Source: an uncultured archaeon (lineage in GTDB: Archaea > Iainarchaeota > Iainarchaeia > Iainarchaeales > DATDZZ01). Taken from it: a DNA stretch of 64,000 bases. The notes beneath the pieces are model-generated. The model saw only the letters and a program-made list of their open reading frames with translations, made no database searches and had not been told where the DNA came from. Both the position numbers and the translations under genes were made by a program. Of this stretch, positions 1-64,000 are shown piece by piece. Where the stretch lies: NCBI GenBank assembly GCA_964373795.1, contig CAYJVY010000007.1, positions 21,385 to 85,384 on the forward strand, read 5' to 3'. Every line of letters starts with the position of its first letter. The first letter of the stretch is position 1.

Positions 1-167
1 GCCAACGCCAAAACCGGCTTTTCTTAAAATTAATGAATTGTTTTTTATGGAAACCATTATCTAAATTAAAATCAGAAACTCCAGGGCAAATTTTTTTTAT
101 TCATGCTTCCACAATAATTTATTGCCCTAACCTATTTAAATAGTTTTTGTTTAAAATTTGTGTTAAA

Positions 168-485
168 ATGAATTTCAAAAAACATGTCTTGGTTTGCACT
201 AATGAAAAGCCTTTGCATTGCGCCGAAAAAGGTGGTTTAGAATTATTTCAAGCCTTTAAAGAACAGCTTCAAGCAAAAGGTTTGCAAAATGATTTCCTTG
301 TTTCAAAGACTGGTTGCACTCATCAGCATGCTTGTGGGCCTACAGTAATAATTTATCCTGAAGGAGTCTGGCTTAAAGAAGTAAAAAAAGAAGATGTTTC
401 AGAAATACTTGATTCTTTAAAAGAAGGAAAAATTGTTCAACGTTTGTTGAATTCAAATATTTCAGTTCAAGGTCGCGCGCCTTGA
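168..485 (+). CDS. thioredoxin-like [2Fe-2S] ferredoxin
   Basis: Contains motifs HVLVCTNEKPLHC...GGLELF...GCTHQHACGPTVIIYPEGVWL typical of Trx-like 2Fe-2S ferredoxins (NuoE-like). The six-frame ORF starts at TTG 147; the ATG at 168 is the more likely start. The C-terminal 5 aa run into a GC-rich patch. Confidence 0.6.
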   Translation: MNFKKHVLVCTNEKPLHCAEKGGLELFQAFKEQLQAKGLQNDFLVSKTGCTHQHACGPTVIIYPEGVWLKEVKKEDVSEILDSLKEGKIVQRLLNSNISVQGRAP

Positions 486-571
486 ATCACGGTCGCGCCT
501 AGGAATGTGAGGCTAACACAGGCAATAAGCCTTGTTGACTGTTGTCTCAGCTCGTCGGCTGCTTCGTCGGT

Positions 572-1489
572 TTAAAGTAATTGCACTACGTTATAGATAA
601 TCAAACTTAGTGGTACTAAAATTGTTGCGTAAACAATTGCTTTTTTTGAATTGTTTTCTGTTTGTGCAATAAAAATTGAAGCAATTATTGCATATAAAAA
701 AATGTATACTTGGTTTGAAAGAAGCACTGCTTCAAATAGTTTTTTTCTCTCCCCAATTGTTAAACCAAAATCAATTCCTTGAATTAAATCAATATTTAAA
801 CTATTGATTAGTCCAACAATTAATCCTAAAATTAATGGTAATAGTATTCCTCCTGCAAAAATTAAGGTGTATTTTTCAATTGTTAAATTAGCAATTCTTT
901 CTTGTAGCAAGCTTTGAGTTTCCATTATTTCTTCAGCTGTTTCTTTGAAAATTAAATTCATTTCAGCTCCTGAATGATATCCTTGAATTAATAGATTAAT
1001 TGCTTTATTCACTGTTTGAGAATTAATTCTTTTTTTCATGTGTTCTAAGGCTTGTTCAACTGCTGCTCCTTTTTCAATTTCAGAGTTAACTTTGCCAAAT
1101 TCTTGACTTAAAACTCCGAAATTTGTTTTCCCTAAATATGAAATAATTGTTACAATTGATGTTTGTTTTGGAAAAACGCTTGCTTGAAGTAATGCATCTG
1201 GAATTAGTTTTTCAATTTCTTGTTTTCTTTTTTCAAATAAAAACATTTGGATTAAATAATTTGCAATTAATGGAAAAATCAATGCCAGAATTGAGAAAAT
1301 TAGTAAAGTTTCTTGGACCTTTAAAAAAGTTAAAACAGTTAAAACAATTATTCCTAAAACTATTCCTTGATATAAAGAATTTTTAATTAAATTTTTTAAA
1401 CCTTTTTTGAAATTGTTTTCTTTTAACTTGTTTTCAATTTCTTGAATTTTTTCTTTTCCTAGAAATTGGTTTAAAACCTCTTCAATCAT
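572..1489 (-). CDS. T2SS-F domain membrane platform protein (TadC/FlaJ-like)
   Basis: 305 aa. Cytoplasmic helical GspF-like domain (…EIEKGAAVEQALEHM…LIQGYHSGAEMNLIFKETAEEI…) followed by transmembrane helices. Lies in the same operon orientation as the FlaI-like ATPase. Confidence 0.65.
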   Translation of the reverse strand: MIEEVLNQFLGKEKIQEIENKLKENNFKKGLKNLIKNSLYQGIVLGIIVLTVLTFLKVQETLLIFSILALIFPLIANYLIQMFLFEKRKQEIEKLIPDALLQASVFPKQTSIVTIISYLGKTNFGVLSQEFGKVNSEIEKGAAVEQALEHMKKRINSQTVNKAINLLIQGYHSGAEMNLIFKETAEEIMETQSLLQERIANLTIEKYTLIFAGGILLPLILGLIVGLINSLNIDLIQGIDFGLTIGERKKLFEAVLLSNQVYIFLYAIIASIFIAQTENNSKKAIVYATILVPLSLIIYNVVQLL

Positions 1490-1564
1490 TAAAAAATTAG
1501 ACTTGCATTGATTTAAATTAATTAATTTGAATTCGTTTTTTGTCGAACTGTTTTAAGCAATTTG

Positions 1565-2470
1565 TTATTTTGTTTTAGTGTTTTCTAAATAGATTTTCAC
1601 GCTTGCAATTGAACTTAAAATGCTTGAATAAATTCCAACTGGAATCATTAACATTAATATTATTAGAATTCCAATGTAAGGAATTATTATTAATATAAGA
1701 AAAATAGATTGAACAAATTGCATTATTCCTACTATAAATATGATTAAAAACAAGCTTACAACTAAATTAAATAAATAATTTTTTTTTCCAAGTTCAATAA
1801 TTCTTTTAATTGATTCCTTAACCGAGGTATTTTCCAACAATATTTGTGGTTCAAGAATAATAAAGAAAGGACTAACTAAAAATGATGTCCAAATAGCAAC
1901 CATTACTAATACAAGTAAAACTAATAAAAATAATATTAAAAGAAGTCCAAAAATTGCTCCTGAAGAACTTCCTCCTAAAGCACCTATTACAAGTAATAAA
2001 ACTACTCCGGCTAAACTTACTCCTCCAAAAATAAGCCCTAACACCGCCATAATTAATGCTCTAACGAAAAATAGTTTTATTGCTCTTGGCTTTGCTTTTT
2101 CAAATACTTCTTTTAAATTAAACTTTCCTTTTTTTAGAAATTCGTTTACTCCGTTTATTTTTATTCCACTAATAAACGCGCTTAGAAATAAATAAATTAA
2201 AAGCAAAACCAGGAATGCAATTACTCCTAAAATTAATGGGACAATTAATGCAATAGGCCCCACAAGAGATAAGGCTGCTGCTAAAAGGAATAAAACAAAT
2301 CCTATTCCTAGTCCTGCAAATAAAAGAACTGTGAATAAAACTAACTCTAATGCGTAAACAATTAGGTGTAAAATAATTAATTGCAATGAAAAACTGTTAC
2401 TGAATGTAATTCGCAATAATTCGAAAATCTTTTTTGAATCCAAGCTTTTCAATGAAAGATTTACCACCAT
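1565..2470 (-). CDS. polytopic integral membrane protein, unknown function
   Basis: 301 aa, extremely hydrophobic with 8 or more predicted helices and almost no charged residues. Sits between the two T2SS-F genes with short spacers. No prepilin-peptidase Asp motifs were recognised. Confidence 0.45.
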   Translation of the reverse strand: MVVNLSLKSLDSKKIFELLRITFSNSFSLQLIILHLIVYALELVLFTVLLFAGLGIGFVLFLLAAALSLVGPIALIVPLILGVIAFLVLLLIYLFLSAFISGIKINGVNEFLKKGKFNLKEVFEKAKPRAIKLFFVRALIMAVLGLIFGGVSLAGVVLLLVIGALGGSSSGAIFGLLLILFLLVLLVLVMVAIWTSFLVSPFFIILEPQILLENTSVKESIKRIIELGKKNYLFNLVVSLFLIIFIVGIMQFVQSIFLILIIIPYIGILIILMLMIPVGIYSSILSSIASVKIYLENTKTK

Positions 2471-2509
2471 GACAAAATTAATTTAAAAGTATTTAAATTT
2501 CTTTGCATT

Positions 2510-3319
2510 TTAGCTTCTCAAAAAAATAGGAGTTTTTATTTTAATGAAGTATAAAATTGCAATATCTACTAATGGAAATCCGATACAGGTTATTAAAATG
2601 ATTTGAAGTGGAGTAAAACCTATCTTTAAAAACATTGATCCAATTAATGTAAAGGCTTGAAACAAAGCTGGAAGAATAGCTGAAACAGCTATAAACATTA
2701 ATGAAAATAAAACCATTTTTCCTGAAAACTGTTTTGAAATATTTTTTTGCTTAATTAACTGTTCTTCAGCTATTTTCTTTAATGCTTCTCCTTTTAACTC
2801 GTTTTTGTTTCCTTGTTCATAAATATTTATTAGTTGTGCAATAGTTCTAGTTAAAATGTTTGAATCAATTCTTTCACTTAAATGAAATAATGCTTCTTGA
2901 ATGCTTGCCCCGTTTTCTTTTATTTCTTTTAAAACTTTTTTTAACTCAACTGAAACTACTCCGTATTTTTCATTTGAAATATTTTCAAGTGCTTTAAAGA
3001 ATGGAACATTAATGTTTAATTCAACTGCTAAAGCCATTAAAGCAAAAGGTAAATCTTTTTCAATTAAAGCGGCTGTTTTATTCTTTTTACTAATGGGGTT
3101 AAAGAAAGCATAACAAATGCTTAAGAAAAAAGTGATAATTAAAACTATTATGGATTGAATTAGGTTTTCAATTATTAGTAGAAACAAAAAACTTCCAATA
3201 ACTGAAACTATTCCTCCATAAAATAAGTGTTTTTTTAAATAGATTTCTAGAGGTAAATCTATTTGTGCGTAAAATAAATTTTTTTCAAGAGTTTTTAATT
3301 GGTTTTCAAGTAGATTCAT
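2510..3319 (-). CDS. T2SS-F domain membrane platform protein (TadB/FlaJ-like)
   Basis: 269 aa with a GspF-like domain (…NGASIQEALFHLSERIDSNILTRTIAQLINIYEQGN…) plus transmembrane segments. Starts 11 bp after the ATPase gene ends. Confidence 0.65.
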   Translation of the reverse strand: MNLLENQLKTLEKNLFYAQIDLPLEIYLKKHLFYGGIVSVIGSFLFLLIIENLIQSIIVLIITFFLSICYAFFNPISKKNKTAALIEKDLPFALMALAVELNINVPFFKALENISNEKYGVVSVELKKVLKEIKENGASIQEALFHLSERIDSNILTRTIAQLINIYEQGNKNELKGEALKKIAEEQLIKQKNISKQFSGKMVLFSLMFIAVSAILPALFQAFTLIGSMFLKIGFTPLQIILITCIGFPLVDIAILYFIKIKTPIFLRS

Positions 3320-3329
3320 TTTAATTCCT

Positions 3330-4826
3330 TTAAAATTTGTTTATTTTTTCAAGTATCTCCTCATTTGACTTTTTTTCCTCTACTAGTTTTTCTAAAAATT
3401 TTCTTCTTTTGAGTAATTCAGAGTTTAATTCTTTTTCTTTTAATCCAAAGCATTGCATTATTTTTGTTTTAACTTTTTTTGATTCGTTTGTTTTTTCTAA
3501 ACAGTTTTTTTCGTAATTGAATTTAAATAATGTGTTTAATTCAACTTCTTTTTGTGATTCAAGTATTTCAGTTATTTCAATTATTTTTCGTATTTCTTTT
3601 TTTGAATTGTTTTTTAAATCAATTTTGTTCCAGCGTTTTTGAATTATAATTAAATCAATTGATGTTAGATCCATTTCCATTACTTTTAATTTTTTTAATC
3701 TCTTTAATGCTTCATTTGAACTTAAAGCATGAAAGGTTGCATAAGATCCTTTTCCTTGTCCTGCAAGCAAGGTATTAATAAATGCTTCAACTTCTTCTTG
3801 ATTTCGGATTTCTCCCACAATTATTCTGTCTGGGCGCATTCTAAGTGTTTCAACTATTAAGTTTTGCATTTTAATTCCAAGGTTTTCAACAGTATTTAAT
3901 TTAATTAAGTGTTTGTGTGGAAGATTTATTTCAGGAGTTTCTTCTGTTAAAATAATTCTTTCTTCTTGTGGAACAAAATAGAATAATGCATTCATTGAAG
4001 TTGTTTTTCCTGATCCAGTATTTCCTGCAATCATTAAACTTGAATCAGTGTTTAATGTCATCCAAAGAAAGGCTAGTGCTTCAATTGAAACAGTGTTTAA
4101 TTTAATTAAGTCAATTGGAGTGAAAGGTTTTTTCTTGAATTTTCTAATTGTAATGCTTGGCCCCGAAAAAGTTATTGGAGAAATTAATGCATTTATTCTT
4201 GAGCCATCTAATAAGCAGGCATTTAAATTAGGGGTTTGAAGGCTTAATTGTCTTCCAAGTTCTCTGCTCATTTTGTTTACTAAATTTTTTACTGTTGTTT
4301 CATGGGAATAATATAGATTTGTTTTAAGCCATCCAAAAGTTTTTTCAAATATGTGCACAGGTTTTAATTCTCCTAAACCTATTACAGTTATTTCTTCTAT
4401 TTCATCATTTTCTAAAAGCTTTGATATTGCCCCATATTTGAATACTTGCGAATTAAGTATTTCAAGCAAATATTCTTTTTGTTCTTCCTCTAGAAAAATT
4501 GAATTTTTTTCACAATAATTTTGCAGAGTGTTTTCAATTAAAGCAATTTTTGGATTATCTATTTCTTTTACTTGGAATTCATTTAAAATTTTTTGAATTA
4601 ATTCTGCCTCTTGAACAGTTAATTCAGGAATTTCTTTTATTACATAAATCCTTTCATTGTTTCTTAACTCAATTATTTTGAATTCATTTTTTTCAATCAA
4701 TGTTTTGTTTATTTCTTCTTCTCTGAAATGGAATACTCTCCATCCAAGAATTTTTTCAACCTCTTTTATTTCTTTAAAGCTTTGAGTTAAGCAAATCAAG
4801 TTTTGCACAGAATTTTTTTTATTCAT
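3330..4826 (-). CDS. FlaI/TadA/CpaF-like secretion ATPase (VirB11 superfamily)
   Basis: 498 aa. Walker A AGNTGSGKTT, Walker B DRIIVGEIR, a His-box region, and an N-terminal FlaI-like domain. Confidence 0.85.
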   Translation of the reverse strand: MNKKNSVQNLICLTQSFKEIKEVEKILGWRVFHFREEEINKTLIEKNEFKIIELRNNERIYVIKEIPELTVQEAELIQKILNEFQVKEIDNPKIALIENTLQNYCEKNSIFLEEEQKEYLLEILNSQVFKYGAISKLLENDEIEEITVIGLGELKPVHIFEKTFGWLKTNLYYSHETTVKNLVNKMSRELGRQLSLQTPNLNACLLDGSRINALISPITFSGPSITIRKFKKKPFTPIDLIKLNTVSIEALAFLWMTLNTDSSLMIAGNTGSGKTTSMNALFYFVPQEERIILTEETPEINLPHKHLIKLNTVENLGIKMQNLIVETLRMRPDRIIVGEIRNQEEVEAFINTLLAGQGKGSYATFHALSSNEALKRLKKLKVMEMDLTSIDLIIIQKRWNKIDLKNNSKKEIRKIIEITEILESQKEVELNTLFKFNYEKNCLEKTNESKKVKTKIMQCFGLKEKELNSELLKRRKFLEKLVEEKKSNEEILEKINKF

Positions 4827-4892
4827 TTAATTCATTTTACTTCAATGAATAAAGGTTAATAAGATTTCACCTAAATTCGCTTATTGCAGAAG

Positions 4893-4918
4893 TTAAGGTT
4901 TTTAAATAAAAACCTTAA
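4893..4918. promoter_or_regulatory. perfect 12-bp inverted repeat TTAAGGTTTTTA-aa-TAAAAACCTTAA in a divergent promoter region
   Basis: Read directly from the sequence. Lies in the 99-bp divergent spacer between the ATPase operon (minus strand) and ORF 4926 (plus strand), and embeds a TTTAAATA TATA-like core. Confidence 0.35.
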
Positions 4919-4925
4919 TTAATAT

Positions 4926-5495
4926 TTGATGCGAAAAAATTCCAGTTTTAATGGGTTTCCACAAGAATTTGCAATGGCTTTAGAGTTACTTAAATCAAAG
5001 CCTGTTTTTTATCATGATAAAACAACTCATTTAAAAATTTTTTTAAGAGAAATTAAAGGCGTTATTAATCCTCAAATAAGTTTTCCTGATTATCATGATG
5101 CATTATTTTTTGAAGCAGAAGATTTAACTAAATCTTTTAATGCCTCTTTGAATGACTTAACTTATGTTGTTAGATTAGATTCTTTTTTTGAGGAGAAGAC
5201 TAAACTTTTTTTTGCAATAGAGTTGACTTCTAAAAATGAGTTGAATTTAAGTAATTTGCCTTTAATTTTGTTAAATTATTTAAGTAAAAGAGTTGCTGAT
5301 GATTGGAATAAAAAAATTGATTCTTTAAATGAAATTAATTCTGGTTTTTTTGGAGTATTAGATTCTAGTGTTAATTCTTCAGTTAACTTGAATGAATTTG
5401 AAAAAATGTTTTTTTTGATTGAAAAAAATAGAGTTGTATTGCTTTTTGAATTTCCTTTAAAAGAACGAAAATCTTCAGGCTATTTTGAGGATTAA
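4926..5495 (+). CDS. hypothetical protein
   Basis: 189-aa ORF with no recognisable motifs. Divergent from the pilus-like operon. Confidence 0.4.
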   Translation: MMRKNSSFNGFPQEFAMALELLKSKPVFYHDKTTHLKIFLREIKGVINPQISFPDYHDALFFEAEDLTKSFNASLNDLTYVVRLDSFFEEKTKLFFAIELTSKNELNLSNLPLILLNYLSKRVADDWNKKIDSLNEINSGFFGVLDSSVNSSVNLNEFEKMFFLIEKNRVVLLFEFPLKERKSSGYFED

Positions 5496-6463
5496 AATTC
5501 TGTTAACTTTTTTGTTTTTGCTGAGTCTGTTTTAAAGTTTGATTCGTCTGCGTGTATTGTGTTAATTGCTTCTGCAAAAAGGTTTGCCACGCTTAATACT
5601 TTGAATTTTTCTGAAAGTTTTTTTTCAATTTGATTGATTGAGTCAGTTACAATTATTTCTTTGATTGATTTGTCTGAAAGCCTTTCTATTGCTGGTTCGG
5701 AAAAGATTCCGTGTGTTGCGGCAACATAGATGTCTAATGCACCTTGTTTTTTTAAAGCCTTAGCTGCTTCTGAGACAGTTCCCGCAGTGTCAATCATGTC
5801 GTCTAATATTATGCAGTTTTTTCCTTTGACTTCTCCTACTACTGTCATTTCTTCTACTTCGTTGTGTTTTACTCTTCTTTTGTCAATTATTGCTATTGGT
5901 GCATTAAGCATTTTTCCCACTCTTCGAGTTTTTTTTGCCGCGCCTGTATCTGGAGCAATTATGCATAAATTTTTTAGTTTTTTTGAAACAAAGTATTCAA
6001 CTAGTAATTCACTTGCATGTAAATGATCTACTGGAATATCAAAAAAGCCTTCAATTTGATCTGAATGTAAGTCAAGTGTTAAAACTCTGCCTGCCCCAGA
6101 GGTTGCAATTAGGTTTGCAACAAGTTTTGCAGTAATTGGTTCTTGTGGCTTGGCTTGCCTGTCTTGTCTTGCATACCCATAATATGGGATTACTGCAGTA
6201 ATTCTTTTAGCCGAACTTCTTTTCACTGCATCAATTATTATTGCTAATTCCATTAAATTATAATTTACATCTTTTGAAGTTGGTTGAATTATAAATACAT
6301 CTTTGCCTCTAACATTTTCTTCAATTCTTACATATACTTCTCCGTCTTTAAAATGAGATATTTCCATTGAACTTAATTCTATATTCAAATATTTTGCAAT
6401 TTTTTCAGCTAAAAGCGTATTAGATGATCCTGTAATTATTGCTAAATTAGAGTCTTTTTTCAT
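5492..6463 (-). CDS. prs: ribose-phosphate pyrophosphokinase
   Basis: Motifs DGEVYVRI, ARQDR, DLHSDQIEGFFDIPVDHL, and the PRPP-binding loop IILDDMIDTAGT. Confidence 0.9.
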   Translation of the reverse strand: MKKDSNLAIITGSSNTLLAEKIAKYLNIELSSMEISHFKDGEVYVRIEENVRGKDVFIIQPTSKDVNYNLMELAIIIDAVKRSSAKRITAVIPYYGYARQDRQAKPQEPITAKLVANLIATSGAGRVLTLDLHSDQIEGFFDIPVDHLHASELLVEYFVSKKLKNLCIIAPDTGAAKKTRRVGKMLNAPIAIIDKRRVKHNEVEEMTVVGEVKGKNCIILDDMIDTAGTVSEAAKALKKQGALDIYVAATHGIFSEPAIERLSDKSIKEIIVTDSINQIEKKLSEKFKVLSVANLFAEAINTIHADESNFKTDSAKTKKLTEF

Positions 6464-6503
6464 AACACATTCTTCTTAGAACTTGTTTAAAAAGGTTTTC
6501 AAA

Positions 6504-7484
6504 CTATATTGTTTGAATTTCTGTTACTTGAAATAAAACATTTTCTTTTAAAGAATTCAAGTTTTCTGTATTACTTAAAGAAGGAGTTGAAGGATTGGAA
6601 ATTCTTAAAATTAAAGGGTTTTGAGAATTTGCAAGAACAATGAATTGATTTTCAAGTAAATCAATTGCTTTAATTACTTCAATTGTTTGCATTTCATTAT
6701 TGATTTTAATGTTATAATAACTTGTTTCGCCATTGTTTGTTAAATCAATTCCGTAAATTCCTTTTTGAGGCAAAAACTTTTTCTTTTCTTTAATCCATTG
6801 AGGTTCGACATTGAAGTCAAAATTAATGCTTGTTTCTCTAGTAGTTGAGAGCTCATCAAAAGTTAAATCGCTTAACCAAATCAAACTGTTTTCAACATTT
6901 TTTTCTCCTTCAAGCCATTGAAATGGACTTGAAATAATTGCTCCGTTTGCAACAACATTTTCTTCTATTTCTCCTAATTTAAATTTTTCTGCAGTTAAAG
7001 TTCCATTAATTTTTTCACTTGCATTTAATTCAAATGAAATTTTGATTTTTTCTTTTGGCTTGAATTCAAGTACTTGAATTTGAATTTCTGTTCCTTCAAC
7101 TGTTGATTCTTTTGAAACAGGTTTAATTGTTAGCTTCATTCCTTGAGCTGAAAGGCTTTTACTTAACTTTTCTGCGTTTTCTTTTTCGTTTTTATTTAAT
7201 TCTTTTTCAGAGAAAAAAGGATTTGAGTAAACAGGAACTTTATTTATTGGATTGCCTTCAACTTTTGATACTCCTGGAATAGTGTCAGATTTGTTTACAA
7301 GAACATCATTATTTGTGGAAATATTTGTAACTGGTTTTAGTGGATTTAATAAAATGAATGCAACAATTACTGCAAGCACTATTCCTGCAATTATGTAAAC
7401 TGCTATTGCTGTTTCTTTTTTTTCTGATTGCATTGAATAATTTGTTTCTTGATTTCTTTTAGGCATTGTATTAATTACCTTCAT
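6504..7484 (-). CDS. membrane-anchored extracellular protein, unknown function
   Basis: 326 aa with one N-terminal transmembrane helix followed by an S/T/N-rich extracellular domain. Lies 22 bp downstream of the P-type ATPase on the same strand. Confidence 0.45.
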   Translation of the reverse strand: MKVINTMPKRNQETNYSMQSEKKETAIAVYIIAGIVLAVIVAFILLNPLKPVTNISTNNDVLVNKSDTIPGVSKVEGNPINKVPVYSNPFFSEKELNKNEKENAEKLSKSLSAQGMKLTIKPVSKESTVEGTEIQIQVLEFKPKEKIKISFELNASEKINGTLTAEKFKLGEIEENVVANGAIISSPFQWLEGEKNVENSLIWLSDLTFDELSTTRETSINFDFNVEPQWIKEKKKFLPQKGIYGIDLTNNGETSYYNIKINNEMQTIEVIKAIDLLENQFIVLANSQNPLILRISNPSTPSLSNTENLNSLKENVLFQVTEIQTI

Positions 7485-7505
7485 TTAATTAAAAAGGTTT
7501 TTGTT

Positions 7506-10214
7506 TTAAGCACTTGGATTTCTTTGAATTTTTGAAATCAATTTATTTGCAATGTTATTAATGTATGGAACTAGTATTGCGCTTAACCCTAGAATGAAAA
7601 CAATAATCCATTGAATTAAATTCAAGTTTGTTACTTCAAAAAATTTTTGCAACAAAGGCACATTTAATACAATTAAATGAGCGATAAAAGAAATTATTAC
7701 TGCTAGTACAAGCCATTTGTTTGCATAAAAAGGTTTATTGAATAGAGTAGTGTTTTCTCCTCTGCAATTGAATACAAAAATTAATTCAAACAAAATCATT
7801 GTAGTTAAAGCCATTGTTTGACCTAAAATAAGTCCTCCTTCTTTTAATCCAATTGCAAAAGCTAATAGAGTTACAATAGATACAATAATTGCTATAATTA
7901 AAATTTGTCCAAATATTCCGTGCAATAAATCTTCTTTTGGATTTCTTGGCTTTTCTTCCATTACTTTATCAGATATTTCTTCTTTGCTTAAAGCCAGTGC
8001 AGGAAATAAATCTGTAACTAAATTAATCCATAAAAGTTGCATGAATCCTAAAGGCAATCCAATATGTAATCCAAAAGCAATTGAAATAATTTGAGCAATT
8101 GAAATTGTTAGTATTTCTCCAAAGTTTGCTGATAACAAGTATTTAACAGAGTTTTTAATGTTTGAATAAATTTTTCTTCCTTCTCGAACAGCTTTAACTA
8201 TTGTTGAAAAATTGTCATCCAATAAAACCATGTCTGCAACTTGTTTTGCTACATCTGTTCCTTTAATGCCCATTACAACTCCAATGTCTGCATTTTTTAA
8301 TGCAGGGGCATCGTTTACTCCGTCTCCAGTCATTGCAATTACGTTATTGTTTTGTTTTCTTAAAGCATTAATTATTTTTACTTTGTGTTCAGGGCTAACT
8401 CTAGCGAAAACACTTAATTCATTAATTTTTTTCGCTAATTCTTCTTCGCTTAATTTATCTAATTCTTTTCCTTCAATCGCAACTTTTTTTAAGTCAACAT
8501 TTTCTTCAATTAATTTAATTTGTTTTGCTATTGCAATAGCTGTAAGCAAGTGGTCTCCTGTAACCATTTTAACTTGGATTCCAGCTTTTCTGCATAAAGC
8601 AATTGCTTCAAGTGATTCTTTGTGCGGAGAATCAATCATTCCAACTAATCCAACAAAAATTAAATCTTTTTCATCCCTTAATTCAAGTTTTCCTTTTTCT
8701 TTTCTTTCTTTGAATGCAAATCCTAAAACCCTTAAACCCTTTGATGCAAGTTCATTGTTTTTTTCCAAGAATTCATTCAATTTTTTTTTGTCTAATTTTT
8801 TTTGCTTTCCATTTTCCATGAAAAAAGTTGAACGTTCCAAAATTGCTTCAGCCGATCCTTTTGAATACAAGAAGTGTTTTCCTTTTGCATTGAATTCAAC
8901 GCTCATCATTTTTCTGTTTGAATCAAATTCTAATTCATCTAAAAATTCTTCTTTAAGGTTTTCTTTTGTAAATCCTAGTTTTTTTCCTAATACAAGCAAG
9001 GCTATTTCAGTTGGATCTCCAATTAATTCTTTTTTTGTTTCACCTATGTGAGCGTTATTGCATAAAACACTTATTTTTGAAATTAATTCAAGTTCTTTTG
9101 AAGGAGTTAAAATTTTTTCTTGGTTTAAGGAAATTTCGCCTTGAAGATTGTATCCTTCTCCGCTTACATTAAATTCTTTGAAGTTGTCGAAAACTTTTTG
9201 CACCATTAACTCGTTTTTAGTAATTGTCCCAGTTTTATCAGAGCAAATAACTGTTGTACTGCCAAGTGTTTCAACTGCGGCTAATTTTCTTATAACTGCA
9301 TTTCCTCTAGCCATTGCTTGAGTTCCTAAAGCTAAAGCAATTGTTACAACTGCTGGCAAGCCTTCTGGAATAGCTGCTACTGCTAATCCAATGGCAATTA
9401 AAAACATTTTAATTAATTCGCTTCCAGCTAGCATTCCAAGCAAGAAAATTATTATTATTAATACAACAGCTATTTTTGCTAAAAAAGTTCCAAGTTTATC
9501 CATTTTTTCAACTAAAGGTGTTTTAGTTTCTTCAATGGATTGAAGTGATTCAGCTATTTTTCCAAACTCTGTGAATTGCCCTGTTGCAATAACTATTGCT
9601 TTTCCTCTTCCTTTTACAATAGTTGTTCCAGCAAATAAAATGTTTTTTTGTTCTGCTATAGGAATTTTTTCTTTTTCAATTACCTCTGCAATTTTTCCAA
9701 CTGGAGTTGATTCTCCTGTTAAAACAGCTTCATCTACTCTTAAATTAATTGCTTCAATTATTCTTGCATCTGCTGCAACAATTTCTCCTTCTTCTACTAA
9801 AATAATGTCTCCTGGAACTAAATGCTTTGAATCAACTAATTCTTCTACTCCATTTCGAATTACTGTTGCATTTGAAATAGTCAATTTTTTTAAAGCCTCT
9901 AAAGCTTTTTCTGCTTTTGATTCTTGGTAAAACCCAATAAATGCATTCACTACCACAATTATTGCAACCAGAATTGCTCCATCAAGTTCTCCAATAAATA
10001 AATTAATTATTCCTGCTGCAATTAATACATAAATTAAAGCTGATTTGAATTGATTTAAAAAAAGAATTAATGCATTAATTTTTTTCTTTTCCTTTAATTC
10101 ATTTAATCCAAATTTTTTTAATCGCTTTTTTGTTTCTTCTTCGCTTAAGCCATTTAAATTACATGTTAATTCATTCAAAACTTTTTCTACGCTTAACCTA
10201 TAATAGTCGGCCAT
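7506..10214 (-). CDS. P-type cation-transporting ATPase (P2-type, Ca2+/Mg2+-like)
   Basis: 902 aa. Phosphorylation motif CSDKTGTIT, hinge TGDGVNDAPAL, and TGES in the actuator domain. About 10 transmembrane helices. Confidence 0.9.
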   Translation of the reverse strand: MADYYRLSVEKVLNELTCNLNGLSEEETKKRLKKFGLNELKEKKKINALILFLNQFKSALIYVLIAAGIINLFIGELDGAILVAIIVVVNAFIGFYQESKAEKALEALKKLTISNATVIRNGVEELVDSKHLVPGDIILVEEGEIVAADARIIEAINLRVDEAVLTGESTPVGKIAEVIEKEKIPIAEQKNILFAGTTIVKGRGKAIVIATGQFTEFGKIAESLQSIEETKTPLVEKMDKLGTFLAKIAVVLIIIIFLLGMLAGSELIKMFLIAIGLAVAAIPEGLPAVVTIALALGTQAMARGNAVIRKLAAVETLGSTTVICSDKTGTITKNELMVQKVFDNFKEFNVSGEGYNLQGEISLNQEKILTPSKELELISKISVLCNNAHIGETKKELIGDPTEIALLVLGKKLGFTKENLKEEFLDELEFDSNRKMMSVEFNAKGKHFLYSKGSAEAILERSTFFMENGKQKKLDKKKLNEFLEKNNELASKGLRVLGFAFKERKEKGKLELRDEKDLIFVGLVGMIDSPHKESLEAIALCRKAGIQVKMVTGDHLLTAIAIAKQIKLIEENVDLKKVAIEGKELDKLSEEELAKKINELSVFARVSPEHKVKIINALRKQNNNVIAMTGDGVNDAPALKNADIGVVMGIKGTDVAKQVADMVLLDDNFSTIVKAVREGRKIYSNIKNSVKYLLSANFGEILTISIAQIISIAFGLHIGLPLGFMQLLWINLVTDLFPALALSKEEISDKVMEEKPRNPKEDLLHGIFGQILIIAIIVSIVTLLAFAIGLKEGGLILGQTMALTTMILFELIFVFNCRGENTTLFNKPFYANKWLVLAVIISFIAHLIVLNVPLLQKFFEVTNLNLIQWIIVFILGLSAILVPYINNIANKLISKIQRNPSA

Positions 10215-10268
10215 GAAATTAGATAATGAAAAACTATTATAAAAGCCTTCGCAAAATTAATTTTCAAA

Positions 10269-10442
10269 TTATTCTGGGCTAATGTAGTTTTCTTTGCATT
10301 TTTCACTGCAAAATCTTTGATAGTACAAATAGTTTTTCTCGTTTTTTTCAATTGAGTTACTGCAGTTTAAGCATTTTTTTCCAGGCATTAATTTTTGTAA
10401 GTCTTTTTTATTACTTTTTTTAATGTATTCCCCTAAATCCAT
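10269..10442 (-). CDS. small zinc-ribbon protein (57 aa)
   Basis: ORF MDLGEYIKKSNKKDLQKLMPGKKCLNCSNSIEKNEKNYLYYQRFCSEKCKENYISPE carries a CxxC…CxxxC arrangement. It falls below the 60-aa cut-off of the ORF track and lies in the 332-bp gap between the P-type ATPase and carA. Confidence 0.35.
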   Translation of the reverse strand: MDLGEYIKKSNKKDLQKLMPGKKCLNCSNSIEKNEKNYLYYQRFCSEKCKENYISPE

Positions 10443-10546
10443 ACACTATATTTTAATGCAAAGGTAAATAAATATTTTTCTTTGCAATTAATTTCTTTCT
10501 GCATTCGAAAGCTATTTAATTTGATCTATGTTAAAACTTATTTTTA

Positions 10547-11635
10547 ATGAGCTTAAAAGTTTTTGGAAAACTAATTTTAGAAGACGGCTCTGTTTTTGTT
10601 GGAGAAAGCTTTGGTTTTGAAAACCCTGTTTCAGGAGAAGTTGTTTTTAACACTGGAATGGTTGGCTATCCTGAAACCTTAACAGATCCTTCTTATAAAG
10701 GGCAAATTTTGTGTTTAACTTATCCTTTAATAGGTAATTATGGGGTTCCTGCAAAAAAATTGGATGAGTTTGGAATTCTTGAAAACTTTGAATCAAATCA
10801 AATTCATGTTTCAGGATTAATTGTTTCAGAGTATTCTGTTGCACATAATCATTGGAATTCAGTGAAAAGTCTTTCAGATTGGTTGAAGGAGGAAAAAATT
10901 CCTGCTTTAACAGGCATTGATGTTCGAGCTTTAACTAAAAAATTGCGTGAAAAAGGAACAATGCTTGGCAAAATAGTTTTTCAAGGAAAAGATATTAAAA
11001 TTTTTGATCCAAATAAAACTAATTTGGTTGCAGAAGTATCAATTTCTAAGCCAGTTTTTTATGAAAATAATTCTAGGAAAACAATTGCTTTAATTGATAC
11101 TGGAGTAAAAAATAATATTATTCGTTCACTGCTTTCCAGAAAAGTAAATGTTTTACGCATTCCCTGGAATTATGATTTATTTAATTCAAAGCATTGCAAT
11201 GACTTTAATGCAATAATGTTATCTAATGGCCCTGGAAATCCAAAGCAATGCATTGAAACAATTCAATCAATTCAAACTGCTTTAGAGTATAAGACTCCGA
11301 TTTTTGGAGTGTGTTTAGGAAATCAATTGCTTGCACTTGCTTCTGGAGCTAATACCTTTAAATTAAAATATGGACATAGAAGTCAAAACCAGCCCGCCTT
11401 GGAATTTAATTCAAAGAAGTGTTTTATTACTTCTCAAAATCATGGGTTTGCAGTTGACAAGAAAACTCTGAAGAAGAATTGGAGTGAATGGTTTGTTAAT
11501 GCAAACGATGAAACAAATGAAGGAATTAAGCATGCAAAACTTCCTTTTATGAGTGTTCAATTTCATCCAGAAGCCTGTCCAGGGCCAGTTGACACTAATT
11601 TTTTGTTTGACGAGTTTTTGAAAAAGGTGAAATGA
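10547..11635 (+). CDS. carA: carbamoyl-phosphate synthase small subunit (glutamine amidotransferase)
   Basis: Class I GATase triad region GVCLGNQLL…HGFAV, and a CPSase small-subunit N-terminal domain. Confidence 0.9.
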   Translation: MSLKVFGKLILEDGSVFVGESFGFENPVSGEVVFNTGMVGYPETLTDPSYKGQILCLTYPLIGNYGVPAKKLDEFGILENFESNQIHVSGLIVSEYSVAHNHWNSVKSLSDWLKEEKIPALTGIDVRALTKKLREKGTMLGKIVFQGKDIKIFDPNKTNLVAEVSISKPVFYENNSRKTIALIDTGVKNNIIRSLLSRKVNVLRIPWNYDLFNSKHCNDFNAIMLSNGPGNPKQCIETIQSIQTALEYKTPIFGVCLGNQLLALASGANTFKLKYGHRSQNQPALEFNSKKCFITSQNHGFAVDKKTLKKNWSEWFVNANDETNEGIKHAKLPFMSVQFHPEACPGPVDTNFLFDEFLKKVK

Positions 11636-12387
11636 TTTTGGTTGAATTACATTTTGCAGTGCTTTTAGCAATTGTTGCATTCATTGCAGGCTTGTATGGA
11701 TCAATTTCTGGAGGTTCTTCTCTGATTTTATTGCCTACTCTTTTATTCATTGGTTTAAGTCCTGGAATTGCTATTGGAACTAATAGATTATCTGTTACTT
11801 TTGGATCTATTTTTGCTTTAATTAGTTTTCATAAAAAAGTTGAATTTTTTTGGAAGGAAATTATTTTCTTTCTTTTACTTGCAACAATTGGAGCATTTCT
11901 TGGAGCAGTTTTCATTGTTTCAATTGATGAAAAAATTGCTTTAAAAATTGTGGGAACAATAATGCTTGTAACTGGTTTGCTTATGTTGTTTGGCAAGAAA
12001 GATAAAAAGTTTTTTGAAAACGTTAACCCAAAAATTAAAGACCTTATTTCAGGAATTATTATTTTTCTTATTAGTTTTTATAGAGGTTTTTTTGGAGGAG
12101 GAGCAGGAATTTTTGTTCGAAGCATTTTCATTAATATTAAACATTTTGAGCCTGTTAAAGCAATTTATTATGCAATTTTTACTGGATTTATTGCATCAAT
12201 TGCTGCATTAGGGGTTTTTACTTTTACTCAAAGCATTGATTTAGATTATGGATTAATTGCAGTTGCTTTTGGAAGCGTAGGAGCTTTTCTTGGCCCGAAA
12301 ATTGTTTTAAGTAAAGGAAGTAATTGGACTAAAAAATTTGTTGCATTAATTGAAATAATTTCCGGAATATATTTTTTAATAAAATAA
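11632..12387 (+). CDS. TauE/SafE (DUF81) family anion exporter-like membrane protein
   Basis: 251 aa. Motif GGSSLILLPTLLFIGLSPGIAIGTNRL plus a second repeat typical of TauE/SafE. The start overlaps the carA stop (ATGA). Confidence 0.7.
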   Translation: MILVELHFAVLLAIVAFIAGLYGSISGGSSLILLPTLLFIGLSPGIAIGTNRLSVTFGSIFALISFHKKVEFFWKEIIFFLLLATIGAFLGAVFIVSIDEKIALKIVGTIMLVTGLLMLFGKKDKKFFENVNPKIKDLISGIIIFLISFYRGFFGGGAGIFVRSIFINIKHFEPVKAIYYAIFTGFIASIAALGVFTFTQSIDLDYGLIAVAFGSVGAFLGPKIVLSKGSNWTKKFVALIEIISGIYFLIK

Positions 12388-12400
12388 ATTTGGTGAATGA

Positions 12401-15400
12401 ATGAAAAAAACTTTTCCAAAAAAAGTTTTAATTTTAGGCAGCGGAGGTTTAAGCATTGGCCAGGCAGGAGAATTTGATTATTCTGGAAGTCAAGCAATTA
12501 AAGCCTTAAAAGAAGAAGGCATTGAATCAATTGTAATTAATCCAAACATTGCTACAATTCAAACAGATGAAAAATTAGCTGACAAAATTTTTTTCTTGCC
12601 GGTAACTCCTTTTTTTGTTGAAAAAGTAATTGAAAAAGAAAAACCTGATTCAATTCTTTTATCTTTTGGAGGGCAAACAGCATTAAATTGTGGTTTAGAG
12701 CTTGCAAAAAGAGGCGTTTTAAAAAAATTTAATGTAAAAGTTTTAGGCACTCCAATTACTGCAATTGAAAAAACTGAGGACAGAAAACTGTTTGTAGAAG
12801 AATTAAATAAAATTGAGGTTAAAACTCCTAAAAGCATTGCAGTTTACTCTTTAATTGAAGCAAGAAAAGCAGTTAAAAAAATTGGTTTTCCTGTAATGAT
12901 TAGAATGGGTTTTGCTTTAGGAGGTAAAGGCTCTGGAATTGCAAGAAATTTAAGGGAATTGGAAAAAATTTGTAGAGAAATTTTTTTCGAACCAAATCAA
13001 GCATTAATTGAAGAATGCTTGGAAGGCTGGAAAGAAATTGAATATGAGGTTGTAAGAGATTCTTTGGATAACTGCATTACTGTTTGTAATATGGAGAACT
13101 TTGATCCGCTTGGAATTCATACAGGTGAAAGCATTGTTGTTGCTCCCTCGCAAACTCTAACTAATTCAGAGTATCACAAGTTGCGAGAAATTTCAATTAA
13201 AGTAATAAAACATTTTGGAATTATAGGAGAATGCAATATTCAATTTGCTTTAAATCCTTTTTCAGAAGACTATAGAGTAATTGAAGTTAATGCTCGTTTA
13301 TCCAGGAGTTCTGCTTTGGCTTCAAAGGCAACTGGTTATCCTTTGGCTTTTGTTGCAACAAAAATTGTTTTAGGATTTGCTTTGCCTGAAATTAAAAACT
13401 CTGTTACAAGAGTTACTGGAGCGTGCTTTGAACCTGCCTTGGATTACATTGTAGTGAAAATTCCTAGATGGGATTTAAAAAAATTTAAAAAAGTTTCAAA
13501 AAGAATTGGTTCTGCAATGAAATCAGTTGGAGAAGTAATGGCTATTGGGAAAAACTTTGAAGAAGCCTTGCAAAAAGCTTTGCGAATGCTTCATGTAGGA
13601 GTTGAAGGCCTGGCATGTAATTCTGTAGGAAAATTTTCTTTCCAGGATTTGAAAAACGAATTACTTGAACCAACTGATGAAAGAGTTTTTGCAATTGCCG
13701 AAGCCTTAAAGCAAAATTATTCTATAAAACAAATTCATGCTTTAACTAAAATTGATAAATGGTTTTTATTCAAGATTCAAAACATTGTTGAATTTGAAAA
13801 AATTCTTTCAAGGAAATCTCTTAAAACAATTTCAAGAGAAGAATTCTTGAAAGCAAAACAATTAGGTTTTTCAGATAAACAACTTGCCTTTCTTTGGAAT
13901 TCAAATGAATTAATTGTTAGAAAAAAGCGTAAAACTTTTGCTTTAAATCCTTTTATAAAACAAATTGACACTCTAGCAGCTGAATACCCTGCTAAAACAA
14001 ATTATTTGTATTTAACGTATAATGCAATTGAATCAGATATTCAAAGAACTTTTAATGCTGTAATGGTTTTAGGTTCTGGAGCATATAAAATTGGTAGTTC
14101 AGTTGAATTTGATTGGTGTGCAGTTAACACTGTTTTTACTTTGCATGAATTAGGTTTTAAAACAATAATGGTTAACTTTAATCCTGAAACTGTTTCAACT
14201 GATTACGATGTATGCGATAAATTATTTTTTGATGAATTAAGTTTTGAAACTGTTTTAGATTTATATGAATTTGAGCAACCTTTTGGCGTAATTGTTTCAG
14301 TTGGAGGGCAAATTCCAAACAATTTGGCTTTAAATCTTTACTTGCAAGGAGTAAATGTTTTAGGCACTTCTCCTGAAAGCATTGATAAAGCTGAAAATCG
14401 TTTCAAGTTTTCAAAGCTTTTAGACAAGCTTGAAATTGATCAACCTGATTGGAAAGAATTAAAGTCTATTTCTCAAGCAAAAAAGTTTTGTAAAAAAATT
14501 GGTTACCCTGTTCTTGTCAGGCCAAGTTATGTTTTAAGCGGAGCTGCAATGAATGTAGCCTTTAATGATAGTACTTTGAAAAAATATTTATCTGCTGCCG
14601 CAAAAGTTTCAAATGAATTTCCAGTTGTAATAACAAAGTTTATTACTAATGCAAGAGAACTTGAATTAGACGGAGTTGCAAAAAACGGTAAACTAATTAT
14701 TTATGCAATTACTGAACATGTTGAAAATGCCGGAGTGCATTCAGGTGATGCCACAATTGTCTTGCCTGGACAAAAAATTTACCTTGAAACAACTAATCAA
14801 ATTAAGGAAATTTCTAAAAAAATTGCAAGAGACTTAAAAATAACTGGGCCATTTAATATTCAGTTTTTAGCTAAAGATAATAACATTAAAGTAATTGAAT
14901 GCAATTTAAGGGCTTCTAGGAGTTTTCCTTTTTGTTCAAAAGTTGTTGGAAAAAACTTTATTGAATTAAGCACTAAAGCAATAATGAATAAATCTTTGCC
15001 TAAAGAAATTGATTTTTTTGGGAAACTAAACCATGTAGGAGTAAAAGCTCCAATGTTTTCTTTTAACAGATTAAAAGGAGCTGACCCAGTTCTAGGAGTT
15101 GAAATGGCTTCAACTGGAGAAGTAGCTTGTTTAGGAAAAAATTTTCACACAGCATTGCTGAAAGCATTGCTTTCCACAGGCATTAAATTGCCTGAAAAAA
15201 ATGTTTACATTTCAATTGGAGGAGAAGAAAACAAATACAAGTTTGTTCATCAAGTAAAAAAATTAGTTGAATTAGGGTTTAACATTTTTGCTTCAGAGCA
15301 TACCTCTAATTTTTTGAATTTCATTGGAGTGAAAAACAAAATGCTTTTCAAAGTGCATGAAAAAAAAGAACCCAATGTTTTAACTTATTTGAAAAACAAG

Positions 15401-15649
15401 GAAATAGATTTTGTGATTTACATTCCAAATCAATACAAGCCAATTGAAGAAGATGATTCATATCAAGTTAGAAGAACTGCAGTGGATTACAGTATTCCAT
15501 TAATTACAAATCTTCAATTAGCCAAGGCATTCATTAAAACAATTTCCAAAACTTCTCTTGAAAGCCTTGAAATAAAGTCTTGGAATGAATTCATGCAAGA
15601 AAATTCTTCTTCTCAAAATATCTCTCAAAATGGGAAAATAATTAACTAA
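12401..15649 (+). CDS. carB: carbamoyl-phosphate synthase large subunit
   Basis: 1082 aa. Two ATP-grasp halves, an oligomerisation domain and an MGS-like C-terminus. Confidence 0.95.
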   Translation: MKKTFPKKVLILGSGGLSIGQAGEFDYSGSQAIKALKEEGIESIVINPNIATIQTDEKLADKIFFLPVTPFFVEKVIEKEKPDSILLSFGGQTALNCGLELAKRGVLKKFNVKVLGTPITAIEKTEDRKLFVEELNKIEVKTPKSIAVYSLIEARKAVKKIGFPVMIRMGFALGGKGSGIARNLRELEKICREIFFEPNQALIEECLEGWKEIEYEVVRDSLDNCITVCNMENFDPLGIHTGESIVVAPSQTLTNSEYHKLREISIKVIKHFGIIGECNIQFALNPFSEDYRVIEVNARLSRSSALASKATGYPLAFVATKIVLGFALPEIKNSVTRVTGACFEPALDYIVVKIPRWDLKKFKKVSKRIGSAMKSVGEVMAIGKNFEEALQKALRMLHVGVEGLACNSVGKFSFQDLKNELLEPTDERVFAIAEALKQNYSIKQIHALTKIDKWFLFKIQNIVEFEKILSRKSLKTISREEFLKAKQLGFSDKQLAFLWNSNELIVRKKRKTFALNPFIKQIDTLAAEYPAKTNYLYLTYNAIESDIQRTFNAVMVLGSGAYKIGSSVEFDWCAVNTVFTLHELGFKTIMVNFNPETVSTDYDVCDKLFFDELSFETVLDLYEFEQPFGVIVSVGGQIPNNLALNLYLQGVNVLGTSPESIDKAENRFKFSKLLDKLEIDQPDWKELKSISQAKKFCKKIGYPVLVRPSYVLSGAAMNVAFNDSTLKKYLSAAAKVSNEFPVVITKFITNARELELDGVAKNGKLIIYAITEHVENAGVHSGDATIVLPGQKIYLETTNQIKEISKKIARDLKITGPFNIQFLAKDNNIKVIECNLRASRSFPFCSKVVGKNFIELSTKAIMNKSLPKEIDFFGKLNHVGVKAPMFSFNRLKGADPVLGVEMASTGEVACLGKNFHTALLKALLSTGIKLPEKNVYISIGGEENKYKFVHQVKKLVELGFNIFASEHTSNFLNFIGVKNKMLFKVHEKKEPNVLTYLKNKEIDFVIYIPNQYKPIEEDDSYQVRRTAVDYSIPLITNLQLAKAFIKTISKTSLESLEIKSWNEFMQENSSSQNISQNGKIIN

Positions 15650-15896
15650 TTTTCTCGGTTTTAAATTCAAAGTTATTGTCCTTTAATAGTTTGTTTTTTG
15701 AACAAATAAAGGTTATTAAAAAAACCAACAATATATACTTGTTTTCTATCACCCCGATTTCGAATAGAAACAAAGGCAAAGGGAAGGGTTTTGAACTTGT
15801 TAAAAGCATATCCCTTCCTTCCCTAGCCAAAAATTTTTATGCTTTTTTCTGATTTCTAGCAAACTGTTTTATACTTCTTTAATTCTTTATTTATTA

Positions 15897-16385
15897 ATGC
15901 CAATGCAATCACGTTTTTTGTTTAATATTGAAAGAAAAGATTCAACTCATGGAAAACTTTCAAGCTATGCTTTGAAGGCAATTAAGAAGCCTGATAGAGG
16001 GTCTGTTTTAGATGTAAAAACTAAAAGAATTAGATGGCTTCCTGGAAGAATTTTATTATGGGTAATGAAAAAATCTAATTATGATTTGTTGATAAGTGAA
16101 AGTGATGGGAAAATAGATGCACATTTAGTTGTTCAAAGGCAAGGAACTACATTGCATGTACTTTCAACTAAAATTATTGATAAGCCTAGAAGAGAAGAAA
16201 TTGAGTCTCATCTTGGAGATGAATTAATTAAACAAGCAAGATTAATTCCCGGAGTGAATAGATTAATGCTTGGTTCTGGTGGAAGCCTTCCAATTGTGGG
16301 AATGCTTAAAAGCATTAGACGAAAACAATTAGATCTTGGGGTAAGAATTGTGGATTCACAGAAAGGGCGGATTGATTTACTGTAA
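15897..16385 (+). CDS. hypothetical protein
   Basis: 162-aa ORF, relatively R/G-rich compared with its neighbours. No motif recognised. Confidence 0.4.
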   Translation: MPMQSRFLFNIERKDSTHGKLSSYALKAIKKPDRGSVLDVKTKRIRWLPGRILLWVMKKSNYDLLISESDGKIDAHLVVQRQGTTLHVLSTKIIDKPRREEIESHLGDELIKQARLIPGVNRLMLGSGGSLPIVGMLKSIRRKQLDLGVRIVDSQKGRIDLL

Positions 16386-16399
16386 AATTAAGTGAATTT

Positions 16400-17029
16400 A
16401 TGGCAATTAAAGCAGTTATATTCGATTTATTTAATACTCTTGTCAAATGCGGCAATCCAGAGGGAAGAATGATTAAAGAATTCAACCTACAACTTGATTA
16501 CTATGAAGTTGAACGAATCTCTAACAGTGTTAACGAGCATTCAGAAGAAAAGTATGCACAAATTCTTTTACAAGAATTTGGCTTGCCTTTGTCAAAACAA
16601 AACTTGAATAAAATGCTTAAAGTTTTTGAAATAGAAAAAGGTTTCCTTGAATTGTTTTCTGATTCAATTCCTGTTTTAGAGGAATTAAAAAAACAAGGCT
16701 TGAAAGTAGGTTTGATTTCAAACTCTCTTCCTTTTTTAATGCCAAAACTTGAAGAACCAAAATTTCAAAATTTAATGCATAAATTTGATGTAGTTATTCT
16801 TTCAGAAAAAATCGGAATTGTAAAACCTAACCCAAAAATTTTTCAAATGTGTATTAAAAAACTTAAAGTAAAACCATTCGAAGCTTTAATGGTTGGAGAT
16901 TCTTTAAGAAACGATTTCCAAGGCGCAGAAAAAACCGGAATGAATGCATTACTATTAGATAGAGCTAATGAAAAAGATTTTTCTAAAAAAATTTCTTCTT
17001 TGAATGAAATAATGAATTTTTTAGAGTAA
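16400..17029 (+). CDS. HAD-superfamily hydrolase (haloacid dehalogenase-like, subfamily IA)
   Basis: Motif I VIFDLFNTLV (DxxxT form), motif III K, and motif IV MVGDSLRNDFQGAEKTG. Confidence 0.7.
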   Translation: MAIKAVIFDLFNTLVKCGNPEGRMIKEFNLQLDYYEVERISNSVNEHSEEKYAQILLQEFGLPLSKQNLNKMLKVFEIEKGFLELFSDSIPVLEELKKQGLKVGLISNSLPFLMPKLEEPKFQNLMHKFDVVILSEKIGIVKPNPKIFQMCIKKLKVKPFEALMVGDSLRNDFQGAEKTGMNALLLDRANEKDFSKKISSLNEIMNFLE

Positions 17030-17032
17030 GGA

Positions 17033-17812
17033 TTACTTTTTTCCCGGTCTGCGTTTTTTCAAGCTCCTCCAAAGCTTGTAAAAATGTTTTCTAAAAGATT
17101 TAGCTAAATCTTCGCTTTCAATCAAAATTGTTGTAATTACGGGTTCCCAAATAATTATTATTGTTTTATTTCCATAAACTGCAATTGGAATGTTATGGAA
17201 AAATTCTTTTGGAATAAATCTATATTCAGATGTTTTAGCTCCAAAAGTTTTGCATCCTTCAAAGGTTATTAGTTTTTCTTTAAGTGCTCTAGTTGAATCA
17301 ACTTCTTTAGTGTATTGCTTGAAATGCAAGTAATCTAAATCGTAAAAATTTTGTTCATCTATTCCCCATCCAACGAATTCTCCGCCTGTTTTAAGGCCAT
17401 CTTTATAAATGAAATGAATTGCTTCTAACCCTTTGAATACTTCTACTTTTACATCCTTTTTTTCTGTTTGAGTGATTTTTTTCAAATCAGCTATGCTGTT
17501 TTCAAAATTTTTTTGTTTTTGTTTTAATAATTCGTTAATGTGTTCAGGATTTGTAGATGAAAAATATTTAACATTTTCTTTAATGTTGGATGAAACAAAA
17601 CCTTTTTCTTGTAACTTTAAAAGCATGTAATAAGTTGTTGTTCTGTCAAAACCCAAATCTTCAGCAACCTTGCTTGCAGGAGCAGAACCTCTTTTAAGTA
17701 AGCTAACATATATTTTTGTTTCATTTTCAGTTAACCCTATTTCTTGCAAAGGAGCTGTATTCATTAACAAATTAGTATTTAAACTATTATTTAAATGTTG
17801 TGAATTTTTCAC
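17033..17812 (-). CDS. TrmB-family transcriptional regulator
   Basis: N-terminal wHTH LTENETKIYVSLLKRGSAPASKVAEDLGFDRTTTYYMLLKLQEKGFV matches the TrmB N-domain, followed by a C-terminal ligand domain. The alternative start Met17 would place the start at 17764. Confidence 0.65.
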   Translation of the reverse strand: MKNSQHLNNSLNTNLLMNTAPLQEIGLTENETKIYVSLLKRGSAPASKVAEDLGFDRTTTYYMLLKLQEKGFVSSNIKENVKYFSSTNPEHINELLKQKQKNFENSIADLKKITQTEKKDVKVEVFKGLEAIHFIYKDGLKTGGEFVGWGIDEQNFYDLDYLHFKQYTKEVDSTRALKEKLITFEGCKTFGAKTSEYRFIPKEFFHNIPIAVYGNKTIIIIWEPVITTILIESEDLAKSFRKHFYKLWRSLKKRRPGKK

Positions 17813-18186
17813 AGCAAGAATATTTAAGCATCTTTTGCATCAATTACTGTATGCAAGGAAAACTCTATTCTGGAAAGCTTTTACGCGGAGACGTTGAAAT
17901 AAAAGTTCCTGCGGAAAAAATTAAATATGAATCTAGAACTGAAATAGTTTTAGATTTTATTCAAAGACATATTCTTCAAGAAAAATACAGACTCAAATTT
18001 TTGTTTAATGGATTTTTTCTCTTGCTTTCAATTTTGCTTTCAATGTTTCTTTCCCCATTATTTTTAATTATTGCTTTTCATTTTTTCAAAAAAGCGATGA
18101 GGTTTAGTGCTAATTATGGTTACACTAAACATATTTCTGAATCAATGGATGCAAAGCAAATGGCTATGATGGATTAAGGTGAAAAA

Positions 18187-18504
18187 ATGTTATTGAAAGG
18201 TATTGCCGCAAGTAAAGGAACTGTGAAAGGAAAGGTCAGAATTGTAAGTAAAAACTCGTCTCCATATGTTTTTGAAGAAGGAGAAGTTTTAGTTACAGAA
18301 ATAACTGATCCTTCAATGGTTCTACTTATTGCAAAAGCTTCTGCAATAATTACTGATATTGGTGGAATAATGAGTCATCCCGCAATTGTTGCTCGTGAGT
18401 TTGGAATTCCCTGCATTGTTGGAGTAAAAAATGCGACAAAGATTTTGAAAAATGGTCAAGAGGTTGTTGTTAATGGAGAAACTGGAGAAATTAAATTATA
18501 CTGA
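18187..18504 (+). CDS. stand-alone PEP-utilising enzyme mobile (phosphohistidine) domain protein
   Basis: 105 aa. Motif …ITDIGGIMSHPAIVAREFGIPCIVGVKNAT… is the swivelling His domain of PEP synthase/PPDK. No PPDK_N or PEP-binding domain is adjacent. Confidence 0.7.
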   Translation: MLLKGIAASKGTVKGKVRIVSKNSSPYVFEEGEVLVTEITDPSMVLLIAKASAIITDIGGIMSHPAIVAREFGIPCIVGVKNATKILKNGQEVVVNGETGEIKLY

Positions 18505-18556
18505 TTTTAAATGGATTAAGCCTTTTCAGGAATCAATTTTTCATACTCTTGGAGAA

Positions 18557-19573
18557 ATGGATTTATCAACTATTGAACCATTTAATTGGCTTGATTTTCA
18601 TGTCTTGTTTGATAAACCTTTTTTAGAGAAAACTTTGAATTTAATTAATAAATGCTATGAAAAAAGAATTTCAATTAAAAAATTAGTTAAAGAATTTGAT
18701 AATCCTTCTGAATTAAGAGTAATTCTTTACTTTCTTTTAACTGACATAAAATCAGTTAAGCTAAGTAAACCACAGAGATTAAAAATTGCTTATTTTTTTA
18801 AAAGAATTTTAGACGAATCAGTTTTAGAAGATCATTTTGGTTTTGAATCAACAATAATTCACTCTGATATACAGGTTCATGAACTGCTTAAATTAATTCC
18901 TTTTTTCCATGCAAATTCTAGTCTTACTTTTAATGCTGCTAGAATTTTTAATGCAGGTTATCATTTGACTAATGGATTATATTTTGATTTTTACATGGAT
19001 TTTTCTCATGAAAATTATGGGCCTTATATGATTAAAGAAGACAGCGAAACAGAAACTTTTATTATTAAAAAATTTCACAACTTAAAACCGTTGTGTTTAT
19101 GGCCTGAAATGATTGAATCGAATTTCAATAATATAACTATTTATGCAATCTATAAAAATATTGAATTCAAGTCTCAATTTGTTTCAAGTCATGCTTATCT
19201 TAATTCTTCAGCAAAAGATTCGTTAATTAAAATTGCAATTAAAGTTGATGAAAAATTTCTTTCCGAGCAAGAAATTAGCATTCTAGCAGATCACCTAGAG
19301 GTAGTTTCAGTTAATCAGTGGAATAGACTTAAATCTCTTTCAATTTCTGAGCTTAAAGAAAAAGGTGTTTGGATTAGAAATTATTCGATGAAAAAATTAT
19401 TTGATTTAGTTGAACTTGATTGGAAGCCTTCAATTGAAATGATTAAAGCAGTTAAAGAAAGAGAACTTGAAAGGAAGTGGAAGTACTATGTACTTGAAGG
19501 AAAAGGAAAAGAGTATTGGAGTAAAATCTTAGACCCGCGAGAAGAATTTTTTATAGAGGATGATGTGCAATGA
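18557..19573 (+). CDS. hypothetical protein
   Basis: The ORF track gives 18452..19573, which overlaps the upstream gene. The first in-frame ATG after that gene's stop is at 18557. No motifs recognised. The stop overlaps the start of the next gene (ATGA). Confidence 0.45.
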   Translation: MDLSTIEPFNWLDFHVLFDKPFLEKTLNLINKCYEKRISIKKLVKEFDNPSELRVILYFLLTDIKSVKLSKPQRLKIAYFFKRILDESVLEDHFGFESTIIHSDIQVHELLKLIPFFHANSSLTFNAARIFNAGYHLTNGLYFDFYMDFSHENYGPYMIKEDSETETFIIKKFHNLKPLCLWPEMIESNFNNITIYAIYKNIEFKSQFVSSHAYLNSSAKDSLIKIAIKVDEKFLSEQEISILADHLEVVSVNQWNRLKSLSISELKEKGVWIRNYSMKKLFDLVELDWKPSIEMIKAVKERELERKWKYYVLEGKGKEYWSKILDPREEFFIEDDVQ

Positions 19574-20148
19574 AATTAATTTCTTTTGGTTTGAAGGAAC
19601 TTGCTTTAACTGTAATTATTTATTTAACAATATTTTTTTTAATTCCTCTAGAGTTTGATGTATTTTTGCATCTAACTATTTTCTATGTAGTTCATTTAAT
19701 TGTTTTATTTTTTTTGAGTTTATTTAAAGAGAAAAAAACAATTATCTTTGATTTTGTGGATGTAGTGAGTGATAATAATTATTTTACTGAGCCTTTTAGA
19801 ATTCGTCCTGGAATTCCTCAAATAGTGAAAAATTTGAGGAAAGGTCATGAAGTTGTTTTGTTTACTAATAACAATAAATTGGTTGCCGATAATATTGCAA
19901 AAGAATTAAAACTCGGAAAAATGTTTGATAAACTTTATAGTTCTGGAGATGTTGGAATTGCTAAACCCGATCCGAAAGCTTACAAGGCCTTACTGAATAA
20001 ATTAAGTGTTTCCTCAGATAAAGCAGTTATGATTGACGACAATAAGGATAATATTGAAGGGGCCATCAAAGCTGGCTTAGATGGAGTATTATTTAAAAGC
20101 ACGGGAGAATTATTGTTTGATTTACAGTCAAGAAAACTCTTAAGGTAA
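19570..20148 (+). CDS. membrane-anchored HAD-superfamily hydrolase
   Basis: Two N-terminal transmembrane helices, then motif I IIFDFVDVV (DxDxV), SGDVGIAKPDPKAY, and MIDDNKDNIEGA. Confidence 0.6.
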   Translation: MKLISFGLKELALTVIIYLTIFFLIPLEFDVFLHLTIFYVVHLIVLFFLSLFKEKKTIIFDFVDVVSDNNYFTEPFRIRPGIPQIVKNLRKGHEVVLFTNNNKLVADNIAKELKLGKMFDKLYSSGDVGIAKPDPKAYKALLNKLSVSSDKAVMIDDNKDNIEGAIKAGLDGVLFKSTGELLFDLQSRKLLR

Positions 20149-20174
20149 TTTTGAATTTCATTTAATGAGACTAC

Positions 20175-20525
20175 CTATTTCCATTCGAGTTTGTCTCTTA
20201 AACTTATTTTTCCTTTAATTGTTTTTGGTGGAAGCTCAATAATGTATTTTGCTTTCAGTTTTGGAGTGTAATTTAAACTCCACGGTTGAAGATTTTCTAC
20301 TAAATCTATTACTTTTTTTTCTTCATTTAAGAAAACCACGTCTATTGGAGTGAAAACAAACAGCATGTGAATTGATGCTCCAATCATTGTTTCAGAATTT
20401 AAGTGAAAAATTAACGCGAAATCAATTTTTTTTTGAAACATTAAACCTTTTGCTTTAGAGAAAAAGTTTTTCGCATGTTTTACTTTTTTTATTATAATTT
20501 TTTTAGTTGTATTGTTTTCCAACAT
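20175..20525 (-). CDS. DUF192 family protein
   Basis: Motifs GLMFQ…IHMLFVFTPIDVVFLN…YIIELP match the COG1430/DUF192 pattern. Confidence 0.55.
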   Translation of the reverse strand: MLENNTTKKIIIKKVKHAKNFFSKAKGLMFQKKIDFALIFHLNSETMIGASIHMLFVFTPIDVVFLNEEKKVIDLVENLQPWSLNYTPKLKAKYIIELPPKTIKGKISLRDKLEWK

Positions 20526-20526
20526 T

Positions 20527-20790
20527 TTAAGCCTTTTGTTTTTTTAATTCATCCATTGAAGGAACATTTATTTCTTCTAAACTTGTTTTAATTTTTTCAG
20601 AATTAATTTTATGAATTTTAACGCTTTGTTCTTTTTCTTTTAATTTTTTCTTTAAGCGTTTTAATGCATTGTGTAAATCTTTTAATTTAATTTTTTCAAG
20701 TATTTCCAAAGCCTTTGATTTTTCAGTTTTTTTTGTCTTTGTTTTCTTAATTGACTTTATTGCTTTTTTCTTGGCTTTCTTTTCAGGCAT
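20527..20790 (-). CDS. lysine-rich small basic protein
   Basis: 87 aa, about 35% Lys, coiled-coil-like. Function unknown. Confidence 0.35.
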   Translation of the reverse strand: MPEKKAKKKAIKSIKKTKTKKTEKSKALEILEKIKLKDLHNALKRLKKKLKEKEQSVKIHKINSEKIKTSLEEINVPSMDELKKQKA

Positions 20791-20915
20791 GAAATCCTCT
20801 TTAACTAATTTAAATCAAACTTTAATTTATAGTTTTTCTTTCAGTGTTTGAACCAATAAGTTAAAAAAACCCTTATTGATAAGTTTTTTAAGAAGCTTAA
20901 TGGAATTGGTTTTAA

Positions 20916-21614
20916 ATGAATTTGAATTCAATTGCCTTCATTCCAGATGGAAATAGAAGGTTTGCTGGTTTAATGAATATTTCTCTTGCAGAAGCTTATT
21001 CTTTGGGAACTCAAAAAGCTTGGCAAGTAATTGACTGGATTTCAAAGTATAAAGAAATAAAGTTTGGAACTTTTTACACTTTGTCACTTGAAAACCTGCA
21101 AAGAAATAATTTAGAGTTACACATTTTATTTAAATTATTTGAAAACGAGTTAATTAAAGTAAAAAACTCAGATTTTTTTCAAGTAAAAGGAATTAAATTG
21201 AAATTTATTGGAAGAATTGATTTACTGCCTAAAAGCCTTCAAAAACTGGTCTCAGAAGCTGAAAAACAAACTTCTCAAAATACTGAAAAACAAATTAATT
21301 TAGCAATTGGATATAACGGGCAACAAGAAATAGTTGATGCTGCAAAAAAAATTGCTGAAAAATTCAAAAACAATGAATTGAATTTAAATGATTTAAAGCC
21401 TGAAAATTTTAAAAATTATTTATATGAAGACTTTCCTTTTCCTGACTTAATTATTCGCACTTCAGGAGTTGAACGTTTAAGTGCTTTTCTAACATATCAA
21501 TCCAGTTACTCTGAATTAGAATTTATTAACAAGTACTGGCCTGAGTTAAGTGAACAGGATTTAAATAAAGCTATTTCAAATTATTACACTAGAAAAAGAA
21601 CTTTTGGATTGTAA
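20916..21614 (+). CDS. uppS: cis-prenyltransferase (undecaprenyl-diphosphate synthase family)
   Basis: Motif IAFIPDGNRRFA (DGNRRWA-type) plus the conserved C-terminal RTSGE…LS region. Confidence 0.8.
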   Translation: MNLNSIAFIPDGNRRFAGLMNISLAEAYSLGTQKAWQVIDWISKYKEIKFGTFYTLSLENLQRNNLELHILFKLFENELIKVKNSDFFQVKGIKLKFIGRIDLLPKSLQKLVSEAEKQTSQNTEKQINLAIGYNGQQEIVDAAKKIAEKFKNNELNLNDLKPENFKNYLYEDFPFPDLIIRTSGVERLSAFLTYQSSYSELEFINKYWPELSEQDLNKAISNYYTRKRTFGL

Positions 21615-21677
21615 TTTTGATTATAAAATTCTTTCTCATTGTTTTAATTTCTTTTCTACTTTTATTTTTTCTATAAA

Positions 21678-21750
21678 AGCCCCGTAGTGTAGCGGTCAAT
21701 CACGGTGGGTTCTGAACCCGCAAACAGGAGTTCGACTCTCCTCGGGGCTA
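21678..21750 (+). tRNA. tRNA-Gln (anticodon CTG)
   Basis: Hand-folded cloverleaf of 73 nt: acceptor AGCCCCG/CGGGGCT with A1-U72; anticodon stem GTGGG/CCCGC; loop TTCTGAA; T arm AGGAG-TTCGACT-CTCCT; discriminator A; no encoded CCA. Confidence 0.8.
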
Positions 21751-21797
21751 TGAAAATTCTTTTAATTAGTATTACTTTATTTTTTAATGTTGATTTA

Positions 21798-22505
21798 ATG
21801 CAAAAAAAACTTGCAATTTTTGATGTTCACGGAACACTTGTTTTTGCTTTGCCTGCATGGGACAAAGCTTACAGCAAAACAGTTTTTGAATTATTTAGAG
21901 TGAATGGTTCAATCTATGATGCTTTCTTTTTTGCTGCCCCAACAATTCAAGAAGTTTCAAAGGCAATTGCAAAATCAAAAGGCGTTTCTGAAAAAGAATT
22001 AAAAGAAAAAGAGCACTTGATTTTGAAAACCTTTGAAAAGCATGCAATAAACGCTTTACACGAATTGCCTCCCAAAATCTTGCTTGGAGTGAAAGAATTG
22101 CTTAAACTATTGCATGAAAACAACTTTGTTATTGCTTTGTATACTGGAGATTCTTTTAATAATAGTAAACTGATTTTAAAACAAACTTTTTTGAAACAAT
22201 TTTTCAATGAAAAATTGTTTGCCTGTGCAAGTGACTCTGGAGAACTTAGTAGAAGAAAGACTTTGGAAGAAGCAATTAAAAAAGCTGAGAAAAAGTTTGG
22301 AAAATTTGAAAAGAAAAATATTTTTGTTTTTGATGATTCAACTAAAGGATTAAATGCAGGAAAAGAGCTTGAAATTAAAACTGTTGCAGTTAATACAGTG
22401 CCAGAAAAATTTGAAAAACTGGAAAAATGTAATCCAAATTACTTGTTTAAGGATTTTAGTTCTCCTGAAAAGGTATTTAAAACAATTTTTCAAGAAAATT
22501 TGTGA
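21798..22505 (+). CDS. HAD-superfamily hydrolase (beta-phosphoglucomutase-like)
   Basis: Motif I LAIFDVHGTLV (DxHGT). The ORF track starts inside the tRNA at 21705; the Met at 21798 (or 21750) is the more plausible start. Confidence 0.6.
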   Translation: MQKKLAIFDVHGTLVFALPAWDKAYSKTVFELFRVNGSIYDAFFFAAPTIQEVSKAIAKSKGVSEKELKEKEHLILKTFEKHAINALHELPPKILLGVKELLKLLHENNFVIALYTGDSFNNSKLILKQTFLKQFFNEKLFACASDSGELSRRKTLEEAIKKAEKKFGKFEKKNIFVFDDSTKGLNAGKELEIKTVAVNTVPEKFEKLEKCNPNYLFKDFSSPEKVFKTIFQENL

Positions 22506-22515
22506 AGGTGACTTA

Positions 22516-22911
22516 ATGAAAGAATCTTTTCAAAAGCTAATTGATTTGTTGAATGAATTGCATGGCCCTAATGGTTGTTCTCATGACAAACAGCAAACAA
22601 TTCAGTCTTGGAAATATAAAATAGTTGAAGAAGCTAAAGAAATTTCAGAAGAAATTTCTTCAGGGGATATTGAATCATTAAAAGAAGAATTAGGGGATTT
22701 TTTGTGGGTTGCATTGCAATTGATTCATATAGGGGAAAGAGATGGTTTGTTTAAAGCAAAAGATGTGCTTAACGGAGTTGCAGCAAAAATTATTAGAAGA
22801 CATCCACATGTATTTGGTAACGAAATTGCGAAAACTCCTGAAGAAGCTGCAGCTATTTGGAATAGAGTTAAAGGACAAGAAAAGCTTGCAAAAAAGAATT
22901 TAAAAAAATAA
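22516..22911 (+). CDS. MazG-family nucleoside triphosphate pyrophosphohydrolase
   Basis: Motifs EELGDFLWVALQL and KIIRRHPHVFG. I set the start at ATG 22516; the upstream part of the ORF-track extension overlaps the preceding gene. Confidence 0.75.
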   Translation: MKESFQKLIDLLNELHGPNGCSHDKQQTIQSWKYKIVEEAKEISEEISSGDIESLKEELGDFLWVALQLIHIGERDGLFKAKDVLNGVAAKIIRRHPHVFGNEIAKTPEEAAAIWNRVKGQEKLAKKNLKK

Positions 22912-22915
22912 TTTT

Positions 22916-23296
22916 TTGAGGGAGAAAATGTTTGTAAAAAAATTCAATGACTGCAAAGAAATAATTGCAGCTGATGGCACGATTCTGCGGGAAACCTTGC
23001 ATCCAATTAGAAGTAATGTGAAAATTGATTATAGTATTGCTCATGCAAAGGTTTTGCCTGGCAAGAAATCCAAAATTCATTCTTTGGCTTTTTCAGAAGT
23101 ATACTACATTATTAGAGGAAAAGGAGTAATGCATATTGGAAATGAATTTCAAAAAGTGAAAGCAAGGGACACAATTTTTATTCCGCCTAAAACAAATCAA
23201 TGGATTGAAAATACTGGGAAAACGGTTTTAGAGTTTCTAGCAATTGTTAATCCTGCTTGGGAACTAGAAGCAGAATTGGGAGAGCAAAAGAATTAG
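22916..23296 (+). CDS. cupin-domain protein
   Basis: 126-aa small beta-barrel pattern: …VYYIIRGKGVMHIGNEFQKVKARDTIFIPP…. Confidence 0.55.
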   Translation: MREKMFVKKFNDCKEIIAADGTILRETLHPIRSNVKIDYSIAHAKVLPGKKSKIHSLAFSEVYYIIRGKGVMHIGNEFQKVKARDTIFIPPKTNQWIENTGKTVLEFLAIVNPAWELEAELGEQKN

Positions 23297-24441
23297 CTCA
23301 TCATGAATTTAATTACTTGAGGAAATAAAGTTATATAGTGTGGATTGCGAAGCATTTGTGGAATGAATTTTGTTAAAAACTCCATGTCTCCTTTTTCGGA
23401 TAAATAGTCTTGAACTCTTAATTGAACTAGTTTTTTAATTAATTTATTTATTTCTTCATTGCTTAATGAATTGAAAAAATTTCTAATTTTTGAATGAAGC
23501 TTTAATTCTCTATGGATTCTGGATAAATTTTTTTCATATTTTTCTAGAGGGGTTTTGTGTTTTAAATGATCGGAAATTGTTTTGCTTAAAACATCTCCAG
23601 CCATCATTCCAAATAATATTCCTCCTCCAGTTGTTTTTTTGCAGTGAAAAGCTGCATCTCCAACTAAAAACATGTTGTCTTTAAATAATGGGCTTAAAGG
23701 ATCTCCGTAAGGAATTAGCGAGGAATCAATTTCAAATTGATCTATTTGTAAGTTTTTTGCTTCAATGAATTCTTGAAATTTTTCTTTCACGTTTGCTCCT
23801 AAATTTGTTCCAAACCCGATTTTAGCTGTTTCTTTGTTTTCTGGAATTATCCATGCAAAATAGTTTGGAGCAAAATTTCCTATATGCATTTCCACAAAAT
23901 CTGGATTGAAAGAGCCTTTAGCGCGAATTTGAATTGAGTGAATAAAGTTTTCTTTTGGAACGGTTATTCCCATTAATTCCCTTACTTTAGAGTTAACTCC
24001 GTCTGCTCCAACTAAAAACCTTGTTTTAAGCATTTCTCCTCTGTTCTCTTTTTTAATGAAAATTTTTTCGCCTTTCACGTCAAGTAATTGTGCTTGAGTC
24101 AGTATTTCTGCTCCTGCATTTTGTGCTTTTTTTGCAAGCAATTTATCAAATTTTGCTCTATCCACTACGAATGCAACAAAGTCTTTTCTTTTCACTTCAA
24201 GCATTGAATTATCTGGAGAAAAAATTTTTGCTCCTTTAACTACATTTAATACAATGTCTTCCAAGTCAATTCCTAGTTCTTTTACTCCGCTTCTACTAAC
24301 TAGTCCAGAGCAATGGGTCGGCACTCCTATTTGAGGATGCTCTTCTAATACTTTTACTTCCCATCCTTCGAACGCAAGTTTTTCAGCTGTTCTTAAACCT
24401 GCAGGCCCTCCTCCTACTATTGTAATCATTGTTTCAGTCAT
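23293..24441 (-). CDS. FAD-dependent geranylgeranyl reductase family (digeranylgeranylglycerophospholipid reductase-like)
   Basis: N-terminal IVGGGPAGLRTAEKLA Rossmann motif, a THCSGLVS region, and a GDAAFHCKKTTGGGI C-terminal FAD motif. Length and pattern fit archaeal lipid reductases. Confidence 0.8.
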   Translation of the reverse strand: MTETMITIVGGGPAGLRTAEKLAFEGWEVKVLEEHPQIGVPTHCSGLVSRSGVKELGIDLEDIVLNVVKGAKIFSPDNSMLEVKRKDFVAFVVDRAKFDKLLAKKAQNAGAEILTQAQLLDVKGEKIFIKKENRGEMLKTRFLVGADGVNSKVRELMGITVPKENFIHSIQIRAKGSFNPDFVEMHIGNFAPNYFAWIIPENKETAKIGFGTNLGANVKEKFQEFIEAKNLQIDQFEIDSSLIPYGDPLSPLFKDNMFLVGDAAFHCKKTTGGGILFGMMAGDVLSKTISDHLKHKTPLEKYEKNLSRIHRELKLHSKIRNFFNSLSNEEINKLIKKLVQLRVQDYLSEKGDMEFLTKFIPQMLRNPHYITLFPQVIKFMMS

Positions 24442-24518
24442 TCAATAAAGTTTATTTGCGTTAATTATTTAAATAATTAGATAAACAATATTTGTAAACT
24501 TTTTATTGTGAAAGGATT

Positions 24519-24884
24519 ATGGTTTTAACTGAATTTTATGGATTAATTGCTTTACTTGTTTTTTTGTTTGTTCCAGGTTATTTTTTAGCTTTAGGTTTTT
24601 TTCCAAGCAAGAAAGAAATTGATTTACTTGAAAGACTTGTTTTTTCATTTGTTTTTTCTATTTCATTTATTCCTTTAATTGTCTTAATTGTAAATCAATT
24701 GCTTGGAATTAAAATTGATTTTGTTTCAGTTTTTGCAATAATTGTTTTCTTGATTTTTATTGGATTAATTAGTTATTTGATTAGAGTTCAACAAATAATT
24801 GTTCCGGAAAAGCTTTACCTTGTTTGGCCTAAAATTGATAAAAATGATGCTTTTCCTTTGCTTCCAAAAATTAGTAAAAACTAG
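24519..24884 (+). CDS. small membrane protein, unknown
   Basis: 121 aa with 3 hydrophobic helices. Confidence 0.4.
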   Translation: MVLTEFYGLIALLVFLFVPGYFLALGFFPSKKEIDLLERLVFSFVFSISFIPLIVLIVNQLLGIKIDFVSVFAIIVFLIFIGLISYLIRVQQIIVPEKLYLVWPKIDKNDAFPLLPKISKN

Positions 24885-24887
24885 TTT

Positions 24888-27800
24888 TCAATTTTTTTTC
24901 TGAATTACTTTTTTTAAGTCTTCAAAAATTCTTATAGGTTTTTTTACTTTTTTTTCCTTTAACTCAAAGCTTTTTCTTTTTTGTGAATCAGTTTTTGGAG
25001 AAAGCGCTTCTAAATTAGTTTTAACTGTTTTACTCATTGATGCTGTAAACTCTGTTACTTGTTTTGGATTTGAGTAAGCATAGTATCCTCCTCCAATTAC
25101 TCCAAGTATTAATGCAATTAGAACTAATCCAAGTAAAATATCGAAGGGGTTGAATTCGGACACTGTTATTAAAGCTGTTGGATTTAAGGTTTCCTTTAAT
25201 TGGTCTTTTGAAACACTTGTTTCTTTGTTTAATAAAATTGGAGGGCTTTTGAATTTTTCTATTACTTTTTCTTCAATTAAACTTTTTTTCTTTTCTTCAG
25301 TTATTTTTTCTTTTAAAGAATAACTTACCTTAATTGTTTCCCCTGCCTTCACGTTTTCTAAATTGAATTTAATTACTGGATCGTCTTCAATTATTTCAAA
25401 ATTATAATCAGATTCAATTTGAATTGCTTTTTCAGTTAATTCTTTTGGAATTACTTCAATTAATTGAATGTTTTGATCTGCATTTGAATCGTTAGTGAAA
25501 TTTAATTCAATTTGCACTTTAAATAACGCTTTATTTTCATCGCTTACTTCGTTTAAATCAATTAAATTTAATTTTCTTGCAACATTGTTTTTTTCAAGTA
25601 ATTTAACTGCTTCTTCAATTAATCCTTTGTCTTTTAAAACTTCTTCAACTAGTTTTTGAGTTAAATCTTTATTGAAGTCATAGCTTTGAGTTTTAATTAC
25701 TTTTTCTTCTACTTTTGTTTTTCCTTCAATTCTTACTTTCAATGTTTTTTCCTCTATATTTTCAGCTTTATCTTTTACAATTGCTTTTAAAGTATACTCA
25801 CCTGAATCCAAATTGTTTAAATTCCATGAAAACTTAAATTCATTTTTATCACTTAAAGAACTTGATCCGATTTTAGTGTTATTATAATAAAATTCAACTT
25901 CTTTTACTCCGCTTAATGAATCAAATGCCTCTACTTTTAATTCAACAGAGTTTTTCAAACTTGCATTTATGCTAGGCGACAACCATTTAATTGAAGGCTT
26001 TTCCTTATCTAAACTGAAGTTTTTCTTTAAATTACAACTTGCCTTTGCAGAATCCAAACCAATTATGTAGAATTCTGCTTCTCCTGTGTTTTTATCTATT
26101 GAATTAATGTCTACTGTAATGCTTGCCCCGTTTAAATCTTTTTTAATTGTTAAATATTTTTCTCCAAAGAATTTTACTTGAATAGTTGTATTACTTAAAC
26201 TTCCTCCGCTTGAATTCACTGTAACTGTTTTAATTCCTTGATTTAAATATTCTGGTAAATCAGTTGAAAGAGTTAAACTGCATTGAGTAATTGTTGGAGA
26301 ATTATTTGATGTAGGAGTGGTTACACTTACGCTGATTTTGTCTGAAGTATTTGAAGCATTTCCTGCTTTATCAATTGCTTTAATTTTATAATAATATGTT
26401 CCGTTTGACAAGGTTTCAGTATATGAATTACTTGTTGCATCAGCTATTTTGTTTGATGAATCTGCATTGAAATCAGGGTTTGTTGACCTGTAAAGCTCGT
26501 ATTTACTTATTCCACTTAAATCACTTGAAGTATTCCATGAAAGAGTTACTTTTCCGCTTGAATCACTTGAACCATTAAAGCCATCTGGAATTCCTGGAGA
26601 AGTTTTATCAATGTTTATAGTGAAATGAGTAGTGCTTCCCCATAGAACTCCATTAAATGCTCTTATATGAAAATAATAGGTTCCATCTGCTTTTCCTGAA
26701 TACGATGTGTTCAAATTAGTTCCTTCACTTGTTTCATCTGCTGTTGTTCCACTGCTTTGATCTAATAAATATGAATAACCTGTTGCTCCGCTTACTGCAC
26801 TCCAAGAAACATTTACGTCGTTTACTGCATACCAATTTGTTTCAGTTGGATGAGTTGAACTTGAAACGCTTACATTTCCTGGGCCAGTGCAAACAATTGG
26901 AGTAGCATTTTTGTCTCCTGAATTTATTGGGCCTTCATTTCCAGCTAAATCCACTGCGCTTAGCTTGTAAAAATAATTTGTTCCATTGCCTAACGCGTTT
27001 GAATCAGTGTAAACACAACTTGTCGAAGAACAATTATTGTGTGAAAATTTTCCTATATTTGTTTGACCATTTAAATCAACACTTGAATCAAAGTCTCTGT
27101 AAATTTTGTAATAATTAATTTTTCCTGCATCAGTATTTGGAGTCCAAGTTAATTTAATTGATGCATTGCAGGCTTCACTTAAAGTTGGAGCATTAACTGC
27201 GGCAGGCGCATTAGTGTCATTTACAGTTAAGTTTGCTGTTGAAGAAACGTTTTTGTCTTCGTTTCCAGCTAAATCAATTGCTGTTACTGCAAAATAATAT
27301 TTAGTATTAAAATCTAATCCGCTTACAGTTGAAAGAGTTGTTCCGCTTGAAATTATTTTTGTTGCAGTTAATCCTGAAACACTGGTAATGCTTGAAGTTG
27401 AATAATATATTTTGTATTGATTTGCATCTGAAACTACACTCCAAGAAACATTTACATCTGATCCATTTGATAAATCTATTGCACTAACTCCTGTTACATC
27501 ATTTGGAGCAATAGAGTCAACTGTAAAACTAAATACAGATTGAGTTGCAGAGTTTCCTGCTTTATCGTTTACATCAATTGAAACACTTATGCTTCCTTCA
27601 TTGAAATCATTTGAAGGAGTAAAAGTTAATGTTCCATTTGAATAACTTATTTCACTTGAACTTGTAGTGAAATTATTTCCTGCTATTTTTACTAAAATTG
27701 TTGAAGTGTTTACGTCTGAAGTTGAATCACTTATTGAAGCAGTTATTGGAATTCTTTTATTGCTAGTGTTTAAACCATTTGCAGGAGAATTATTTGAAAT

Positions 27801-28181
27801 TATTGGATTTAATCTGTCTAAAGTAATTTGAGCAGTGGCATCTTGAGTTGAATAATTTCCATCTAAATTAAATGCTCTGAAATAAACTGTTTTAAGTCCA
27901 TCACTTGAGTTGCATCCAGTTGAAAGAGTTGTTAAATTAAAAGTTGTTGTTGTTGCATAGTTTTCCAATGCACTAAAATTGCTTCCATTGCAAGAGAATT
28001 GCATTTGATTTGCATCTGTTGCAAAAATATTTAATGTTACAACTGCATTTTTTGAATACACAGCGTTATTGTTAATATTTACATCTAGATTTGCTGGAAT
28101 GCCTGCTTCTACTGAGGAAAGAAAAAACAGTATTAACAAAGTTAATGAAAACAGTATTTGTGCTTGTCGGATATCTATCAC
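24888..28181 (-). CDS. large secreted surface protein (S-layer/adhesin-like) with FN3-like repeats and C-terminal TM anchor
   Basis: 1097 aa. Signal peptide …LFFLSSVEA; multiple Ig/FN3-like repeats (YKIYYSTS, YYKIYRDFD, YELYRSTNPDF); C-terminal helix LLGLVLIALILGVIGGGYYAY plus a basic tail; more than 35 N-x-S/T sequons. Confidence 0.7.
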   Translation of the reverse strand: MIDIRQAQILFSLTLLILFFLSSVEAGIPANLDVNINNNAVYSKNAVVTLNIFATDANQMQFSCNGSNFSALENYATTTTFNLTTLSTGCNSSDGLKTVYFRAFNLDGNYSTQDATAQITLDRLNPIISNNSPANGLNTSNKRIPITASISDSTSDVNTSTILVKIAGNNFTTSSSEISYSNGTLTFTPSNDFNEGSISVSIDVNDKAGNSATQSVFSFTVDSIAPNDVTGVSAIDLSNGSDVNVSWSVVSDANQYKIYYSTSSITSVSGLTATKIISSGTTLSTVSGLDFNTKYYFAVTAIDLAGNEDKNVSSTANLTVNDTNAPAAVNAPTLSEACNASIKLTWTPNTDAGKINYYKIYRDFDSSVDLNGQTNIGKFSHNNCSSTSCVYTDSNALGNGTNYFYKLSAVDLAGNEGPINSGDKNATPIVCTGPGNVSVSSSTHPTETNWYAVNDVNVSWSAVSGATGYSYLLDQSSGTTADETSEGTNLNTSYSGKADGTYYFHIRAFNGVLWGSTTHFTINIDKTSPGIPDGFNGSSDSSGKVTLSWNTSSDLSGISKYELYRSTNPDFNADSSNKIADATSNSYTETLSNGTYYYKIKAIDKAGNASNTSDKISVSVTTPTSNNSPTITQCSLTLSTDLPEYLNQGIKTVTVNSSGGSLSNTTIQVKFFGEKYLTIKKDLNGASITVDINSIDKNTGEAEFYIIGLDSAKASCNLKKNFSLDKEKPSIKWLSPSINASLKNSVELKVEAFDSLSGVKEVEFYYNNTKIGSSSLSDKNEFKFSWNLNNLDSGEYTLKAIVKDKAENIEEKTLKVRIEGKTKVEEKVIKTQSYDFNKDLTQKLVEEVLKDKGLIEEAVKLLEKNNVARKLNLIDLNEVSDENKALFKVQIELNFTNDSNADQNIQLIEVIPKELTEKAIQIESDYNFEIIEDDPVIKFNLENVKAGETIKVSYSLKEKITEEKKKSLIEEKVIEKFKSPPILLNKETSVSKDQLKETLNPTALITVSEFNPFDILLGLVLIALILGVIGGGYYAYSNPKQVTEFTASMSKTVKTNLEALSPKTDSQKRKSFELKEKKVKKPIRIFEDLKKVIQKKN

Positions 28182-28320
28182 CCACTAACTATAAAATTTA
28201 ATGTTTAGGTTGTATTTAAATTCTTTGCAGAGCTATTTTAATTAAGTTTTAGGCTTTTTGTATTGGAGTTAAATTTTTATTTACTTTAATAGTTATTAAT
28301 AATTAATTTGGAGGATTTTT

Positions 28321-28893
28321 ATGGTTTGGCTTTTAATTGCTGCAGGTTTTTTTGGATTAATTGTTTTAGTTGTATTGTTTTTTGTCATAATTTTCAATGG
28401 ATTAGTTGTTTCTCGAAACAGAATTGATAATGCTTGGAGTCAGATTGATGTTCAGTTAAAGAAAAGATTTGATTTGATTCCTAACTTGGTTGAATCAGTT
28501 AAAGCTTATATGAAGCATGAAAGAGGTACTCTTGATCAATTGACTCAGGCTAGAACTCAGTGGCAGAATGCAAAAAACCTTCAAGAAAAAGCAGTTGCAA
28601 CTGACTTGTTAACTGGAGCATTAAAATCCTTATTTGCTGTGGCAGAAAATTATCCTAATCTGAGGGCAAGTGAAACTTTTTTGTTGTTGCAACAAGATAT
28701 TTCTTCTATTGAAAACAAGATTGCTTATGCAAGACAATTTTATAACGATGCAGTTTTGTCTTATAATAATTCAATTCATACAATTCCTTCAAACATTGTA
28801 GCAATGCTATTAAATTTTAAAGAAAAAGATTACTTTGAAATCCAAGAACAAGAAAAAGAAAAATTTACAGTAGGAGAACTATTCAAAAAATAA
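28321..28893 (+). CDS. LemA family protein
   Basis: N-terminal transmembrane helix, then …RNRIDNAWSQIDVQLKKRFDLIPNLVE…, the LemA signature. Confidence 0.8.
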   Translation: MVWLLIAAGFFGLIVLVVLFFVIIFNGLVVSRNRIDNAWSQIDVQLKKRFDLIPNLVESVKAYMKHERGTLDQLTQARTQWQNAKNLQEKAVATDLLTGALKSLFAVAENYPNLRASETFLLLQQDISSIENKIAYARQFYNDAVLSYNNSIHTIPSNIVAMLLNFKEKDYFEIQEQEKEKFTVGELFKK

Positions 28894-28919
28894 TTTTTTT
28901 GAATTTTTAAGGTGAGTGT

Positions 28920-29798
28920 TTGATTTATGATGAAATTAATCATAATAAAAACATGACCTTAATTTTGTGTTCAGTTTTTTTTGTTTTTGTATTAATTTTT
29001 TTTTCAATAATTTTTGGATTGATTTTTAGATCAAGTTTTCTTGGATTATTAATTTCTTTTATCATTTCTATTTCAATGGTTTTGTTTTCATATTATTTTT
29101 CTGATTCAATTGTTTTGAAAATTTCTAATGCTAAAGAGGCTTCAAAAAAAGATTATCATTATTTGCATGAGGTTGTAGATAGTCTTTGCATTGGAATTGG
29201 TTTGCCTGTGCCAAAAAAATATGTAATTGAGGATTCTGCATTAAATGCTTTTGCCACTGGTAGAGATCAAGAGCATTCAGTTGTATGCATTACTACTGGC
29301 TTGCTTGAAAAACTTGATAGACAAGAATTAGAAGGAGTAATTGCCCATGAATTATCTCATATAAAAAATTACGATATTAGATTGCAAACAGTTATTGTTG
29401 TTTTAGTTGGACTTGTTACTCTTGTAAGTGATTTAATTTTGAGAATGGCTTTTCGTTCTCGAGGTGGAAGAAGTGGTAAAGGAGCAGCAATTCTTTTACT
29501 TATTGGATTGCCTTTGGCTTTACTATCTCCAGTTATTGCAAACATTATTAAGTTAGCTATTTCTAGGCAAAGAGAATATTTAGCTGATGCTTCTGCTGCC
29601 TTGCTCACTAAAAACCCTGACGGATTGGCTTCTGCTTTGGAAAAAATCTCTAAAGATAAAGAAGAATTAGAAGCCGCAAACAATGCAACTGCTCATTTAT
29701 TTTTTGTTAATCCTTTTAAAAATAAAAATTTTTTAACTAATTTGTTTTCAACTCATCCTCCAATTCAAGAAAGAATTGCTCGCTTGAGAAAAATTTAA
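28920..29798 (+). CDS. htpX: HtpX-like M48 zinc metalloprotease
   Basis: HELSHIKNYD (HExxH) motif, 4 transmembrane helices, and a downstream Glu in …REYLADA…. Confidence 0.85.
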   Translation: MIYDEINHNKNMTLILCSVFFVFVLIFFSIIFGLIFRSSFLGLLISFIISISMVLFSYYFSDSIVLKISNAKEASKKDYHYLHEVVDSLCIGIGLPVPKKYVIEDSALNAFATGRDQEHSVVCITTGLLEKLDRQELEGVIAHELSHIKNYDIRLQTVIVVLVGLVTLVSDLILRMAFRSRGGRSGKGAAILLLIGLPLALLSPVIANIIKLAISRQREYLADASAALLTKNPDGLASALEKISKDKEELEAANNATAHLFFVNPFKNKNFLTNLFSTHPPIQERIARLRKI

Positions 29799-29861
29799 TC
29801 TTTTAATTAATATTTTGAATAGTTTTTTTAATTGTTGTTGGTTAAATTTTATAGTGATTGA

Positions 29862-30707
29862 ATGAAATATTTAATTTATGGAAAGGGTTGGCTTGGAAAT
29901 AAATTTAAACAATATTTTGCAGATGCTGAAATATCTTTATCAAGAGTGTTAGATTCCAAAACAATTGTACAAGAACTTAATGAAAAACAACCAAAGATAG
30001 TAATAAATTGTATTGGGATAACGGGAAACCCTAATATTGATTGGTGCGAATCTCATAAAAATGAAACCTTGTTTGGAAATGTTACAGTTCCTCTTTTACT
30101 ATTAGATGCATGTCAGCAAACTAATACTCCTTTAATGCATATTGGGAGTGGATGTATTTATGAAGGAGACAATAACGGCACAGGATTTTCAGAGGAAGAT
30201 CCTCCAAATTTTTTTGGAAGTTTTTATAGTCGTACAAAAATTTTGGCTGAACAAGCTCTAAAAGAGTTTCCAGTTTTACAATTGAGGTTAAGAATGCCGC
30301 TTGATTCAGTTCCTAATAAAAAAAATTTAATTACAAAATTAGTTGGATATAAAAAAGTAATAAGTGTAAAAAACTCTATTAGTGTTATAGATGACTTGCT
30401 TTTTGCTGCAAAAAAATTAATTGATAAAAAAAAGGTTGGAGTCTATAATGTTGTAAATCCAAACCCAATTGAGCATTCTGAAATTTTAGATTTATATAAG
30501 GAAATTGTTGATTCAAGTTTTAAATATGAAATAATGGCCTTGACTGAACTTGAAAAAATTACTAAAGCAAAAAGAAGTAATTGTGTTTTAAGTACTAGAA
30601 AGCTTGAGGGTGAGGGAATTCATTTGGATTCAACAAAGGTTGCTTTGAAAAGAATTTTTAAAGAGTACAAAAACCATTTGCAGAGTAATATTGAACTTCA
30701 AAAGTAA
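29862..30707 (+). CDS. RmlD-like NAD(P)-dependent sugar reductase/epimerase
   Basis: 281 aa. The pattern …CIGITGN…HIGSGCIYEGDNNGTGFSEEDPPNFFGSFYSRTKILAEQ… resembles the dTDP-4-dehydrorhamnose reductase substrate-binding domain. Confidence 0.6.
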   Translation: MKYLIYGKGWLGNKFKQYFADAEISLSRVLDSKTIVQELNEKQPKIVINCIGITGNPNIDWCESHKNETLFGNVTVPLLLLDACQQTNTPLMHIGSGCIYEGDNNGTGFSEEDPPNFFGSFYSRTKILAEQALKEFPVLQLRLRMPLDSVPNKKNLITKLVGYKKVISVKNSISVIDDLLFAAKKLIDKKKVGVYNVVNPNPIEHSEILDLYKEIVDSSFKYEIMALTELEKITKAKRSNCVLSTRKLEGEGIHLDSTKVALKRIFKEYKNHLQSNIELQK

Positions 30708-30712
30708 CCTTA

Positions 30713-31495
30713 TTATATTAAAGCATTTTTTAATGCGTCTTTGCATTCACATTTTCTTTCTTTTGAAGAATGAATTCTTGGAATAATTTCTGTAATTAAT
30801 TGTTTTACTTTTTCTGAATTGTTTTTCATTATTTGAATTATTTCTTCAACTGTAACAGGTTTTTCTGCAAATGAATCAAAATCTGTAACCATTGAAATAT
30901 TTGCATAACAAATTTCTGCTTCTCTTGCTAAAACCGCTTCTGGAACCAAAGTCATTCCAATTATTTGAGCACTCCATGAACGAAATAAATTTGATTCAGC
31001 TTTAGTGGAAAACCTTGGTCCTTCAATGCATACATAAGTTCCTTTTTCATGAAATTTTAAATTCAATTTTTTTGCTGAATTAATTAGAGTTTTTCTTAAA
31101 TCTTCACATATTGGGTGAGCAGTTGAAATATGACATACTTGGCTTCCCTCAAAAAATGTTTGCTTTCTATTAGTTGTTCTATCAATGAATTGATCTGCAA
31201 AAACAAATTCGCCTGGTTTAATGTTTTCCTGTAATGATCCAACTGCTGAAGGAGCTAAAATGAATTTTACTCCTAATTCTTTTAAAGCCCAAATATTTGC
31301 TCTATAATTTACATTTGATGGGTTGAATTGATGGTTCAAGCCATGTCTTGGAATTATTGCAATTTCTTTTCCTTCATATTTTCCTAATGTAATTAAATCG
31401 CTTGGACTTCCAAAAGGAGTGTGAACTTTTCTTTGGCTTGAATTTGTTAATAGTTTTGGATCGTATATTCCTGTTCCGCCAATTATTCCAATCAT
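30713..31495 (-). CDS. mtnP: 5'-methylthioadenosine / purine nucleoside phosphorylase
   Basis: PNP/MTAP family: MIGIIGGTGIYD…, phosphate-binding and purine-binding regions. Confidence 0.85.
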   Translation of the reverse strand: MIGIIGGTGIYDPKLLTNSSQRKVHTPFGSPSDLITLGKYEGKEIAIIPRHGLNHQFNPSNVNYRANIWALKELGVKFILAPSAVGSLQENIKPGEFVFADQFIDRTTNRKQTFFEGSQVCHISTAHPICEDLRKTLINSAKKLNLKFHEKGTYVCIEGPRFSTKAESNLFRSWSAQIIGMTLVPEAVLAREAEICYANISMVTDFDSFAEKPVTVEEIIQIMKNNSEKVKQLITEIIPRIHSSKERKCECKDALKNALI

Positions 31496-31510
31496 GTTTT
31501 TTTCACGATT

Positions 31511-32077
31511 TTATTGATCTGGTTTTTCGTATTTAATTAAAGAGAAAATATTGTGGCCTTTGAGTTTTTTTCTACCACCAAGCCATTCTAATTCTACTAA
31601 AAAAGTTAAATTTTTTATGTTTCCTTTTAATTTTTTCACTAGTTTTGTTGCAGCTAAAGCTGTTCCACCTGTTGCAAGTAAGTCATCCACTATTAAAACC
31701 GAGTCTCCTTTATCTATTCCATCTTCATGGATTTCAATTGAATCAGTTCCATATTCTAATTCATATTCTTGTTTAATTGTTTTAGCTGGAAGTTTTCCGG
31801 GTTTTCGTAGAGGAACAAAACCTGCATGTAATTCGTTTGCAAGAATTGCTCCAAAAATGAATCCTCTTGATTCAGCTGAAACAACTTTATCAAAATGCAA
31901 GTCATGTTCAATATAGTAATTAATCATTTCATTTACTACATATCTTAGAGTGTGAGCTTCTTTAAGCAAAGTAGTTATGTCATAGTATAATACTCCTTCT
32001 CTTGGAAAATCAGGAACTTTTCTAATTTTTTGTTTTAAATCTAGTTTAGCCATTGAATATAAATTAGTAGTTAACAC
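31511..32077 (-). CDS. apt: adenine phosphoribosyltransferase
   Basis: PRPP loop VLIVDDLLATGGTALA; type I PRTase of about 180 aa. Confidence 0.85.
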   Translation of the reverse strand: MLTTNLYSMAKLDLKQKIRKVPDFPREGVLYYDITTLLKEAHTLRYVVNEMINYYIEHDLHFDKVVSAESRGFIFGAILANELHAGFVPLRKPGKLPAKTIKQEYELEYGTDSIEIHEDGIDKGDSVLIVDDLLATGGTALAATKLVKKLKGNIKNLTFLVELEWLGGRKKLKGHNIFSLIKYEKPDQ

Positions 32078-32095
32078 TTTTAATTTTAACTGTTT

Positions 32096-33058
32096 TTAGT
32101 TTACTGTTTTTCTCCAGTAATTCAGTAAATCTTTTAACGTTTGTTCTATTGGAATTTTGGGTTTCCAATTAGTTTCTTTAACAAATTTAGAGTTGTCTCC
32201 TAAAAGTTTTGGAATTAATGCTTGTCTTAATCTTTTTTCATCAACTTTTATTTCAATTTTTTTATTGCTTAATTCTAATAATTTTTTCAATAAATCTTTC
32301 ATTAAAATTCCTTTTCCTGAACAAATATTGTATGCTTCTCCTGCTTTGCATTTTTCTGCTGCAAGCCAATAAGCTTTCACCATGTCTCGAACATCGGTGA
32401 AATCCCTAACTGTTTCAAGGTTTCCTACAAAAATAATTGGTTCTTTTTTGCCTTTTTCAATTTCAACTATTTGATGACACCAATCAGAGTCAACTGTTTT
32501 AGAGTCTCTTTTAAGGCCAATGTGATTAAAAGGACGAATTCGAACAATGTTTAATTCATAGCTTTTAAAGTATTGATATCCGAGTAAATCCATTGCTGCT
32601 TTGCTTGTTCCGTATGGAGTTAAAGGCCTAAATGGCTGTGTTTCTTTTATTGGTAATTCATTGTCATAAACTAATCCATATAATTCAGGACTTGAAATTG
32701 CAATTACTTTAGTTTTATCTGAATATTTTCTTATGCTTTCAAATAAATTAATTGCGCCATCAAAGTTTACTTGAAAGGTTTTTTTAGGGTTTTCAAAAGA
32801 ATCAGGAACAAATGCAACTGCTGCTAAATGAAAAATAATATCTGGTTGAACTTGTTTTATTACTTCGTTTAATTTTTTTTCGTCACAAATATCACATTCA
32901 AACAACTTTATTTTGTTTAAATGTTCTTCTAGTTTTTCAGTGTTTTTCTTATTTCTAATTATTCCGTGAATTTGAGTTTCTTTAACGTTTTTAATTAAAA
33001 ATTCAACTAAATGACTTCCTGCAAACCCTCCAATTCCTGTAATTAAAACTTTTTGCAT
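32096..33058 (-). CDS. GDP-mannose 4,6-dehydratase / GDP-4-keto-6-deoxymannose reductase family SDR (paralog 1)
   Basis: Motifs ITGIGGFAGSHL, YGTSKAAMD, and RPFNHIG, following the Gmd/Rmd extended-SDR pattern. Confidence 0.7.
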   Translation of the reverse strand: MQKVLITGIGGFAGSHLVEFLIKNVKETQIHGIIRNKKNTEKLEEHLNKIKLFECDICDEKKLNEVIKQVQPDIIFHLAAVAFVPDSFENPKKTFQVNFDGAINLFESIRKYSDKTKVIAISSPELYGLVYDNELPIKETQPFRPLTPYGTSKAAMDLLGYQYFKSYELNIVRIRPFNHIGLKRDSKTVDSDWCHQIVEIEKGKKEPIIFVGNLETVRDFTDVRDMVKAYWLAAEKCKAGEAYNICSGKGILMKDLLKKLLELSNKKIEIKVDEKRLRQALIPKLLGDNSKFVKETNWKPKIPIEQTLKDLLNYWRKTVN

Positions 33059-33145
33059 TCAAATCCATTCTCTAAAAATTGCTTCTAATATATCTTAATT
33101 GTTCTTATTAATATTTTTAAACTATTCTAAGTTTATTTTAAGTGA

Positions 33146-33457
33146 ATGGCTGAGTCAAAATTTTCTGCAATAAACAAATGTAGGTCGTGTGGATCGGAAA
33201 ATTTAGAGTTTGTTTTATCTCTTGGAACTCAATTTGTTTCTGCTTTTGTTGATTCAAATTAAATGGGGAAAAAAACTGTGGGAACTTTAATTCCAATTAT
33301 TTCTGAAGAACAAGCAAGAAAAGACAAGCCGAATTATTTTCTTATATTGCCTTGGCATTTTTTGAAAGAATTTAAAGAACGAGAAAAAGATTTCTTGAAT
33401 TCAGGCGGAAAATTTATTGTTCCTCTTCCTGAGTTTAAAATTATTTCTTCTCAATAA
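33146..33457 (+). pseudogene. internally deleted remnant of a TylCIII-like sugar C-methyltransferase
   Basis: N-terminal zinc ribbon (CRSCGSENLEFVLSLG) followed by an in-frame TAA at 33260 and ATG, then a C-terminal segment (PNYFLILPWHFLKEF…GGKFIVPLPEFKII) homologous to the C-termini of ORFs 48793 and 53406. The roughly 300 aa between them are missing. Confidence 0.5.
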
Positions 33458-34466
33458 GTTTAACAATTTTTTTCACGTTTTGAGCTTCATTTTTATGACA
33501 AATTAATATTTTATCATTGCTTTCGACAATAATTAAGTTTTTTACACCAATTAATCCAATTAATTTTTTTCCAAAAACGATGTTATTTTTTGATTCAATT
33601 GCAATTGTTGGAGCAATTAATGTATTTTGATTCTCATCTTTTCCAAATTTTCTTTCCAACGCAGTCCAATCTCCTATGTCATCCCAATCAATTGGCGCTT
33701 CAACAACACTTAAATTTAATTCTTTTTCCATTATCCCATAATCAATTGAAATGTTTTCAAGTCCATTAAAAACTTCTTGCATAATTTTTTCATTAAAATT
33801 TGATTGCTTTATTTTCATTAAACCTTGATATAAGTTTGGCATGAATTGTTTGAATGATTCAAGTATTACTTTTGCTTTAAAAATAAATATACCTGAATTC
33901 CATAAAAAGTTTTTTGATTCAATGAATTCTTCAGCTTTTTCTTTATTGGGTTTTTCTACAAATCTTTTTACTTCAAAAAGTTTGTCTTTAATTTTGTTTC
34001 CTTTTTCAATATATCCATACCCAGTTTCTGGACGAGTAGGAGTTATTCCAATTAAAACAATTTTCCCTTTTTCTGCTTCTTTAAAACCAATTTCTAAGTG
34101 TTCAAAATATTTTTTATTATCTTTATAAGTATGGTCTGATGTTTCAACTAAAATTGTTGCTTCTGGATTTTCACTTAAAATTTTTATAGCACTTAATCCA
34201 ATGCAGGCAGCAGTATTTTTTGCAATTGGCTCTAAAACAAACTTAGCTCTTGGAACGACTTTTTTAATTGGTTCGAACAAGTTTTTTCCAGTTGAAATAA
34301 AAATGTTTTTTTCAGGAATTAATTGAGTTAATCTTTCAACTGTTTCTTCAATCATTGTTTTTTCAGTGAAAATTTTCAAGCATTGTTTTGGAGTTTCCTT
34401 TGTTGAAGCAGGCCAAAATCTTTCACCAAATCCGCCAGCCATTATAACTACAAATCTATTTTGCAT
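33441..34466 (-). CDS. mannose-1-phosphate guanylyltransferase (NDP-sugar pyrophosphorylase)
   Basis: N-terminal VIMAGGFGERFWPAS motif and ManC-type architecture. Confidence 0.8.
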   Translation of the reverse strand: MQNRFVVIMAGGFGERFWPASTKETPKQCLKIFTEKTMIEETVERLTQLIPEKNIFISTGKNLFEPIKKVVPRAKFVLEPIAKNTAACIGLSAIKILSENPEATILVETSDHTYKDNKKYFEHLEIGFKEAEKGKIVLIGITPTRPETGYGYIEKGNKIKDKLFEVKRFVEKPNKEKAEEFIESKNFLWNSGIFIFKAKVILESFKQFMPNLYQGLMKIKQSNFNEKIMQEVFNGLENISIDYGIMEKELNLSVVEAPIDWDDIGDWTALERKFGKDENQNTLIAPTIAIESKNNIVFGKKLIGLIGVKNLIIVESNDKILICHKNEAQNVKKIVKLIEKK

Positions 34467-35424
34467 TTACTTTTTCTCTCCAGTAATTCAGTAAGTCTTT
34501 TAATGTCTGCTCAAATGGGATTTCTGGTTTCCAGCCTGTTTGTTTTATGAATTTAGTTGAATCACATAAAAGTAATGGCACATCACTTGGACGCATTCTT
34601 GAAGGATCTTTAACTATTTCGATTTTTATCTTTGTTAACTTTAAAAGCATTTGTTGTAGTTCCTTCATTGAATAAGCTTTTCCTGTTCCAATATTATATT
34701 CTTCTCCTGGAACCCCTTTTTCTGCAGCTAAATAATATGCTTTAACAATGTCTCTTACGTCAGTGAAATCTCTTCTTGCATCTAAGTTTCCACAGAATAA
34801 TTTTGGTTCTCTTTTTTTTGCTTCAATTTCAGCTATTTGTTTACACCAATTGCTTGCAACATATACTTGTCCTCTTCTAGGCCCTGTGTGATTGAATGCT
34901 CTTGTTCTAACTATTTTTAATCCATAGCTTTTAAAGTATTGATATCCAAATAAATCTGTTGCAACCTTGCTTACTCCGTAAGGACTTAAAGGTCTTAAAG
35001 GATTTGATTCTTTTATTGGAACCTCATTTTCTAAAACTAATCCATATTCTTCACTTGATCCAGCTAAATGAATTTGTGGATTTAATTCTAGTCTTCTTAA
35101 TGCTTCAAGCAAGTTAACTGTTCCAAAAATATTTGAATTAATTGTTTCGTGTGGAGCAAGCCAAGACTTTGGAACAAATGCTTGAGCAGCTAAATGAAAA
35201 ACATAATCTGGTTGAGATTGTTTTAATGAATCCAAAACAGTATTTTGATCAGTTAAATCACATTCAAATAATTTTACTTTATCTAAAATATGTTTAATGT
35301 TGTCTAGTTTTGCATTATATGTTCTAATAGTTCCATGTACTTCTCCTAATTTGTTACTCAAAATATAATCAGCTAAATGGCTTCCTGCAAAGCCTGTAAT
35401 GCCAGTAATAAAAAATTTCTTCAT
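34456..35424 (-). CDS. GDP-mannose 4,6-dehydratase / reductase family SDR (paralog 2)
   Basis: Motifs ITGITGFAGSHL, YGVSKVATD, and RAFNHTGPRRG (the Gmd NHxGPRRG signature). Confidence 0.7.
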   Translation of the reverse strand: MKKFFITGITGFAGSHLADYILSNKLGEVHGTIRTYNAKLDNIKHILDKVKLFECDLTDQNTVLDSLKQSQPDYVFHLAAQAFVPKSWLAPHETINSNIFGTVNLLEALRRLELNPQIHLAGSSEEYGLVLENEVPIKESNPLRPLSPYGVSKVATDLFGYQYFKSYGLKIVRTRAFNHTGPRRGQVYVASNWCKQIAEIEAKKREPKLFCGNLDARRDFTDVRDIVKAYYLAAEKGVPGEEYNIGTGKAYSMKELQQMLLKLTKIKIEIVKDPSRMRPSDVPLLLCDSTKFIKQTGWKPEIPFEQTLKDLLNYWREKVNAK

Positions 35425-36548
35425 TTTTCTTCCTCCAGTTCTTTTTCATAAACCTCAATAAATTTATTAATATTTTCTTTCCAATCAAACCTTTTAACAA
35501 AGTTTGAAGCATTTACGACAATTTTTTGCTTCTCTTTATTGTCTAAATTTATTATTTCATTAATTTTTTTAGCAGCATTTTCATGATTTGAATAATCGAC
35601 TAAAAAACCATTAGTATTATTATTAATTATGGTTCGAAATTGGTTTATATTATTTACGATTGGAATTAATTTTACAGTCATTCCTTCAATTAATGAAATT
35701 CCAAAACCTTCAAATTCTGAAGCCGAAACAAAATATTCCGCTTTTGCAAGTTCTTGTAATAAATCTTTTTCATTTCTTTCACCTAGTAAAAACACGTTTT
35801 TTTGTAATTTGTTTTCTTGAATTAATTCTGTTAACTCGTTAGTTAATCCATGAAAGTCTTTTCCAATTATTTTTAATTTCACGTTTGAATTTAATTTAAT
35901 CAGTTCTGCAAATGTTATAATTAAGTTGTCTACCCGTTTGTTTTTTGAGATTCTTCCAACAAAAATAAACGAATTTTTTTCCTGCTTTTTTTTTAGTTTA
36001 AATTTTTCTAGATTGAATGGAATTTCAATTACTCCTAAATTTTCTTTCTTAACTATCTTCGAAAAACTTTCAAAATCAGTTTTACCAATAGCTAAAATAT
36101 GTGACTTGTTTAGTGAAAACTTTAACCACAAATTAAAATAAATCCATTTTATAATACTTAATTTTCGTGTATGAAATATTCCTCCTCCTGTAGAGACAAC
36201 TAGTTTTTTCGAATGCAATCCAAGCAATTTTGTTAAAATTAAATAATCTGCAAAAAAACCCAATCCGTGAATATGGATTAAATCAAATTCTTTTACAAAA
36301 CTTAAAACCTTTAAAGCGATTTTATAATATTTTAAATCAATAAAAGGAATTCTGTGAATTTTAATGCCTTCTTCAAAAGATGCCTCTAGCAATATTTCAT
36401 CCGAGTTATGGCATTTATTTAAGCAGACAATTTCTGAATAGATTCCTTTTTTATTTAATTCTTTTGCCAACTCCAATACATATGTTTCAATTCCGCCAAT
36501 GCATGGAAAAACATGATTTGTCACATGTAATACTTTGAATTTTTTCAT
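35421..36548 (-). CDS. glycosyltransferase family 4
   Basis: C-terminal EFEGFGISLIEGM motif (the GT4 E-x7-E region). Confidence 0.75.
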   Translation of the reverse strand: MKKFKVLHVTNHVFPCIGGIETYVLELAKELNKKGIYSEIVCLNKCHNSDEILLEASFEEGIKIHRIPFIDLKYYKIALKVLSFVKEFDLIHIHGLGFFADYLILTKLLGLHSKKLVVSTGGGIFHTRKLSIIKWIYFNLWLKFSLNKSHILAIGKTDFESFSKIVKKENLGVIEIPFNLEKFKLKKKQEKNSFIFVGRISKNKRVDNLIITFAELIKLNSNVKLKIIGKDFHGLTNELTELIQENKLQKNVFLLGERNEKDLLQELAKAEYFVSASEFEGFGISLIEGMTVKLIPIVNNINQFRTIINNNTNGFLVDYSNHENAAKKINEIINLDNKEKQKIVVNASNFVKRFDWKENINKFIEVYEKELEEEK

Positions 36549-37508
36549 TTAATTCGCCTTCAAATAACCTGTAATTAATCCTGTACAAAAAGCAATTGTT
36601 CTAATAAATAACATAAATGGACTAATTAGCGCAACTAAAAAATTTTTTTGCAATGCAAATAATGTGAAAGGAATAAAACTCAAAAACAATGCTGTAAACA
36701 GAATGAAGACAATCATTATTAGGGGTAAATAAATTATTGAAAAAATTAAAAATAATGGAATTAAATATCCTAATAGAATTTGGATTTTCATTAATTGAGG
36801 GGTATAAGAATCTTTCACAATTTTTTCTTTAAAGTTCTTGTATAATTTTACTCTCCAAAAAGCGCGAAAAAATTTTACTTTAATATATTTCCATAAAGAG
36901 GTTGGATGGAAGTGAAATACCATTGCCAAGGGGTTAAATATTAGTTTAGCTCCTTTTTTTGCAAGCTTAAAACTTAAATCAGGATCCTCTCCTGAGGCAA
37001 TAGGGTATGATTCATCAAATCCTTTTACTTGCATAAATTCTTTTTTTCGGTATGCACAGCAATAACTTCCAATAAAGTCAATGAATTTATTTTTTTTCAT
37101 TAAATTATATCTGTCTTCTATTTCTAATTGAATGAAATTAGCTATTAGTGATTTTTGTTTTGTTTTATATGTTCCTTGAACGCCAATTATTTTTTTATCT
37201 TTGAATGGTTTTAATAATTCTTTTAACATGTTTTTATCCGCTTCGCAATCGGCATCAGTGAATATGATTATTTCTCCATGAGCTTTTAATGCTCCAAGAT
37301 TTCTTGCAGTAGCTGGTCCTTTGTTTTTTTGATAAAAATATTTTACTTTTGAAAACTTTTTTACAACTTCTTTTGTTTTATCAGTTGAACCGTCGTCTAC
37401 CACAATTATTTCAAATGGTTCTAGAAAGCTTTGATTTAGCAATGACTTAATGCATGTTTCAATTCTTTTTTCTTCATTAAATGCTGGAACTATAATTGAT
37501 GCATTCAT
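36549..37508 (-). CDS. glycosyltransferase family 2 with C-terminal TM segments
   Basis: IIVPAFNEEKRI, VVDDGSTD and DADCE (DxD) motifs, followed by 3-4 C-terminal helices. Confidence 0.75.
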   Translation of the reverse strand: MNASIIVPAFNEEKRIETCIKSLLNQSFLEPFEIIVVDDGSTDKTKEVVKKFSKVKYFYQKNKGPATARNLGALKAHGEIIIFTDADCEADKNMLKELLKPFKDKKIIGVQGTYKTKQKSLIANFIQLEIEDRYNLMKKNKFIDFIGSYCCAYRKKEFMQVKGFDESYPIASGEDPDLSFKLAKKGAKLIFNPLAMVFHFHPTSLWKYIKVKFFRAFWRVKLYKNFKEKIVKDSYTPQLMKIQILLGYLIPLFLIFSIIYLPLIMIVFILFTALFLSFIPFTLFALQKNFLVALISPFMLFIRTIAFCTGLITGYLKAN

Positions 37509-37562
37509 ATTTAGATCTCAATGAAATTAAATTTAAATCCAAACTAGTACAAAATTAATTCT

Positions 37563-38369
37563 TTAAAGCATTGCTTTTGCTTTTTTAACATCATTTTTTG
37601 AGTTAATATTAATGTATATTCCTTGAAATGGGTATCCTAAAAGTAATCCTTTTTTTGCTAGTTTTGGAAAAAAATCTTTTTCAATGCTTTTCATGTCTCT
37701 TGAAATGTATTTATATATTTCGGGTTCAAATAAAAAATGTCCTGCTGAAACTAAATAGCTTTTAACTTCTTTTTTTGGTTTTTGAATGAATTCCTTTATT
37801 TTGTTTCCTTCAAGTATTACTACTCCGTAATTTTTTGGATTTGAAACAGTGGTTAACGCAATTGTTGCAATTGAATTATTTTTTTTATGAAAAGTTAGCA
37901 TGTCATTTAAATTTAGTGAACAAATGGTGTTTCCATATGAAACCAAAAAAGTGTCATCAAATAATTCTTTTACTTTGAATAATGGCTCCATTGTTCCTTC
38001 AGGTTTTTCGTTTAAAATAAAGTTAACATTGTACTCTAGCTTTTTTGAAGTTAATTTGTTTTGGATTTCATTTTGTTTAAAATCCAAGTATAATTGAAAA
38101 TTATTTGCGCCAAACTCACTTATTCTACTTAATACAGTTTCCAAAACAGTTTTTCCGTTCAAGTCAACTAAAGCAATTGGTTTTTTGTCAACCTCTTCTT
38201 TTCCACCAGCTAAAACTAAAACGTTTTTTAATTTAAAATCGGTTAAAAATTTTGTTAAAAGATACTCTATTGCTTGACTTCTGCTTCTAATTGTTAATCC
38301 ATCAATTATTCTATCAACTTGTTTTACTACGTCGTTTTTAATTGTAATAGTTATTCTATCGCGTTTCAT
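37563..38369 (-). CDS. ribbon-helix-helix DNA-binding domain fused to sugar-phosphate nucleotidyltransferase-like domain
   Basis: N-terminal MKRDRITITIKNDVVKQVDRII…RSRSQAIEYLL matches the CopG/NikR-type RHH. Residues 50-268 have the NTP-transferase fold (VLVLAGGKEEVDKKP…YGVVIL…EKP…VSAGHFLFE) but lack the GxGTR phosphate-binding residues. Confidence 0.65.
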   Translation of the reverse strand: MKRDRITITIKNDVVKQVDRIIDGLTIRSRSQAIEYLLTKFLTDFKLKNVLVLAGGKEEVDKKPIALVDLNGKTVLETVLSRISEFGANNFQLYLDFKQNEIQNKLTSKKLEYNVNFILNEKPEGTMEPLFKVKELFDDTFLVSYGNTICSLNLNDMLTFHKKNNSIATIALTTVSNPKNYGVVILEGNKIKEFIQKPKKEVKSYLVSAGHFLFEPEIYKYISRDMKSIEKDFFPKLAKKGLLLGYPFQGIYININSKNDVKKAKAML

Positions 38370-38508
38370 TTTTTCACTTTTTCGAGATTTGTATTAATTA
38401 AGTTTAAGAACTTCTTTTACTTAATCATACTATATATGATTGTTTTATTAATTTAAAGTTTTTCTTAATGGATTGTTTTACTTTTTAATCTTTTTATGAA
38501 GTGATTGC

Positions 38509-39807
38509 TTGAAGATTTGCGTTATTGGAGTAGGCTATGTAGGATTAGTTGTTGGAACTTGTTTAGCTGAATTAGGAAACGATGTTATTTGTGTTGACTC
38601 TGATAAAGACAAAATTAATAAATTAAATAAAGGAGTTATTCCAATTTATGAGCCAGGATTGAAAGAATTAGTTGATAGAAGTGTTCGAGAAAAAAGATTG
38701 TTTTTTTCTATTGATGCTGATTCAAGTATTCAAAAATCTGGAGTAATTTTTATTGCAGTTGGAACTCCTCAAGGAAGTAAAGGAAAAGCTGATTTAACTA
38801 GTATATTCAATGTTGCTGAAAGAATTGGTCAAAACTTGAATGAATATAAAGTTGTTGTAGTGAAGTCTACAGTGCCTGTTGGAACAACTGAAAAAGTAAG
38901 GCAATTAATTAAAAAAAATTCTTTAAATAAAAATGGGTTCGATGTTGTCTCTAATCCAGAGTTTTTAAGGGAAGGCGAAGCAGTAAACGATTTTTTGTTT
39001 CCAGATAGAGTTGTAATTGGAGTTGAAAGTGAGAAAGCAAAGAAAAAATTGGAAGAACTTTATAGTGGAATTGTTCGAATTAAAAGGCCTTTAATTATAA
39101 CTGATGTGAAAAGTGCTGAAATGATTAAATATGCTGCTAATTCTATGCTTGCAACAAGAATTTCTTTTATGAATGAAATTGCTCGTTTGTGTGAAAAAGT
39201 TGGAGCAGACGTTAAAATTGTTTCAAAAGGAATTGGCTTGGATTCAAGGATTGGGCCAAGATTTTTGCAAGCAGGAGCAGGTTATGGTGGGAGTTGTTTT
39301 CCAAAGGATGTTCAAGCTTTTATTAAAACAGCTGAGGAGAATGGAATTGAATTCAAAATTTTAAAAGCAGTTGAAAAAGTAAATGAAGAGCAAAAAAAGT
39401 CTTTGTTTGAAAAATTGAAGAAATTTATTCCAAATTTGAATGGAAAAAAAATTGCGTTATGTGGTTTAGCTTTCAAGCCTAAAACTGATGACATTAGAGA
39501 AGCTCCTGCGCTTACTTTAATTAATCAATTATTAAATGAAGGAGCAATTGTTCAAGCCTTTGATCCTGAAGCAGAAAATAATATAAAAAAAGTTTTTCCT
39601 CAAATAAAGTGTTGTTCAACTCCTTATAATGCTCTTGAAGGTTGTTCTGCATTAGTAATTGTAACAGAATGGAATGAATTTAGAAACCTAGATAAAGAAA
39701 AAATTAAATCCTTATTACTTGAACCAGTAATTGTGGATGGAAGAAATGTTTACGAGCCAAAAGAAATGAAAGAATTGGGGTTTAAGTATGTTGGAATTGG
39801 AAGGTGA
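38509..39807 (+). CDS. ugd: UDP-glucose 6-dehydrogenase
   Basis: TTG start. IGVGYVGLVVG Rossmann motif and GGSCFPKD catalytic Cys motif. 432 aa. Confidence 0.85.
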   Translation: MKICVIGVGYVGLVVGTCLAELGNDVICVDSDKDKINKLNKGVIPIYEPGLKELVDRSVREKRLFFSIDADSSIQKSGVIFIAVGTPQGSKGKADLTSIFNVAERIGQNLNEYKVVVVKSTVPVGTTEKVRQLIKKNSLNKNGFDVVSNPEFLREGEAVNDFLFPDRVVIGVESEKAKKKLEELYSGIVRIKRPLIITDVKSAEMIKYAANSMLATRISFMNEIARLCEKVGADVKIVSKGIGLDSRIGPRFLQAGAGYGGSCFPKDVQAFIKTAEENGIEFKILKAVEKVNEEQKKSLFEKLKKFIPNLNGKKIALCGLAFKPKTDDIREAPALTLINQLLNEGAIVQAFDPEAENNIKKVFPQIKCCSTPYNALEGCSALVIVTEWNEFRNLDKEKIKSLLLEPVIVDGRNVYEPKEMKELGFKYVGIGR

Positions 39808-39811
39808 ATAG

Positions 39812-40609
39812 TTGAAAGCAATTTTATTGGCTGCAGGTTATGCTACTAGAATGTATCCATTAACCTTGAATACTCCTAAGGCTTTGCTTAAAATTGGAGA
39901 AAAAACTATTATTGACTTCATTATTGAAAAGTTATTAGAAATAGATGTTGATGAAATCTTTATTGTTTCAAATGAAAAATTTTATCCAGAGTTTATTAAA
40001 TGGAAGGAAAACAGTAATTATTCCATTCCAATTCAGGTTTTCAATGATCAAACCAAATCAAATGATGATAAATTGGGTTCTATTGGAGACATTGATTTTG
40101 TATTAAAAAAAACAAATTTATTTGACAAATTTCTTGTAATTAATGCTGATAACTTGTTTGATTTTAGTTTAATTGAAGTATTTAATTTTTTTAAGAAAAA
40201 AAATAAATGTGTTATTGGATTATATGATGTTGGTTGGCTTGAAGAAGCAAAAAAATTGGGGGTTGTAGAAATTGATAAAAACAATAAATTAATTGGGTTT
40301 GAAGAAAAACCGGAAAACCCTTCATCTACTTTAGCTTCGACTGGAATTTATTTCTTTCCACCAAATATTGGTGAATTAATCAGGCAATATTTAGAAGAAG
40401 GAAATAACCCTGACAAGTCAGGAAAATTTATTGACTGGCTTTATCAAAGAGAGCCAGTGTATGGAATAGTTTTCAAAGGAAAATGGTTTGATATTGGTTC
40501 TTTAGAGTCTTTTGAGCAGGCAAAAAAAGAGTTTTTAAACAAGACTTCAATGTCAGAAAAAGTTGTAGTTTTAGATGACAAGGAAAAAAGCGGAAGTTTT
40601 TTTGATTAA
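39812..40609 (+). CDS. sugar-1-phosphate nucleotidyltransferase (RmlA/NTP-transferase family)
   Basis: TTG start. N-terminal KAILLAAGYATRMYPLT, matching the G-x-G-T-R-x motif family. Confidence 0.75.
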   Translation: MKAILLAAGYATRMYPLTLNTPKALLKIGEKTIIDFIIEKLLEIDVDEIFIVSNEKFYPEFIKWKENSNYSIPIQVFNDQTKSNDDKLGSIGDIDFVLKKTNLFDKFLVINADNLFDFSLIEVFNFFKKKNKCVIGLYDVGWLEEAKKLGVVEIDKNNKLIGFEEKPENPSSTLASTGIYFFPPNIGELIRQYLEEGNNPDKSGKFIDWLYQREPVYGIVFKGKWFDIGSLESFEQAKKEFLNKTSMSEKVVVLDDKEKSGSFFD

Positions 40610-40684
40610 CTTTTTGGAGAAATAAAAATGGGTTTAAAAAATTTAAAATTTTTTAAAACTTTAAAATTCCGGGAGGAATTTTAA

Positions 40685-42028
40685 ATGGAGTTTAAAGTTT
40701 TTAAAGCATACGATATTCGAGGAATTTATCCGAATGAATTAAATGAAGAAATGGCTTTCAAAATAGGTCAAGCATTTGTTCAATTCTTGAATTGCAAAAA
40801 CGTTGTAGTTGGAAGAGACATGCGTTTAAGCTCTCCTTCCTTATTTGATTCTCTTGTAAAAGGAATTACTTTTCAAGGAGCAAACGTAATTTACATTGGT
40901 TTAAGCACTACTCCTATGATGTATTTTGCTGTTGCAAAACATAGATTTGAATCAGGAATTAATATTACTGCTTCACACAATCCAAAAGAATTTAATGGAT
41001 TTAAATTAGTTCGCGAGAAAGCAATTCCTTTAAATTGGGATACTGGAATTCAAGATATTAGAAAATTAATTGAAGAAAACAAAGTTTTGCAAGGTAATAC
41101 AAAAGGAAAAATAATTAAAAAACAAAATTTAGTTCAAGAATATGTTGAACATGCATTAAATTTAATTGGCTCTGATTTGAATTTTAGTTCTTTTATAGTA
41201 GTTGTTGATACAGCTAATGCAATGGCTGGAATTGTTGCTCCACAATTTTTTTCAAAACTTAAATGTAAATTAATTCCTCTTTATTTTGATTTAAATGGAG
41301 AGTTTCCAAATCATGAAGCAAACCCATTAAAAGAAGAAACATTGCAGGACTTAAAACAAAAAGTTTTATCTGAAAAAGCTAATTTAGGAATAGCATTTGA
41401 CGGGGATGCAGATAGAGTTGTTTTTTTAGATGAAAAAGGCAATGTCCTTCAAGGAGATTTAATTACTGCATTGATTTCTGAATATTTATTGAAAAAGTTT
41501 CCTGGAGAAAAAATAATGTATGATTTAAGGTCAAGTTGGATTGTAAAAGAAACCATTGAAGCAAATGGTGGGAAACCAATTATTTATAGAGTTGGACATG
41601 CATTTATTAAGCAAAAAATGCGTGAAGAAAATGCTTTATTTGCTGGAGAGCTTTCATCCCACTTTTATTTAAGGAGTGATTTTTTTGTTGAATCTCCTTT
41701 TGTAGTAGTTGGATTTGTTTTAAGTTTAATGAAACACGAAAACAAAAAACTTTCAGAATTAATTGCACCATTACAAAAATATTTTCAGTCAGGAGAAATT
41801 AATTCAACAGTTAAAGATAAAGATGTTGTATTAAAAAAATTAGGGAAAAATTATTCTAATGCAAAAAAGATTTTTTACTTAGATGGTTTAAGCATTGAAT
41901 TCAATGATTGGTGGTTTAATGTTCGCCCTTCAAACACTGAACCTGCACTTAGATTGAATTTGGAAGCCAAAACAAAGCAATTGATGGAGCAAAAAGTTCA
42001 AGAGGTTTTAAATTTAATCAGATCCTAA
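40685..42028 (+). CDS. phosphomannomutase / phosphoglucomutase
   Basis: Active-site [14 protein letters not shown] motif and a four-domain alpha-D-phosphohexomutase layout. Confidence 0.85.
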
Positions 42029-42042
42029 GAAAGGTATTTTTT

Positions 42043-42972
42043 ATGAAAACAATTTTAGTTACAGGCGGAGCAGGATTTATTGGAAGCCATTTATGTGAAG
42101 CATTGCTTTCGCAGGGCCACAAAGTAATTTGTGTTGACAACTTTATTACTGGTTCAAAAAAAAATATAAATCACTTGTTTTCAAATAAAAATTTTTCCTT
42201 AATTGAACAAGATATTTGCAAGCCACTTGAATTAAAGGAAAAAGTTCATGAAATTTATAATTTGGCTTCAATTGCTTCTCCAAAATTTTATTATAAGTAT
42301 CCCATTGAAACTCTACTGGTTGGCTCTGTTGGGGTAAAAAACATGTTGGATTTGGCTTTAAAAAACAATGCAAAGTTTTTGCATTCCTCTACTTCAGAGA
42401 TTTATGGTGATCCTTTACAGCATCCACAAACTGAAAGTTATTGGGGAAATGTTAATCCAATTGGTGAAAGATCTTGTTATGATGAATCAAAAAGATTTGC
42501 AGAAACATTAATAATGACTTATCATAGAAAACATTGTTTGAGTTCAAGAATTGTTCGCATTTTCAACACATATGGCCCTAAAATGAGTGAAGGAGATGGA
42601 AGAGTTATTCCAAACTTTATTTCTCAAGCTTTAAGCAATAAACCTTTAACTGTTTATGGTGATGGCTCTCAAACTCGAAGTTTTTGCTATATAGATGACT
42701 TAGTTGAAGGCCTTGTTAAAGCAATGAATTCTGAATATAATTTGCCAATTAATTTAGGCAATCCAAATGAGACAACTATTCTTGAACTAGCAAAAAAAAT
42801 AATTAAGTTAACTGATTCTAAATCTAAAATTAATTTTCTGCCTTTACCTAAAGACGATCCAGCGAAACGCAAACCCGATACTTCTTTAGCAAAAAAAGAA
42901 TTAAATTGGCAACCAAAAATTTCTTTAGAAGAAGGTCTTAAAAGATTGTCACATCAAATATCATCTACTTAG
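42043..42972 (+). CDS. uxs: UDP-glucuronate decarboxylase (UDP-xylose synthase)
   Basis: [19 protein letters not shown]…[15 protein letters not shown] and YDESKRFAE, the classic UXS pattern. Ends with TAG. Confidence 0.85.
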
Positions 42973-42977
42973 AAGGT

Positions 42978-43683
42978 ATGTTAGTGAAAGAAAAACCTTT
43001 TGCAGTTATTATTCCAACCTATAATGAAGCAAATAATGTTGGTAAATTGATTTCTTTAATTTTTCAACAAAAAATAAACGTTAGATTAATTGTAGTGGAT
43101 GATGATTCTCCTGATTTAACTTGGAAAATTGTAAGAAAATTGAATGATAGAAAAATAAAAGTTGTGAGAAGAATTAATGAAAAAGGAGTCGGCAGAGCAA
43201 TTTTAGACGGAATTAAAAAATCTAAGGGAGGGTTAATTCTTTGGATGGATTGTGATTTTGGCATGCGTTCTAAATATATTCCAAAGATGCTGAAAGAAAT
43301 AAAATATTAGGATATTGTAGTTGGTTCCAGATATGTTAAAGGTGGAATGGATAATAGAGATTTTATTAGAAAATTATCTAGTTATATAATAAATTTTTTA
43401 GCAAACATTGTTTTGGAACTTATGGTTTTAGATTATACCACTGGTTTTGTTTTAGCAAAAAAACAGGTTTTTAAAAATGTTTCTTTTGATTCGGCTGGAC
43501 ATGGAGAATATTGTATTGAATTTTTATACAAAGCAAAAAAACAAGGTTTTAAGTTGAAAGAAATTCTTTATGATTAATGAAAGAAGGGTAGGACAGTCCA
43601 AAACAACTAGATATATTTTTTCAATATTTCTACATACATTCAATTATATCAAAAGAATCATCAAAATAAGATTTAACCTTTAA
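42978..43683 (+). pseudogene. disrupted GT2 polyprenyl-phosphate glycosyltransferase (DPM1-like)
   Basis: FAVIIPTYNE…VVDDDSPD…ILWMDCDF, then an in-frame TAG at 43308-43310 directly before the conserved DIVVGSRY. The gene continues to …KEILYD, then the conserved ERRVGQSK block is in the +1 frame (43579 onward), with a stop at 43681. Confidence 0.55.
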
Positions 43684-43710
43684 TGGCGTTTAAAATCTTT
43701 ATACTGGAGG

Positions 43711-44363
43711 TTAGTGGGAAATATATCCCACAGCAATTGCATTGGCACAAGAATATGGCGCAGAATATTTTAAATTTTGAATATCCTCCAGTGTAACTTC
43801 TTTCCAAATGTTCCAATGGGAAATTCTTTTTAAGTAATATTGTGAGGTGAATCCAATTCTTTTATTCTTAATAGCGACATCAAGATTTGGGTTATATCCA
43901 AGTGGAATTGTTACAAAAATTTTTCCACGCTTTTTTAAATGTTTTTTTAACTTTTTTATTGCTCTAAAAATTTTTTTTGGTTCTTTTGGAGTTTCATCAA
44001 ATCCAATATGTTCTAAAGTGGAAACACTAATTATTAAATCATATTTTTTTTAGGCTTGAAATTAACTATGTCTTCGTTAATTACTCCTTCAGCTTTTTCA
44101 TATTTATCAACAATGTCATGTTTAAATGGAAAATATTGTGATAAAACATTACCAACTTCTAAAATATTGCCTTTTTGGCAAGAATGAATCTCACTTAATG
44201 CAAGTGGGATTTCTACAGCTCTTTCATTTCTCCACACCATATTAAGCCAATTACAACAGTACTTATATTTTTTATTCCTAAAAATAAAACTAGGGCCAAT
44301 GATTTTATATAAGAAAAAAAAAGATCTAAGAATTAAATATTTAATATTTAAAAATAATGTCAT
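43711..44363 (-). pseudogene. frameshifted class I SAM-dependent methyltransferase-like gene
   Basis: The upstream ORF (44034..44363) ends …FKPKKNMI*. The downstream frame (…LIISVSTLEHIGFDE…) joins it if the A8 tract (T8 at 44044-44051 on the plus strand) were A9. Confidence 0.45.
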
Positions 44364-44640
44364 ACTTTTAATTAGATTATTAAATATTTAAAAATGTAGT
44401 CACGATTTCTTGTAAAAAAGTGTTTCCTATTTGTAAACAATAGATATGTTTCTTTAGAAGAAGGATTAAAGAAGTTAATTAAAGAAAGAAATTTTTGATG
44501 ACCGTCTTACTGAAGATTGTATGTGAAGCAATTACAGAGAATATAGTAAAAAATGGGATTTAATCGAAAACTGGTTCATTTCGTTATTACTTAAATTTAA
44601 AATACTTTCAAAGAAATAATCATTCTATTAAGTGGTTTGA

Positions 44641-45063
44641 ATGAAAGAACAAATTAAAGATTTGAAAGTTTTTTTGGATGATCGCGGAAGTTTGTTTGAA
44701 GCTTTAAGAGTTGATGATAAAATTTTTGACACTGAATTTGCCCAATTAACTGTTGCAACTGTTTTTCCTGGAGTTGTAAAAGCATGGCATAGGCATCAAA
44801 AACAAACCGATTTTATGGTTTGTGTGAAAGGAAACATTAAATTATGCTTAACTGAGAATGGTAAAGACATTAGAACATATTTTTTAGGAGAAAAAAATCC
44901 AATTTTAATTAAGATTCCAAAAAAACTTTGGCACGGATATATTTGTATTGGAGATCAATCAGCAATAGTTCTTTATGTAACAAATCAAACATATAATAAA
45001 GAAGATGAAGAAAGATTAGATTGGCAAGCATTTGGAGATGTTTGGGCTATTAAAAACAAATGA
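44641..45063 (+). CDS. RmlC-like cupin (dTDP-4-keto-6-deoxyhexose 3,4-ketoisomerase / 3,5-epimerase family, FdtA/WxcM-like)
   Basis: 140 aa. FLDDRGSLFE…AWHRHQKQTDFMVCVKGNI…, a small double-stranded beta-helix typical of sugar ketoisomerases. Confidence 0.55.
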   Translation: MKEQIKDLKVFLDDRGSLFEALRVDDKIFDTEFAQLTVATVFPGVVKAWHRHQKQTDFMVCVKGNIKLCLTENGKDIRTYFLGEKNPILIKIPKKLWHGYICIGDQSAIVLYVTNQTYNKEDEERLDWQAFGDVWAIKNK

Positions 45064-45075
45064 GGTTAATTTTTG

Positions 45076-46872
45076 ATGGACTTTAAAAAATTAGAAACCT
45101 TTCTTCTTTTAAAAAAAAACACTTTTTTACTATTTTTTATAATTTTACTTTATTTATTTTTATTTTTAAATCATTTTTCGACTTTATTTTTTGATGATTT
45201 AGGTTTTGATTTTGCAGGTTATGCACAAAGATATCATTTTGCTTTTCGCGGTTGGGTTCATGAGCTATTAAATGGGGTTCCAGCTTCAACTTTCGATCCT
45301 TTTTTGCCTGCTTTACTGCCACTATTTATCAAATCTTTTGGATTTGGTTCCTTTACTTTGCCTATTTCAATTAGCTTACTTTTAGTGAAATTATTAATTC
45401 CATTAATTTTTGGTTTTATTGCTTTAAAGCTTGGGAAAAACAAGTTTTTTGGAGTTTTGCTTGGATTAATTTTTGTTTTAAATCCAATTACATTTAATTT
45501 TTTAAATAGATATTATGAATTGGTTTCATGGATGTTTTTTATTTTAGCATTTTACTTTATTTATGTTTTTTTGGAATCAAAGGAATTCAATAAAAAATAT
45601 TTCATTTTGTCAATTCTTTTTACAACTTTATCTTCTTTAAGTCATTTAAGTTCACTTTTTTTTCTTTTAAGTTCATCAATTTTTTTAATTACTTCTTTAA
45701 AGGACTTAAAAAAAGTTTTAAGTATTTACATTTTTTCTTTTCTTATTGGAGCGTTTTGGTTTATCCCATTTTTATCTTACATAAATTTCTCTGTTTTAAT
45801 TAATTTAACTGGAAGTAAATTGAAAACCTTTGGAATAATTTCTTCAAGCGTTTTCCTTATAATTATTTTATTTATTTTATTGTTTTGGCTTAATACTGTA
45901 AAAGGCAAAACATCTAGATTAAGAAATTTTGTTTTAGGTATTTTAGTTTTATCTTTGGCTCAATTTTTTTTCAGTGAGTTTTCACTAATTAACAAACCAT
46001 TTATTCACAGTTACCATGTTTTTTACATTTTTGCAATTATTTTTGTTTTACTTAATTATTTTAATTTAAGTCTTTTAACTAAAAAAAATATTGCAGTTTT
46101 TGTAATTCTTTTTTTTGTTCCAACAATCTTTTTGTGGCCAAAGATTTCCGAACAATACTTTCAACTTCAACCAAGATTAAGCAATTATTCTATTTATAAT
46201 GAAAAAATCGATTTTAGTGAAATTGATTTAATTCTTCAAAGAATTCCAAAAAATGTCAGGTATGAATCTTTTCCTTATGATCCAATTATTTCATCTTATT
46301 CTTCCACTAAATATGGTTTGATGAATTTGTTTGGATGGGGTTACAATGCATATCATATAAAAAATAGCTATAAAGCTCCTGAAGAACTGTTAGATCCTAT
46401 AAAAACAACCTGTGAAGACCTGCAAAAATACGTTAAATTCAATGCATTAAAATATTTAATTGTTTTAAATAATTCTGCTTTTAATAAGTCAGTTGAATGT
46501 GGATTTAAAGAAATTCACAAAGATGGAAAGGTTTTACTTGTTGAGTGGCCAGAAGAAGTTAGTTTAATTGAAAATGGAGAATTATTAGAGTTAAAAGAAA
46601 ATTTCATTAAATTTGAAGCTAATCCTCCTTTAACTAAAATGAAAATGAGTTTTTTTCCTCGTTGGAACGCTTATATTGAAGGAAAAAAATTAGAAATAAA
46701 AAATGCAAATCCTGGAATGCAAATGGAAATTTATTCATCTTCAATTGTTGAATTAAGATATGAAAAAACTTTGATTGATTTGATTGGGGTTACATTGTCA
46801 ATAATTTCTTTGCTTGGGTTAATTTTTTATTGGTTTTTTGGACTGCCTAAAATTGAAAGACTAATGCAGTAA
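45076..46872 (+). CDS. large polytopic membrane protein, GT-C-like (candidate glycosyltransferase/oligosaccharyltransferase)
   Basis: About 598 aa. At least 11 transmembrane helices, then a ~230-aa soluble C-terminal domain; a DD-containing first loop (FFDDLGFDF). No canonical WWDYG motif. Confidence 0.4.
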   Translation: MDFKKLETFLLLKKNTFLLFFIILLYLFLFLNHFSTLFFDDLGFDFAGYAQRYHFAFRGWVHELLNGVPASTFDPFLPALLPLFIKSFGFGSFTLPISISLLLVKLLIPLIFGFIALKLGKNKFFGVLLGLIFVLNPITFNFLNRYYELVSWMFFILAFYFIYVFLESKEFNKKYFILSILFTTLSSLSHLSSLFFLLSSSIFLITSLKDLKKVLSIYIFSFLIGAFWFIPFLSYINFSVLINLTGSKLKTFGIISSSVFLIIILFILLFWLNTVKGKTSRLRNFVLGILVLSLAQFFFSEFSLINKPFIHSYHVFYIFAIIFVLLNYFNLSLLTKKNIAVFVILFFVPTIFLWPKISEQYFQLQPRLSNYSIYNEKIDFSEIDLILQRIPKNVRYESFPYDPIISSYSSTKYGLMNLFGWGYNAYHIKNSYKAPEELLDPIKTTCEDLQKYVKFNALKYLIVLNNSAFNKSVECGFKEIHKDGKVLLVEWPEEVSLIENGELLELKENFIKFEANPPLTKMKMSFFPRWNAYIEGKKLEIKNANPGMQMEIYSSSIVELRYEKTLIDLIGVTLSIISLLGLIFYWFFGLPKIERLMQ

Positions 46873-47793
46873 AATTAATGCCCACATTTCAAAACCTGTT
46901 TTCAAGCCTTTAATTATGTCACTTCCAACTCCTTTGCTTTCTCCAATTCTTTTCTTGAAAGTGATTGGAATTTCAATTACTCGTAAATCGTTTTTTAATG
47001 CAATTAAAATCATGTGAGGAGAAAAAGAATTTCCAGTTACAGTTAATTGATTAATTATTTTGTCTAATGCTTCAGGGCGAATAACTCTAAAAGTTGTTCC
47101 AACATCTGTTAATCTTAATTTATCCCAATAACGTAGTTGAATTAATTTTGACAAAAATAGGTTTCCATATCTAATGAATGGAGTTACTTGTGAATCAGAG
47201 TTAACTAATTCTTCAGTTGTTCGAGTTCCAACAACTATGTCAACATTTTCAATGTATGCAACCAATTTTTTCAAGTCAGCTGAAGAGTAAGTGCAGTCTC
47301 CTTCAACCAAGCAAATTAAGTTTCCATATTTTCTTGCTTCTTTTAATGCTCTAATGCATGCAGCACCATATCCTTGGGTTGACTCTTTTACTACTATTGC
47401 TCCTGCTTTTTTTGCTTCTAAAGCAGTATTATCAATGCAGTTATTGTCTATTACAATTATCTTTTCCACTTCTTTTAATTGTTTAAAGTCTTTAACTGCT
47501 CTTCCAATAGCTTTTTCATCATTGTATGCAGTCATTCCTATAGAAATTTGTGGGTTTTTAATTGGTTCAAACTTAAATTTTTTTTTATGTGGAAAAAAGA
47601 TTGTGGGAATAAATAAATCCACAAAGACAGCAATAAATGCAATGAATGCGAAAATATTTGCAGCAAAAATTAAGTTGTTTGTTAAAGGAAAATTAACTTT
47701 TAATAAAGTTAAAACAAATGCTAAAAAATATAATATATAAAAAAATATTCCGGCTAAAAAAAAGTGGAAACCATATAAAAGAATTCTTCCCAT
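46861..47793 (-). CDS. glycosyltransferase family 2 (polyprenyl-phosphate sugar transferase-like) with N-terminal TM helices
   Basis: ISIGMTAYNDEKAI, VIDNNCIDNT and EGDCTYS (DxD-like) motifs. Two N-terminal helices. Confidence 0.7.
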   Translation of the reverse strand: MGRILLYGFHFFLAGIFFYILYFLAFVLTLLKVNFPLTNNLIFAANIFAFIAFIAVFVDLFIPTIFFPHKKKFKFEPIKNPQISIGMTAYNDEKAIGRAVKDFKQLKEVEKIIVIDNNCIDNTALEAKKAGAIVVKESTQGYGAACIRALKEARKYGNLICLVEGDCTYSSADLKKLVAYIENVDIVVGTRTTEELVNSDSQVTPFIRYGNLFLSKLIQLRYWDKLRLTDVGTTFRVIRPEALDKIINQLTVTGNSFSPHMILIALKNDLRVIEIPITFKKRIGESKGVGSDIIKGLKTGFEMWALILLH

Positions 47794-47904
47794 GCAAAAC
47801 TTAGCTTGACAAACTTTTTTAAAGATATTTATGTTTCACGAAGAAATAAAAATATTTTCAATCAATTAATCTAATACTTGCTTTTAAATTAATTTAGTGA
47901 TTTT

Positions 47905-48789
47905 TTGTCGAAGAAAATTTTAATTCTTGGAGAAGGTTTTTTAGGAACAAAACTTAATTCTAAATTAATTGAAGCAGGTTTTAATTCACTTGCAGTAAGT
48001 CCTTCTCATTTGAAATATAAAGTTGATATAACTATTCCAACTCAATTAAAAACAATATTCAATTCATTTAAGCCAGACATAGTAGTTCTAGTTGCAGCAA
48101 TAACTGATGTTGATTTTTGTGAAAAAAATAAAGATTTAGCTTCAAAAATTAATATTGAAGGAGTCAAAAATGTTGTTGAGGCATGTAAATCTCTTGGTTG
48201 TAAATTGATTTTTATTTCAACAGATTCTGTTTTTGATGGTAAAAAAGGCAATTACTTTGAATCAGACCAAGTGAATCCAATTAACCATTATAGTTTGACT
48301 AAGGTTGAAGGAGAAAAACTTGTTTCAACTCTTAGTGATTATCTTATTTTGAGGGTAGCGGCTCTCTATGGTTTTAATCATTTAGTTAATAGAAAAACTT
48401 TTGTTAACTGGATTATTGATTCATTAAAAAATGGTAAAAAAATTGACATAGTTACTGATCAAATGATGTGTCCAACTTTAATTGACGATATTGGTAATGC
48501 AATAATTTCATTAGTGAATCAAAATGAAAAAGGTTTATTTCATTGCTCTGGAAGTGAAGCAGTTTCAAAATACGATTTTGCTCAAAAAATTGCTAAAGTT
48601 TTTGATTTAGATTCATCTCTTATTCAAGAAACGACTTCTGCAATATTAAAACAAACTGCTTTAAGACCTCATAATATTTCTTTAAATATTTCAAAGCTTG
48701 AAAGCAAGGGAATTAAAATGCATGGTTGTTTGCAGGGATTAAAAATTATGAAAAAACAAATGAATGAATTAATTGAATTGAATAAATAA
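47905..48789 (+). CDS. RmlD-like NAD(P)-dependent sugar reductase (dTDP-4-dehydrorhamnose reductase family)
   Basis: TTG start. ILILGEGFLGTKL and FISTDSVFDGKKGNYFESDQVNPINHYSLTKVEGEK. Confidence 0.65.
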   Translation: MSKKILILGEGFLGTKLNSKLIEAGFNSLAVSPSHLKYKVDITIPTQLKTIFNSFKPDIVVLVAAITDVDFCEKNKDLASKINIEGVKNVVEACKSLGCKLIFISTDSVFDGKKGNYFESDQVNPINHYSLTKVEGEKLVSTLSDYLILRVAALYGFNHLVNRKTFVNWIIDSLKNGKKIDIVTDQMMCPTLIDDIGNAIISLVNQNEKGLFHCSGSEAVSKYDFAQKIAKVFDLDSSLIQETTSAILKQTALRPHNISLNISKLESKGIKMHGCLQGLKIMKKQMNELIELNK

Positions 48790-48792
48790 TTC

Positions 48793-50007
48793 TTAAACTA
48801 TTTCTGGAAAAGGAATTGGAATAATAAATTTTCCTTTAAATCCTTTTTCTTTGAGTTTTGGAATAATTATATGTTTAATATTCCAAGCCAAAAGTAAAGC
48901 ATATTCAGGTTGGTCTTCAAATAACTGTTTTTCGTCTATTACTTTAATATGCATTCCAGGACTATATTTTCCTATTTTTAATTCATTTCTTTCACAAAGA
49001 TAATCTAAAATAAATGGCCCTATTTTGCAAAAATTTAGTAAAGTATTTCCTTTTGCTGGAGCGCCTATTCCTACAATTTTTTTGCCTTTTGATTTTAAAT
49101 CATTTACTATGTCTAACAATTTTTGTCTGTTTTCTACAACTTTTTGCCCAAATTTTGTAAAAGTTTCTTTTGTATACAATCCTGCTTTTTCCTCTTCCAT
49201 TAATGTTTTTGAAACATTTTCAATTATTTTGTATGCATTTTTTTTGCAAGCATATACTCTTAGCGAACCTCCATGAGTATCAACTCTTTTAACGTCAAAA
49301 ACATCCAAGCCATATTTATTGAACAAATAAATTAATGGTTTTAATGAATAATACCTTAAATGTTCTGCATAAATTGAGTCGTATTCCATTTCATGAATTA
49401 AATCCAATAAATAATGGGATTCTTCAATGAATACTCCGTCATTTGTTAATAGTAATTTTATTCCTTTCATTAAAGAATCTAGTTCTCTTACATGAGCGAA
49501 AACATTTGTTGCAGTTATAATTTTTGCTTTACCATTTTCTTTTAAAATTTTTTTTGCAGTTTCTTCATTAAAAAATTCAGGTAAAGTTGGAATTCCTTTT
49601 TTTACAGCTATTTTTGCTGCTTCGGATGGATCAACTCCTAATATTTTTATTTTATCAGGTAAATAAGCTTCTAATAGGGTTCCATCGTTTGAACCAATAT
49701 CTATAACAAAGTCTTTTGATGAAAGATTAAATCTTGGAATTGCTTCTTTAACTAGTGCATGAAAATTGTCTTTTAAGTTTTTGTTTTCTCCAGTAAGATA
49801 TACAAAGCTATCAGTGAATAGAATTTTTGGGTCAACTGCATAACCTGTTTGAACTAGTTTACATTTTTCACAAAAAAACAAGTCTAATGGATAATGTGTT
49901 TCAGGTTTTATTAATTCTTCTTTGCTTAAAAATTTATCACTTGGAGGTTGATGCCCTAAAGATAGTACTTTAATTAAGTTTTCGTTTTCACAAACTTGGC
50001 ATTTCAT
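48793..50007 (-). CDS. NDP-hexose C-methyltransferase (TylCIII/NovU-like; Zn-ribbon + class I MTase + C-MT C-terminal domain)
   Basis: CQVCENEN…CEKCKLVQ zinc ribbon, a SAM-binding VIDIGSNDG, and the C-terminal domain FKGKFIIPIPFPEIV. Confidence 0.75.
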   Translation of the reverse strand: MKCQVCENENLIKVLSLGHQPPSDKFLSKEELIKPETHYPLDLFFCEKCKLVQTGYAVDPKILFTDSFVYLTGENKNLKDNFHALVKEAIPRFNLSSKDFVIDIGSNDGTLLEAYLPDKIKILGVDPSEAAKIAVKKGIPTLPEFFNEETAKKILKENGKAKIITATNVFAHVRELDSLMKGIKLLLTNDGVFIEESHYLLDLIHEMEYDSIYAEHLRYYSLKPLIYLFNKYGLDVFDVKRVDTHGGSLRVYACKKNAYKIIENVSKTLMEEEKAGLYTKETFTKFGQKVVENRQKLLDIVNDLKSKGKKIVGIGAPAKGNTLLNFCKIGPFILDYLCERNELKIGKYSPGMHIKVIDEKQLFEDQPEYALLLAWNIKHIIIPKLKEKGFKGKFIIPIPFPEIV

Positions 50008-50009
50008 TT

Positions 50010-51002
50010 TTATTTCCCCTTTTTATTAAAGTATTTTTCATACCATTTAAAAGTTTTTCCAAGTCCTTCATCTAAATTTGTTTTTGGTTTAAAACCTAAA
50101 TCTACAAGCCTTGATATATCTGGGCATCTTCTTGAAACACTTCCTTTTGGAGCTGGATGAATGTCTATTTCTGGATTTACGTTTGCAATTGTGAAAATTT
50201 TTTTTGCTAAATTCATTATTTTGATTTCTTCATCACTTCTTCCAATGTGAATTGTTTGAGCAGTTGTTTTAGGGCTTTCCATTACAATTTGTGTTGCTTC
50301 AATTGCGTCATCAATGAAGCAAAAAGTTCTAGTTTCTTGCCCTCCAAATATTTTGAATGGATTTTCTTTTTTCACTATTCGTTCAATAAATTGAGGAATT
50401 ACATGTTCTTCCCCCATTCGCGGACCATAAATATTGTGATATCTGATAATGCAAAAATTCATTTTATGCAAATGGTGGTAACAATTTAATGTTACTTCAT
50501 TCATTATTTTGCTTGCGCCGTATGACCATCTAACATTTGATGGATTATCAATGCAGAGGGGAACGTTTTCTGGAGTTGGAATTGGGAATTTTTTTCCTAA
50601 AATCTTTAAAGTTCCTGCATAGGTTTCAGAACTTGAAGAAAACAATATTTTTCCGTGCTTTGATTTAACAAACCAATCCAATAAATTGATTGTTCCAATT
50701 ACTCCTACTTTAATTACTTTGTCTGGAATTTTGTAAAAATTTTCAGTTCCATTAATTGCAGCTAAATGGTAAACAAAATCATATTTTTTTTCTAATTTTG
50801 AAAATTCATTTGCATTAGTAATATCCATTTTAATGAAATCAGTGTTTTTGTTTTCTAAGAGTTGTTTAAACTCTTTATCTTTTTTTCCTCTAGCAAAATT
50901 ATCCATTATGGTTACATGGTATTTTTCTGCTAATTTTTTGGATAAATGAAATCCAATAAATCCTGCTCCGCCTGTAACTAAAACAGTTTTTAATGTATTC
51001 AT
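50010..51002 (-). CDS. NAD-dependent sugar epimerase/dehydratase (extended SDR)
   Basis: [23 protein letters not shown]. Its first 17 codons plus about 55 bp of upstream sequence are nearly identical to those of the rmlB gene at 63337. Confidence 0.75.
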   Translation of the reverse strand: MNTLKTVLVTGGAGFIGFHLSKKLAEKYHVTIMDNFARGKKDKEFKQLLENKNTDFIKMDITNANEFSKLEKKYDFVYHLAAINGTENFYKIPDKVIKVGVIGTINLLDWFVKSKHGKILFSSSSETYAGTLKILGKKFPIPTPENVPLCIDNPSNVRWSYGASKIMNEVTLNCYHHLHKMNFCIIRYHNIYGPRMGEEHVIPQFIERIVKKENPFKIFGGQETRTFCFIDDAIEATQIVMESPKTTAQTIHIGRSDEEIKIMNLAKKIFTIANVNPEIDIHPAPKGSVSRRCPDISRLVDLGFKPKTNLDEGLGKTFKWYEKYFNKKGK

Positions 51003-51057
51003 GTTATTATTTAACTAGAAGTTAAAGTTTTTATATCCTAGTAATACAAACTTGTAA
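50953..51057 (-). repeat. promoter + 5'-CDS cassette; inverted copy of 63281..63387
   Basis: About 105 bp at roughly 93% identity, covering the upstream region and codons 1-17 ([17 protein letters not shown]). Compared by eye. Confidence 0.6.
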
Positions 51058-51168
51058 TACTTGTTTTAAGTAATTGTTTGAGTTTTTGTACTAATAAACC
51101 TTTTTAAAGTTTTATTGAATTAACTGTACTATTAAATTTTAATTAAAAATAATTAATAAATAAAAAAA

Positions 51169-52410
51169 GTGAAAAAGTTGGAAAAAATAGCAATTTTAGG
51201 AATTGGAAGAGTTGGCTTGCCCTTATCATTGATTATTGCGGAAACAGGTTTTACAGTTTATGGAATTGATGTAAGAGAAGATTATGTTAATTTAATTAAA
51301 TCTAAGAAAATGCCTTTTGTTGAAGAAGAAGCACAAGAATTGCTTGAAAAACAGGTTGGGAAAAACTTTTTTCCCACAACTGAAATAAAACATTTATCTG
51401 AAGTTGACATAATTATTTTAACTCTTGGAACTCCTGTAGATGAGCACTTAAATCCGGATTTCAAGCAAATTAATTCTGTTTTACATGACTTGAAAGACAA
51501 GCTTCGAAAAGGGCAATTAATTATTTTGCGTTCAACTGTTTCTCCTGGTACAACTGAATATATTAAGGAATTTATTGAAAAAAATACTTCTTTTCAAGTT
51601 GGAAAAGATTTATTTTTGGCTTTTTGTCCTGAAAGAATTGCTGAAGGAAAAGCAATTGTTGAAACAAAAGAAATTCCTCAAATAATTGGAGGTATTGATA
51701 AAAAAAGTTCTGAAATGGCGAAAAACTTTTTTTCAAAAATAACTAAGGAATGCATTTTAACTGATTCTCGAAGTGCAGAATTGGCAAAAATTTTTACAAA
51801 CATGTATCGTTACATTAATTTTTCAATTTCAAATGAATTCATGATTTTGGCTGAAGAACATGAAAGAAATATTTACGAAATTCTGCATTTAATTAATTAC
51901 AATTATAAGCGTGGAGGAGTAAAATCCCCTGGATATACTGCTGGGCCTTGCCTTTACAAGGATGGATTTTTTTTAGTTAACACAATGCCTTTCACTGAAT
52001 TAATTTCCACTAGTTGGAAAATAAATGAAACTACTCCATTGTATCTTTTGAAAAAAGTTAAAGAAATGAAGGGAAGCTTGAAAGGAAAAAAAGTTGTAAT
52101 TCTTGGAATGAGTTTTAAAGCAGATATTGATGATACTCGTAATTCTTTGAGTTTTAAAATTAAAAATGCATTAATTCAGGAAAACACTGCAACAGTATGC
52201 CATGACCCATTAGTTAAGGAATTCAATTCTGATTTAAGCAATACATTAAAAGACGCAGATGTATTGTTCATTGGAATAAATCATTCTTTTTACAAAAAAA
52301 ATCTCTCAATTGATTTTCTTAAAAAATTAGTGAAAAAGGATTGCATTGTTTGTGATATTTGGAATTTACTTGGCAAAACAAAAATTTGTTATTCTCTGAA
52401 AGAAGTTTAA
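51169..52410 (+). CDS. nucleotide-sugar dehydrogenase (UDP-Glc/GDP-Man/UDP-ManNAc dehydrogenase family)
   Basis: GTG start. IAILGIGRVGLPLS Rossmann motif and GPCLYKD catalytic Cys motif. Confidence 0.8.
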   Translation: MKKLEKIAILGIGRVGLPLSLIIAETGFTVYGIDVREDYVNLIKSKKMPFVEEEAQELLEKQVGKNFFPTTEIKHLSEVDIIILTLGTPVDEHLNPDFKQINSVLHDLKDKLRKGQLIILRSTVSPGTTEYIKEFIEKNTSFQVGKDLFLAFCPERIAEGKAIVETKEIPQIIGGIDKKSSEMAKNFFSKITKECILTDSRSAELAKIFTNMYRYINFSISNEFMILAEEHERNIYEILHLINYNYKRGGVKSPGYTAGPCLYKDGFFLVNTMPFTELISTSWKINETTPLYLLKKVKEMKGSLKGKKVVILGMSFKADIDDTRNSLSFKIKNALIQENTATVCHDPLVKEFNSDLSNTLKDADVLFIGINHSFYKKNLSIDFLKKLVKKDCIVCDIWNLLGKTKICYSLKEV

Positions 52411-53352
52411 TTATTTTTTTTTGAATTCTTCTTTTAATGTTTGAATTGTTTTTTTCATTCCGGAATTAAAATCTGTTTTTGCAGTGAATCCTAGAGCTTG
52501 TTTTGAAAGTGAAGTGTTTGCAATAATTTTTTGAATTTCTGTTGCAACATTTTCTTTATGGTTTAAAGGAACATTTGTTTCAAGTAATTCATTTATTTTC
52601 ATAACTAGTTCATTTAAAGTAGTGCTTTCGCCAGTTCCAATATTGAACGATTTTCCATCCATATTTTTTGGAGCCTTTGCTGCTTTAATGAATCCTTTAA
52701 CTATGTCTGAAACAAATACAAAATCTCTTTCTTGAGTTCCATCTCCATTAATTGAAGGAGCTTTTCCTTGAAGTATTTGCTCAGCAAAAATTGATATTAC
52801 TCTATTTTTCATTCTAGGCCCATAGGCATTGAAGATCCTTAAACAAATAGTTGGCAATCCTTTAACATCGTTAAAAAATTTTGCATAAAATTCACCCATA
52901 ACTTTAGTGAATCCATAAGGGCTGTTTGGTTTGAATGGATCTGTTTCAGGAGTTGGATCATGTTCTGGTTCACCATAAATAATGCAAGTACTTGGAAACA
53001 AAAATCTTTCAACAGAGTTTTCATGACAAGCTTTTAAGACATTCAAAGTTCCCCCGATGTTAACCGAGTTATATGCTTCTGGAATTTTAATTGATTCTCC
53101 AACATAACTTAATGCAGCCATGTGAAAAACAAACTTTGAATCCTTTACAGCGTTATTTATTTCATTAAAGTTTCTTATATCTCCTTTAAGTATTTTAACC
53201 TCGTTTTTTACTTTCTCGAGATTTTGCATGAAGCCTGTACTAAAATTATCGAAAACTGTTACTTCAAAATTTTCTTTAACTAGTCTTTCCACTAAATGGC
53301 TTCCAATAAATCCTGCTCCACCTGTTACAACTACTTTTTCAGTCATAAGCAT
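52411..53352 (-). CDS. NAD-dependent sugar epimerase/dehydratase (UDP-hexose 4-epimerase-like)
   Basis: [27 protein letters not shown]. Confidence 0.75.
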   Translation of the reverse strand: MLMTEKVVVTGGAGFIGSHLVERLVKENFEVTVFDNFSTGFMQNLEKVKNEVKILKGDIRNFNEINNAVKDSKFVFHMAALSYVGESIKIPEAYNSVNIGGTLNVLKACHENSVERFLFPSTCIIYGEPEHDPTPETDPFKPNSPYGFTKVMGEFYAKFFNDVKGLPTICLRIFNAYGPRMKNRVISIFAEQILQGKAPSINGDGTQERDFVFVSDIVKGFIKAAKAPKNMDGKSFNIGTGESTTLNELVMKINELLETNVPLNHKENVATEIQKIIANTSLSKQALGFTAKTDFNSGMKKTIQTLKEEFKKK

Positions 53353-53405
53353 TTTGAATTCAAATAGTATTTTAAAGTTTTTTAAGCACAGTCTTGGTTG
53401 TTGTT

Positions 53406-54665
53406 ATGAGCAAATTTTTTGAAGTAAAGGAATGCAGAATTTGTAATTCAACTAATTTGAAAAAATATTTGGATTTAGGTGAAATGCCTTTAGCAAATGC
53501 ATTGGTTGATCTTTCAAGTAAAGAAAAAGACTTGTTTTTTCCATTGCAGTTATTGTTTTGCAAGAATTGCTTTTTGACTCAATTAAGTGTAGTTGTAAAT
53601 CCTGAAATATTGTTTTCAAATTATCCTTATCAAACATCTATTTCGAGTACTTTTCAAAAGCATTTTTTTGAAATGTCTAAAGAGGTTGCAAAACTTTTTC
53701 CCAAAAAAAATGAATGCCTTGTATTAGATATTGCAAGCAACGATGGCTGTTTATTAGAGCAATTCAAAAAAACTGGTTTCAAAGTTTTAGGAGTTGAACC
53801 CGCAAAAAATTTAGCCAAAATTGCTGAAGAAAAAGGAATTCCAACTATTCCCGAGTTTTGGAATGAGGGCGTAAGAGAAAAAATTATTTCAAATTATGGC
53901 AAGCCACTGGTTGTAACTGCTACAAATGTTTTTGCACATGTTCACGATGTTAAATCTTTTGCTGAAAATGTTAAAGAGGTTTTAACAACTGATGGAGTTT
54001 TTATTCTTGAATTTCCTTATGCATTAAATTTGTTTGAGAAAACAGAGTTTGATACAATTTATCATGAACATTTATCTTATTTTTTAGTTCATCCTTTAAT
54101 TACTTTGTTTAATGGCCTTGAAATGCAGGTATTTAATATTCAAGAAATTCCAATTCACGGAGGAAGTATTAGAGTTTTTGTTAAAAAATCTGAAAATAAA
54201 AAAATTAAAGTGAATGAAAAAGTAATTAACGAGTTTTTGGAAAGAGAAAAAAAGCATGGCCTGAATGAATTTAAATCATATGCTTCTTTTGCAGTAAAAG
54301 TTGGAAAAGTAAAAAAAGCTTTCACTAATTTGTTGAATAAATTAAAAGGTGAAAAAAAATTTGTTGCAGGTTTTGCAGCTGCAGCCAAAGCAAGTACTTT
54401 AATGCATTATTGTAAAGTTGGAAAAGAGCATATTAGGTTTATTATTGATGACGCTCCATTTAAACAAAACAAGGCTTTTTCAGGAAATCGAGTTCCAATT
54501 TATTCAAGGGCAAGGCTTGCTGATAACCCGGATTATTTGATCCTGTTTGCTTGGACTATTGCTGGAGAATTGATTAAAAAAACTAGAGAGCGAGGATTTA
54601 AAGGCAAATTTATTATTCCAATTCCTTTTCCAAGAATTATTTTGAGTGAATCTGAATTGCTTTGA
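53406..54665 (+). CDS. NDP-hexose C-methyltransferase (TylCIII-like), paralog 2
   Basis: CRICNSTN…CKNCFLTQ, VLDIASNDG, and a C-terminal FKGKFIIPIPFPRII. About 35-40% identical to ORF 48793. The ORF track starts at TTG 53394; the ATG is at 53406. Confidence 0.75.
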   Translation: MSKFFEVKECRICNSTNLKKYLDLGEMPLANALVDLSSKEKDLFFPLQLLFCKNCFLTQLSVVVNPEILFSNYPYQTSISSTFQKHFFEMSKEVAKLFPKKNECLVLDIASNDGCLLEQFKKTGFKVLGVEPAKNLAKIAEEKGIPTIPEFWNEGVREKIISNYGKPLVVTATNVFAHVHDVKSFAENVKEVLTTDGVFILEFPYALNLFEKTEFDTIYHEHLSYFLVHPLITLFNGLEMQVFNIQEIPIHGGSIRVFVKKSENKKIKVNEKVINEFLEREKKHGLNEFKSYASFAVKVGKVKKAFTNLLNKLKGEKKFVAGFAAAAKASTLMHYCKVGKEHIRFIIDDAPFKQNKAFSGNRVPIYSRARLADNPDYLILFAWTIAGELIKKTRERGFKGKFIIPIPFPRIILSESELL

Positions 54666-54679
54666 TCAATGGTTACTAT

Positions 54680-56140
54680 CTAGGTTTTTTGAAGTGTCTC
54701 ATTCCCACTAAGTTTAATTAAGACATATTCCTTTATTTTTTTTATATAATGCAAAATTATTTTAGGGTCTTTAAATACTATTTTTAATTTATGTCTTATT
54801 AATTTGGGTGTTGCAGAAAAAGTTATTTCCACTGGAAGTTTAGTATTATATTGTTCAACTTCTTTTCTAGTAAAATTGGTTCCAACAAGTCCTGTTTTTT
54901 CCAAAGCTTCTTCATAAGAATCTCCTTTTAGAGTGCCTTCTTTTATTCCTTCTTCCCAAAGAGCGGTTCCAGGAATGGGTGTTGCAGAAGCCATACTAAT
55001 TGACACGGGTTTTACTTTTTTGAAAAAATTCAATGTTTTTTGTAGTGTTTGAGTTGTTTCACCAGGTAAAAGGCTTATGGAAAATAAATGTAGTATAATG
55101 TCATACTTTTTTCCTAAAGCAATTGCTTTTTCAACACTTTCTAATTTTCCATGTTTATTAGCTCTATCAAGAATTTCTTGTGCTGCAGATTCAAAACCCA
55201 CTCCAATCCACATGCATCTCGATCTTTTTAATGCATCCATTATTTCATCGTTCAGGAACTCACTTCTAGTTTGAATTATGTAAGTTAAGTTTGGAAATTT
55301 TTTCTCAAGATAGTCACAAATTTTTAAAGTTCTTGTTTTATTTAGTGTAAAAATTTCATCTGAAAATGCAAAACTTTTCAAACCTTTTTTACTAAGATAT
55401 TCAATTTCTTTAAAAACATCTTCAAGATTTCTTTCCCTATATTTTTTGTTTAATATTTTTGAAGAACAATAATTGCAACTATAAACGCATCCTCTTGTAG
55501 AAACTATTTGAAAAAGATCTCCTGAATTTGTTGAAAAATATTTTTCCACAGGAAGAATTGAATAATCGGCTGCCATAATTTGTTGCATGTCTGGAAGTTC
55601 TTGTGAGGGGTTTCTGACAAATTCATTCCCTCTAAAAAACGAAATTCCCTTTACTTCTTTCAAGTCATTAAAATTTTTTACTATATTAAGAAAAACGATT
55701 TCTGGTTCTCCTTGTATTGCAATGTCTGCGCCAGTTTCTCTTAAAGTTTTCTCAGGAAAAATAGTTCCATGAGGACCTGAAACAACAAATTTTGTCTTAA
55801 CTCCATTTTCTTTGAGTGTGCTTAAAATCTCCTTAACATGATTTGTAAATGGAATATTACATCTTGCAGAAATCCATACTTCAGTAGGAATTAAAATTAT
55901 GTCCGGATTGAAGTCTTTGACCATTTCTATTATTTCAATATTTGAAAGTTTTTGAATAGTTGGATCTAAAGCCAATATATCATTAAATCCAGACTTCTTC
56001 AATAAAGCACTAATATGGAAAAACTCATTTGGACATTTAGGAGCTGTATTTATTATCATTGCAGTATTCCTTGAAAGCGCTATCTGTGATTTTGAAAATG
56101 AGCTTAAAGCAACTCGTGGGTTTAATAAAAGAATTTTCAT
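54680..56140 (-). CDS. B12-binding domain radical SAM protein
   Basis: CxxxCxxC at RGCVYSCNYCSS, with an N-terminal cobalamin-binding-like domain (MKILLLNP…). The ORF-track extension to 56335 is low-complexity and probably untranslated. Confidence 0.7.
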   Translation of the reverse strand: MKILLLNPRVALSSFSKSQIALSRNTAMIINTAPKCPNEFFHISALLKKSGFNDILALDPTIQKLSNIEIIEMVKDFNPDIILIPTEVWISARCNIPFTNHVKEILSTLKENGVKTKFVVSGPHGTIFPEKTLRETGADIAIQGEPEIVFLNIVKNFNDLKEVKGISFFRGNEFVRNPSQELPDMQQIMAADYSILPVEKYFSTNSGDLFQIVSTRGCVYSCNYCSSKILNKKYRERNLEDVFKEIEYLSKKGLKSFAFSDEIFTLNKTRTLKICDYLEKKFPNLTYIIQTRSEFLNDEIMDALKRSRCMWIGVGFESAAQEILDRANKHGKLESVEKAIALGKKYDIILHLFSISLLPGETTQTLQKTLNFFKKVKPVSISMASATPIPGTALWEEGIKEGTLKGDSYEEALEKTGLVGTNFTRKEVEQYNTKLPVEITFSATPKLIRHKLKIVFKDPKIILHYIKKIKEYVLIKLSGNETLQKT

Positions 56141-56503
56141 TAAAAAACTCCAAATGATATTTGACTTTGATTTAAATTTGTTGTATGAAAATATACTTCT
56201 TATTAAATAATTTGAATTATATTTATTGTATCTTAAAAAGTATTTAAACCTTTCTTTAGGTTGATGCTTTGTTTTATCCCAACTTAGGTTCCCTATATTT
56301 TTAACTATTACGTGGCCATCAAAACAAGAGTTCATAATTCATAAACAAGCGGCAAACTAGAACGCTGGTTTGGGACTGCAAAAAAACTCAAAAAACATTT
56401 TGGCAGAGGGAACATTAATTCAGAACAATACAAGAGCAGTGTTGAACCAAAACACTTAAAAACATTAAAAAAATACATATTTAAGAAAAACTTTTTGATT
56501 TTC

Positions 56504-57391
56504 ATGGCGGAACGCGGAAAACTAGTTTCAATTATTTTAATTAATTGGAATAACTATGACATGACTAAAAACTGCATTAAATCGATTAAGCAAAACACTG
56601 ATTATTCTAATTATGAAATTTATTTGATTGATAATGGTTCAACTGATGGAAGTTTTGAAAAATTGAAAAAAGAATTCAAGGATTTGAAGACAATTGTGAA
56701 TTCTCGTAATAAGGGATTTGCTTATGCCTTAAATCAAGGCTATAAAACTGCTAAAGGATTTTATTTATCCCATATCAATAACGATGCAATTGTTTTAAAT
56801 GGATGGCTTTCAGCTGCAATTAAAGTGCTTGAATCAAATTCAAAAATTGCTATTGCAGGCTTTAGAGAAGTATCTTTAGAACAATCAAAGAATGCTGAAG
56901 AATTGAAAAAAATTCGGGAAGAGCCAGACATTGAAAAAATGACTTTGCCTGTTGGATGGGTTACTAAAAAGAAAATGATTCAAAAAATTGGTTACTTGGA
57001 TGCTGAGTTTTTTTCTCCAATTTATGGAGAAGAAGCTGACTGGAATTTTAGGGCGAGAAACATGGGTTATAAAATTGTTCGCGTAAGTAAAGCAAACGTA
57101 GTGCATTTTAGTTCAGTTGATACTAAAAAACATTTAGGTTACTCTAAATACCTTGTTTTAATTAATTATCACAGATTAAGAGCAATGTTATTTAATTTGT
57201 CTTTACTTGATTTGCTTAGATTTGTTCCGGGACTTGGATTAATTTTATTTAATTCTGTTTGGCAGGGAACACTTATTCCATTGCTTAAATCTTATTGGCT
57301 AAATTTAATGGATTGGAAATTAATTTTAAAGCAAAGAAAATTTAAAAGAAGGTTTATTCCTTTTAAGGACGAAAAGTTTACAGTAATTTAA
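56504..57391 (+). CDS. glycosyltransferase family 2
   Basis: LVSIILINWNN…YLIDNGSTDGS and a DxD-like NNDAIV. Confidence 0.7.
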   Translation: MAERGKLVSIILINWNNYDMTKNCIKSIKQNTDYSNYEIYLIDNGSTDGSFEKLKKEFKDLKTIVNSRNKGFAYALNQGYKTAKGFYLSHINNDAIVLNGWLSAAIKVLESNSKIAIAGFREVSLEQSKNAEELKKIREEPDIEKMTLPVGWVTKKKMIQKIGYLDAEFFSPIYGEEADWNFRARNMGYKIVRVSKANVVHFSSVDTKKHLGYSKYLVLINYHRLRAMLFNLSLLDLLRFVPGLGLILFNSVWQGTLIPLLKSYWLNLMDWKLILKQRKFKRRFIPFKDEKFTVI

Positions 57392-57430
57392 TATACTTAT
57401 GGATGAATAAATTATTTACGAGGATAGGAA

Positions 57431-58492
57431 ATGTTTCAATCAAAACAAGCCTTAATAGCAAAAACCCTTGAGAGAGGGGGTTTGGCTGGATTAACTAATT
57501 TAGCTTTAAGGTATTATGAAAGAAATAATCAACCAGACAAACCTCATTTTGTTCCAACTGCTTTGCAAATAGAAGTTACAACTGCTTGTAACTTGAAGTG
57601 CACAATGTGTGAGCATACTTACATGCAGGAAGTTGGAGGACACTTTGGTTTTAAGGAGTTCAAAAAATTATTGGATGACAATCCCACAATTCAAGTAATT
57701 AATTTAACTGGAATTGGAGAAGCTTTAATGAATCCAGAATTTTTGGAAATGGTTGAATATGCTAAAAAGAAAGGAATTTATGTATGGTTTTCAGATAATT
57801 TTACTTTAATGATTGAAAAAAACATTCAAAAAATTATAGATGTAGGGGTTGACTTTGTAGTTATTTCTTTGGATGGAACAACAAAAGAAGTGTTTGAAAA
57901 AATAAGGGTTGCAGCGAACTTTGAAAAAGTAATAGGGAATTTAAAAAATTTAATTAAAATGAGAAATGAGAGAGGATTAAAAACTCCTTTAATTGGAATT
58001 AACATGGTTGTAATGAATGAAAACTATCACCAAATTGCTGACATGGTTAAACTTGCAAATGAACTTGGAGTAGATAAATTAATGTTTATAACAATTGTTT
58101 TATCTGATACAACTGGAAATTTATCTTTGTGGAGTGTGCCCAAAGACAAACTTCAAGCAGAAGTTGAAAAAGCAAAAAAAGCTGCTGAAGGAACAAGTAT
58201 ACAAGTAATTAGTTGGCCAAATGTTTCACCTGAAAGAAAAAAAGAAACAGGTTGCGACTATCCTTGGAGTAATCCCTACATTACATATAATGGAGATGTA
58301 GTTCCTTGTTGTTTTATTCCACAACAAACAGGTGCTCGTACAAATTCAGAAAATCTTATGGGAAACATTTTGAAAGAAGACTTGAAAAAAATTTGGGTAA
58401 ACGAAAAATACGAAGAATTTAGAAAAAAAATTAAATCTAAAGATCCTCCAACTTCTTGTAAGTCTTGCCCGAAATTTTATGGACAAATTTAA
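57431..58492 (+). CDS. radical SAM enzyme with C-terminal SPASM/twitch Cys-rich domain
   Basis: TTACNLKCTMCEH (CxxxCxxC) and a C-terminal GCDYPW…VPCCFIP…SCKSCPKFY. Confidence 0.7.
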   Translation: MFQSKQALIAKTLERGGLAGLTNLALRYYERNNQPDKPHFVPTALQIEVTTACNLKCTMCEHTYMQEVGGHFGFKEFKKLLDDNPTIQVINLTGIGEALMNPEFLEMVEYAKKKGIYVWFSDNFTLMIEKNIQKIIDVGVDFVVISLDGTTKEVFEKIRVAANFEKVIGNLKNLIKMRNERGLKTPLIGINMVVMNENYHQIADMVKLANELGVDKLMFITIVLSDTTGNLSLWSVPKDKLQAEVEKAKKAAEGTSIQVISWPNVSPERKKETGCDYPWSNPYITYNGDVVPCCFIPQQTGARTNSENLMGNILKEDLKKIWVNEKYEEFRKKIKSKDPPTSCKSCPKFYGQI

Positions 58493-58507
58493 TTTCACGC
58501 GATCTAC

Positions 58508-59623
58508 ATGAAAATTTTATATATTACTTCTGTTTTAGGAAATATTGGTGGAAGCGAGATTTATACTAGAGATTTAATTAAGGAGCTTGCAAAAAGAGGC
58601 CATGAAATTTTTGTTGTAACAAATGCTGTTTTTCAATTTCCCGAAAAAAATGTTTCAGTTTTTAAGATTCCAATTTTTGGACATCATGCTTTTCACAAAT
58701 TTCAAATGCCTTTATCATATTTTAAAATTTTGGAAAAAGTGAAAGAGTTTCAGCCTGACATAATTCAATGTCATAGTAATTCTTTAATGGGTTTGATTGG
58801 GCATATTCTTAAAAAAAAATTTCAAATCCCAATGTTTTTATTAATTGAATCAGTTAGCGATAAGAACGCCAACATTCACACTGAATTAATTTTTCGAGTT
58901 GAAAAATTTTTAATGCCAAAACTTAATTACAATAAATTAATTGTGTGGACTGAAAACATTAAAAATAAGTTTTGCATTCCTTGGGGAATTTCTGAAAAAA
59001 AGATTAAAGTAATTCCCGCAGCACTAAATTTAAATGAGTATCCCTTAAATGCAGATAAAAAAGCACTTCAAAAAAAACACGGAAAGCATTTAATTATTTC
59101 AATTAAATCTTTATGGGGAACTAATACTGAAGGATTGAAAACCATTGTTGAAGCCATGAAATTTGTTCATGAAAAACATCCTGAATATAAATATTTAATT
59201 TTTGGGTGGGGGCCAGGAAGAAAAGATTTAGAAGAACTAGCTGAAAAACTTGGCTTGCGAGATTGTGTACAATTAATGGGTGCATTTGAAAAAAATGAAA
59301 AAAATAGTATTTTTTCAGCTGCAGAAATAACTCCTCATTCACTTGTTTATGAAGTTGCAACCTCAATTTCTTTGCTTGAATGCATGGCTTTTGGAAAAGC
59401 TTGTGTAGTAACAGATATTGGTGCAATTAAAGATGTAGTAAAAGATACAGCTATTTTAGTAAAGCAAAACAATCCCAAATCAATGAGTGAAGGAATAATT
59501 AAATTAATTGAAAATACTGCATTAAGAAAAAAACTTGAAAAGAAGGCAAGAAAATTAGTTGAAAAAAAATATTCTATTCAAAGCACGGTAAATGAATTAG
59601 AAAAACTGTACTATGATGTTTGA
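58508..59623 (+). CDS. glycosyltransferase family 4
   Basis: MKILYITS…GGSEIY N-domain and a C-terminal E…CMAFGKACVVTDIG. Confidence 0.7.
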   Translation: MKILYITSVLGNIGGSEIYTRDLIKELAKRGHEIFVVTNAVFQFPEKNVSVFKIPIFGHHAFHKFQMPLSYFKILEKVKEFQPDIIQCHSNSLMGLIGHILKKKFQIPMFLLIESVSDKNANIHTELIFRVEKFLMPKLNYNKLIVWTENIKNKFCIPWGISEKKIKVIPAALNLNEYPLNADKKALQKKHGKHLIISIKSLWGTNTEGLKTIVEAMKFVHEKHPEYKYLIFGWGPGRKDLEELAEKLGLRDCVQLMGAFEKNEKNSIFSAAEITPHSLVYEVATSISLLECMAFGKACVVTDIGAIKDVVKDTAILVKQNNPKSMSEGIIKLIENTALRKKLEKKARKLVEKKYSIQSTVNELEKLYYDV

Positions 59624-60762
59624 GTATAAATTATATTATATTTGGGGATAATGTGCATTTTTGTATTTTGGCGGAATATTCAGCAGCTAAATATTTAGAG
59701 GGAACTAATAGAATAGTTTTTGAAGTTTCAAAAACATTAGTAGAAAAAGGACACAAAGTAACTGTATTGTCACCTGCATGGAATAAAAAGTCAAACCCTT
59801 TGGATATTGATCCGTGGAAGAAAGAAGGAATTATTGTTAAGCCTTTTGAAGGTTTTTTCTTACACAATCCTTTTTTTCGGATTTTTTTTTATATTTTAGC
59901 TGGATTAAAGTCAAGTCCTACTAATTTTGATGTTTTTTTTGGAGTTTATACAGCGCCGCCTGCAATTGCCGCAATTGTTTTAGGAAGTTTATTTAGAAAG
60001 AAAAAATTTGTTGGTTTGTGGGAACCAAATACTATTGAAAAACTTAAAAACAATCCTTTTTTTAGGTTTTTTATTAAAAAAGCAGACAGAATTCAGACGT
60101 TAAGTGATTATGTAAAAAATTTAATTTCTAAATCTTTTTCATATCCAAGCAAAAAGATTTATTCAATTAAAGGATTTGTTGATACTGAAAAATTTTATCC
60201 AGAGGCAATGGATAGAAATTTAGTTAAAAAATTTGATTTGAAAAACAAATTTGTTATCTTAAGTGTTGGGAGAGTCTCAAAATTAAAAGGGAGCGATACT
60301 TTGATTAAAGCAGTAGCCAAAATAAACGATCATTCCATTAAATTATTTTTTGTAGGAAGACCAACTCCAGATTTTGATTCAAAGAAATTAGTTAAAGAGT
60401 TAGGCATTGAAAAAAATGTCGTTTTTATTGGTTTTAAAAAACATGATTTTTTGCCTCCTTATTATAATTTATGTAATTTGTTTTCTTTACCATCTTTAAG
60501 TGAAGGGTTTGGATTAGTTGTTGCAGAAGCGCTAGCTTGTGCTAAACCTGTAATTGTCAGTGACCATGGACCTTTGCCAGAGGTTGTATCAAATGCAGGA
60601 TTTGTTGTGCCAGTTAATGATGTTGATAAATTAGCTCAGGCAATACTTAAAATTAAAAATAATTCAAATATTTTGAATTTGCAAAAAAAAGCATTAATAA
60701 GGTCAAAAGCTTTTACTCTAGAAAATGCAATGAATAGATATTTAAACTTTTTAACAAAATAA
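59620..60762 (+). CDS. glycosyltransferase family 4
   Basis: PSLSEGFGLVVAEALACAKPVIVSD, the GT4 signature. The start codon is uncertain; the ORF track uses a TTG that overlaps the upstream stop. Confidence 0.7.
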   Translation: MSINYIIFGDNVHFCILAEYSAAKYLEGTNRIVFEVSKTLVEKGHKVTVLSPAWNKKSNPLDIDPWKKEGIIVKPFEGFFLHNPFFRIFFYILAGLKSSPTNFDVFFGVYTAPPAIAAIVLGSLFRKKKFVGLWEPNTIEKLKNNPFFRFFIKKADRIQTLSDYVKNLISKSFSYPSKKIYSIKGFVDTEKFYPEAMDRNLVKKFDLKNKFVILSVGRVSKLKGSDTLIKAVAKINDHSIKLFFVGRPTPDFDSKKLVKELGIEKNVVFIGFKKHDFLPPYYNLCNLFSLPSLSEGFGLVVAEALACAKPVIVSDHGPLPEVVSNAGFVVPVNDVDKLAQAILKIKNNSNILNLQKKALIRSKAFTLENAMNRYLNFLTK

Positions 60763-60813
60763 TTTCTAATAACTCAAATTAATTTATATTAATATTTAAT
60801 TTTGGTGATAAAA

Positions 60814-61872
60814 ATGAGTGAAAAAAAAGCTTTACTTACTGGTGGTGCAGGATTTATTGGAACAAATGCTGCCAATTATTTTTTGAAAAAGGGGTGGGAA
60901 ATAACTATATTAGATAACTTTTCTAGAAGGGGCACAAGAGAAAATGCTAATTGGTTAAAAAATCTTTTTCCAGAAAAACTTAAAATAGTTGAAGCAGATA
61001 TTGTTACAAATTTTAATGTGTTAAAAAGTAAAGTTAAAGAAAGTGATTTAATTATTCATTTAGCTGGACAGGTTGCTGTAACTACTTCTATTTTAAATCC
61101 GAGAGACGATTTTAAAGTGAATGCCTTAGGAACATTTAATGTTTTAGAAGCTTTAAGAAAAACAGATTCAGATGCTACATTAGTCTATCCCTCGACCAAT
61201 AAAGTTTATGGAAAAATGCAACAACTTGAAGTTCAAGAAAAAGAAACGCGCTATATATATAAAGATTATTCTAGTGGAATTCCCGAATCAATGCAGTTAG
61301 ATTTTTTTTCCCCTTATGGATGTTCTAAAGGAACTGGGGATCAATATGTGCGAGATTATGAAAGAATTTATGGTTTAAATACCGTTGTATTTAGACAAAG
61401 CTGTATTTATGGTGAAAGGCAATTTGGAATTGAAGACCAGGGATGGATTGCATGGTTTGTTATTTCCTCAATATTAGGCAAGCAAATTCATATTTATGGA
61501 AATGGAAAACAAGTTAGAGATGTATTATATGTAAATGATTTAATTGAAGCATATGAATTGGCACATCAAAAAATTAGTTTTTGTAGAGGACAGATTTTCA
61601 ATATTGGAGGAGGAACAGACAGATCAATGAGTTTATTAGAGTTACTTAGTTTTTTGGAAGAACTTGTTGGGAGAAAAATGAATTATATTTTTGAAGATCA
61701 ACGACCCGGAGATCAATTAATTTATATTAGTGATATTTCTAAAGTTCACGATAAGCTTGGTTGGACTCCTAAAACAAGTGTAAATGAAGGTGTGAAAAAA
61801 TTAGTTGATTGGGTTTTTGAAAACCAAAAGTTAGTGAAAACTGTTTTAGCAGATTTATTGAAAAAAGTTTAA
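60814..61872 (+). CDS. NAD-dependent epimerase, CDP-paratose 2-epimerase-like
   Basis: [17 protein letters not shown]…ILDNFSRRGTRENANWL, YGCSKGTGDQY. Confidence 0.65.
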   Translation: MSEKKALLTGGAGFIGTNAANYFLKKGWEITILDNFSRRGTRENANWLKNLFPEKLKIVEADIVTNFNVLKSKVKESDLIIHLAGQVAVTTSILNPRDDFKVNALGTFNVLEALRKTDSDATLVYPSTNKVYGKMQQLEVQEKETRYIYKDYSSGIPESMQLDFFSPYGCSKGTGDQYVRDYERIYGLNTVVFRQSCIYGERQFGIEDQGWIAWFVISSILGKQIHIYGNGKQVRDVLYVNDLIEAYELAHQKISFCRGQIFNIGGGTDRSMSLLELLSFLEELVGRKMNYIFEDQRPGDQLIYISDISKVHDKLGWTPKTSVNEGVKKLVDWVFENQKLVKTVLADLLKKV

Positions 61873-61938
61873 AGTAATGATCATTTTTTATGAGGGCATT
61901 ACTCAATTTTAAAAACTTTACTAGAATCTATTAAGTAC

Positions 61939-62325
61939 GTGGGCAGAACTTTTCTTATTACGGGTGGTGCAGGATTTATTGGTTCGAATTATGTTGAATT
62001 TCATTTAAATAAATATCCTGAAGATGAGGTAATTGTTTTGGATAAATTAACTTATGCTGGTAGAAAAGAAAATTTAAAAGAATTTGAGTCAAACTCAAAT
62101 TTTGAATTTGTTAAAGGAGACATTTGTAATAAAAAATTGGTTGAAAAACTGGTTAAAGATGTTGATGTTGTAATTAATTTTGCTGCTGAAACTATGACAA
62201 TATGCAACAAGAATCATACTTCAAAACACAACTATGCAACCAACTACTCTAACTACAAACCAGTTAAGCCAACATGCTCAACAAAACCACAAGTTATGCA
62301 ACAGAGCATCACTCCTCGCCGATGA
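61939..62325 (+). pseudogene. 5' fragment of dTDP-glucose 4,6-dehydratase (rmlB) duplicate
   Basis: Codons 11-85 (61969-62193) are nucleotide-identical to the intact rmlB at 63373-63597. After that the reading frame runs into unrelated C/A-rich sequence. Confidence 0.55.
61969..62193 (+). repeat. 225-bp perfect direct repeat, copy 1
   Basis: Identical to 63373..63597, an offset of 1404 bp. Compared by eye. Confidence 0.7.
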
Positions 62326-62452
62326 ATTAATTTTTTAATCCTTTCTATGCAAACTTTGTGATTAGGTTATGGTGGAGAAGAAAAGAATAATGAAAAAATG
62401 GCGAATCTTTCTTGAAACCATTTTTAAATGTAGAAAAAACAGAGTTGTTTAA

Positions 62453-63127
62453 ATGAAAACCAATCAAACATTTGAAAGCAAAGATCTTAAGGAGCAAAAA
62501 GAATATGCAGAACATTATGAGGAATTTTCAGAACTGGAACTATTTAATATAAAAATTCTTAAAAAAATAGCCAAACACCTAAAAGAGCCCATACTTGATG
62601 TTGGTTGTTTTACTGGGAGGAAAGCAGCGTTTTTTTATGAAAATGGGTATAAGGATATTTCTGGATGTGATATTTCAAATAACTCCATCAAACAAGCAAA
62701 AAAATCATACCCCTTCATAAACTTCTTCCAACATGATATGGTAAAAAGTTCAACAAGTGAAAAATACAATTCAGTAATCTGCTTTCAAACAATTGAGCAC
62801 ATTTTTAACTATCATAGATTCTTAAAAAATATTGTTGGTTCATTGAACAATGGAGGAGTGGCGGTTATTGAAACGCCCAATGCGTGCAGCATAATTACTA
62901 GAGCAAGGCTACTACTTGGTGATGCTAGGAATTTTACAGGAAACATTGATGAGTCACATATAAGGTTTTTCAGTAAGACCTGTCTAGAGAAAGCAATGGA
63001 AAAACAAGGGATGACTATTGTTCAGTCGTTTGGCTACAATATTAGGCCAATTGTCAAACCAATTGAGTTTATTTCTTCAACTAGTTGGAAAGAAGTGCTT
63101 GTTGTAATTGCAAAAAAACAACTCTAA
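62453..63127 (+). CDS. class I SAM-dependent methyltransferase
   Basis: ILDVGCFTGRKAAFF (motif I), GCDIS (post-I), and VICFQTIEHI (motif II/III). Its codon usage is more C-rich than that of neighbouring genes. Confidence 0.7.
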   Translation: MKTNQTFESKDLKEQKEYAEHYEEFSELELFNIKILKKIAKHLKEPILDVGCFTGRKAAFFYENGYKDISGCDISNNSIKQAKKSYPFINFFQHDMVKSSTSEKYNSVICFQTIEHIFNYHRFLKNIVGSLNNGGVAVIETPNACSIITRARLLLGDARNFTGNIDESHIRFFSKTCLEKAMEKQGMTIVQSFGYNIRPIVKPIEFISSTSWKEVLVVIAKKQL

Positions 63128-63280
63128 AAAACTCACAAATTTTTTTTATGCTGATTTAGGCGTCCCAGTCTAGAAAAATTGTGAAACTCCTGTTGTAATT
63201 AAAATCTAGATTTATATTACCAAATAAAACTTTAAAGAGGTTATTAGTACAAAAACTCAAATTATTTCCCCCAACTTATG

Positions 63281-63387
63281 TTGCAAATTTGTATTACTAG
63301 GATATAAAAACTTTAACTCACTAGTTAAATAATAATATGAATACATTAAAAACTGTTTTAGTTACAGGGGGAGCAGGATTTATTGGT
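63281..63387 (+). repeat. promoter + 5'-CDS cassette; inverted copy of 50953..51057
   Basis: See the paired repeat feature at 50953..51057. Confidence 0.6.
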
Positions 63388-64000
63388 TCGAATTATGTTG
63401 AATTTCATTTAAATAAATATCCTGAAGATGAGGTAATTGTTTTGGATAAATTAACTTATGCTGGTAGAAAAGAAAATTTAAAAGAATTTGAGTCAAACTC
63501 AAATTTTGAATTTGTTAAAGGAGACATTTGTAATAAAAAATTGGTTGAAAAACTGGTTAAAGATGTTGATGTTGTAATTAATTTTGCTGCTGAAACTCAT
63601 GTTGATAGATCAATTCAAGGACAAGCAGAGTTTCTTGAAACAAATATTATTGGAACTTACAATTTATTGGAAGCCTCACGAAATTCAAGTGTTAAAAAAT
63701 TTTTGCAGATTTCAACTGACGAAGTTTATGGTTCGGTGGAAAAAGGTTCTAGCTTAGAAACGGATGAATTAAAGCCTCGAAATCCTTATTCTGCTTCAAA
63801 AGCAGCAGCTGATAGGTTTGCTTATTCTTATTTTGCAACTTATGGATTGCCTGTTTTAATTACTCGTGCTTCAAATAATTATGGTCCAAAACAATTTCCG
63901 GAAAAGGTTTTACCTTTGTTTATTACAAATTTGTTAAAAGGAAAAAAAGTTCCATTGTATGGTGATGGAAAAAATGTTCGAGACTGGCTTTACGTGGAAG
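63337..64000 (+). CDS. rmlB: dTDP-glucose 4,6-dehydratase (partial, runs off the window end)
   Basis: [23 protein letters not shown]…DKLTYAGRKENL…ETHVDRSI…YSASKAAADRF…GDGKNVRDWLYVE. Confidence 0.8.
   Translation, partial: MNTLKTVLVTGGAGFIGSNYVEFHLNKYPEDEVIVLDKLTYAGRKENLKEFESNSNFEFVKGDICNKKLVEKLVKDVDVVINFAAETHVDRSIQGQAEFLETNIIGTYNLLEASRNSSVKKFLQISTDEVYGSVEKGSSLETDELKPRNPYSASKAAADRFAYSYFATYGLPVLITRASNNYGPKQFPEKVLPLFITNLLKGKKVPLYGDGKNVRDWLYVE
63373..63597 (+). repeat. 225-bp perfect direct repeat, copy 2 (inside intact rmlB)
   Basis: Identical to 61969..62193. Confidence 0.7.

What the first reader, a model, noticed from the sequence alone, without database searches (positions are those of the whole stretch)
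18187..19573. Orphan PEP-utilising-enzyme phosphohistidine (swivel) domain as a 105-aa stand-alone protein, followed by an unknown 340-aa protein and a membrane HAD phosphatase
The His-domain (ITDIGGIMSHPAIVAREFGIPCIVG) normally sits between the nucleotide-binding and PEP-binding domains of PEP synthase/PPDK. Here neither partner domain is present in the window.

The downstream ORF has no recognisable fold, and the next gene is a membrane-tethered HAD phosphatase with an overlapping start. A TrmB sugar regulator is divergent upstream.

This could be a split phosphotransfer module or a novel phosphorelay using the mobile domain as a carrier.
Basis: partly seen in the sequence, partly recalled or inferred. 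Interest (0 to 1): 0.55.

Follow-up and report, generated by a model that had tools for sequence, protein, structure and literature searches.

The report
Free-standing phosphohistidine carrier with new partner
A small protein that is only the phosphate-carrying "swivel" piece of PEP-synthase-type enzymes is paired with a protein of a previously undescribed family and fold. The pair recurs in DPANN archaea and CPR bacteria and looks like a kinase built from separate parts, whose substrate is unknown and whose ATP-binding part is not encoded nearby in the archaea.

Summary
ORF 18187-18504 is a 105-aa stand-alone PEP-utilizers (PF00391) domain with the catalytic motif T56xxGGxxxH64. No PPDK_N or PEP-binding barrel exists anywhere in the 64 kb.

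The downstream ORF starts at 18473, not 18557. It is 366 aa and overlaps the swivel gene by 32 nt. It founds an unannotated family, called X here, with 233 cluster representatives. AlphaFold gives pLDDT 95, and Foldseek finds no PDB match.

In 16 independent loci (Woesearchaeota/Nanoarchaeota and CPR bacteria) X is adjacent to, or fused with, the same swivel subtype. A homologous divergent TrmB regulator is present in most. A phosphatase-like gene usually accompanies the pair: HAD, histidine phosphatase or metallophosphatase.

In three CPR loci a PPDK_N ATP-grasp is adjacent to X or fused to it. In the archaeal loci none lies within about 8 kb.

Best reading: a multi-part dikinase of the RPH/PpsAB/HpeHI kind, with a free swivel carrier and a new substrate domain, coupled to a membrane-tethered capless HAD. 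It is neither a decayed ppsA nor an ordinary split PEP synthase.

The substrate, the archaeal phosphodonor and the role of the phosphatase are unknown. I rate it a new variant of a known kind, of moderate to high interest.

The parts
17033..17812 (-). TrmB-family transcriptional regulator, divergent from the operon. The likely true start is Met17 at 17764.
   Evidence: PF01978 E=6.7e-15. Full-length homologues sit divergently upstream of the swivel-X pair in L003, L005-L010, L012, L013 and L021, with E=1e-17 to 1e-60. Homologues begin at the residue that aligns with Met17-Pro21.
17851..18177 (+). Small ORF of 108 aa (125 aa from GTG 17800) with one hydrophobic segment. It is the first ORF of the operon and ends 9 nt before the swivel gene.
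   Evidence: Called as a 108-aa gene on an independent Logan assembly. It has no Pfam, NCBIfam, PADLOC or PHROG hit and no homologue in the other loci. Its status as a gene is uncertain.
18187..18504 (+). Free-standing phosphohistidine swivel (carrier) protein of subtype 'swA', 105 aa, catalytic His64.
   Evidence: PF00391 E=5e-28. Matches the RPH and PEP synthase His domains in the PDB. All 67 closest database relatives are stand-alone proteins of 76-159 aa. The His is retained in 80/80 stand-alone swivels examined. An AGGTGA Shine-Dalgarno-like motif lies upstream.
18473..19573 (+). Protein X, 366 aa, a new family and fold. It is the predicted partner (acceptor-substrate subunit) of the swivel carrier.
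   Evidence: 233 cluster representatives by exhaustive phmmer, 47 of them below 1e-30. No Pfam, NCBIfam or PDB sequence hit, even with a 92-sequence profile. AlphaFold pLDDT 95.3 and pTM 0.93. Best Foldseek match in the PDB has E=0.36. It is found fused to swA (16 of 154), to PPDK_N (1) and to Ndom (6), and lies next to swA in every locus that has upstream sequence.
19570..20148 (+). Membrane-tethered, cap-less HAD-superfamily phosphatase-like protein of 192 aa, with start overlapping the X stop (ATGA).
   Evidence: PF00702 E=3e-19, PF13419 E=9e-17, NIF E=1.3e-8, all above their cut-offs. Motif I reads D61-F-V63-D-V, so Asp+2 is Val. An orthologue that includes the two-segment hydrophobic N-terminus lies directly downstream of X in L014 (E=8e-19).

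Best explanation
The 105-aa protein is a free-standing phosphohistidine carrier (His64). The overlapping 366-aa gene encodes its dedicated partner, X, a protein of a new family and fold. Together they form the conserved core of a cassette that is shared by DPANN archaea and CPR bacteria. The cassette is controlled by a divergent TrmB-like regulator and accompanied by a phosphatase-like protein.

The most likely mechanism is that of the swivel-domain dikinases (PEP synthase, rifampin phosphotransferase, PpsAB/HpeHI), here executed by separate polypeptides:
1. An ATP-grasp (PPDK_N) subunit loads His64.
2. The loaded carrier docks on X.
3. X passes the phosphoryl group to its own, still unknown, substrate.
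4. The membrane-tethered, cap-less HAD that is translationally coupled to X then removes a phosphate, either from that product or from the carrier itself.

Shown: the domain identities, the new family and its confident model, the conserved linkage and the fusions.

Inferred: the direction of transfer, that X binds the acceptor substrate, and that in this archaeon an ATP-grasp encoded outside the 64 kb supplies the phosphate.
For: Swivel identity and an intact catalytic motif.

X family: 233 representatives, a high-confidence model, and fusions swA+X (13), Ndom+swA+X (2), X+swA (1) and X+PPDK_N (1) among 154 members.

Gene order swA then X, with overlaps of 8-38 nt, in the window and in L002, L004, L007, L009, L010, L012, L013, L014 and L018. 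The two genes are adjacent without overlap in L006, L008, L021 and L023. The pair is also present in L003, L005 and L016.

PPDK_N lies directly downstream of X in two CPR genomes (L021, L023) and is fused to X in L004.

The TrmB homologue is divergent upstream in most loci.

A phosphatase-like gene is present in most cassettes:
- A membrane-anchored HAD in the window and in L014.
- A 210-aa HAD-like protein in L002, L006-L008, L010 and L012.
- His_Phos_1 in L004 (above its cut-off), and proteins with an RHG motif in L016, L022 and L023.
- Metallophos in L005.

Precedent for dikinases split into components, in which the swivel shuttles between separate sites: HpeHI, CreHI and PpsAB (PMC12167813) and RPH (PMC4844700).
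Against: No PPDK_N or other recognised phosphodonor domain lies in the 64-kb window or within about 8 kb in any of the 11 archaeal loci. The first step is therefore unsupported for this organism.

Only three loci, all bacterial, link X to PPDK_N.

A kinase and a phosphatase acting on one substrate in a single operon would be a futile cycle unless there is more chemistry or compartmentation.

X has no recognisable substrate or phosphate-binding motif, and its conserved residues are largely aromatic or structural.

No activity has been measured for any member.
Confidence: 0.55

Rival explanations
1. ATP-grasp-independent phosphorelay. In the archaeal cassettes X (or Ndom, or Y) is itself the phosphodonor enzyme, taking phosphate from a phosphorylated metabolite. 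The free swivel then acts as an HPr-like diffusible carrier that hands the phosphate on, for example to the nucleophile Asp of the HAD-like proteins that lack the Asp+2 acid/base (a His-to-Asp transfer), or to a second module (swB plus Ndom).
For: No PPDK_N in any archaeal locus or in the window. Two distinct swivel classes, each tied to its own partner (swA with X, swB with Ndom), sit in one operon with a HAD-like gene between them in L007 and L010. Both HAD lineages in the cassettes keep the nucleophile Asp but not Asp+2: D-F-V in the window, D-I-H in L014 and D-V-L in the 210-aa family. Any second-substrate domain of a dikinase is reversible in principle, and HpeH alone catalyses transphosphorylation (PMC12167813).
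Against: The fused or adjacent PPDK_N in CPR relatives shows that the ancestral partner of swA and X can be an ATP-grasp. Transfer from a swivel to another swivel, or from a swivel to a HAD, has no precedent. The ATP-grasp may simply be encoded elsewhere in the genome.
Confidence: 0.15
2. Regulatory phosphohistidine switch. The swivel's phosphorylation state is a signal rather than a catalytic intermediate. X sets or reads it, the associated phosphatases are phosphohistidine phosphatases that reset it, and the output is the TrmB-like regulator or a metabolic enzyme.
For: The phosphatase superfamilies found in the cassettes (His_Phos_1, HAD, Metallophos) are those that contain known phosphohistidine phosphatases: SixA and PGAM5, and LHPP (PMC7948535 and PMC11277029); the inclusion of PP1/PP2A-type metallophosphatases is from memory. 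The window HAD is cap-less and NIF-like, a type that from general knowledge of the HAD superfamily acts on macromolecules. The TrmB regulator is conserved. A PPDK-derived enzyme that works as a regulatory histidine autokinase is known: VadK (PMC13400623).
Against: There is no evidence of any contact between the swivel and TrmB. The domain fusions (swA+X, X+PPDK_N) look like an enzyme rather than a signalling chain. The TrmB C-terminal domain has no known phospho-acceptor motif.
Confidence: 0.1
3. Ordinary split PEP synthase or PPDK, or a decayed remnant of ppsA.
For: The swivel scores well against PEP synthase models (NF005057, E=4e-34, covering only positions 357-460 of 798).
Against: X is neither a TIM barrel nor an ATP-grasp, and no PEP synthase, PPDK or RPH chain is among the 50 Foldseek matches listed, the best having E=0.36. 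A 92-sequence profile does not hit any PDB sequence. All 67 closest relatives of the swivel are stand-alone proteins, with the His conserved in 80/80. The pair is conserved at 25-40% identity across archaea and bacteria, which is incompatible with decay. Stand-alone X homologues share the same N-terminus, so no frameshift is needed, and an independent assembly gives the same gene calls.
Confidence: 0.03

Closest known systems
Two-component small-molecule dikinases HpeHI, CreHI and PpsAB (phenylphosphate synthase), and single-chain rifampin phosphotransferase (RPH)
   Same: A swivel His domain with the T/SxxGGxxxH motif. In relatives, a PPDK_N-type ATP-grasp supplied as a separate polypeptide. 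A non-PEP second substrate domain. Best PDB sequence match of the swivel is RPH 5fbs, E=1e-23.
   Different: In those enzymes the swivel is fused to a rifampin-binding-type substrate domain. Here it is a free 105-aa protein, and its partner X has no sequence or Foldseek similarity to RPH. No ATP-grasp is encoded near the archaeal cassettes. A phosphatase and a TrmB regulator are fixed companions.
PEP synthase (EC 2.7.9.2) and pyruvate, phosphate dikinase
   Same: A homologous swivel domain and, by inference, the same His-mediated phosphotransfer.
   Different: There is no PPDK_N and no PEP-utilizers_C barrel in the window. The swA subtype has M/T-S-H-P instead of the T-C/S-H-A motif that carries the regulatory Thr of PEP synthase.
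Glucan, water dikinase with the phosphoglucan phosphatases SEX4 and LSF2 (plant starch)
   Same: A dikinase with a swivel His and a C-terminal PPDK_N-like domain (the same order as swA followed by X-PPDK_N in L004). It works in a cycle with a dedicated phosphatase, and a sugar-type regulator (TrmB) is nearby. This comparison rests on general knowledge and on PMC13553574 as listed.
   Different: There are no carbohydrate-binding modules and no detected similarity of X to any GWD domain. This is a functional analogy only and was not tested.
PTS enzyme I, HPr or NPr, and the phosphohistidine phosphatase SixA
   Same: A small diffusible phosphohistidine carrier acting between enzymes, with a histidine-phosphatase-superfamily enzyme that can discharge it (PMC7948535). 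The EI N-terminal domain contains a PF00391 swivel.
   Different: No EI PEP-binding domain, HPr or EII components are present. The carrier here is the swivel domain itself.
VadK (Rv1127c), a PPDK-derived histidine autokinase
   Same: A swivel-domain protein family that has lost the PEP-binding domain and taken on a non-canonical role (PMC13400623).
   Different: VadK keeps PPDK_N fused to its swivel. It has no X-like partner and is not part of a cassette with a phosphatase.

Membership tests
PEP-utilising enzyme mobile (swivel) domain, PF00391 | Profile match above the curated threshold over the whole domain | tested here: met
   96.9 bits against a cut-off of 23.1, profile positions 1-72 of 72.
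PEP-utilising enzyme mobile (swivel) domain, PF00391 | Catalytic His within T/SxxGGxxxH | tested here: met
   T56-D-I-G-G-I-M-S-H64, read from the sequence. The motif definition is from PMC12167813. The His is conserved in 80/80 stand-alone relatives.
PEP-utilising enzyme mobile (swivel) domain, PF00391 | His is phosphorylated and transfers the phosphoryl group | not testable with these tools
   Needs biochemistry.
PEP synthase / PPDK | N-terminal PPDK_N ATP-grasp domain in the same protein or locus | tested here: not met
   No PPDK_N in any ORF of the window.
PEP synthase / PPDK | C-terminal PEP/pyruvate-binding TIM barrel (PEP-utilizers_C) | tested here: not met
   No Pfam hit in the window. 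The X model is a helical region plus a 6-7-strand antiparallel sheet, and none of the 50 Foldseek matches listed is a PEP synthase or PPDK chain.
RPH-type small-molecule dikinases (including two-component HpeHI, CreHI and PpsAB) | ATP-grasp component that loads the swivel | tested here: inconclusive
   Absent from the window and from the archaeal loci. Present adjacent to X or fused to it in the CPR relatives L004, L021 and L023.
RPH-type small-molecule dikinases (including two-component HpeHI, CreHI and PpsAB) | Rifampin-binding-type substrate domain fused N-terminally to the swivel | tested here: not met
   The swivel is free-standing. X shows no sequence or Foldseek similarity to RPH entries 5fbs or 5hv1.
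RPH-type small-molecule dikinases (including two-component HpeHI, CreHI and PpsAB) | ATP + substrate + H2O gives AMP + phospho-substrate + Pi | not testable with these tools
   No substrate is known.
HAD-superfamily phosphatase (gene 19570-20148) | Profile match; motif I nucleophile Asp, motif II Thr/Ser, motif III Lys, motif IV acidic pair | tested here: met
   PF00702 70.5 bits and PF13419 62.2 bits. D61; a Thr in the VVLFTNNN segment; the Lys of IAKPD; and the acidic pair in MIDDNKDN, read from the sequence.
HAD-superfamily phosphatase (gene 19570-20148) | Asp+2 general acid/base (DxD) | tested here: not met
   Motif I is D61-F-V63. The orthologue in L014 has D-I-H, and the 210-aa HAD-like family has D-V-L.
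TrmB sugar-sensing regulators | N-terminal TrmB winged helix-turn-helix | tested here: met
   PF01978 55.1 bits.
TrmB sugar-sensing regulators | C-terminal TrmB sugar-binding domain | tested here: not met
   No second Pfam domain was reported at E up to 0.1. The C-terminal ~150 aa are conserved only among the cassette-linked regulators, and are duplicated in the ~370-aa versions.

The most novel reading that the evidence does not exclude
In DPANN archaea the free swivel protein is a diffusible phosphocarrier of an ATP-grasp-independent relay. X (and, where present, Ndom with its own swivel class) exchanges phosphate between metabolites and the carrier. The HAD-like proteins that lack the Asp+2 acid/base accept or discharge the carrier's phosphate. 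This would be a PTS-like His (to Asp) phosphotransfer network, built from dikinase parts, in organisms with minimal metabolism.
Probability: 0.15. Interest if true: 0.85.

Novelty: new variant of a known kind. Interest (0 to 1): 0.6.

Why it matters
Swivel-domain dikinases are normally single chains, or two components in which the swivel stays fused to a substrate domain. Here the swivel is a separate 105-aa carrier. It serves a partner protein of an undescribed family whose confident model has no detectable PDB neighbour. The set is conserved, together with its regulator and a phosphatase, across the two great radiations of ultra-small, host-dependent prokaryotes, DPANN and CPR, whose genomes retain few genes without a reason.

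Identifying the substrate of X would add a new phosphorylation reaction to the sparse metabolic maps of these organisms. Finding what loads the carrier in the archaea would show whether the swivel domain can work as a general, HPr-like phosphocarrier. One Patescibacteria locus (L023) has five swivel-bearing paralogues but a single ATP-grasp gene. This suggests, by inference, that one ATP-grasp may serve many substrate modules.

Tried and rejected
1. Frameshift or pseudogene origin of the 105-aa ORF. I considered this because homology to X starts exactly where the swivel ORF stops. I rejected it for three reasons. First, 129 of 154 family members are stand-alone and share the same N-terminus. 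Second, swA/X overlaps of 8-38 nt recur in different relative frames. Third, an independent assembly gives identical gene calls.

2. Cryptic PPDK_N or PEP-binding barrel in X. Rejected.

3. Anti-phage defence or phage origin. X has no PADLOC or PHROG hit.

4. Homology of X to Ndom, or of Ndom to the N-terminal domains of the swivel-fused paralogues in L023 and L010. The hhalign probabilities were below 1%.

5. Identity of the accessory families. Profiles of Ndom, Y and the 210-aa HAD-like family against PDB sequences gave nothing. The reading of Y as an HD or HExxH hydrolase rests only on motifs seen by eye and is not claimed.

6. Operator or promoter in the TrmB/operon intergenic region. Only weak AT-rich palindromes were found, and promoter-like sites were not above shuffled expectation.

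7. Technical dead ends:
- The word-indexed homologue search found only the query itself, or 6 proteins with the profile.
- Single-sequence AlphaFold was useless, at pLDDT 38.

8. Lipid or polyprenol substrate. This was suggested by faint helix-grip/START-like Foldseek hits, the membrane-tethered HAD, and the neighbouring cis-prenyltransferase and geranylgeranyl reductase genes. Those neighbours are not conserved in other loci and the fold hits are insignificant, so this stays a lead only.
Full report
**What is in the window**

The region lies in DNA of about 28-30% G+C. Four plus-strand ORFs are packed head to tail:
- A 108-aa ORF with one hydrophobic segment, 17851-18177.
- The 105-aa swivel gene, 18187-18504.
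- A 366-aa gene, 18473-19573.
- A 192-aa HAD gene, 19570-20148.

A TrmB-family regulator (17033-17812, minus strand) is divergent upstream. The spacings are 9 nt, a 32-nt overlap and a 4-nt ATGA overlap. Shine-Dalgarno-like AGGTGA, GAGGT and GAGGA motifs precede the last three starts. This arrangement is typical of a translationally coupled operon. An independent Logan assembly of a public run carries the same genes with the same calls.

**The swivel protein**

The 105 residues are a complete PF00391 domain and nothing else (E=5e-28). NCBIfam models of PEP synthase, of the RPH-like 'PRK06241' and 'PRK08296' proteins, of PigC/RedH and of pyruvate kinase all match only through their swivel segment. 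The closest solved structures are the C-terminal His domain of rifampin phosphotransferase and the central domain of PEP synthases.

The catalytic signature T/SxxGGxxxH (PMC12167813) is present as T56...H64. All 67 closest relatives in the 5.8-billion-protein collection are themselves stand-alone proteins of 76-159 aa, annotated at most as 'PEP-utilizing enzyme'. The His is kept in all 80 stand-alone swivels I collected. The free-standing form is therefore a conserved state, not a fragment.

**The downstream protein, X**

X has no Pfam, NCBIfam, PADLOC, PHROG or PDB sequence match. The word-indexed search found only the protein itself. An exhaustive phmmer search of 1.84 billion cluster representatives found 233 relatives, 47 of them below 1e-30.

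These relatives align from residue 18-22 of the 373-codon ORF, and stand-alone members share the same N-terminal segment.

With a 92-sequence alignment, AlphaFold2 gives pLDDT 95.3 and pTM 0.93. The model has an N-terminal bundle of helices, a 6-7-stranded antiparallel sheet (residues about 179-258) and C-terminal helices. Foldseek finds nothing significant in the PDB (best E=0.36, TM at most 0.15) or in BFVD. The family profile finds no PDB sequence.

The conserved polar positions are R82, D120, D172, E180, H240 and D259, alongside many conserved aromatic residues.

**Linkage of X to the swivel**

Among 154 family members the architectures are:

| Architecture | Members |
|---|---|
| X alone | 129 |
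| swivel + X | 13 |
| Ndom + swivel + X | 2 |
| X + swivel | 1 |
| Ndom + X | 4 |
| X + X (hits; two are full tandem proteins) | 4 |
| X + PPDK_N | 1 |

I examined 16 independent loci besides the window. Eight are Woesearchaeota, Nanoarchaeota or mislabelled DPANN MAG contigs from the GTDB set. The others were reached through exact-protein look-ups. In every locus with sequence upstream of X, a swivel gene of the same subtype lies next to it or is fused to it, often overlapping it by 8-38 nt.

The swivels fall into two classes:
- swA (motif GG-x-[MT]-S-H-P), the window type, is always paired with X.
- swB (motif GG-L-T-C-H-A, PEP-synthase-like) is always paired with a second unknown domain, Ndom (about 320 aa).

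In about a third of the loci the swB-Ndom pair sits in the same operon, sometimes preceded by a further unknown protein, Y, of 370-390 aa.

**Other fixed companions**

A TrmB homologue that aligns over its full length with the window's regulator (E=1e-17 to 1e-60) is divergent upstream in L003, L005-L010, L012, L013 and L021. These include two bacterial loci.

A phosphatase-like gene is present in most cassettes, but it comes from different superfamilies:
- The membrane-tethered HAD of the window has an orthologue, including the hydrophobic N-terminus, directly downstream of X in L014 (E=8e-19).
- A 210-aa HAD-like family occurs in six archaeal loci (Pfam Hydrolase, E=3.5e-5).
- Histidine-phosphatase-superfamily proteins occur in L004 (above the Pfam cut-off). 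Proteins bearing the RHG motif occur in L016, L022 and L023.
- A metallophosphatase occurs in L005.

Both HAD lineages keep the nucleophile Asp but lack the Asp+2 acid/base: D-F-V in the window, D-I-H in L014 and D-V-L in the 210-aa family. The window HAD has no cap insertion and also scores as NIF-type.

**The phosphodonor**

The window contains no PPDK_N and no PEP-utilizers_C. This was tested in two ways: Pfam on essentially all ORFs of 250 aa or more, and a PPDK_N profile against the six-frame translation.

None of the archaeal loci has one within about 8 kb. Three CPR-bacterial loci do:
- L021: TrmB | RHG phosphatase | swA | X | stand-alone PPDK_N (350 aa).
- L023: swA | X | PPDK_N (314 aa), at the end of an array of five paralogous 'unknown domain + swivel' proteins.
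- L004: swA | X-PPDK_N fusion.

These three ATP-grasp proteins are close relatives of one another (E about 1e-116 to 1e-131).

**Interpretation**

The fusions and the gene order make it very likely (about 0.85) that swA and X work together, with His64 as the shuttling residue. The PPDK_N links in CPR relatives point to the chemistry of the swivel dikinases. In these enzymes an ATP-grasp loads the His, and the swivel carries the phosphate to a second site where a substrate is phosphorylated. This has been established for RPH and for the two-component HpeHI, CreHI and PpsAB enzymes (PMC12167813; PMC4844700). On this reading X is the second-site subunit.

Three things differ from all characterised members. 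The swivel is a separate protein. The second-site protein is a new family. A phosphatase and a TrmB regulator always travel with the pair.

Two things remain unexplained. The first is who loads His64 in the archaea. The second is what the phosphatases do:
- A product phosphatase would parallel the cycle of glucan, water dikinase with phosphoglucan phosphatase.
- A phosphohistidine phosphatase acting on the carrier is equally compatible. SixA and PGAM5 belong to the His_Phos superfamily and LHPP to the HAD superfamily (PMC7948535, PMC11277029). From memory, LHPP also lacks Asp+2. Cap-less HADs generally act on macromolecules.

I could not discriminate between these options.

**Rivals**

- An ATP-grasp-independent relay (0.15) and a regulatory phosphohistidine switch (0.10) are not excluded for the archaeal cassettes.
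- The 'ordinary split PEP synthase or decayed ppsA' reading (0.03) is contradicted by the fold of X, the conservation of the pair across domains of life, and the intact His.

**Verdict**

This is a conserved split phosphotransfer module with a new partner family. It is best filed as a new variant of the swivel-dikinase kind, with an open and testable question about its phosphodonor and substrate. Interest is 0.6.

Noticed in passing
L023:1-12364 (Patescibacteria MAG GCA_043803385.1): An array of five paralogous proteins (353-502 aa), each an unknown N-terminal domain plus a C-terminal swivel. Also present are two RHG-motif phosphatase-like genes, an APH-type kinase, then swA, X and a single PPDK_N. 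It looks like one ATP-grasp serving many substrate modules.
   Followed up: partly
L007:4497-6939, L010:4643-7016, L013:5261-7681, L003:3318-7083, L016:1207-3470: A second module in the same operon. It consists of a distinct swivel class (swB, PEP-synthase-like T-C-H motif) paired with an unknown ~320-aa domain (Ndom). It is often preceded by an unknown 370-390-aa protein (Y) with conserved HELxH and HD motifs. Neither has a Pfam or PDB match.
   Followed up: partly
window:16400-17029, 19570-20148, 21798-22505: Three HAD-superfamily genes lie within 6 kb. None has the canonical DxD motif I: they read FDLFNT, FDFVDV and FDVHGT.
   Followed up: partly
window:21678-21750: tRNA-Gln(CTG). The mechanical ORF 21705-22505 begins inside it, so the real HAD gene probably starts at Met 21798.
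   Followed up: yes
window:20916-21614 and 23293-24441: A cis-prenyltransferase (UppS-type) and a geranylgeranyl reductase flank the locus, with MazG and cupin genes between them. These isoprenoid-lipid neighbours are not conserved next to X in other genomes.
   Followed up: partly
window:29862-63127: A very large sugar-nucleotide and glycan cluster. It holds at least seven NDP-sugar epimerase/dehydratase genes, three nucleotidyltransferases, two UDP-glucose dehydrogenases, a PGM/PMM, two C-methyltransferases, a B12-radical-SAM enzyme, a SPASM radical-SAM enzyme and six glycosyltransferases.
   Followed up: no
window:45073-46872 and 6504-7484: ORFs of 599 aa and 326 aa with no Pfam match.
   Followed up: no
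window:24888-28181: A 1097-aa protein with Big_13, Big_7 and fn3 Ig-like repeats, probably a surface protein.
   Followed up: no
L010:9807-12187: Immediately downstream of the cassette lies a second TrmB gene, divergent from a 498-aa protein made of an unknown 420-aa region plus a C-terminal swivel. Swivel systems paired with TrmB may be a recurring theme in these archaea.
   Followed up: no
L019:6229-8381 (Nocardia puris) and L024:10001-10971: Stand-alone swivels also occur in unrelated contexts. One is split off a 594-aa epimerase/Rph_4th protein near a PPDK_N-swivel gene and a tyrosine-phosphatase-like gene. The other lies next to an unknown 197-aa protein.
   Followed up: no
window:10547-15649: carA and carB (carbamoyl-phosphate synthase) are separated by a TauE/SafE-family membrane protein gene (11632-12387). 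The carB identification is by eye and was not run against Pfam.
   Followed up: no

Follow-up and report, generated by a model that had tools for sequence, protein, structure and literature searches.

What does this locus make, and do the methyltransferases and radical SAM enzymes in it act on the sugars of a surface glycan? The window, a 64-kb (64,000-nucleotide) stretch of archaeal DNA, was studied for the genes it contains, the families they belong to, their conserved residues, their synteny and the linkage of aglB in relatives. Our preferred reading, at a probability of roughly 0.6, takes the region to be a surface-glycan island from a DPANN archaeon (Micrarchaeota/Iainarchaeota type) that most probably serves AglB-dependent N-glycosylation. 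The nearest homologues and syntenic loci carried the labels Micrarchaeota, Iainarchaeum/Diapherotrites or 'archaeon', bearing out the initial annotation of a glycan island in a DPANN-like host, a tiny symbiotic-type archaeon. The two sugar C-methyltransferases (C-MTs) and the radical SAM enzymes in the conserved core suggest surface sugars with C-methyl branches; we know of no report of such sugars in archaea.

Nucleotide-sugar branches of the island

The three nucleotide-sugar branches proposed earlier (GDP-mannose, UDP-GlcA to UDP-Xyl and dTDP-type) were all present at the domain or motif level. The following genes flank the core:

32096-33058, minus strand: GMD/RMD-like SDR (Pfam/NCBIfam)
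33441-34466, minus: ManC (NCBIfam TIGR01479, 302 bits)
34456-35424, minus: GMD-like SDR (Pfam/NCBIfam)
35421-36548, minus: GT4 (Pfam)
36549-37508, minus: GT2, two C-terminal TM helices (Pfam, hydrophobicity scan)
37563-38369, minus: sugar-1-P nucleotidyltransferase (Pfam, NCBIfam)
38509-39807, plus strand: Ugd (TuaD 566 bits, TIGR03026 488 bits)
39812-40609, plus: NTase (Pfam)
40685-42028, plus: PMM/PGM (Pfam)
42043-42972, plus: UXS-type UDP-GlcA decarboxylase, an SDR (motifs STSEIYG and YDESKR; Pfam)
42978-43577, plus: apparently broken GT2, split into 110-aa and 76-aa ORFs
44641-45063, plus: cupin, RmlC/FdtA/WbuC-like (weak FdtA/RmlC/WbuC matches)
45073-46872, plus: membrane protein, 599 aa, 11 predicted TM helices (weakly EpsG/Wzy-like)
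46861-47793, minus: GT2, N-terminal TM helices (hydrophobicity scan)
47905-48789, plus: RmlD-type NDP-4-keto-6-deoxyhexose reductase (PF04321, 221 bits)
59620-60762, plus: GT4 (gap to preceding GT4 -4 nt)
60802-61872, plus: SDR, CDP-tyvelose-2-epimerase type (motif PSTNKVYG; 39 nt after the GT4)
61939-62325, plus: truncated RmlB duplicate (247-nt repeat, 97% identity)
62453-63127, plus: class I methyltransferase (domain search)
63338 to beyond 64000, plus: genuine intact RmlB, running off the window

The GDP-mannose branch occupies one minus-strand block (32096-35424; Pfam, NCBIfam and SDR motifs), its two SDRs carrying the motifs SSEEYG and SSPELYG. These SDR genes are direct repeats with 74-79% nucleotide identity and a spacing of 2366 and are, by sequence, recent paralogues. 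The dTDP-type branch consists of the NTases at 37563 and 39812, the RmlD at 47905 (216.6 bits against TIGR01214, cut-off 224), a weak RmlD-like gene at 29862, the cupin at 44641 and the RmlB at 63338. No island enzyme, all SDRs and NTases included, reached an NCBIfam equivalog cut-off, which counts against our reading; RmlA, Gmd and similar names thus hold at the family level only and do not fix nucleotide or sugar specificity.

The GT2 at 36549-37508 is probably of the polyprenol-phosphate sugar synthase type. In the broken GT2 the Pfam match spans only profile positions 2-104 of 168 and the second ORF carries on GT2-like sequence; the split is probably a frameshift, pseudogene or sequencing error. 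With one GT2 broken and one RmlB copy truncated, decay may have set in over some of the island, a further point against our reading. The stretch at 30713-32077 was ruled out as glycan machinery and encodes a PNP-family phosphorylase and a phosphoribosyltransferase. An Ig/fn3 surface protein of 1097 aa is encoded at 24888-28181.

A conserved eight-gene cassette

The core is a cassette of eight genes: two C-MTs, two SDRs, a UDP-HexNAc-type 6-dehydrogenase, a twitch radical SAM enzyme, one GT2 and one GT4. A B12-domain radical SAM gene is inserted into it, between CMT2 and the GT2:

48793-50007, minus: CMT1, NDP-sugar C-MT of the TylC3/TcaB9/MtmC family, module A (PF08421, PF08484 and class I methyltransferase domain, E 1e-50)
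50010-51002, minus: extended SDR, UXS/GalE type, module A (catalytic Ser-x-Glu, SSSETYAG)
51169-52410, plus: DH2, nucleotide-sugar 6-dehydrogenase of the UDP-HexNAc (Cap5O/WecC) group, module A (TIGR03026, 315 bits, above cut-off)
52411-53352, minus: SDR, UDP-HexNAc 4-epimerase group, module B (motif PSTCIIYG, without the catalytic Glu)
53406-54665, plus: CMT2, second NDP-sugar C-MT, module B (same architecture as CMT1)
54680-56140, minus: class B radical SAM enzyme, predicted B12-binding domain (PF02310, PF04055, motif CVYSCNYC)
56495-57391, plus: soluble GT2, module B (Pfam)
57431-58492, plus: radical SAM enzyme, BtrN-like twitch (abridged SPASM) domain (PF04055, PF13186)
58508-59623, plus: GT4 of the cassette (15 nt after the twitch radical SAM gene)

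Pfam domain searches placed the four genes highlighted earlier, the C-MTs and the radical SAM enzymes, at the same coordinates with the same domains. DH2 is a second nucleotide-sugar dehydrogenase that the initial annotation missed. The cassette was syntenic in nine contigs labelled Micrarchaeota, Iainarchaeum or 'archaeon' (L005, L006/L012, L008-L011 and L013-L015), at about 52-75% protein identity. This recurrence in independent contigs shows that the highlighted genes lie together beyond chance, and both radical SAM genes recur as conserved members of glycan clusters.

The SDR at 50010 grouped with UXS (110 bits against human UXS1); its orthologues (64-72% identity) always adjoin CMT1, and we propose it as the generator of a 4-keto sugar. 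DH2 (orthologues 67-69% identical) grouped with Cap5O/WecC, scoring 202 bits against Cap5O (3ojl) and also matching the P. horikoshii UDP-ManNAcA dehydrogenase. The SDR at 52411 matched 6dnt (187 bits), WbpP and WbgU, with orthologues at 50-60% identity, and may be an epimerase or 4-ketoreductase. The GT2 at 56495 consistently accompanies the twitch radical SAM enzyme: its orthologue (52-75% identity) lay within 4 kb in 9/9 orthologous loci, and directly upstream on the same strand in 5/9. In the window, this GT2, the twitch enzyme, both GT4s and the tyvelose-type SDR share a strand, with gaps after the radical SAM gene of 15, -4 and 39 nt.

No aglB, Wzx flippase or initiating phosphoglycosyltransferase was found in the 64-kb window, which counts against our reading; aglB may lie just beyond, since the window ends inside the island. 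AglB-dependent N-glycosylation is favoured because aglB (oligosaccharyltransferase) lies within 10 kb in seven related loci (L005, L006/L012, L011, L013, L014, L017 and L020), with an AglH-like GT and Alg13/14 homologues also present in L005. The cis-prenyltransferase gene upstream of the island (20916-21614) is a further point in favour, as is the glycosylated S-layer of a cultivated Micrarchaeon (bioRxiv 10.1101/2021.04.28.441871).

It is unlikely, though conceivable, that the same tailoring enzymology has another destination, a polymerised surface polysaccharide or other glycoconjugate (Wzy- or synthase-type). The window without aglB would fit this, as would the Wzx-type flippases beside orthologues of the B12-domain enzyme. 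Bacterial relatives of the twitch enzyme (34-36% identity; an acidobacterial and a cyanobacterial locus) are flanked by a Wzx flippase and a GT2, which is in keeping with our own reading; they point to the alternative in that the surrounding clusters are of the Wzx polysaccharide type and also encode GT-C enzymes. The EpsG/Wzy-like match of the 599-aa protein is however under the curated cut-off (E 0.0018, 17.9 against 30.1 bits), and this protein had no match in the PDB. The island is cut by the window end, and aglB adjoins the orthologous cassette in the seven related archaeal loci, arguing for N-glycosylation.

The C-methyltransferases are true family members

In line with the TylCIII/NovU type given in the initial annotation, both C-MTs belong to the TylC3/TcaB9/MtmC family; they keep its zinc, SAM and catalytic residues. 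They are 38% identical to each other and matched MtmC over their full length (CMT1 270 bits against 4rv9; CMT2 291 bits). CMT1 keeps the four Zn cysteines, the SNDG SAM motif and the equivalents of His181, Tyr222, Glu224 and His225; where TcaB9 has Tyr76 it carries Phe, which counts against our reading. CMT2 keeps all five TcaB9 catalytic positions, Tyr76 included, and its database copy (P0184, 419 aa) agrees with the start codon at 53406. Orthologues of CMT1 (65-68% identity) occurred in five distinct loci (six locus ids, L006 and L012 being one contig); those of CMT2 were 57-63% identical.

The PF08421 Zn ribbon, class I SAM domain and PF08484 are shared with the NDP-hexose 3-C-methyltransferases TylC3, TcaB9, MtmC and KijD1 (200-291 bits over the full length, with the SAM motif and the catalytic His, Glu and Tyr kept) and with the C5-methylase NovU, all from actinomycete antibiotic deoxysugar pathways. 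This likeness does not fix C3 versus C5 regiochemistry or the nucleotide carrier. Whilst those systems lie in secondary-metabolite clusters with dTDP-2,6-dideoxy machinery, CMT1 and CMT2 lie in an archaeal surface-glycan cluster beside a UDP-HexNAc-type dehydrogenase and epimerase-like SDRs. These partners suggest UDP-HexNAc or uronate chemistry no less than dTDP-deoxyhexoses. TylC3-type C-MTs are common in DPANN metagenomes, so their presence is less unusual than first implied, and the 'heavily C-methylated, branched deoxysugar' was overstated, as no product is derivable from the genes.

A twitch radical SAM enzyme coupled to a glycosyltransferase

The domain at 57431-58492 labelled SPASM proved to be a BtrN-like twitch domain with one auxiliary cluster. 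The only invariant cysteines were C53/57/60 and C275, C293, C294, C343 and C346, four of which align with the BtrN auxiliary-cluster ligands C169/C187/C232/C235. The AF2 model (pLDDT 89.7) lacks a peptide-recognition (RRE) domain, and with flanking gaps of only 39 and 15 nt a precursor gene would not fit beside the enzyme. This agrees with the earlier observation that no obvious peptide substrate lies nearby. BlsE, a glucuronide decarboxylase, was the top PDB match in both sequence and fold, with DesII and viperin also high. SuiB, CteB and SkfB scored like BlsE and DesII in the fold search, which did not separate sugar- from peptide-acting enzymes and so counts against our reading.

The carbohydrate-acting enzymes BtrN, DesII, BlsE, NeoN, HygY and AviX12, of the twitch-domain type or related to it, share the CxxxCxxC core and single-cluster twitch domain and likewise have no peptide-binding domain. 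The enzyme here shares only ~19% identity with them, has the extra invariant Cys294 and forms a separate family, encoded by DPANN archaea, Cyanobacteria and Acidobacteria within cell-surface glycan clusters. It is coupled to a GT2, not to aminoglycoside or nucleoside enzymes.

A non-sugar substrate for either or both of the radical SAM enzymes, be it a surface protein or enzyme (anSME-like, metallocofactor maturation), polyprenol or membrane lipid, seems improbable; the enzymes would then be only co-located with glycan genes. Among NCBIfam families the twitch enzyme scored highest against the putative metalloenzyme (tungsten-enzyme) maturase TIGR04317, which speaks for this and against our reading, but at 177 bits against a cut-off of 380; the matches of the B12-domain enzyme to the lipid-biosynthesis family TIGR04072 and to HpnJ/HpnR are likewise far under their cut-offs. 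The peptide maturases SuiB, CteB, SkfB and PqqE are near the twitch enzyme in fold and the 1097-aa surface protein is encoded at 24888-28181, yet RRE domain and precursor ORF are both absent and MiaB/RimO-type matches are negligible (33.8 bits against the NCBIfam cut-off of 251). Tight coupling with the same GT2, C-MTs and SDRs is kept across archaea, and coupling with a flippase and GT2 in bacteria, which argues for a sugar substrate.

An accessory B12-domain radical SAM enzyme

The ORF of the B12-domain enzyme extends to 56335. The shorter start is favoured because GGAG directly precedes the ATG at 56140 and the longer ORF puts the B12 domain at residue 106. Only four close relatives (59-66% identity) were found, each encoded in a glycan cluster from an uncultured archaeon (the named ones Micrarchaeota) beside a Wzx-type flippase, GTs and SDRs. 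The enzyme is an accessory confined to few lineages. Class B radical SAM paralogues lie ~10 kb or less from the twitch enzyme in seven further DPANN loci.

The AF2 model (pLDDT 88) matched TsrM, MgmA, AprD4 and OxsB in fold. It is only putatively a methylase: in structure the sugar diol-dehydratase AprD4 matches it as well as the class B methylases do. The substrate of AprD4 is an aminoglycoside sugar. Tentatively, the enzyme could be a cobalamin-independent AprD4-type 1,2-diol dehydratase, or catalyse some other rearrangement, yielding a deoxy or keto sugar. AprD4 (6fd2) had the top TM-scores among PDB matches (0.71/0.75) whilst the methylases TsrM and MgmA had better Foldseek E-values; AprD4 was also the second-best sequence match (67 bits), and the non-methylases HpnJ and BchE were among the top NCBIfam matches. 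Methylation is favoured by the PF02310 match, which scored 40.4 bits (gathering cut-off 32.1), and by class B enzymes characterised so far being mostly methylases (PMC9204698). The sugar C-methylases GenK, GenD1 and MoeK5, which depend on cobalamin, and AprD4, a non-methylase related to them, share the N-terminal B12-type Rossmann domain, radical SAM core and similar fold (PMC9204698, PMC4340712), and the gene here also lies among sugar-tailoring genes. Unlike theirs, it belongs to an archaeal cell-surface cluster, and the enzyme has at most ~21% identity to any solved class B member and falls below every curated NCBIfam subfamily cut-off.

Neither outcome that the initial annotation set against itself was found: neither radical SAM enzyme was placed among the tRNA methylthiotransferases or among peptide maturases with a precursor, and the C-MTs keep their SAM-binding residues. 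Its glycan island, C-MT family and glycan-linked radical SAM enzymes stand, whilst the SPASM label, the B12-domain enzyme as a methylase, heavy C-methylation and the rarity of C-MTs lack support or go too far.

A proposed pathway and its relatives

Substrates, step order, product and acceptor are predictions here. Housekeeping-type branches would supply GDP-Man with its 6-deoxy derivatives, the pair UDP-GlcA and UDP-Xyl, and 6-deoxyhexoses of dTDP type; the conserved eight-gene cassette would see to tailoring and transfer. In module A, DH2 and the UXS/GalE-type SDR, with its catalytic Glu, would form an NDP-4-keto sugar, either a 4-keto-pentose via decarboxylation or a 4-keto-6-deoxyhexose; CMT1 would then methylate the carbon adjoining the keto group via an enolate, as TcaB9 and MtmC do. 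In module B, CMT2 may do likewise with another substrate or at another position, C4 may be set or reduced by the epimerase-like SDR, and the GT2 and GT4 would move the products onto a polyprenol-linked glycan. The twitch enzyme, tied to the GT2, may abstract H from an unactivated sugar carbon for an oxidation, epimerisation or decarboxylation like those of BtrN, DesII, BlsE, NeoN or HygY. The B12-domain enzyme may methylate an unactivated sugar carbon (GenK/GenD1/MoeK5-like) or dehydrate a diol (AprD4-like).

The agl clusters characterised for N-glycosylation in the archaea Haloferax, Halobacterium, Methanococcus and Sulfolobus likewise hold clustered nucleotide-sugar genes, GT2/GT4 enzymes and a polyprenol-P sugar synthase-type GT2. 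The relatives of the island add adjoining aglB, an AglH-like GT and Alg13/14 homologues, aglB being absent from the window here. To our knowledge, no characterised agl pathway includes a C-MT or radical SAM enzyme. On bacterial surfaces C-methyl-branched sugars do occur, for example Coxiella burnetii virenose and dihydrohydroxystreptose, a TylC3-type C-MT there serving a surface glycan, not an antibiotic. The Bacillus cereus pathway from UDP-GlcNAcA to UDP-XylNAc uses first a UDP-HexNAc 6-dehydrogenase and then a UXS-like decarboxylase. Both systems are bacterial and, as far as we know, without associated radical SAM enzymes. Module A appears to resemble the B. cereus UDP-XylNAc-type pathway in its enzyme families.

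Gene content of the glycan island

The G+C content is about 29% across the whole window and ORFs are densely packed from 29862 to its end. Pfam domains across this glycan island agree with the content listed in the initial annotation, and the four genes it highlighted (two C-methyltransferases and two radical SAM enzymes) are present with the coordinates and domains it gave.

Highlighted genes and their neighbours (the eight genes marked c form a cassette)
48793-50007 (-), C-methyltransferase CMT1, c
start 50010, short-chain dehydrogenase/reductase SDR_50010, c
51169-52410, nucleotide-sugar dehydrogenase DH2, c
start 52411, SDR_52411, c
53406-54665 (+), C-methyltransferase CMT2, c
54680-56140 (-), B12-domain radical SAM enzyme
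56495-57391, glycosyltransferase GT2, c
57431-58492 (+), twitch radical SAM enzyme, c
58508-59623, glycosyltransferase GT4, c
start 60802, SDR_60802

The three nucleotide-sugar branches proposed earlier hold at family level, but no SDR or nucleotidyltransferase (NTase) reached an NCBIfam equivalog cut-off. The NCBIfam search likewise gave no equivalog-level name to the C-methyltransferases or radical SAM enzymes.

Nucleotide-sugar branches
GDP-mannose branch: PMM/PGM, ManC, two GMD-like SDRs
UDP-GlcA to UDP-Xyl branch: Ugd and an SDR with the UXS signature (STSEIYG, YDESKR)
dTDP-type branch: two NTases, a near-cut-off RmlD, a weak RmlD-like protein, a cupin and a true RmlB

The product of 42043-42972 has the features of UXS, a catalytic T/S-x-E and a YxxxK inside the YDE(G/S)KR motif; there is no equivalog model for UXS, and the related NF008872 gives 102 bits against a cut-off of 294. 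The true RmlB starts at 63338 and extends past the window end. DH2, a second nucleotide-sugar dehydrogenase, was absent from the earlier inventory. Conversely, 30713-32077, which falls inside the bounds first drawn for the island, encodes non-glycan enzymes: a PNP/MTAP-family phosphorylase and a phosphoribosyltransferase at the island edge. Phosphorylases of this family can act in the salvage of 5'-deoxyadenosine or MTA, which radical SAM and other SAM enzymes release as by-products, and a link of this one to such salvage is speculative.

A 599-aa protein (45073-46872) has 11 predicted TM helices and a soluble C-terminal part. It had no above-cut-off Pfam match (weakly EpsG/Wzy-like, E 0.0018) and no PDB match. 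Homologues occur in three loci on other contigs (L004, L018 and L020), adjoined by a GT2 in L004 and L018. The protein may be a polymerase, GT-C-like enzyme or flippase.

C-methyltransferases CMT1 and CMT2

Both proteins combine a PF08421 zinc ribbon, a class I methyltransferase domain and PF08484. The four-Cys zinc ribbon scored 76 and 67 bits in CMT1 and CMT2 respectively (cut-off 31.3), with CxxC...CxxC visible in the alignments, and PF08484 scored 172 and 145 bits. Each matched MtmC (D-mycarose 3-C-methyltransferase, 4rv9) over its full length, CMT1 at 270 and CMT2 at 291 bits, and TcaB9 and KijD1 at about 205-217 bits. The SAM-binding segments, a glycine-rich motif and the stretch with the acidic ribose ligand, of CMT1 (IDIGSNDG / GVDPS) and CMT2 (LDIASNDG / GVEPA) align with VEIGCNDG / GFEPS of TcaB9. 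Loss of SAM-binding residues had been named as grounds for dropping the assignment; the SNDG SAM motif is kept in both proteins, as are the four zinc cysteines. With TcaB9 numbering anchored by the mutant PDB entries 4e31 (Y76F) and 4e2y (E224Q), His181, Tyr222, Glu224 and His225 are also kept in both (NVFAHV; IYAEHL and IYHEHL), and the Tyr76 position is Tyr in CMT2 and Phe in CMT1. Judged by sequence, CMT1 and CMT2 belong to a known family, the TylC3/TcaB9-type NDP-sugar C-methyltransferases.

CMT1 and CMT2 share 38% identity, indicating that they are old paralogues, and they probably differ in substrate or position. Among the best 120 homologues, all named ones were from DPANN archaea, at 44-63% identity. 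The family is abundant in DPANN metagenomes, and the two enzymes are thus less exceptional than the initial annotation held.

The twitch radical SAM enzyme

The protein encoded at 57431-58492 had been described as a radical SAM/SPASM enzyme. PF04055 and PF13186 are both present, but by cysteine pattern the C-terminal domain is a twitch domain and not SPASM. In an alignment of 23 homologues, the CxxxCxxC motif is accompanied by just five further invariant cysteines (C275, C293, C294, C343 and C346). A SPASM domain, with two auxiliary clusters, has the seven-Cys motif CX9-15GX4C...CX2CX5CX3C...C; with only five invariant C-terminal cysteines and no CX5CX3C segment, a full SPASM domain was ruled out. 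In a phmmer alignment C275, C293, C343 and C346 fall exactly on C169, C187, C232 and C235 of BtrN, which are the ligands of its single auxiliary cluster. The NCBIfam 'twitch' model NF033640 gave 89 bits, under its cut-off of 170.

A competing assignment was a RiPP or peptide maturase with an identifiable precursor, a group whose members SuiB, CteB and PqqE are among the structural matches. In the AlphaFold model (pLDDT 89.7) the N-terminus is a lone helix (residues 5-33) and no RRE domain was found. The gene lies 39 and 15 nt from its neighbours, which together with the missing RRE makes a peptide precursor very unlikely. Maturases of the SuiB, CteB, PqqE, AlbA and anSME types were rejected, there being no RRE and no precursor gene, and NCBIfam matches lying far under their cut-offs. 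anSME in particular is not among the best matches, and the 'sulfatase' neighbour in locus L007 is probably not a sulfatase; this 672-aa protein, with PF00884 and weak Phosphodiest matches, is presumably an LtaS/phosphotransferase-type membrane enzyme.

Foldseek placed BlsE (cytosylglucuronate decarboxylase) first, followed with similar scores by SuiB, DesII, CteB, SkfB, PqqE and viperin, and the predicted fold by itself leaves the reaction type undecided. The enzyme would abstract hydrogen at an unactivated carbon, leading to oxidation, epimerisation or decarboxylation. By analogy with NeoN and HygY, one might speculate that the invariant extra Cys294 is the hydrogen donor of an epimerase.

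The B12-domain radical SAM enzyme

PF02310 (40.4 bits, cut-off 32.1) and PF04055 (83 bits, with a CVYSCNYC motif) were both confirmed in the protein encoded at 54680-56140. This gene lies within a longer ORF reaching 56335, and the public protein P0001 is given as 551 aa, starting with the ATG found there. The additional 65 residues are low-complexity and would put the start of the B12 domain at residue 106, whereas the ATG at 56140 has an SD-like GGAG before it. We therefore kept the 486-aa form, in line with the shorter gene of the initial annotation; the annotated P0001 start is probably wrong, judging from these sequence features.

Close relatives are few. Just four were found at 59-66% identity, with the next at 33%. 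All retrieved contexts (database protein P0003 on three contigs, P0005 on one) are glycan clusters, with neighbours including a Wzx-type flippase, GT4, GT2, SDRs, NTases and a DegT aminotransferase; a TylC3-type C-methyltransferase is present in three of these loci and a second B12 radical SAM gene in two. In seven more DPANN loci, class B paralogues (22-28% identity) are found no more than about 10 kb from the twitch gene. In the window, the gene sits between CMT2 and GT2, a junction that is uninterrupted in relatives.

None of the curated NCBIfam B12 subfamilies passed its cut-off: HpnJ scored 138.8 (cut-off 577.6), BchE 138.3 (481) and TIGR04295 131.7 bits (400), and MgmA-type and other subfamilies were also under cut-off. 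To our knowledge, no universal sequence motif for cobalamin binding exists. Membership of the MiaB/RimO tRNA/rRNA methylthiotransferases, which had been raised as a reading that would count against a sugar role, was rejected: TIGR00089 gave 33.8 bits against a cut-off of 251, the UPF0004/TRAM architecture is lacking, and fold matches to that family rank under class B.

The predicted model (pLDDT 88) resembles TsrM, MgmA, OxsB, CysS and TokK. Its best TM-score was to AprD4, a cobalamin-free 1,2-diol dehydratase acting on paromamine that has the same fold, and the fold search leaves the reaction type of the modelled protein undecided. Sugar C-methylation has precedents among B12 radical SAM enzymes in GenK, GenD1 and MoeK5 (PMC9204698, PMC4340712). 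The proposed role as a B12-dependent sugar C-methylase is plausible by this analogy, but AprD4, which is not a methylase, fits the fold too.

A conserved cassette, linked to aglB in related loci

Orthologues of the twitch enzyme at 57-64% identity occurred only in DPANN MAGs, and their neighbourhoods are conserved. The cassette recurs in two arrangements, type I (CMT1-SDR50010, radical SAM-DH2-GT4, GT2-CMT2, SDR52411) and type II (CMT2-GT2-radical SAM-SDR52411-SDR60802-GT4-RmlB). The window has all eight cassette genes in rearranged order, their proteins 52-75% identical to those of type I and II loci. A GT2 orthologue lies <4 kb from the twitch gene in 9/9 orthologous loci, and at least one C-methyltransferase <6 kb away in all six loci with enough upstream sequence. 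A PDB search with the cassette GT2 returned nothing informative.

More distant relatives of the twitch enzyme (34-36% identity) come from an Acidobacteria MAG and from the cyanobacterium Altericista (complete genome). They lie between a Wzx flippase and a GT2, and close by are GT-C enzymes and another radical SAM paralogue. Taken together, the conserved archaeal neighbourhoods and this bacterial context lead us to conclude that the family works on glycans, with an NDP-sugar or a lipid-linked sugar as the possible substrate. In some related DPANN glycan loci (L017, L018 and L020, on Iainarchaeum/archaeon MAG contigs), about 20 kb holds two to three paralogues of the twitch/SPASM type together with as many as three of the B12-domain type; radical SAM enrichment thus seems to be a general trait of such clusters.

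The partner enzymes suggest a route. DH2 clusters with UDP-HexNAc 6-dehydrogenases (Cap5O, 202 bits; P. horikoshii UDP-ManNAcA dehydrogenase). SDR_50010 carries the Ser-x-Glu and YxxxK residues typical of dehydratases and decarboxylases, with human UXS1 among its matches. SDR_52411 is without the catalytic Glu and groups with the UDP-HexNAc 4-epimerases 6dnt, WbpP and WbgU. SDR_60802 carries the motif PSTNKVYG, the signature of CDP-tyvelose 2-epimerase. In module A (DH2, SDR_50010 and CMT1), UDP-HexNAc would be oxidised to a uronate, or a hexose dehydrated, giving a 4-keto intermediate that CMT1 would then methylate on the carbon beside the keto group. Module B (CMT2, SDR_52411, GT2, the twitch enzyme and GT4) would make and install a second modified sugar.

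The oligosaccharyltransferase gene aglB (STT3) was not found in the 64-kb window, which stops inside the island. It lies <10 kb from the orthologous cassette in L005, L006/L012 (one contig), L011, L013, L014, L017 and L020, and L005 additionally encodes an AglH-like GT and Alg13/14 homologues. We give slightly less than even odds (about 0.45) to the following reading. The twitch enzyme would represent an uncharacterised family of glycan-modifying radical enzymes in surface polysaccharide or N-glycan clusters of DPANN archaea, Cyanobacteria and Acidobacteria; with TylC3-type C-methyltransferases, and B12 radical SAM enzymes in some lineages, it would give DPANN N-glycans carbon-branched or radically epimerised or oxidised sugars.

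Relation to known glycosylation systems

Archaeal N-glycans vary widely in their chemistry. Metagenomes often contain unusual glycan clusters. C-methyl-branched sugars and radical SAM tailoring are hallmarks of antibiotic sugar biosynthesis in known systems; we know of no archaeal N-glycan pathway with either. Nor are we aware of carbon-branched or radically epimerised or oxidised sugars described from any archaeon. A literature search found nothing on C-methyltransferases or radical SAM enzymes in the glycosylation of archaea or in DPANN glycan clusters, and an archaeal glucuronyl C5-epimerase proved unrelated, the enzyme not being a radical SAM protein. By sequence, each of the two radical SAM enzymes falls in a known superfamily but outside every characterised subfamily.

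The sugar chemistry proposed for the cassette is putative. The aglB-linked cassette offers eight concrete, testable proteins for new sugar chemistry, and thus a good experimental entry, and it ties to a function a radical SAM family that is found just as much in polysaccharide clusters of bacteria. The S-layer of the one cultivated Micrarchaeon is glycosylated, yet this archaeon was reported to lack nucleotide-sugar synthesis and to rely on its host for nucleotide sugars (bioRxiv 10.1101/2021.04.28.441871). By contrast, the window genome has plenty of such genes. The cassette shows that some DPANN archaea put much into making their own nucleotide sugars, a difference that bears on symbiont-host surface recognition.

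Host and genes outside the island

The nearest relatives of three island proteins bear the labels Micrarchaeota, Diapherotrites/Iainarchaeum, Woesearchaeota, Nanoarchaeota or 'archaeon'. The host is therefore supported as the DPANN-like archaeon first suggested, the evidence being these labels and synteny. Outside the island lie genes for CarAB, PRPP synthase, a P-type ATPase, a FlaI/FlaJ-like pair of ATPase and membrane protein, a TrmB regulator and a flavoprotein resembling geranylgeranyl reductase, as well as for a cis-prenyltransferase and an Ig/fn3 surface protein of 1097 aa. The cis-prenyltransferase (20916-21614; UppS/dehydrodolichyl-PP synthase family, E 8e-60) adjoins tRNA-Gln(CTG) at 21678-21750, the sole tRNA in the window, and is the likely source of a polyprenol carrier. 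Just upstream of the island, the 1097-aa protein (24888-28181) combines Big_13, Big_7, fn3 and cadherin-like domains. Such a protein could be a surface or S-layer-type glycoprotein and might serve as acceptor of the glycan.

Duplications, repeats and broken genes

A GT2 gene at 42978-43577 is broken into ORFs of 110 and 76 aa. A minus-strand ORF of 109 aa (44034-44363) is similar to a methyltransferase (ILEVG motif), but only to its N-terminal part. The region 43310-44640 (about 1.3 kb) is without any intact gene, so it may have decayed or been misassembled.

The 5' part of RmlB occurs a second time at 61939-62325. The underlying direct repeat of 247 nt (61947-62193 and 63351-63597; 97% identity) copies the first ~85 RmlB codons, after which the upstream copy continues as a short tail unlike the family. 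Between the two RmlB copies lies a gene for a class I methyltransferase (62453-63127). The repeat looks like a recent insertion or duplication event.

SDR_50010 and RmlB are near-identical over their first 17 codons and about 115 nt upstream (97% and 79%; 50953-51117 (-) versus 63221-63386 (+)). The common stretch contains a TATA-like box, 'ggatataaaaac', about 30 nt before the ATG. Since the two genes encode different SDRs and stand 12 kb apart, their likeness suggests that they share a promoter module or have undergone gene conversion. A promoter/terminator scan, for which the consensus was bacterial, was uninformative, with fewer promoter-like sites than in shuffled sequence.

A recent duplication is indicated for the two GMD-like SDR genes on either side of ManC (32096-33058 and 34456-35424): they have stretches in common with 74-79% nucleotide identity, always 2366 nt apart. 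Their catalytic motifs are SSEEYG in one and SSPELYG in the other, a difference that may mark a dehydratase/reductase pair.

What the first reader, a model, noticed from the sequence alone, without database searches (positions are those of the whole stretch)
37563..38369. Ribbon-helix-helix domain fused to a catalytically degenerate sugar nucleotidyltransferase: candidate nucleotide-sugar-sensing regulator
The N-terminal ~45 aa have a clear CopG/NikR-type RHH fold signature (beta-strand ITITIKN, helices …QVDRIIDG…RSRSQAIEYLL). The rest folds as an NDP-sugar pyrophosphorylase, but the canonical G-x-G-T-R phosphate-binding loop is replaced by GGKEEVDKKP.

This architecture is analogous to NikR (RHH plus a ligand-sensing domain). 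It lies at the 5' edge of the GT2/GT4/Gmd operon, where it could couple transcription of the glycan genes to nucleotide-sugar pools. I do not know of a characterised regulator with this domain fusion.
Basis: partly seen in the sequence, partly recalled or inferred. Interest (0 to 1): 0.7.

Follow-up and report, generated by a model that had tools for sequence, protein, structure and literature searches.

The report
NikR-like DNA binder fused to dead sugar-nucleotidyltransferase
This archaeal gene encodes a probable transcription regulator: a NikR-type DNA-binding domain fused to a sugar-nucleotide enzyme domain that has lost its catalytic loop. It belongs to an uncharacterised DPANN-wide family that has a conserved DNA site in its own promoter, next to nucleotide-sugar genes.

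Summary
The ORF 37563-38369 (-) encodes 268 aa.

- **RHH domain (aa 1-45).** A family profile matches the E. coli NikR DNA-binding domain at E=1.6e-9, with the same RVTIT beta-strand.
- **Nucleotidyltransferase fold (aa 48-268).** Pfam E=1e-22 and Foldseek TM 0.73 to GMPPB. The pyrophosphate-binding G-x-G-T-R loop is absent in 0/119 members of its clade. The Asp219-equivalent is Asn in 119/119. The query alone has also lost the Lys23 and Asp111 equivalents.
- **Conserved operator.** TCATAY-N3-GTATGA, usually followed 10 bp later by a third GTATGA, starts 16-18 nt after a TATA box in front of the gene. It is present in 32/37 species (about 300-fold enriched). The window copy is at 38425-38439. 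GTATGA is also the published NikR half-site.
- **Conserved neighbour.** In 33/34 loci the gene is head-to-head with a UDP-glucose 6-dehydrogenase operon.
- **Intact relatives.** Distant fused relatives and co-resident paralogs keep an intact active site.

Best reading: an autoregulated local regulator of nucleotide-sugar genes whose pseudoenzyme domain probably senses a nucleotide sugar. DNA binding is strongly inferred. Ligand sensing is untested. No published description was found.

The parts
37563..38369 (-). ORF for the 268-aa RHH-pseudo-nucleotidyltransferase (stop codon 37563-37565)
   Evidence: ORF; domains. A 100% identical protein lies on two other public contigs.
38235..38369 (-). 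Ribbon-helix-helix DNA-binding domain, aa 1-45. Beta-strand R5-I-T-I-T9; helix 12-22; helix 30-44 starting with the RSRS motif.
   Evidence: The family profile hits the E. coli NikR RHH at E=1.6e-9. R3, R5, R28-S31, A33, E35, L37, L38 and K40 are invariant in 28 orthologs. AF2 predicts helices 12-22 and 30-44.
37566..38228 (-). Sugar-1-phosphate nucleotidyltransferase-fold domain, aa 48-268. Catalytically degenerate; proposed ligand-sensing module.
   Evidence: Pfam PF00483 E=1e-22; Foldseek TM 0.73 to GMPPB/VTC1; residue mapping.
38172..38210 (-). Degenerate, shortened P-loop-like segment, aa 54-66 (AGGKEEVDKKPIA). It replaces G-x-G-T-R...P-K. The I65 codon is 38175-38177.
   Evidence: In VTC1 the PPi contacts are Gly9/Thr12/Arg13 and Lys23 (PMC9168903).
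37929..37931 (-). Codon N147, at the position of catalytic Asp111 of VTC1 (GD motif). It is D in 118/119 clade members; N only in the query.
37608..37610 (-). Codon N254, at the position of catalytic Asp219 of VTC1 (W-x-D-x-G). It is N in 119/119 clade members.
38425..38439 (.). Candidate operator palindrome: TCATATATAGTATGA on the gene's strand (TCATAY-N3-GTATGA). Extended form AATCATATATAGTATGATT at 38423-38441.
   Evidence: window; conserved in 32/37 species at <=1 mismatch, about 300x enriched. The NikR half-site GTATGA is documented in PMC7055735, PMC4486848 and PMC545781.
38415..38420 (-). Degenerate third half-site (GTAAAA), 10 bp after the second. It is a good GTATGA in most other species.
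38443..38457 (.). AT-rich TATA-like element (TTTAAATTAATAAAA on the gene's strand). It begins 18 nt upstream of the palindrome and may serve both divergent promoters.
   Evidence: Sequence. A TATA-to-palindrome distance of 16-18 nt is conserved, with 0.65 bits per position in the unanchored TATA region. Its function as a promoter is inferred.
38509..42972 (+). Divergent nucleotide-sugar operon: UDP-glucose 6-dehydrogenase (38509-39807), canonical sugar-1-P nucleotidyltransferase (39812-40609), PMM/PGM (40685-42028), SDR epimerase/dehydratase (42043-42972). Proposed co-regulated target.
   Evidence: families; head-to-head dehydrogenase in 33/34 loci.
33441..37508 (-). Same-strand downstream glycan genes: GT2 (36549-37508, 54 nt after the stop), GT4, Gmd-like SDR and Man-1-P guanylyltransferase. 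Possibly co-transcribed; not a conserved association.
   Evidence: A GT2 homolog follows the gene only in L033-L035.

Best explanation
The gene encodes a one-component transcription regulator of a previously uncharacterised DPANN family.

DNA binding (inferred). Two N-terminal RHH segments pair to form a NikR-type two-stranded beta-sheet that reads GTATGA-type half-sites.

Operator (shown as a conserved sequence feature). TCATAY-N3-GTATGA, usually with a third GTATGA 10 bp further on, lies 16-18 nt downstream of the TATA box of the gene's own promoter. That placement puts it over the predicted transcription start, and often over the start codon itself.

Repression (inferred). Adjacent RHH dimers bound there would block RNA polymerase recruitment and autorepress the gene. 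The site sits in a 62-190 bp bidirectional control region shared with a UDP-glucose 6-dehydrogenase / nucleotidyltransferase / epimerase operon. In the window it is 4 nt from the shared AT-rich TATA element. The same binding therefore probably also controls that operon.

Sensor domain (inferred). The C-terminal domain keeps the nucleotidyltransferase fold and most nucleoside- and sugar-contacting residues. It has lost the pyrophosphate-binding loop and, in this protein, both metal/catalytic aspartates and the PPi lysine. It is therefore most likely a non-catalytic pocket that binds a nucleotide sugar or a precursor and modulates operator affinity or oligomerisation. A co-repressor logic like NikR-Ni or MetJ-SAM would give end-product feedback.

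The ligand identity and the sign of its effect are guesses.
For: RHH:
- Profile homology to the NikR DNA-binding domain, E=1.6e-9, with an identical RVTIT strand.
- The RHH is the most conserved part of the protein.

Operator:
- Present at <=1 mismatch within -150..+15 in 32/37 clade-A species, against 8 sites in the other 452 kb. In 8/18 intact-loop loci, with none elsewhere in 170 kb.
- Fixed geometry relative to the TATA box and the ATG.
- The unanchored third half-site carries 1.39 bits per position against about 0.2-0.3 in the flanks.
- 0/14 unfused NTase loci have it.
- It is the only half-site pair in the 64-kb window.
- The same hexamer is the published NikR half-site, read by the RHH beta-strands in the major groove (PMC7055735, PMC4486848, PMC545781).
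- Covariation: a homolog with strand RVSLTI has a different palindrome, and paralogs with RVTINI have TCATAA-N3-wTATGA.
- Reverse scan from the motif alone: 14% of hits precede an RHH gene against 0.46% at random positions.

Target:
- A divergent NDP-sugar dehydrogenase in 33/34 loci. The same holds in a 42%-identical distant member.

Pseudoenzyme:
- G-x-G-T-R in 0/119. Asp219-equivalent N in 119/119. The query additionally has K23->I and D111->N. Pocket residues G125, G182, K197 and E230 are retained in 118-119 of 119.
- Canonical NTases are present in the same window.
- Intact RHH-NTase paralogs coexist with the degenerate one in four genomes.
Against: - No experiment exists, and no transcription start sites are known for these organisms.
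- In the window alone the palindrome is not significant: 11 of 100 shuffles reach the observed count. Its weight comes entirely from cross-species conservation.
- Ligand binding is inferred only from residue conservation, which could partly reflect fold stability.
- A Woesearchaeal subclade with an intact G-x-G-T-R loop also has Asn at the Asp219 column, so that substitution alone does not prove inactivity.
- Most clade members keep Lys23 and Asp111 and have a basic loop after GG, so residual or altered chemistry cannot be excluded for them.
- Regulation of the divergent operon is inferred from synteny and distance only. In some species the ugd TATA box appears separate from the operator-proximal one.
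- 66 of 77 metagenomic motif hits have no RHH gene nearby.
Confidence: 0.6

Rival explanations
1. Ligand-independent autoregulator. The RHH binds the operator as proposed, but the nucleotidyltransferase-like domain is only an oligomerisation scaffold that positions RHH dimers and binds no small molecule.
For: No direct evidence of ligand binding exists. The three closely spaced half-sites require higher-order assembly, which NTase domains commonly provide (oligomers described in PMC9168903). The residue equivalent to the guanine-specific position 80 is variable in the clade.
Against: Backbone and side-chain positions that contact nucleoside and sugar in VTC1 (G125, G182, K197, E230, aromatic 181/252) are retained in 98-100% of 119 sequences across phylum-level divergence. 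That is more than a scaffold role would need. Precedents exist for pseudo-NTases acting as NDP-sugar sensors: GMPPA binds GDP-mannose (PMC11228364 abstract).
Confidence: 0.2
2. Bifunctional enzyme-repressor, like BirA, NadR or PutA. The protein still makes a nucleotide sugar using non-canonical residues and also autoregulates through its RHH.
For: Fused relatives with fully intact active sites exist and sit next to PMM/PGM genes, so the ancestral state was probably this one. Clade members keep Lys23, Asp111 and Glu195 and have a Lys/Arg-rich loop after GG.
Against: The loop that holds the beta/gamma phosphates (Gly9/Thr12/Arg13 in VTC1) is gone in 0/119 and is 5 residues shorter in the query. 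The query also lacks the Lys23, Asp111 and Asp219 equivalents. The genome has canonical NTases adjacent (39812-40609 and 33441-34466). In four genomes an intact RHH-NTase paralog coexists with the degenerate one, which fits division of labour.
Confidence: 0.1
3. The conserved palindrome is a core promoter/initiator element or the site of a different factor such as a true NikR. The RHH of this protein does something else, for example dimerisation only.
For: DNA binding is not demonstrated. The motif overlaps the predicted transcription start and often the start codon, so part of its conservation could reflect initiation or translation signals. Small RHH-only proteins elsewhere use the same motif.
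Against: The motif occurs essentially only in front of RHH-NTase genes within about 620 kb of DPANN loci, and never in front of unfused NTase homologs, so it is not a general promoter element. The half-site equals that of the closest solved RHH with the same beta-strand. It changes when the beta-strand changes. The base-contacting Arg/Thr positions are invariant.
Confidence: 0.05
4. An ordinary sugar nucleotidyltransferase with an odd N-terminal extension and no regulatory role.
For: Every public annotation found calls it an NTP transferase or NDP-sugar pyrophosphorylase.
Against: See the RHH homology, the operator, the synteny and the loss of the catalytic signature.
Confidence: 0.03

Closest known systems
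NikR (E. coli, P. horikoshii): RHH plus C-terminal ligand-binding domain, nickel-dependent repressor
   Same: The RHH domains are homologous (E=1.6e-9) with the same RVTIT recognition strand. The DNA half-site hexamer is the same: GTATGA/TCATAC. Both have an N-terminal RHH followed by a C-terminal effector domain. Both act as local repressors at a promoter.
   Different: The effector domain here is a nucleotidyltransferase fold, not the ACT-like Ni-binding tetramerisation domain. The half-sites are adjacent (N3, plus a tandem copy at 10 bp) rather than separated by N16, which implies side-by-side RHH dimers as in Arc/MetJ/CopG. The ligand is presumably a nucleotide sugar rather than a metal.
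GMPPA (and plant KJC1/2, AGPase large subunits): catalytically inactive nucleotidyltransferase paralogs that sense NDP-sugar
   Same: A sugar-1-P nucleotidyltransferase fold that has lost catalysis and is used as a regulatory or sensing module. GMPPA binds GDP-mannose (PMC11228364, PMC9168903). GMPPA is among the structural hits (7d72_A).
   Different: [quoted passage not shown] The present protein has no beta-helix domain and carries an RHH.
PutA: N-terminal RHH fused to proline-catabolic enzyme domains, autoregulating a divergent promoter (from established knowledge)
   Same: An RHH at the N-terminus of a metabolic-enzyme polypeptide, with control of a bidirectional intergenic region that includes its own gene.
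   Different: The PutA enzyme domains are active and the switch is redox/membrane association. That makes PutA the better analogue for the intact-loop fused relatives than for this degenerate protein.
Enzyme-derived sensors fused to HTH domains: NrtR (Nudix), B. subtilis PurR (PRT), ROK repressors Mlc/NagC, SorC/CggR (from established knowledge)
   Same: The same logic: a metabolite-binding enzyme fold, often catalytically dead, is re-used as the effector domain of a local transcription factor for the same pathway.
   Different: Different DNA-binding fold (winged HTH rather than RHH), a different sensor fold, and bacterial rather than DPANN archaeal.

Membership tests
Ribbon-helix-helix (CopG/Arc/MetJ) superfamily, Pfam RHH_1 PF01402 | N-terminal beta-strand followed by two helices, with sequence similarity to RHH profiles | tested here: met
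   The query alone is sub-threshold (17.6 against 20.5 bits). 15/28 orthologs match. The family profile hits the NikR, CopG and RHH-antitoxin domains in the PDB, best E=1.6e-9 over the full domain. AF2 predicts helices at 12-22 and 30-44.
Ribbon-helix-helix (CopG/Arc/MetJ) superfamily, Pfam RHH_1 PF01402 | Obligate dimer forming a two-stranded antiparallel sheet that binds the DNA major groove | not testable with these tools
   Only a monomer could be modelled, and the N-terminal pLDDT is 59-68 with no strand assigned. Indirect support comes from the conserved repeat operator.
NikR family | RHH domain recognising GTATGA-type half-sites | tested here: met
   The strand RVTIT is identical. TCATAY/GTATGA half-sites are conserved upstream of the gene. 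NikR operator from PMC7055735, PMC4486848 and PMC545781. Binding itself is not shown.
NikR family | C-terminal ACT-like nickel-binding tetramerisation domain | tested here: not met
   The C-terminal 220 aa are an NTP_transferase fold, and no NikR_C match appears in Pfam. The protein is therefore not a NikR.
NikR family | Operator half-sites separated by about 16 bp (two RHH dimers at opposite ends of a tetramer) | tested here: not met
   Spacing here is N3 between the inverted half-sites plus a tandem copy at 10 bp.
Sugar-1-phosphate nucleotidyltransferases (Pfam NTP_transferase PF00483; GMPP/RmlA/GlmU-N type) | Rossmann-like GT-A nucleotidyltransferase fold | tested here: met
   Pfam E=1e-22; Foldseek E about 1e-19, TM 0.73, rmsd 2.3 A to GMPPB/VTC1.
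Sugar-1-phosphate nucleotidyltransferases (Pfam NTP_transferase PF00483; GMPP/RmlA/GlmU-N type) | G-x-G-T-R pyrophosphate-binding loop followed by the P-K lysine | tested here: not met
   The query has GGKEEVDKKPI, which is 5 residues shorter, has no T-R, and has Ile for the Lys. G-x-G-[TS]-R occurs in 0/119 of the clade against 29/33 intact fused relatives. Roles of Gly9/Thr12/Arg13/Lys23 from PMC9168903.
Sugar-1-phosphate nucleotidyltransferases (Pfam NTP_transferase PF00483; GMPP/RmlA/GlmU-N type) | Catalytic acidic residues (Asp111 and Asp219 in VTC1 numbering) and Glu195-Lys196 | tested here: not met
   N147 and N254 replace the two Asp; E230-K231 are retained. Caveat: N at the Asp219 column also occurs in some proteins with otherwise intact sites.
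Sugar-1-phosphate nucleotidyltransferases (Pfam NTP_transferase PF00483; GMPP/RmlA/GlmU-N type) | Pyrophosphorylase activity | not testable with these tools
   Requires an enzyme assay.
GMPPA-like regulatory pseudo-nucleotidyltransferases | Catalytically inactive NTase domain that binds the NDP-sugar product | tested here: inconclusive
   Inactivity is inferred from the sequence. Pocket residues are conserved. Binding was not tested.
GMPPA-like regulatory pseudo-nucleotidyltransferases | [quoted passage not shown] | tested here: not met
   The protein ends at aa 268, right after the NTase domain. The alignments cover only the catalytic domain of GMPPB/GMPPA.

The most novel reading that the evidence does not exclude
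DPANN archaea use a family of one-component regulators in which a nucleotide-sugar pyrophosphorylase was fused to a NikR-type RHH and then, in several lineages, converted stepwise into a dead-enzyme sensor.

The stages visible in the data are:
- intact enzyme-repressors;
- paralog pairs with one intact and one degenerate copy;
- fully degenerate proteins such as this one.

Such a regulator would read nucleotide-sugar pools directly at the promoter of cell-surface glycan precursor genes. That would be the first direct NDP-sugar-sensing transcription factor architecture of this kind, and one of the first defined regulator-operator pairs for DPANN archaea.
Probability: 0.45. Interest if true: 0.78.

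Novelty: new variant of a known kind. Interest (0 to 1): 0.68.

Why it matters
Almost nothing is known about gene regulation in DPANN archaea. They have small genomes and few recognisable transcription factors, and they depend on their cell surface to interact with hosts.

This finding gives a concrete, testable regulator-operator-target triplet that is conserved across several DPANN phyla. Its recognition code is shared with the well-studied NikR.

It also offers a natural series from active enzyme to pseudoenzyme sensor within one protein family. That is useful for studying how metabolite-sensing regulators arise.

The proteins are annotated in public databases only as nucleotidyltransferases, so metabolic reconstructions may be counting a regulator as an enzyme.

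Tried and rejected
- **Bacterial promoter/terminator scanner.** Not used, because archaeal promoters are not covered. TATA boxes were located by eye and by regex instead.
- **Literature for NikR base contacts.** The primary NikR-DNA structure paper and the 1999 RHH paper could not be retrieved. A residue-name search returned only unrelated papers. The specific Arg3/Thr5/Thr7 base contacts therefore rest on my own knowledge. Only the half-site and the statement that the beta-strands lie in the major groove are cited.
- **RmlA catalytic residues.** The search was unproductive. VTC1 (PMC9168903) was used as the experimental reference instead.
- **Asp219->Asn as proof of inactivity.** Rejected as a stand-alone argument after finding it in intact-loop Woesearchaeal proteins.
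- **First reverse-scan classification.** The naive ORF caller was misleading because it picked the ATG inside GTATGA. It was replaced by HMM-based domain calls.
- **Five motif hits on one 680-kb contig.** They looked like a regulon but are a separate dispersed palindromic repeat.
- **Region 4827-4925.** It contains no half-site.
- **Rfam.** Nothing relevant in 37400-38700.
- **Cluster look-ups.** No informative names.
- **Literature for the fusion.** Searches found no description of it. This covers only the open-access library searched.
Full report
**1. Observation**

The ORF 37563-38369 (-) exists as described: 268 aa with an ATG start.

The C-terminal approximately 220 aa are a sugar-1-phosphate nucleotidyltransferase fold:
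- Pfam PF00483, E=1e-22.
- Best PDB sequence match is human GMPPB, E=8e-21.
- AF2 model: pLDDT 87.4, pTM 0.81, and above 90 throughout this domain.
- Foldseek top hits are GMPPB, Arabidopsis VTC1, Glc-1-P cytidylyltransferase and HddC, at E about 1e-19 and TM 0.73.

For the N-terminus, Pfam RHH_1 is below threshold for the query alone (17.6 bits against 20.5). The assignment is nevertheless secure:
- 15 of 28 orthologs match RHH_1.
- A 41-sequence profile of the domain hits the RHH domain of E. coli NikR at E=1.6e-9 across NikR residues 2-43. It then hits P. horikoshii NikR, an RHH antitoxin and CopG.
- The low AF2 confidence there (pLDDT 59-68, two helices, no strand) is what an obligate-dimer fold gives when modelled as a monomer.

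**2. A large family, not a one-off**

Word-indexed and exhaustive HMMER searches find full-length relatives throughout DPANN archaea: Iainarchaeia/Diapherotrites, Aenigmatarchaeota, Woesearchaeota/Nanoarchaeota and Parvarchaeota.
- There are 192 close hits.
- More than 100 cluster representatives (50% identity level) align from residue 1-4 at 28-42% identity.
- Every public name found is of the type "NTP transferase / NDP-sugar pyrophosphorylase".

Within the query's clade the RHH is the most conserved segment. R3, R5, R28-S29-R30-S31, A33, E35, L37, L38 and K40 are invariant in 28 sequences that are 45-68% identical. The window most likely comes from an Iainarchaeial genome, since the best species-level matches are at 62%. 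The identical protein occurs on two other public contigs.

**3. Catalytic status**

The VTC1 crystal-structure paper (PMC9168903) serves as the experimental reference.
- PPi is held by Gly9/Thr12/Arg13 of the G-x-G-T-R loop and by Lys23.
- Asp111, Glu195-Lys196 and Asp219 are described as catalytically critical.
- Gly85 contacts the base; Gly146 and Asn173 contact the sugar.

| VTC1 residue or motif | Role | Query | Clade A (n=119) |
|---|---|---|---|
| G-x-G-[TS]-R loop | binds PPi | absent | 0/119 |
| GG-to-Lys loop length | - | 8 residues | typically 11 (13 in intact enzymes) |
| Lys23 | binds PPi | I65 | K/R in 118/119 |
| Asp111 | catalytic | N147 | D in 118/119 |
| Asp219 | catalytic | N254 | N in 119/119 |
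| Gly85 | base contact | G125 | 119/119 |
| Gly146 | sugar contact | G182 | 119/119 |
| Lys163 | EKP motif | K197 | 119/119 |
| Glu195 | catalytic | E230 | 118/119 |
| Tyr145 / Trp217 | pocket aromatics | Y181 / Y252 | aromatic in 98-100% |

G-x-G-[TS]-R is present in 29 of 33 intact fused relatives. The query is the single exception at both Lys23 and Asp111, which makes it the most degenerate member of its clade.

The pattern is selective. The parts that handle the leaving pyrophosphate and the metal are lost, while the parts that hold the nucleoside and the sugar are kept.

One caveat applies. A Woesearchaeal subclade with a textbook loop also has Asn at the Asp219 column. That substitution alone is therefore not proof of inactivity, and the loss of the loop carries most of the weight. 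That the loop Arg is essential in this enzyme class is established knowledge, not tested here.

**4. The fusion is older than the degeneracy**

- Woesearchaeal, Nanoarchaeal and Parvarchaeal fused proteins keep GGxGTRLxPITxEIPKPL. They are typically followed by a PMM/PGM gene.
- A Diapherotrites member (GGRGERLKPLT..PKPLL) is divergent from PGM/PMM.
- Four Iainarchaeial genomes (L004, L012, L014, L018) carry two fused paralogs in the same locus. One is the degenerate ortholog of the query. The other is a 281-aa protein with an intact site: GGKGTRLRPLT..PKPM, NGDN, EKP, WFPTD.

This looks like a path from enzyme-repressor to dedicated regulator. The window itself has canonical enzymes for the chemistry at 39812-40609 and 33441-34466.

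**5. A conserved operator**

I aligned the upstream regions of the gene from 37 species by eye and then quantitatively. This shows TCATAY-N3-GTATGA.

Enrichment:
- Clade A: at <=1 mismatch it lies within -150..+15 of the start codon in 32/37 loci, and in 36/37 at <=2 mismatches. There are 8 sites in the remaining 452 kb, which is about 300-fold enrichment.
- Intact-loop clade: 8/18 loci have it, with none elsewhere in 170 kb.
- Negative control: 0 of 14 loci with unfused NTase homologs have it.

Geometry is fixed:
- The palindrome starts 16-18 nt after a TTTAAA-type TATA box.
- A third GTATGA follows exactly 10 bp after the second.
- In 21 species the ATG start codon is inside that third half-site (GT-ATG-A).
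- The third half-site and the TATA region were not used for anchoring. They carry 1.39 and 0.65 bits per position against about 0.2-0.3 in the flanks. The conservation is therefore motif-specific and not residual sequence similarity.

The few sites found elsewhere mostly sit in front of the second RHH-NTase paralog.

In the window:
- The site is TCATATATAGTATGA at 38425-38439.
- It lies 18 nt after TTTAAATTAATAAAA (38443-38457).
- The third half-site is degenerate (GTAAAA, 38415-38420).
- It is the only pair of half-sites within 16 nt anywhere in the 64 kb.
- Taken alone in the window the match is not significant: 11 of 100 shuffles reach the observed count. The evidence is comparative.

**6. 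Link between the RHH and the operator**

- The published E. coli NikR operator is GTATGA-N16-TCATAC (PMC7055735). The enterobacterial consensus is GTATGAT-N13/14-ATCATAC (PMC545781).
- Each half-site is occupied by the antiparallel beta-strands of one RHH dimer in the major groove (PMC4486848).
- NikR is the closest solved RHH to this family, and its strand QRVTITL aligns residue for residue with the family's eRVTITI. The same strand and the same hexamer make it very likely that the fused protein reads these sites.

Three further observations point the same way:
- A homolog with strand RVSLTI has two copies of a different palindrome (ATTACCAAyAGTAAT) around its TATA box.
- Paralogs with RVTINI have TCATAA-N3-wTATGA, while the co-resident RVTITI proteins have TCATAy-N3-rTATGA (n=4, suggestive only).
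- An independent scan of metagenomes with the three-half-site motif alone found an RHH-domain ORF starting within 200 nt downstream at 11 of 77 evaluable hits. The rate at random positions is 0.46%. Six are RHH-NTase genes, and the rest are small RHH proteins with R-[VIL]-T-[IV]-T strands.

Most of the remaining hits have no RHH gene. That is expected for 17 specified bases in so large a collection, and eight of them belong to an unrelated repeat.

**7. Target genes**

- In 33 of 34 clade-A loci with readable upstream sequence, the gene is head-to-head with an NDP-sugar 6-dehydrogenase. Thirty were flagged automatically, and L002, L020 and L027 were recovered by inspection and tblastn.
- The dehydrogenase is usually followed by a canonical nucleotidyltransferase and an SDR epimerase/dehydratase that is 60% or more identical to 42043-42972.
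- The same pairing recurs in a 42%-identical distant member.
- The two start codons are 62-190 bp apart. The dehydrogenase start is a median 64 nt from the palindrome.
- In the window the 139-bp region holds one AT-rich TATA-like element, 4 nt from the palindrome. It could serve both directions.

It is established comparative-genomics experience that conserved divergent pairs containing a DNA-binding protein usually mean autoregulation plus control of the partner. Here that remains an inference.

The window's partner operon is UDP-glucose 6-dehydrogenase, sugar-1-P nucleotidyltransferase, PMM/PGM and an SDR. The GT2/GT4/Gmd-like/ManC genes downstream on the same strand may be co-transcribed, since the gap is 54 nt. 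That association is not conserved outside three Aenigmatarchaeota loci.

**8. Mechanism proposed**

RHH dimers bind the two inverted half-sites and the tandem half-site side by side. The 9-10 bp centre-to-centre spacing resembles Arc, MetJ and CopG rather than NikR's N16. Binding covers the predicted transcription start and occludes RNA polymerase, giving autorepression. It probably also interferes with TBP/TFB on the adjacent or shared TATA element of the ugd operon.

The pseudoenzyme domain binds a nucleotide sugar or a precursor. Candidates are UDP-Glc or UDP-GlcA from the divergent operon, or a GDP-hexose given the GMPP-like ancestry. Binding would tune DNA affinity or oligomerisation.

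- **Shown:** domain identities, loss of the catalytic signature, the conserved site and the synteny.
- **Inferred:** DNA binding, repression, ligand binding, ligand identity and the sign of the effect.

**9. Comparison and novelty**

The protein is not a NikR, because it lacks the Ni-binding domain and has different half-site spacing. It is not a competent nucleotidyltransferase, and it is not a GMPPA, because it lacks the beta-helix domain.

It works like the following:
- NikR, in having an RHH plus an effector domain and the same recognition code.
- GMPPA, in using a dead NTase as an NDP-sugar sensor.
- PutA or BirA, for the intact-loop relatives.

The general design, an enzyme-derived sensor fused to a DNA-binding domain, is well known. 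This architecture, its operator and its DPANN distribution appear to be undescribed in the literature I could search.

Noticed in passing
window 38367-38430 (-), including the 29-nt palindrome at 38397-38425: The putative 5' leader between the operator and the ATG can form a hairpin (-10 kcal/mol, z=-3.0 against shuffles) that includes the right arm of the operator. It is a near-perfect DNA palindrome, ATTAAGTTTAAGAAcTTCTTTTACTTAAT. It is not seen in the other species' leaders, so it appears window-specific. It could be an RNA structure or a second protein site.
   Followed up: partly
L004 8325-9170, L012 7689-8534, L014 6896-7741, L018 8315-9160: These encode a second RHH-nucleotidyltransferase paralog (281 aa, strand RVTINI) with an intact active site. 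It sits a few kb from the degenerate ortholog and just upstream of a Gmd-like gene. It has its own operator variant, TCATAA-N3-wTATGA, about 6 nt before the ATG.
   Followed up: partly
L072 about 3900-4000 (upstream of P0145): A distant fused homolog with beta-strand RVSLTI has no GTATGA sites. Instead it has two copies of ATTACCAAyAGTAAT flanking its TATA box. This may be strand-operator covariation within the family.
   Followed up: no
L089, L101, L114, L124, L127, L128, L143 (a 680-kb Hainich groundwater contig and two small contigs): At least 8 copies of a dispersed palindromic repeat, GTGCGGATTTT-TCATAC-N3-GTATGA-N4-GTATGA(-N4-GTATGA)-AAAATCCGCAC, with GC-richer flanks. It contains the same half-site array but belongs to an unrelated organism and has no RHH-NTase next to it. 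Its nature is unknown.
   Followed up: partly
L100, L107, L108, L113, L152 (metagenome contigs): Small RHH-only proteins from GC-rich organisms, for example MSKLTRVTITLPRDVL..., start 21-24 nt after the same three-half-site motif. The operator design with the start codon in the third half-site is therefore shared by other RVTIT-type RHH autoregulators.
   Followed up: partly
L001 5364-5989: In one species the operator keeps its place next to the ugd start, but a 204-aa ORF (MKKYEVSHLPLAGVKEYFDS...) is inserted between it and the RHH-NTase gene. That would make a two-gene operon behind the operator.
   Followed up: no
L020 6866-6880: An operator-like site (1 mismatch) lies 11 nt upstream of a 178-aa ORF immediately downstream of the RHH-NTase gene. 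It may be an additional target in that species.
   Followed up: no
whole window: The strict hexamers TCATAC/GTATGA occur 15 times in 64 kb, against about 38 expected from base composition. This may reflect avoidance of spurious regulator sites. It was not tested against dinucleotide-aware controls.
   Followed up: no
window 32096-37508 (-): GT2, GT4, a Gmd-like SDR and Man-1-P guanylyltransferase are packed with abutting or overlapping ends (36548/36549; 35421-35424; 34456-34466). This suggests one transcription unit for a GDP-hexose-based glycan. The canonical NTase at 39812-40609 has the loop variant AAGYATRM, with Ala for the second Gly.
   Followed up: no
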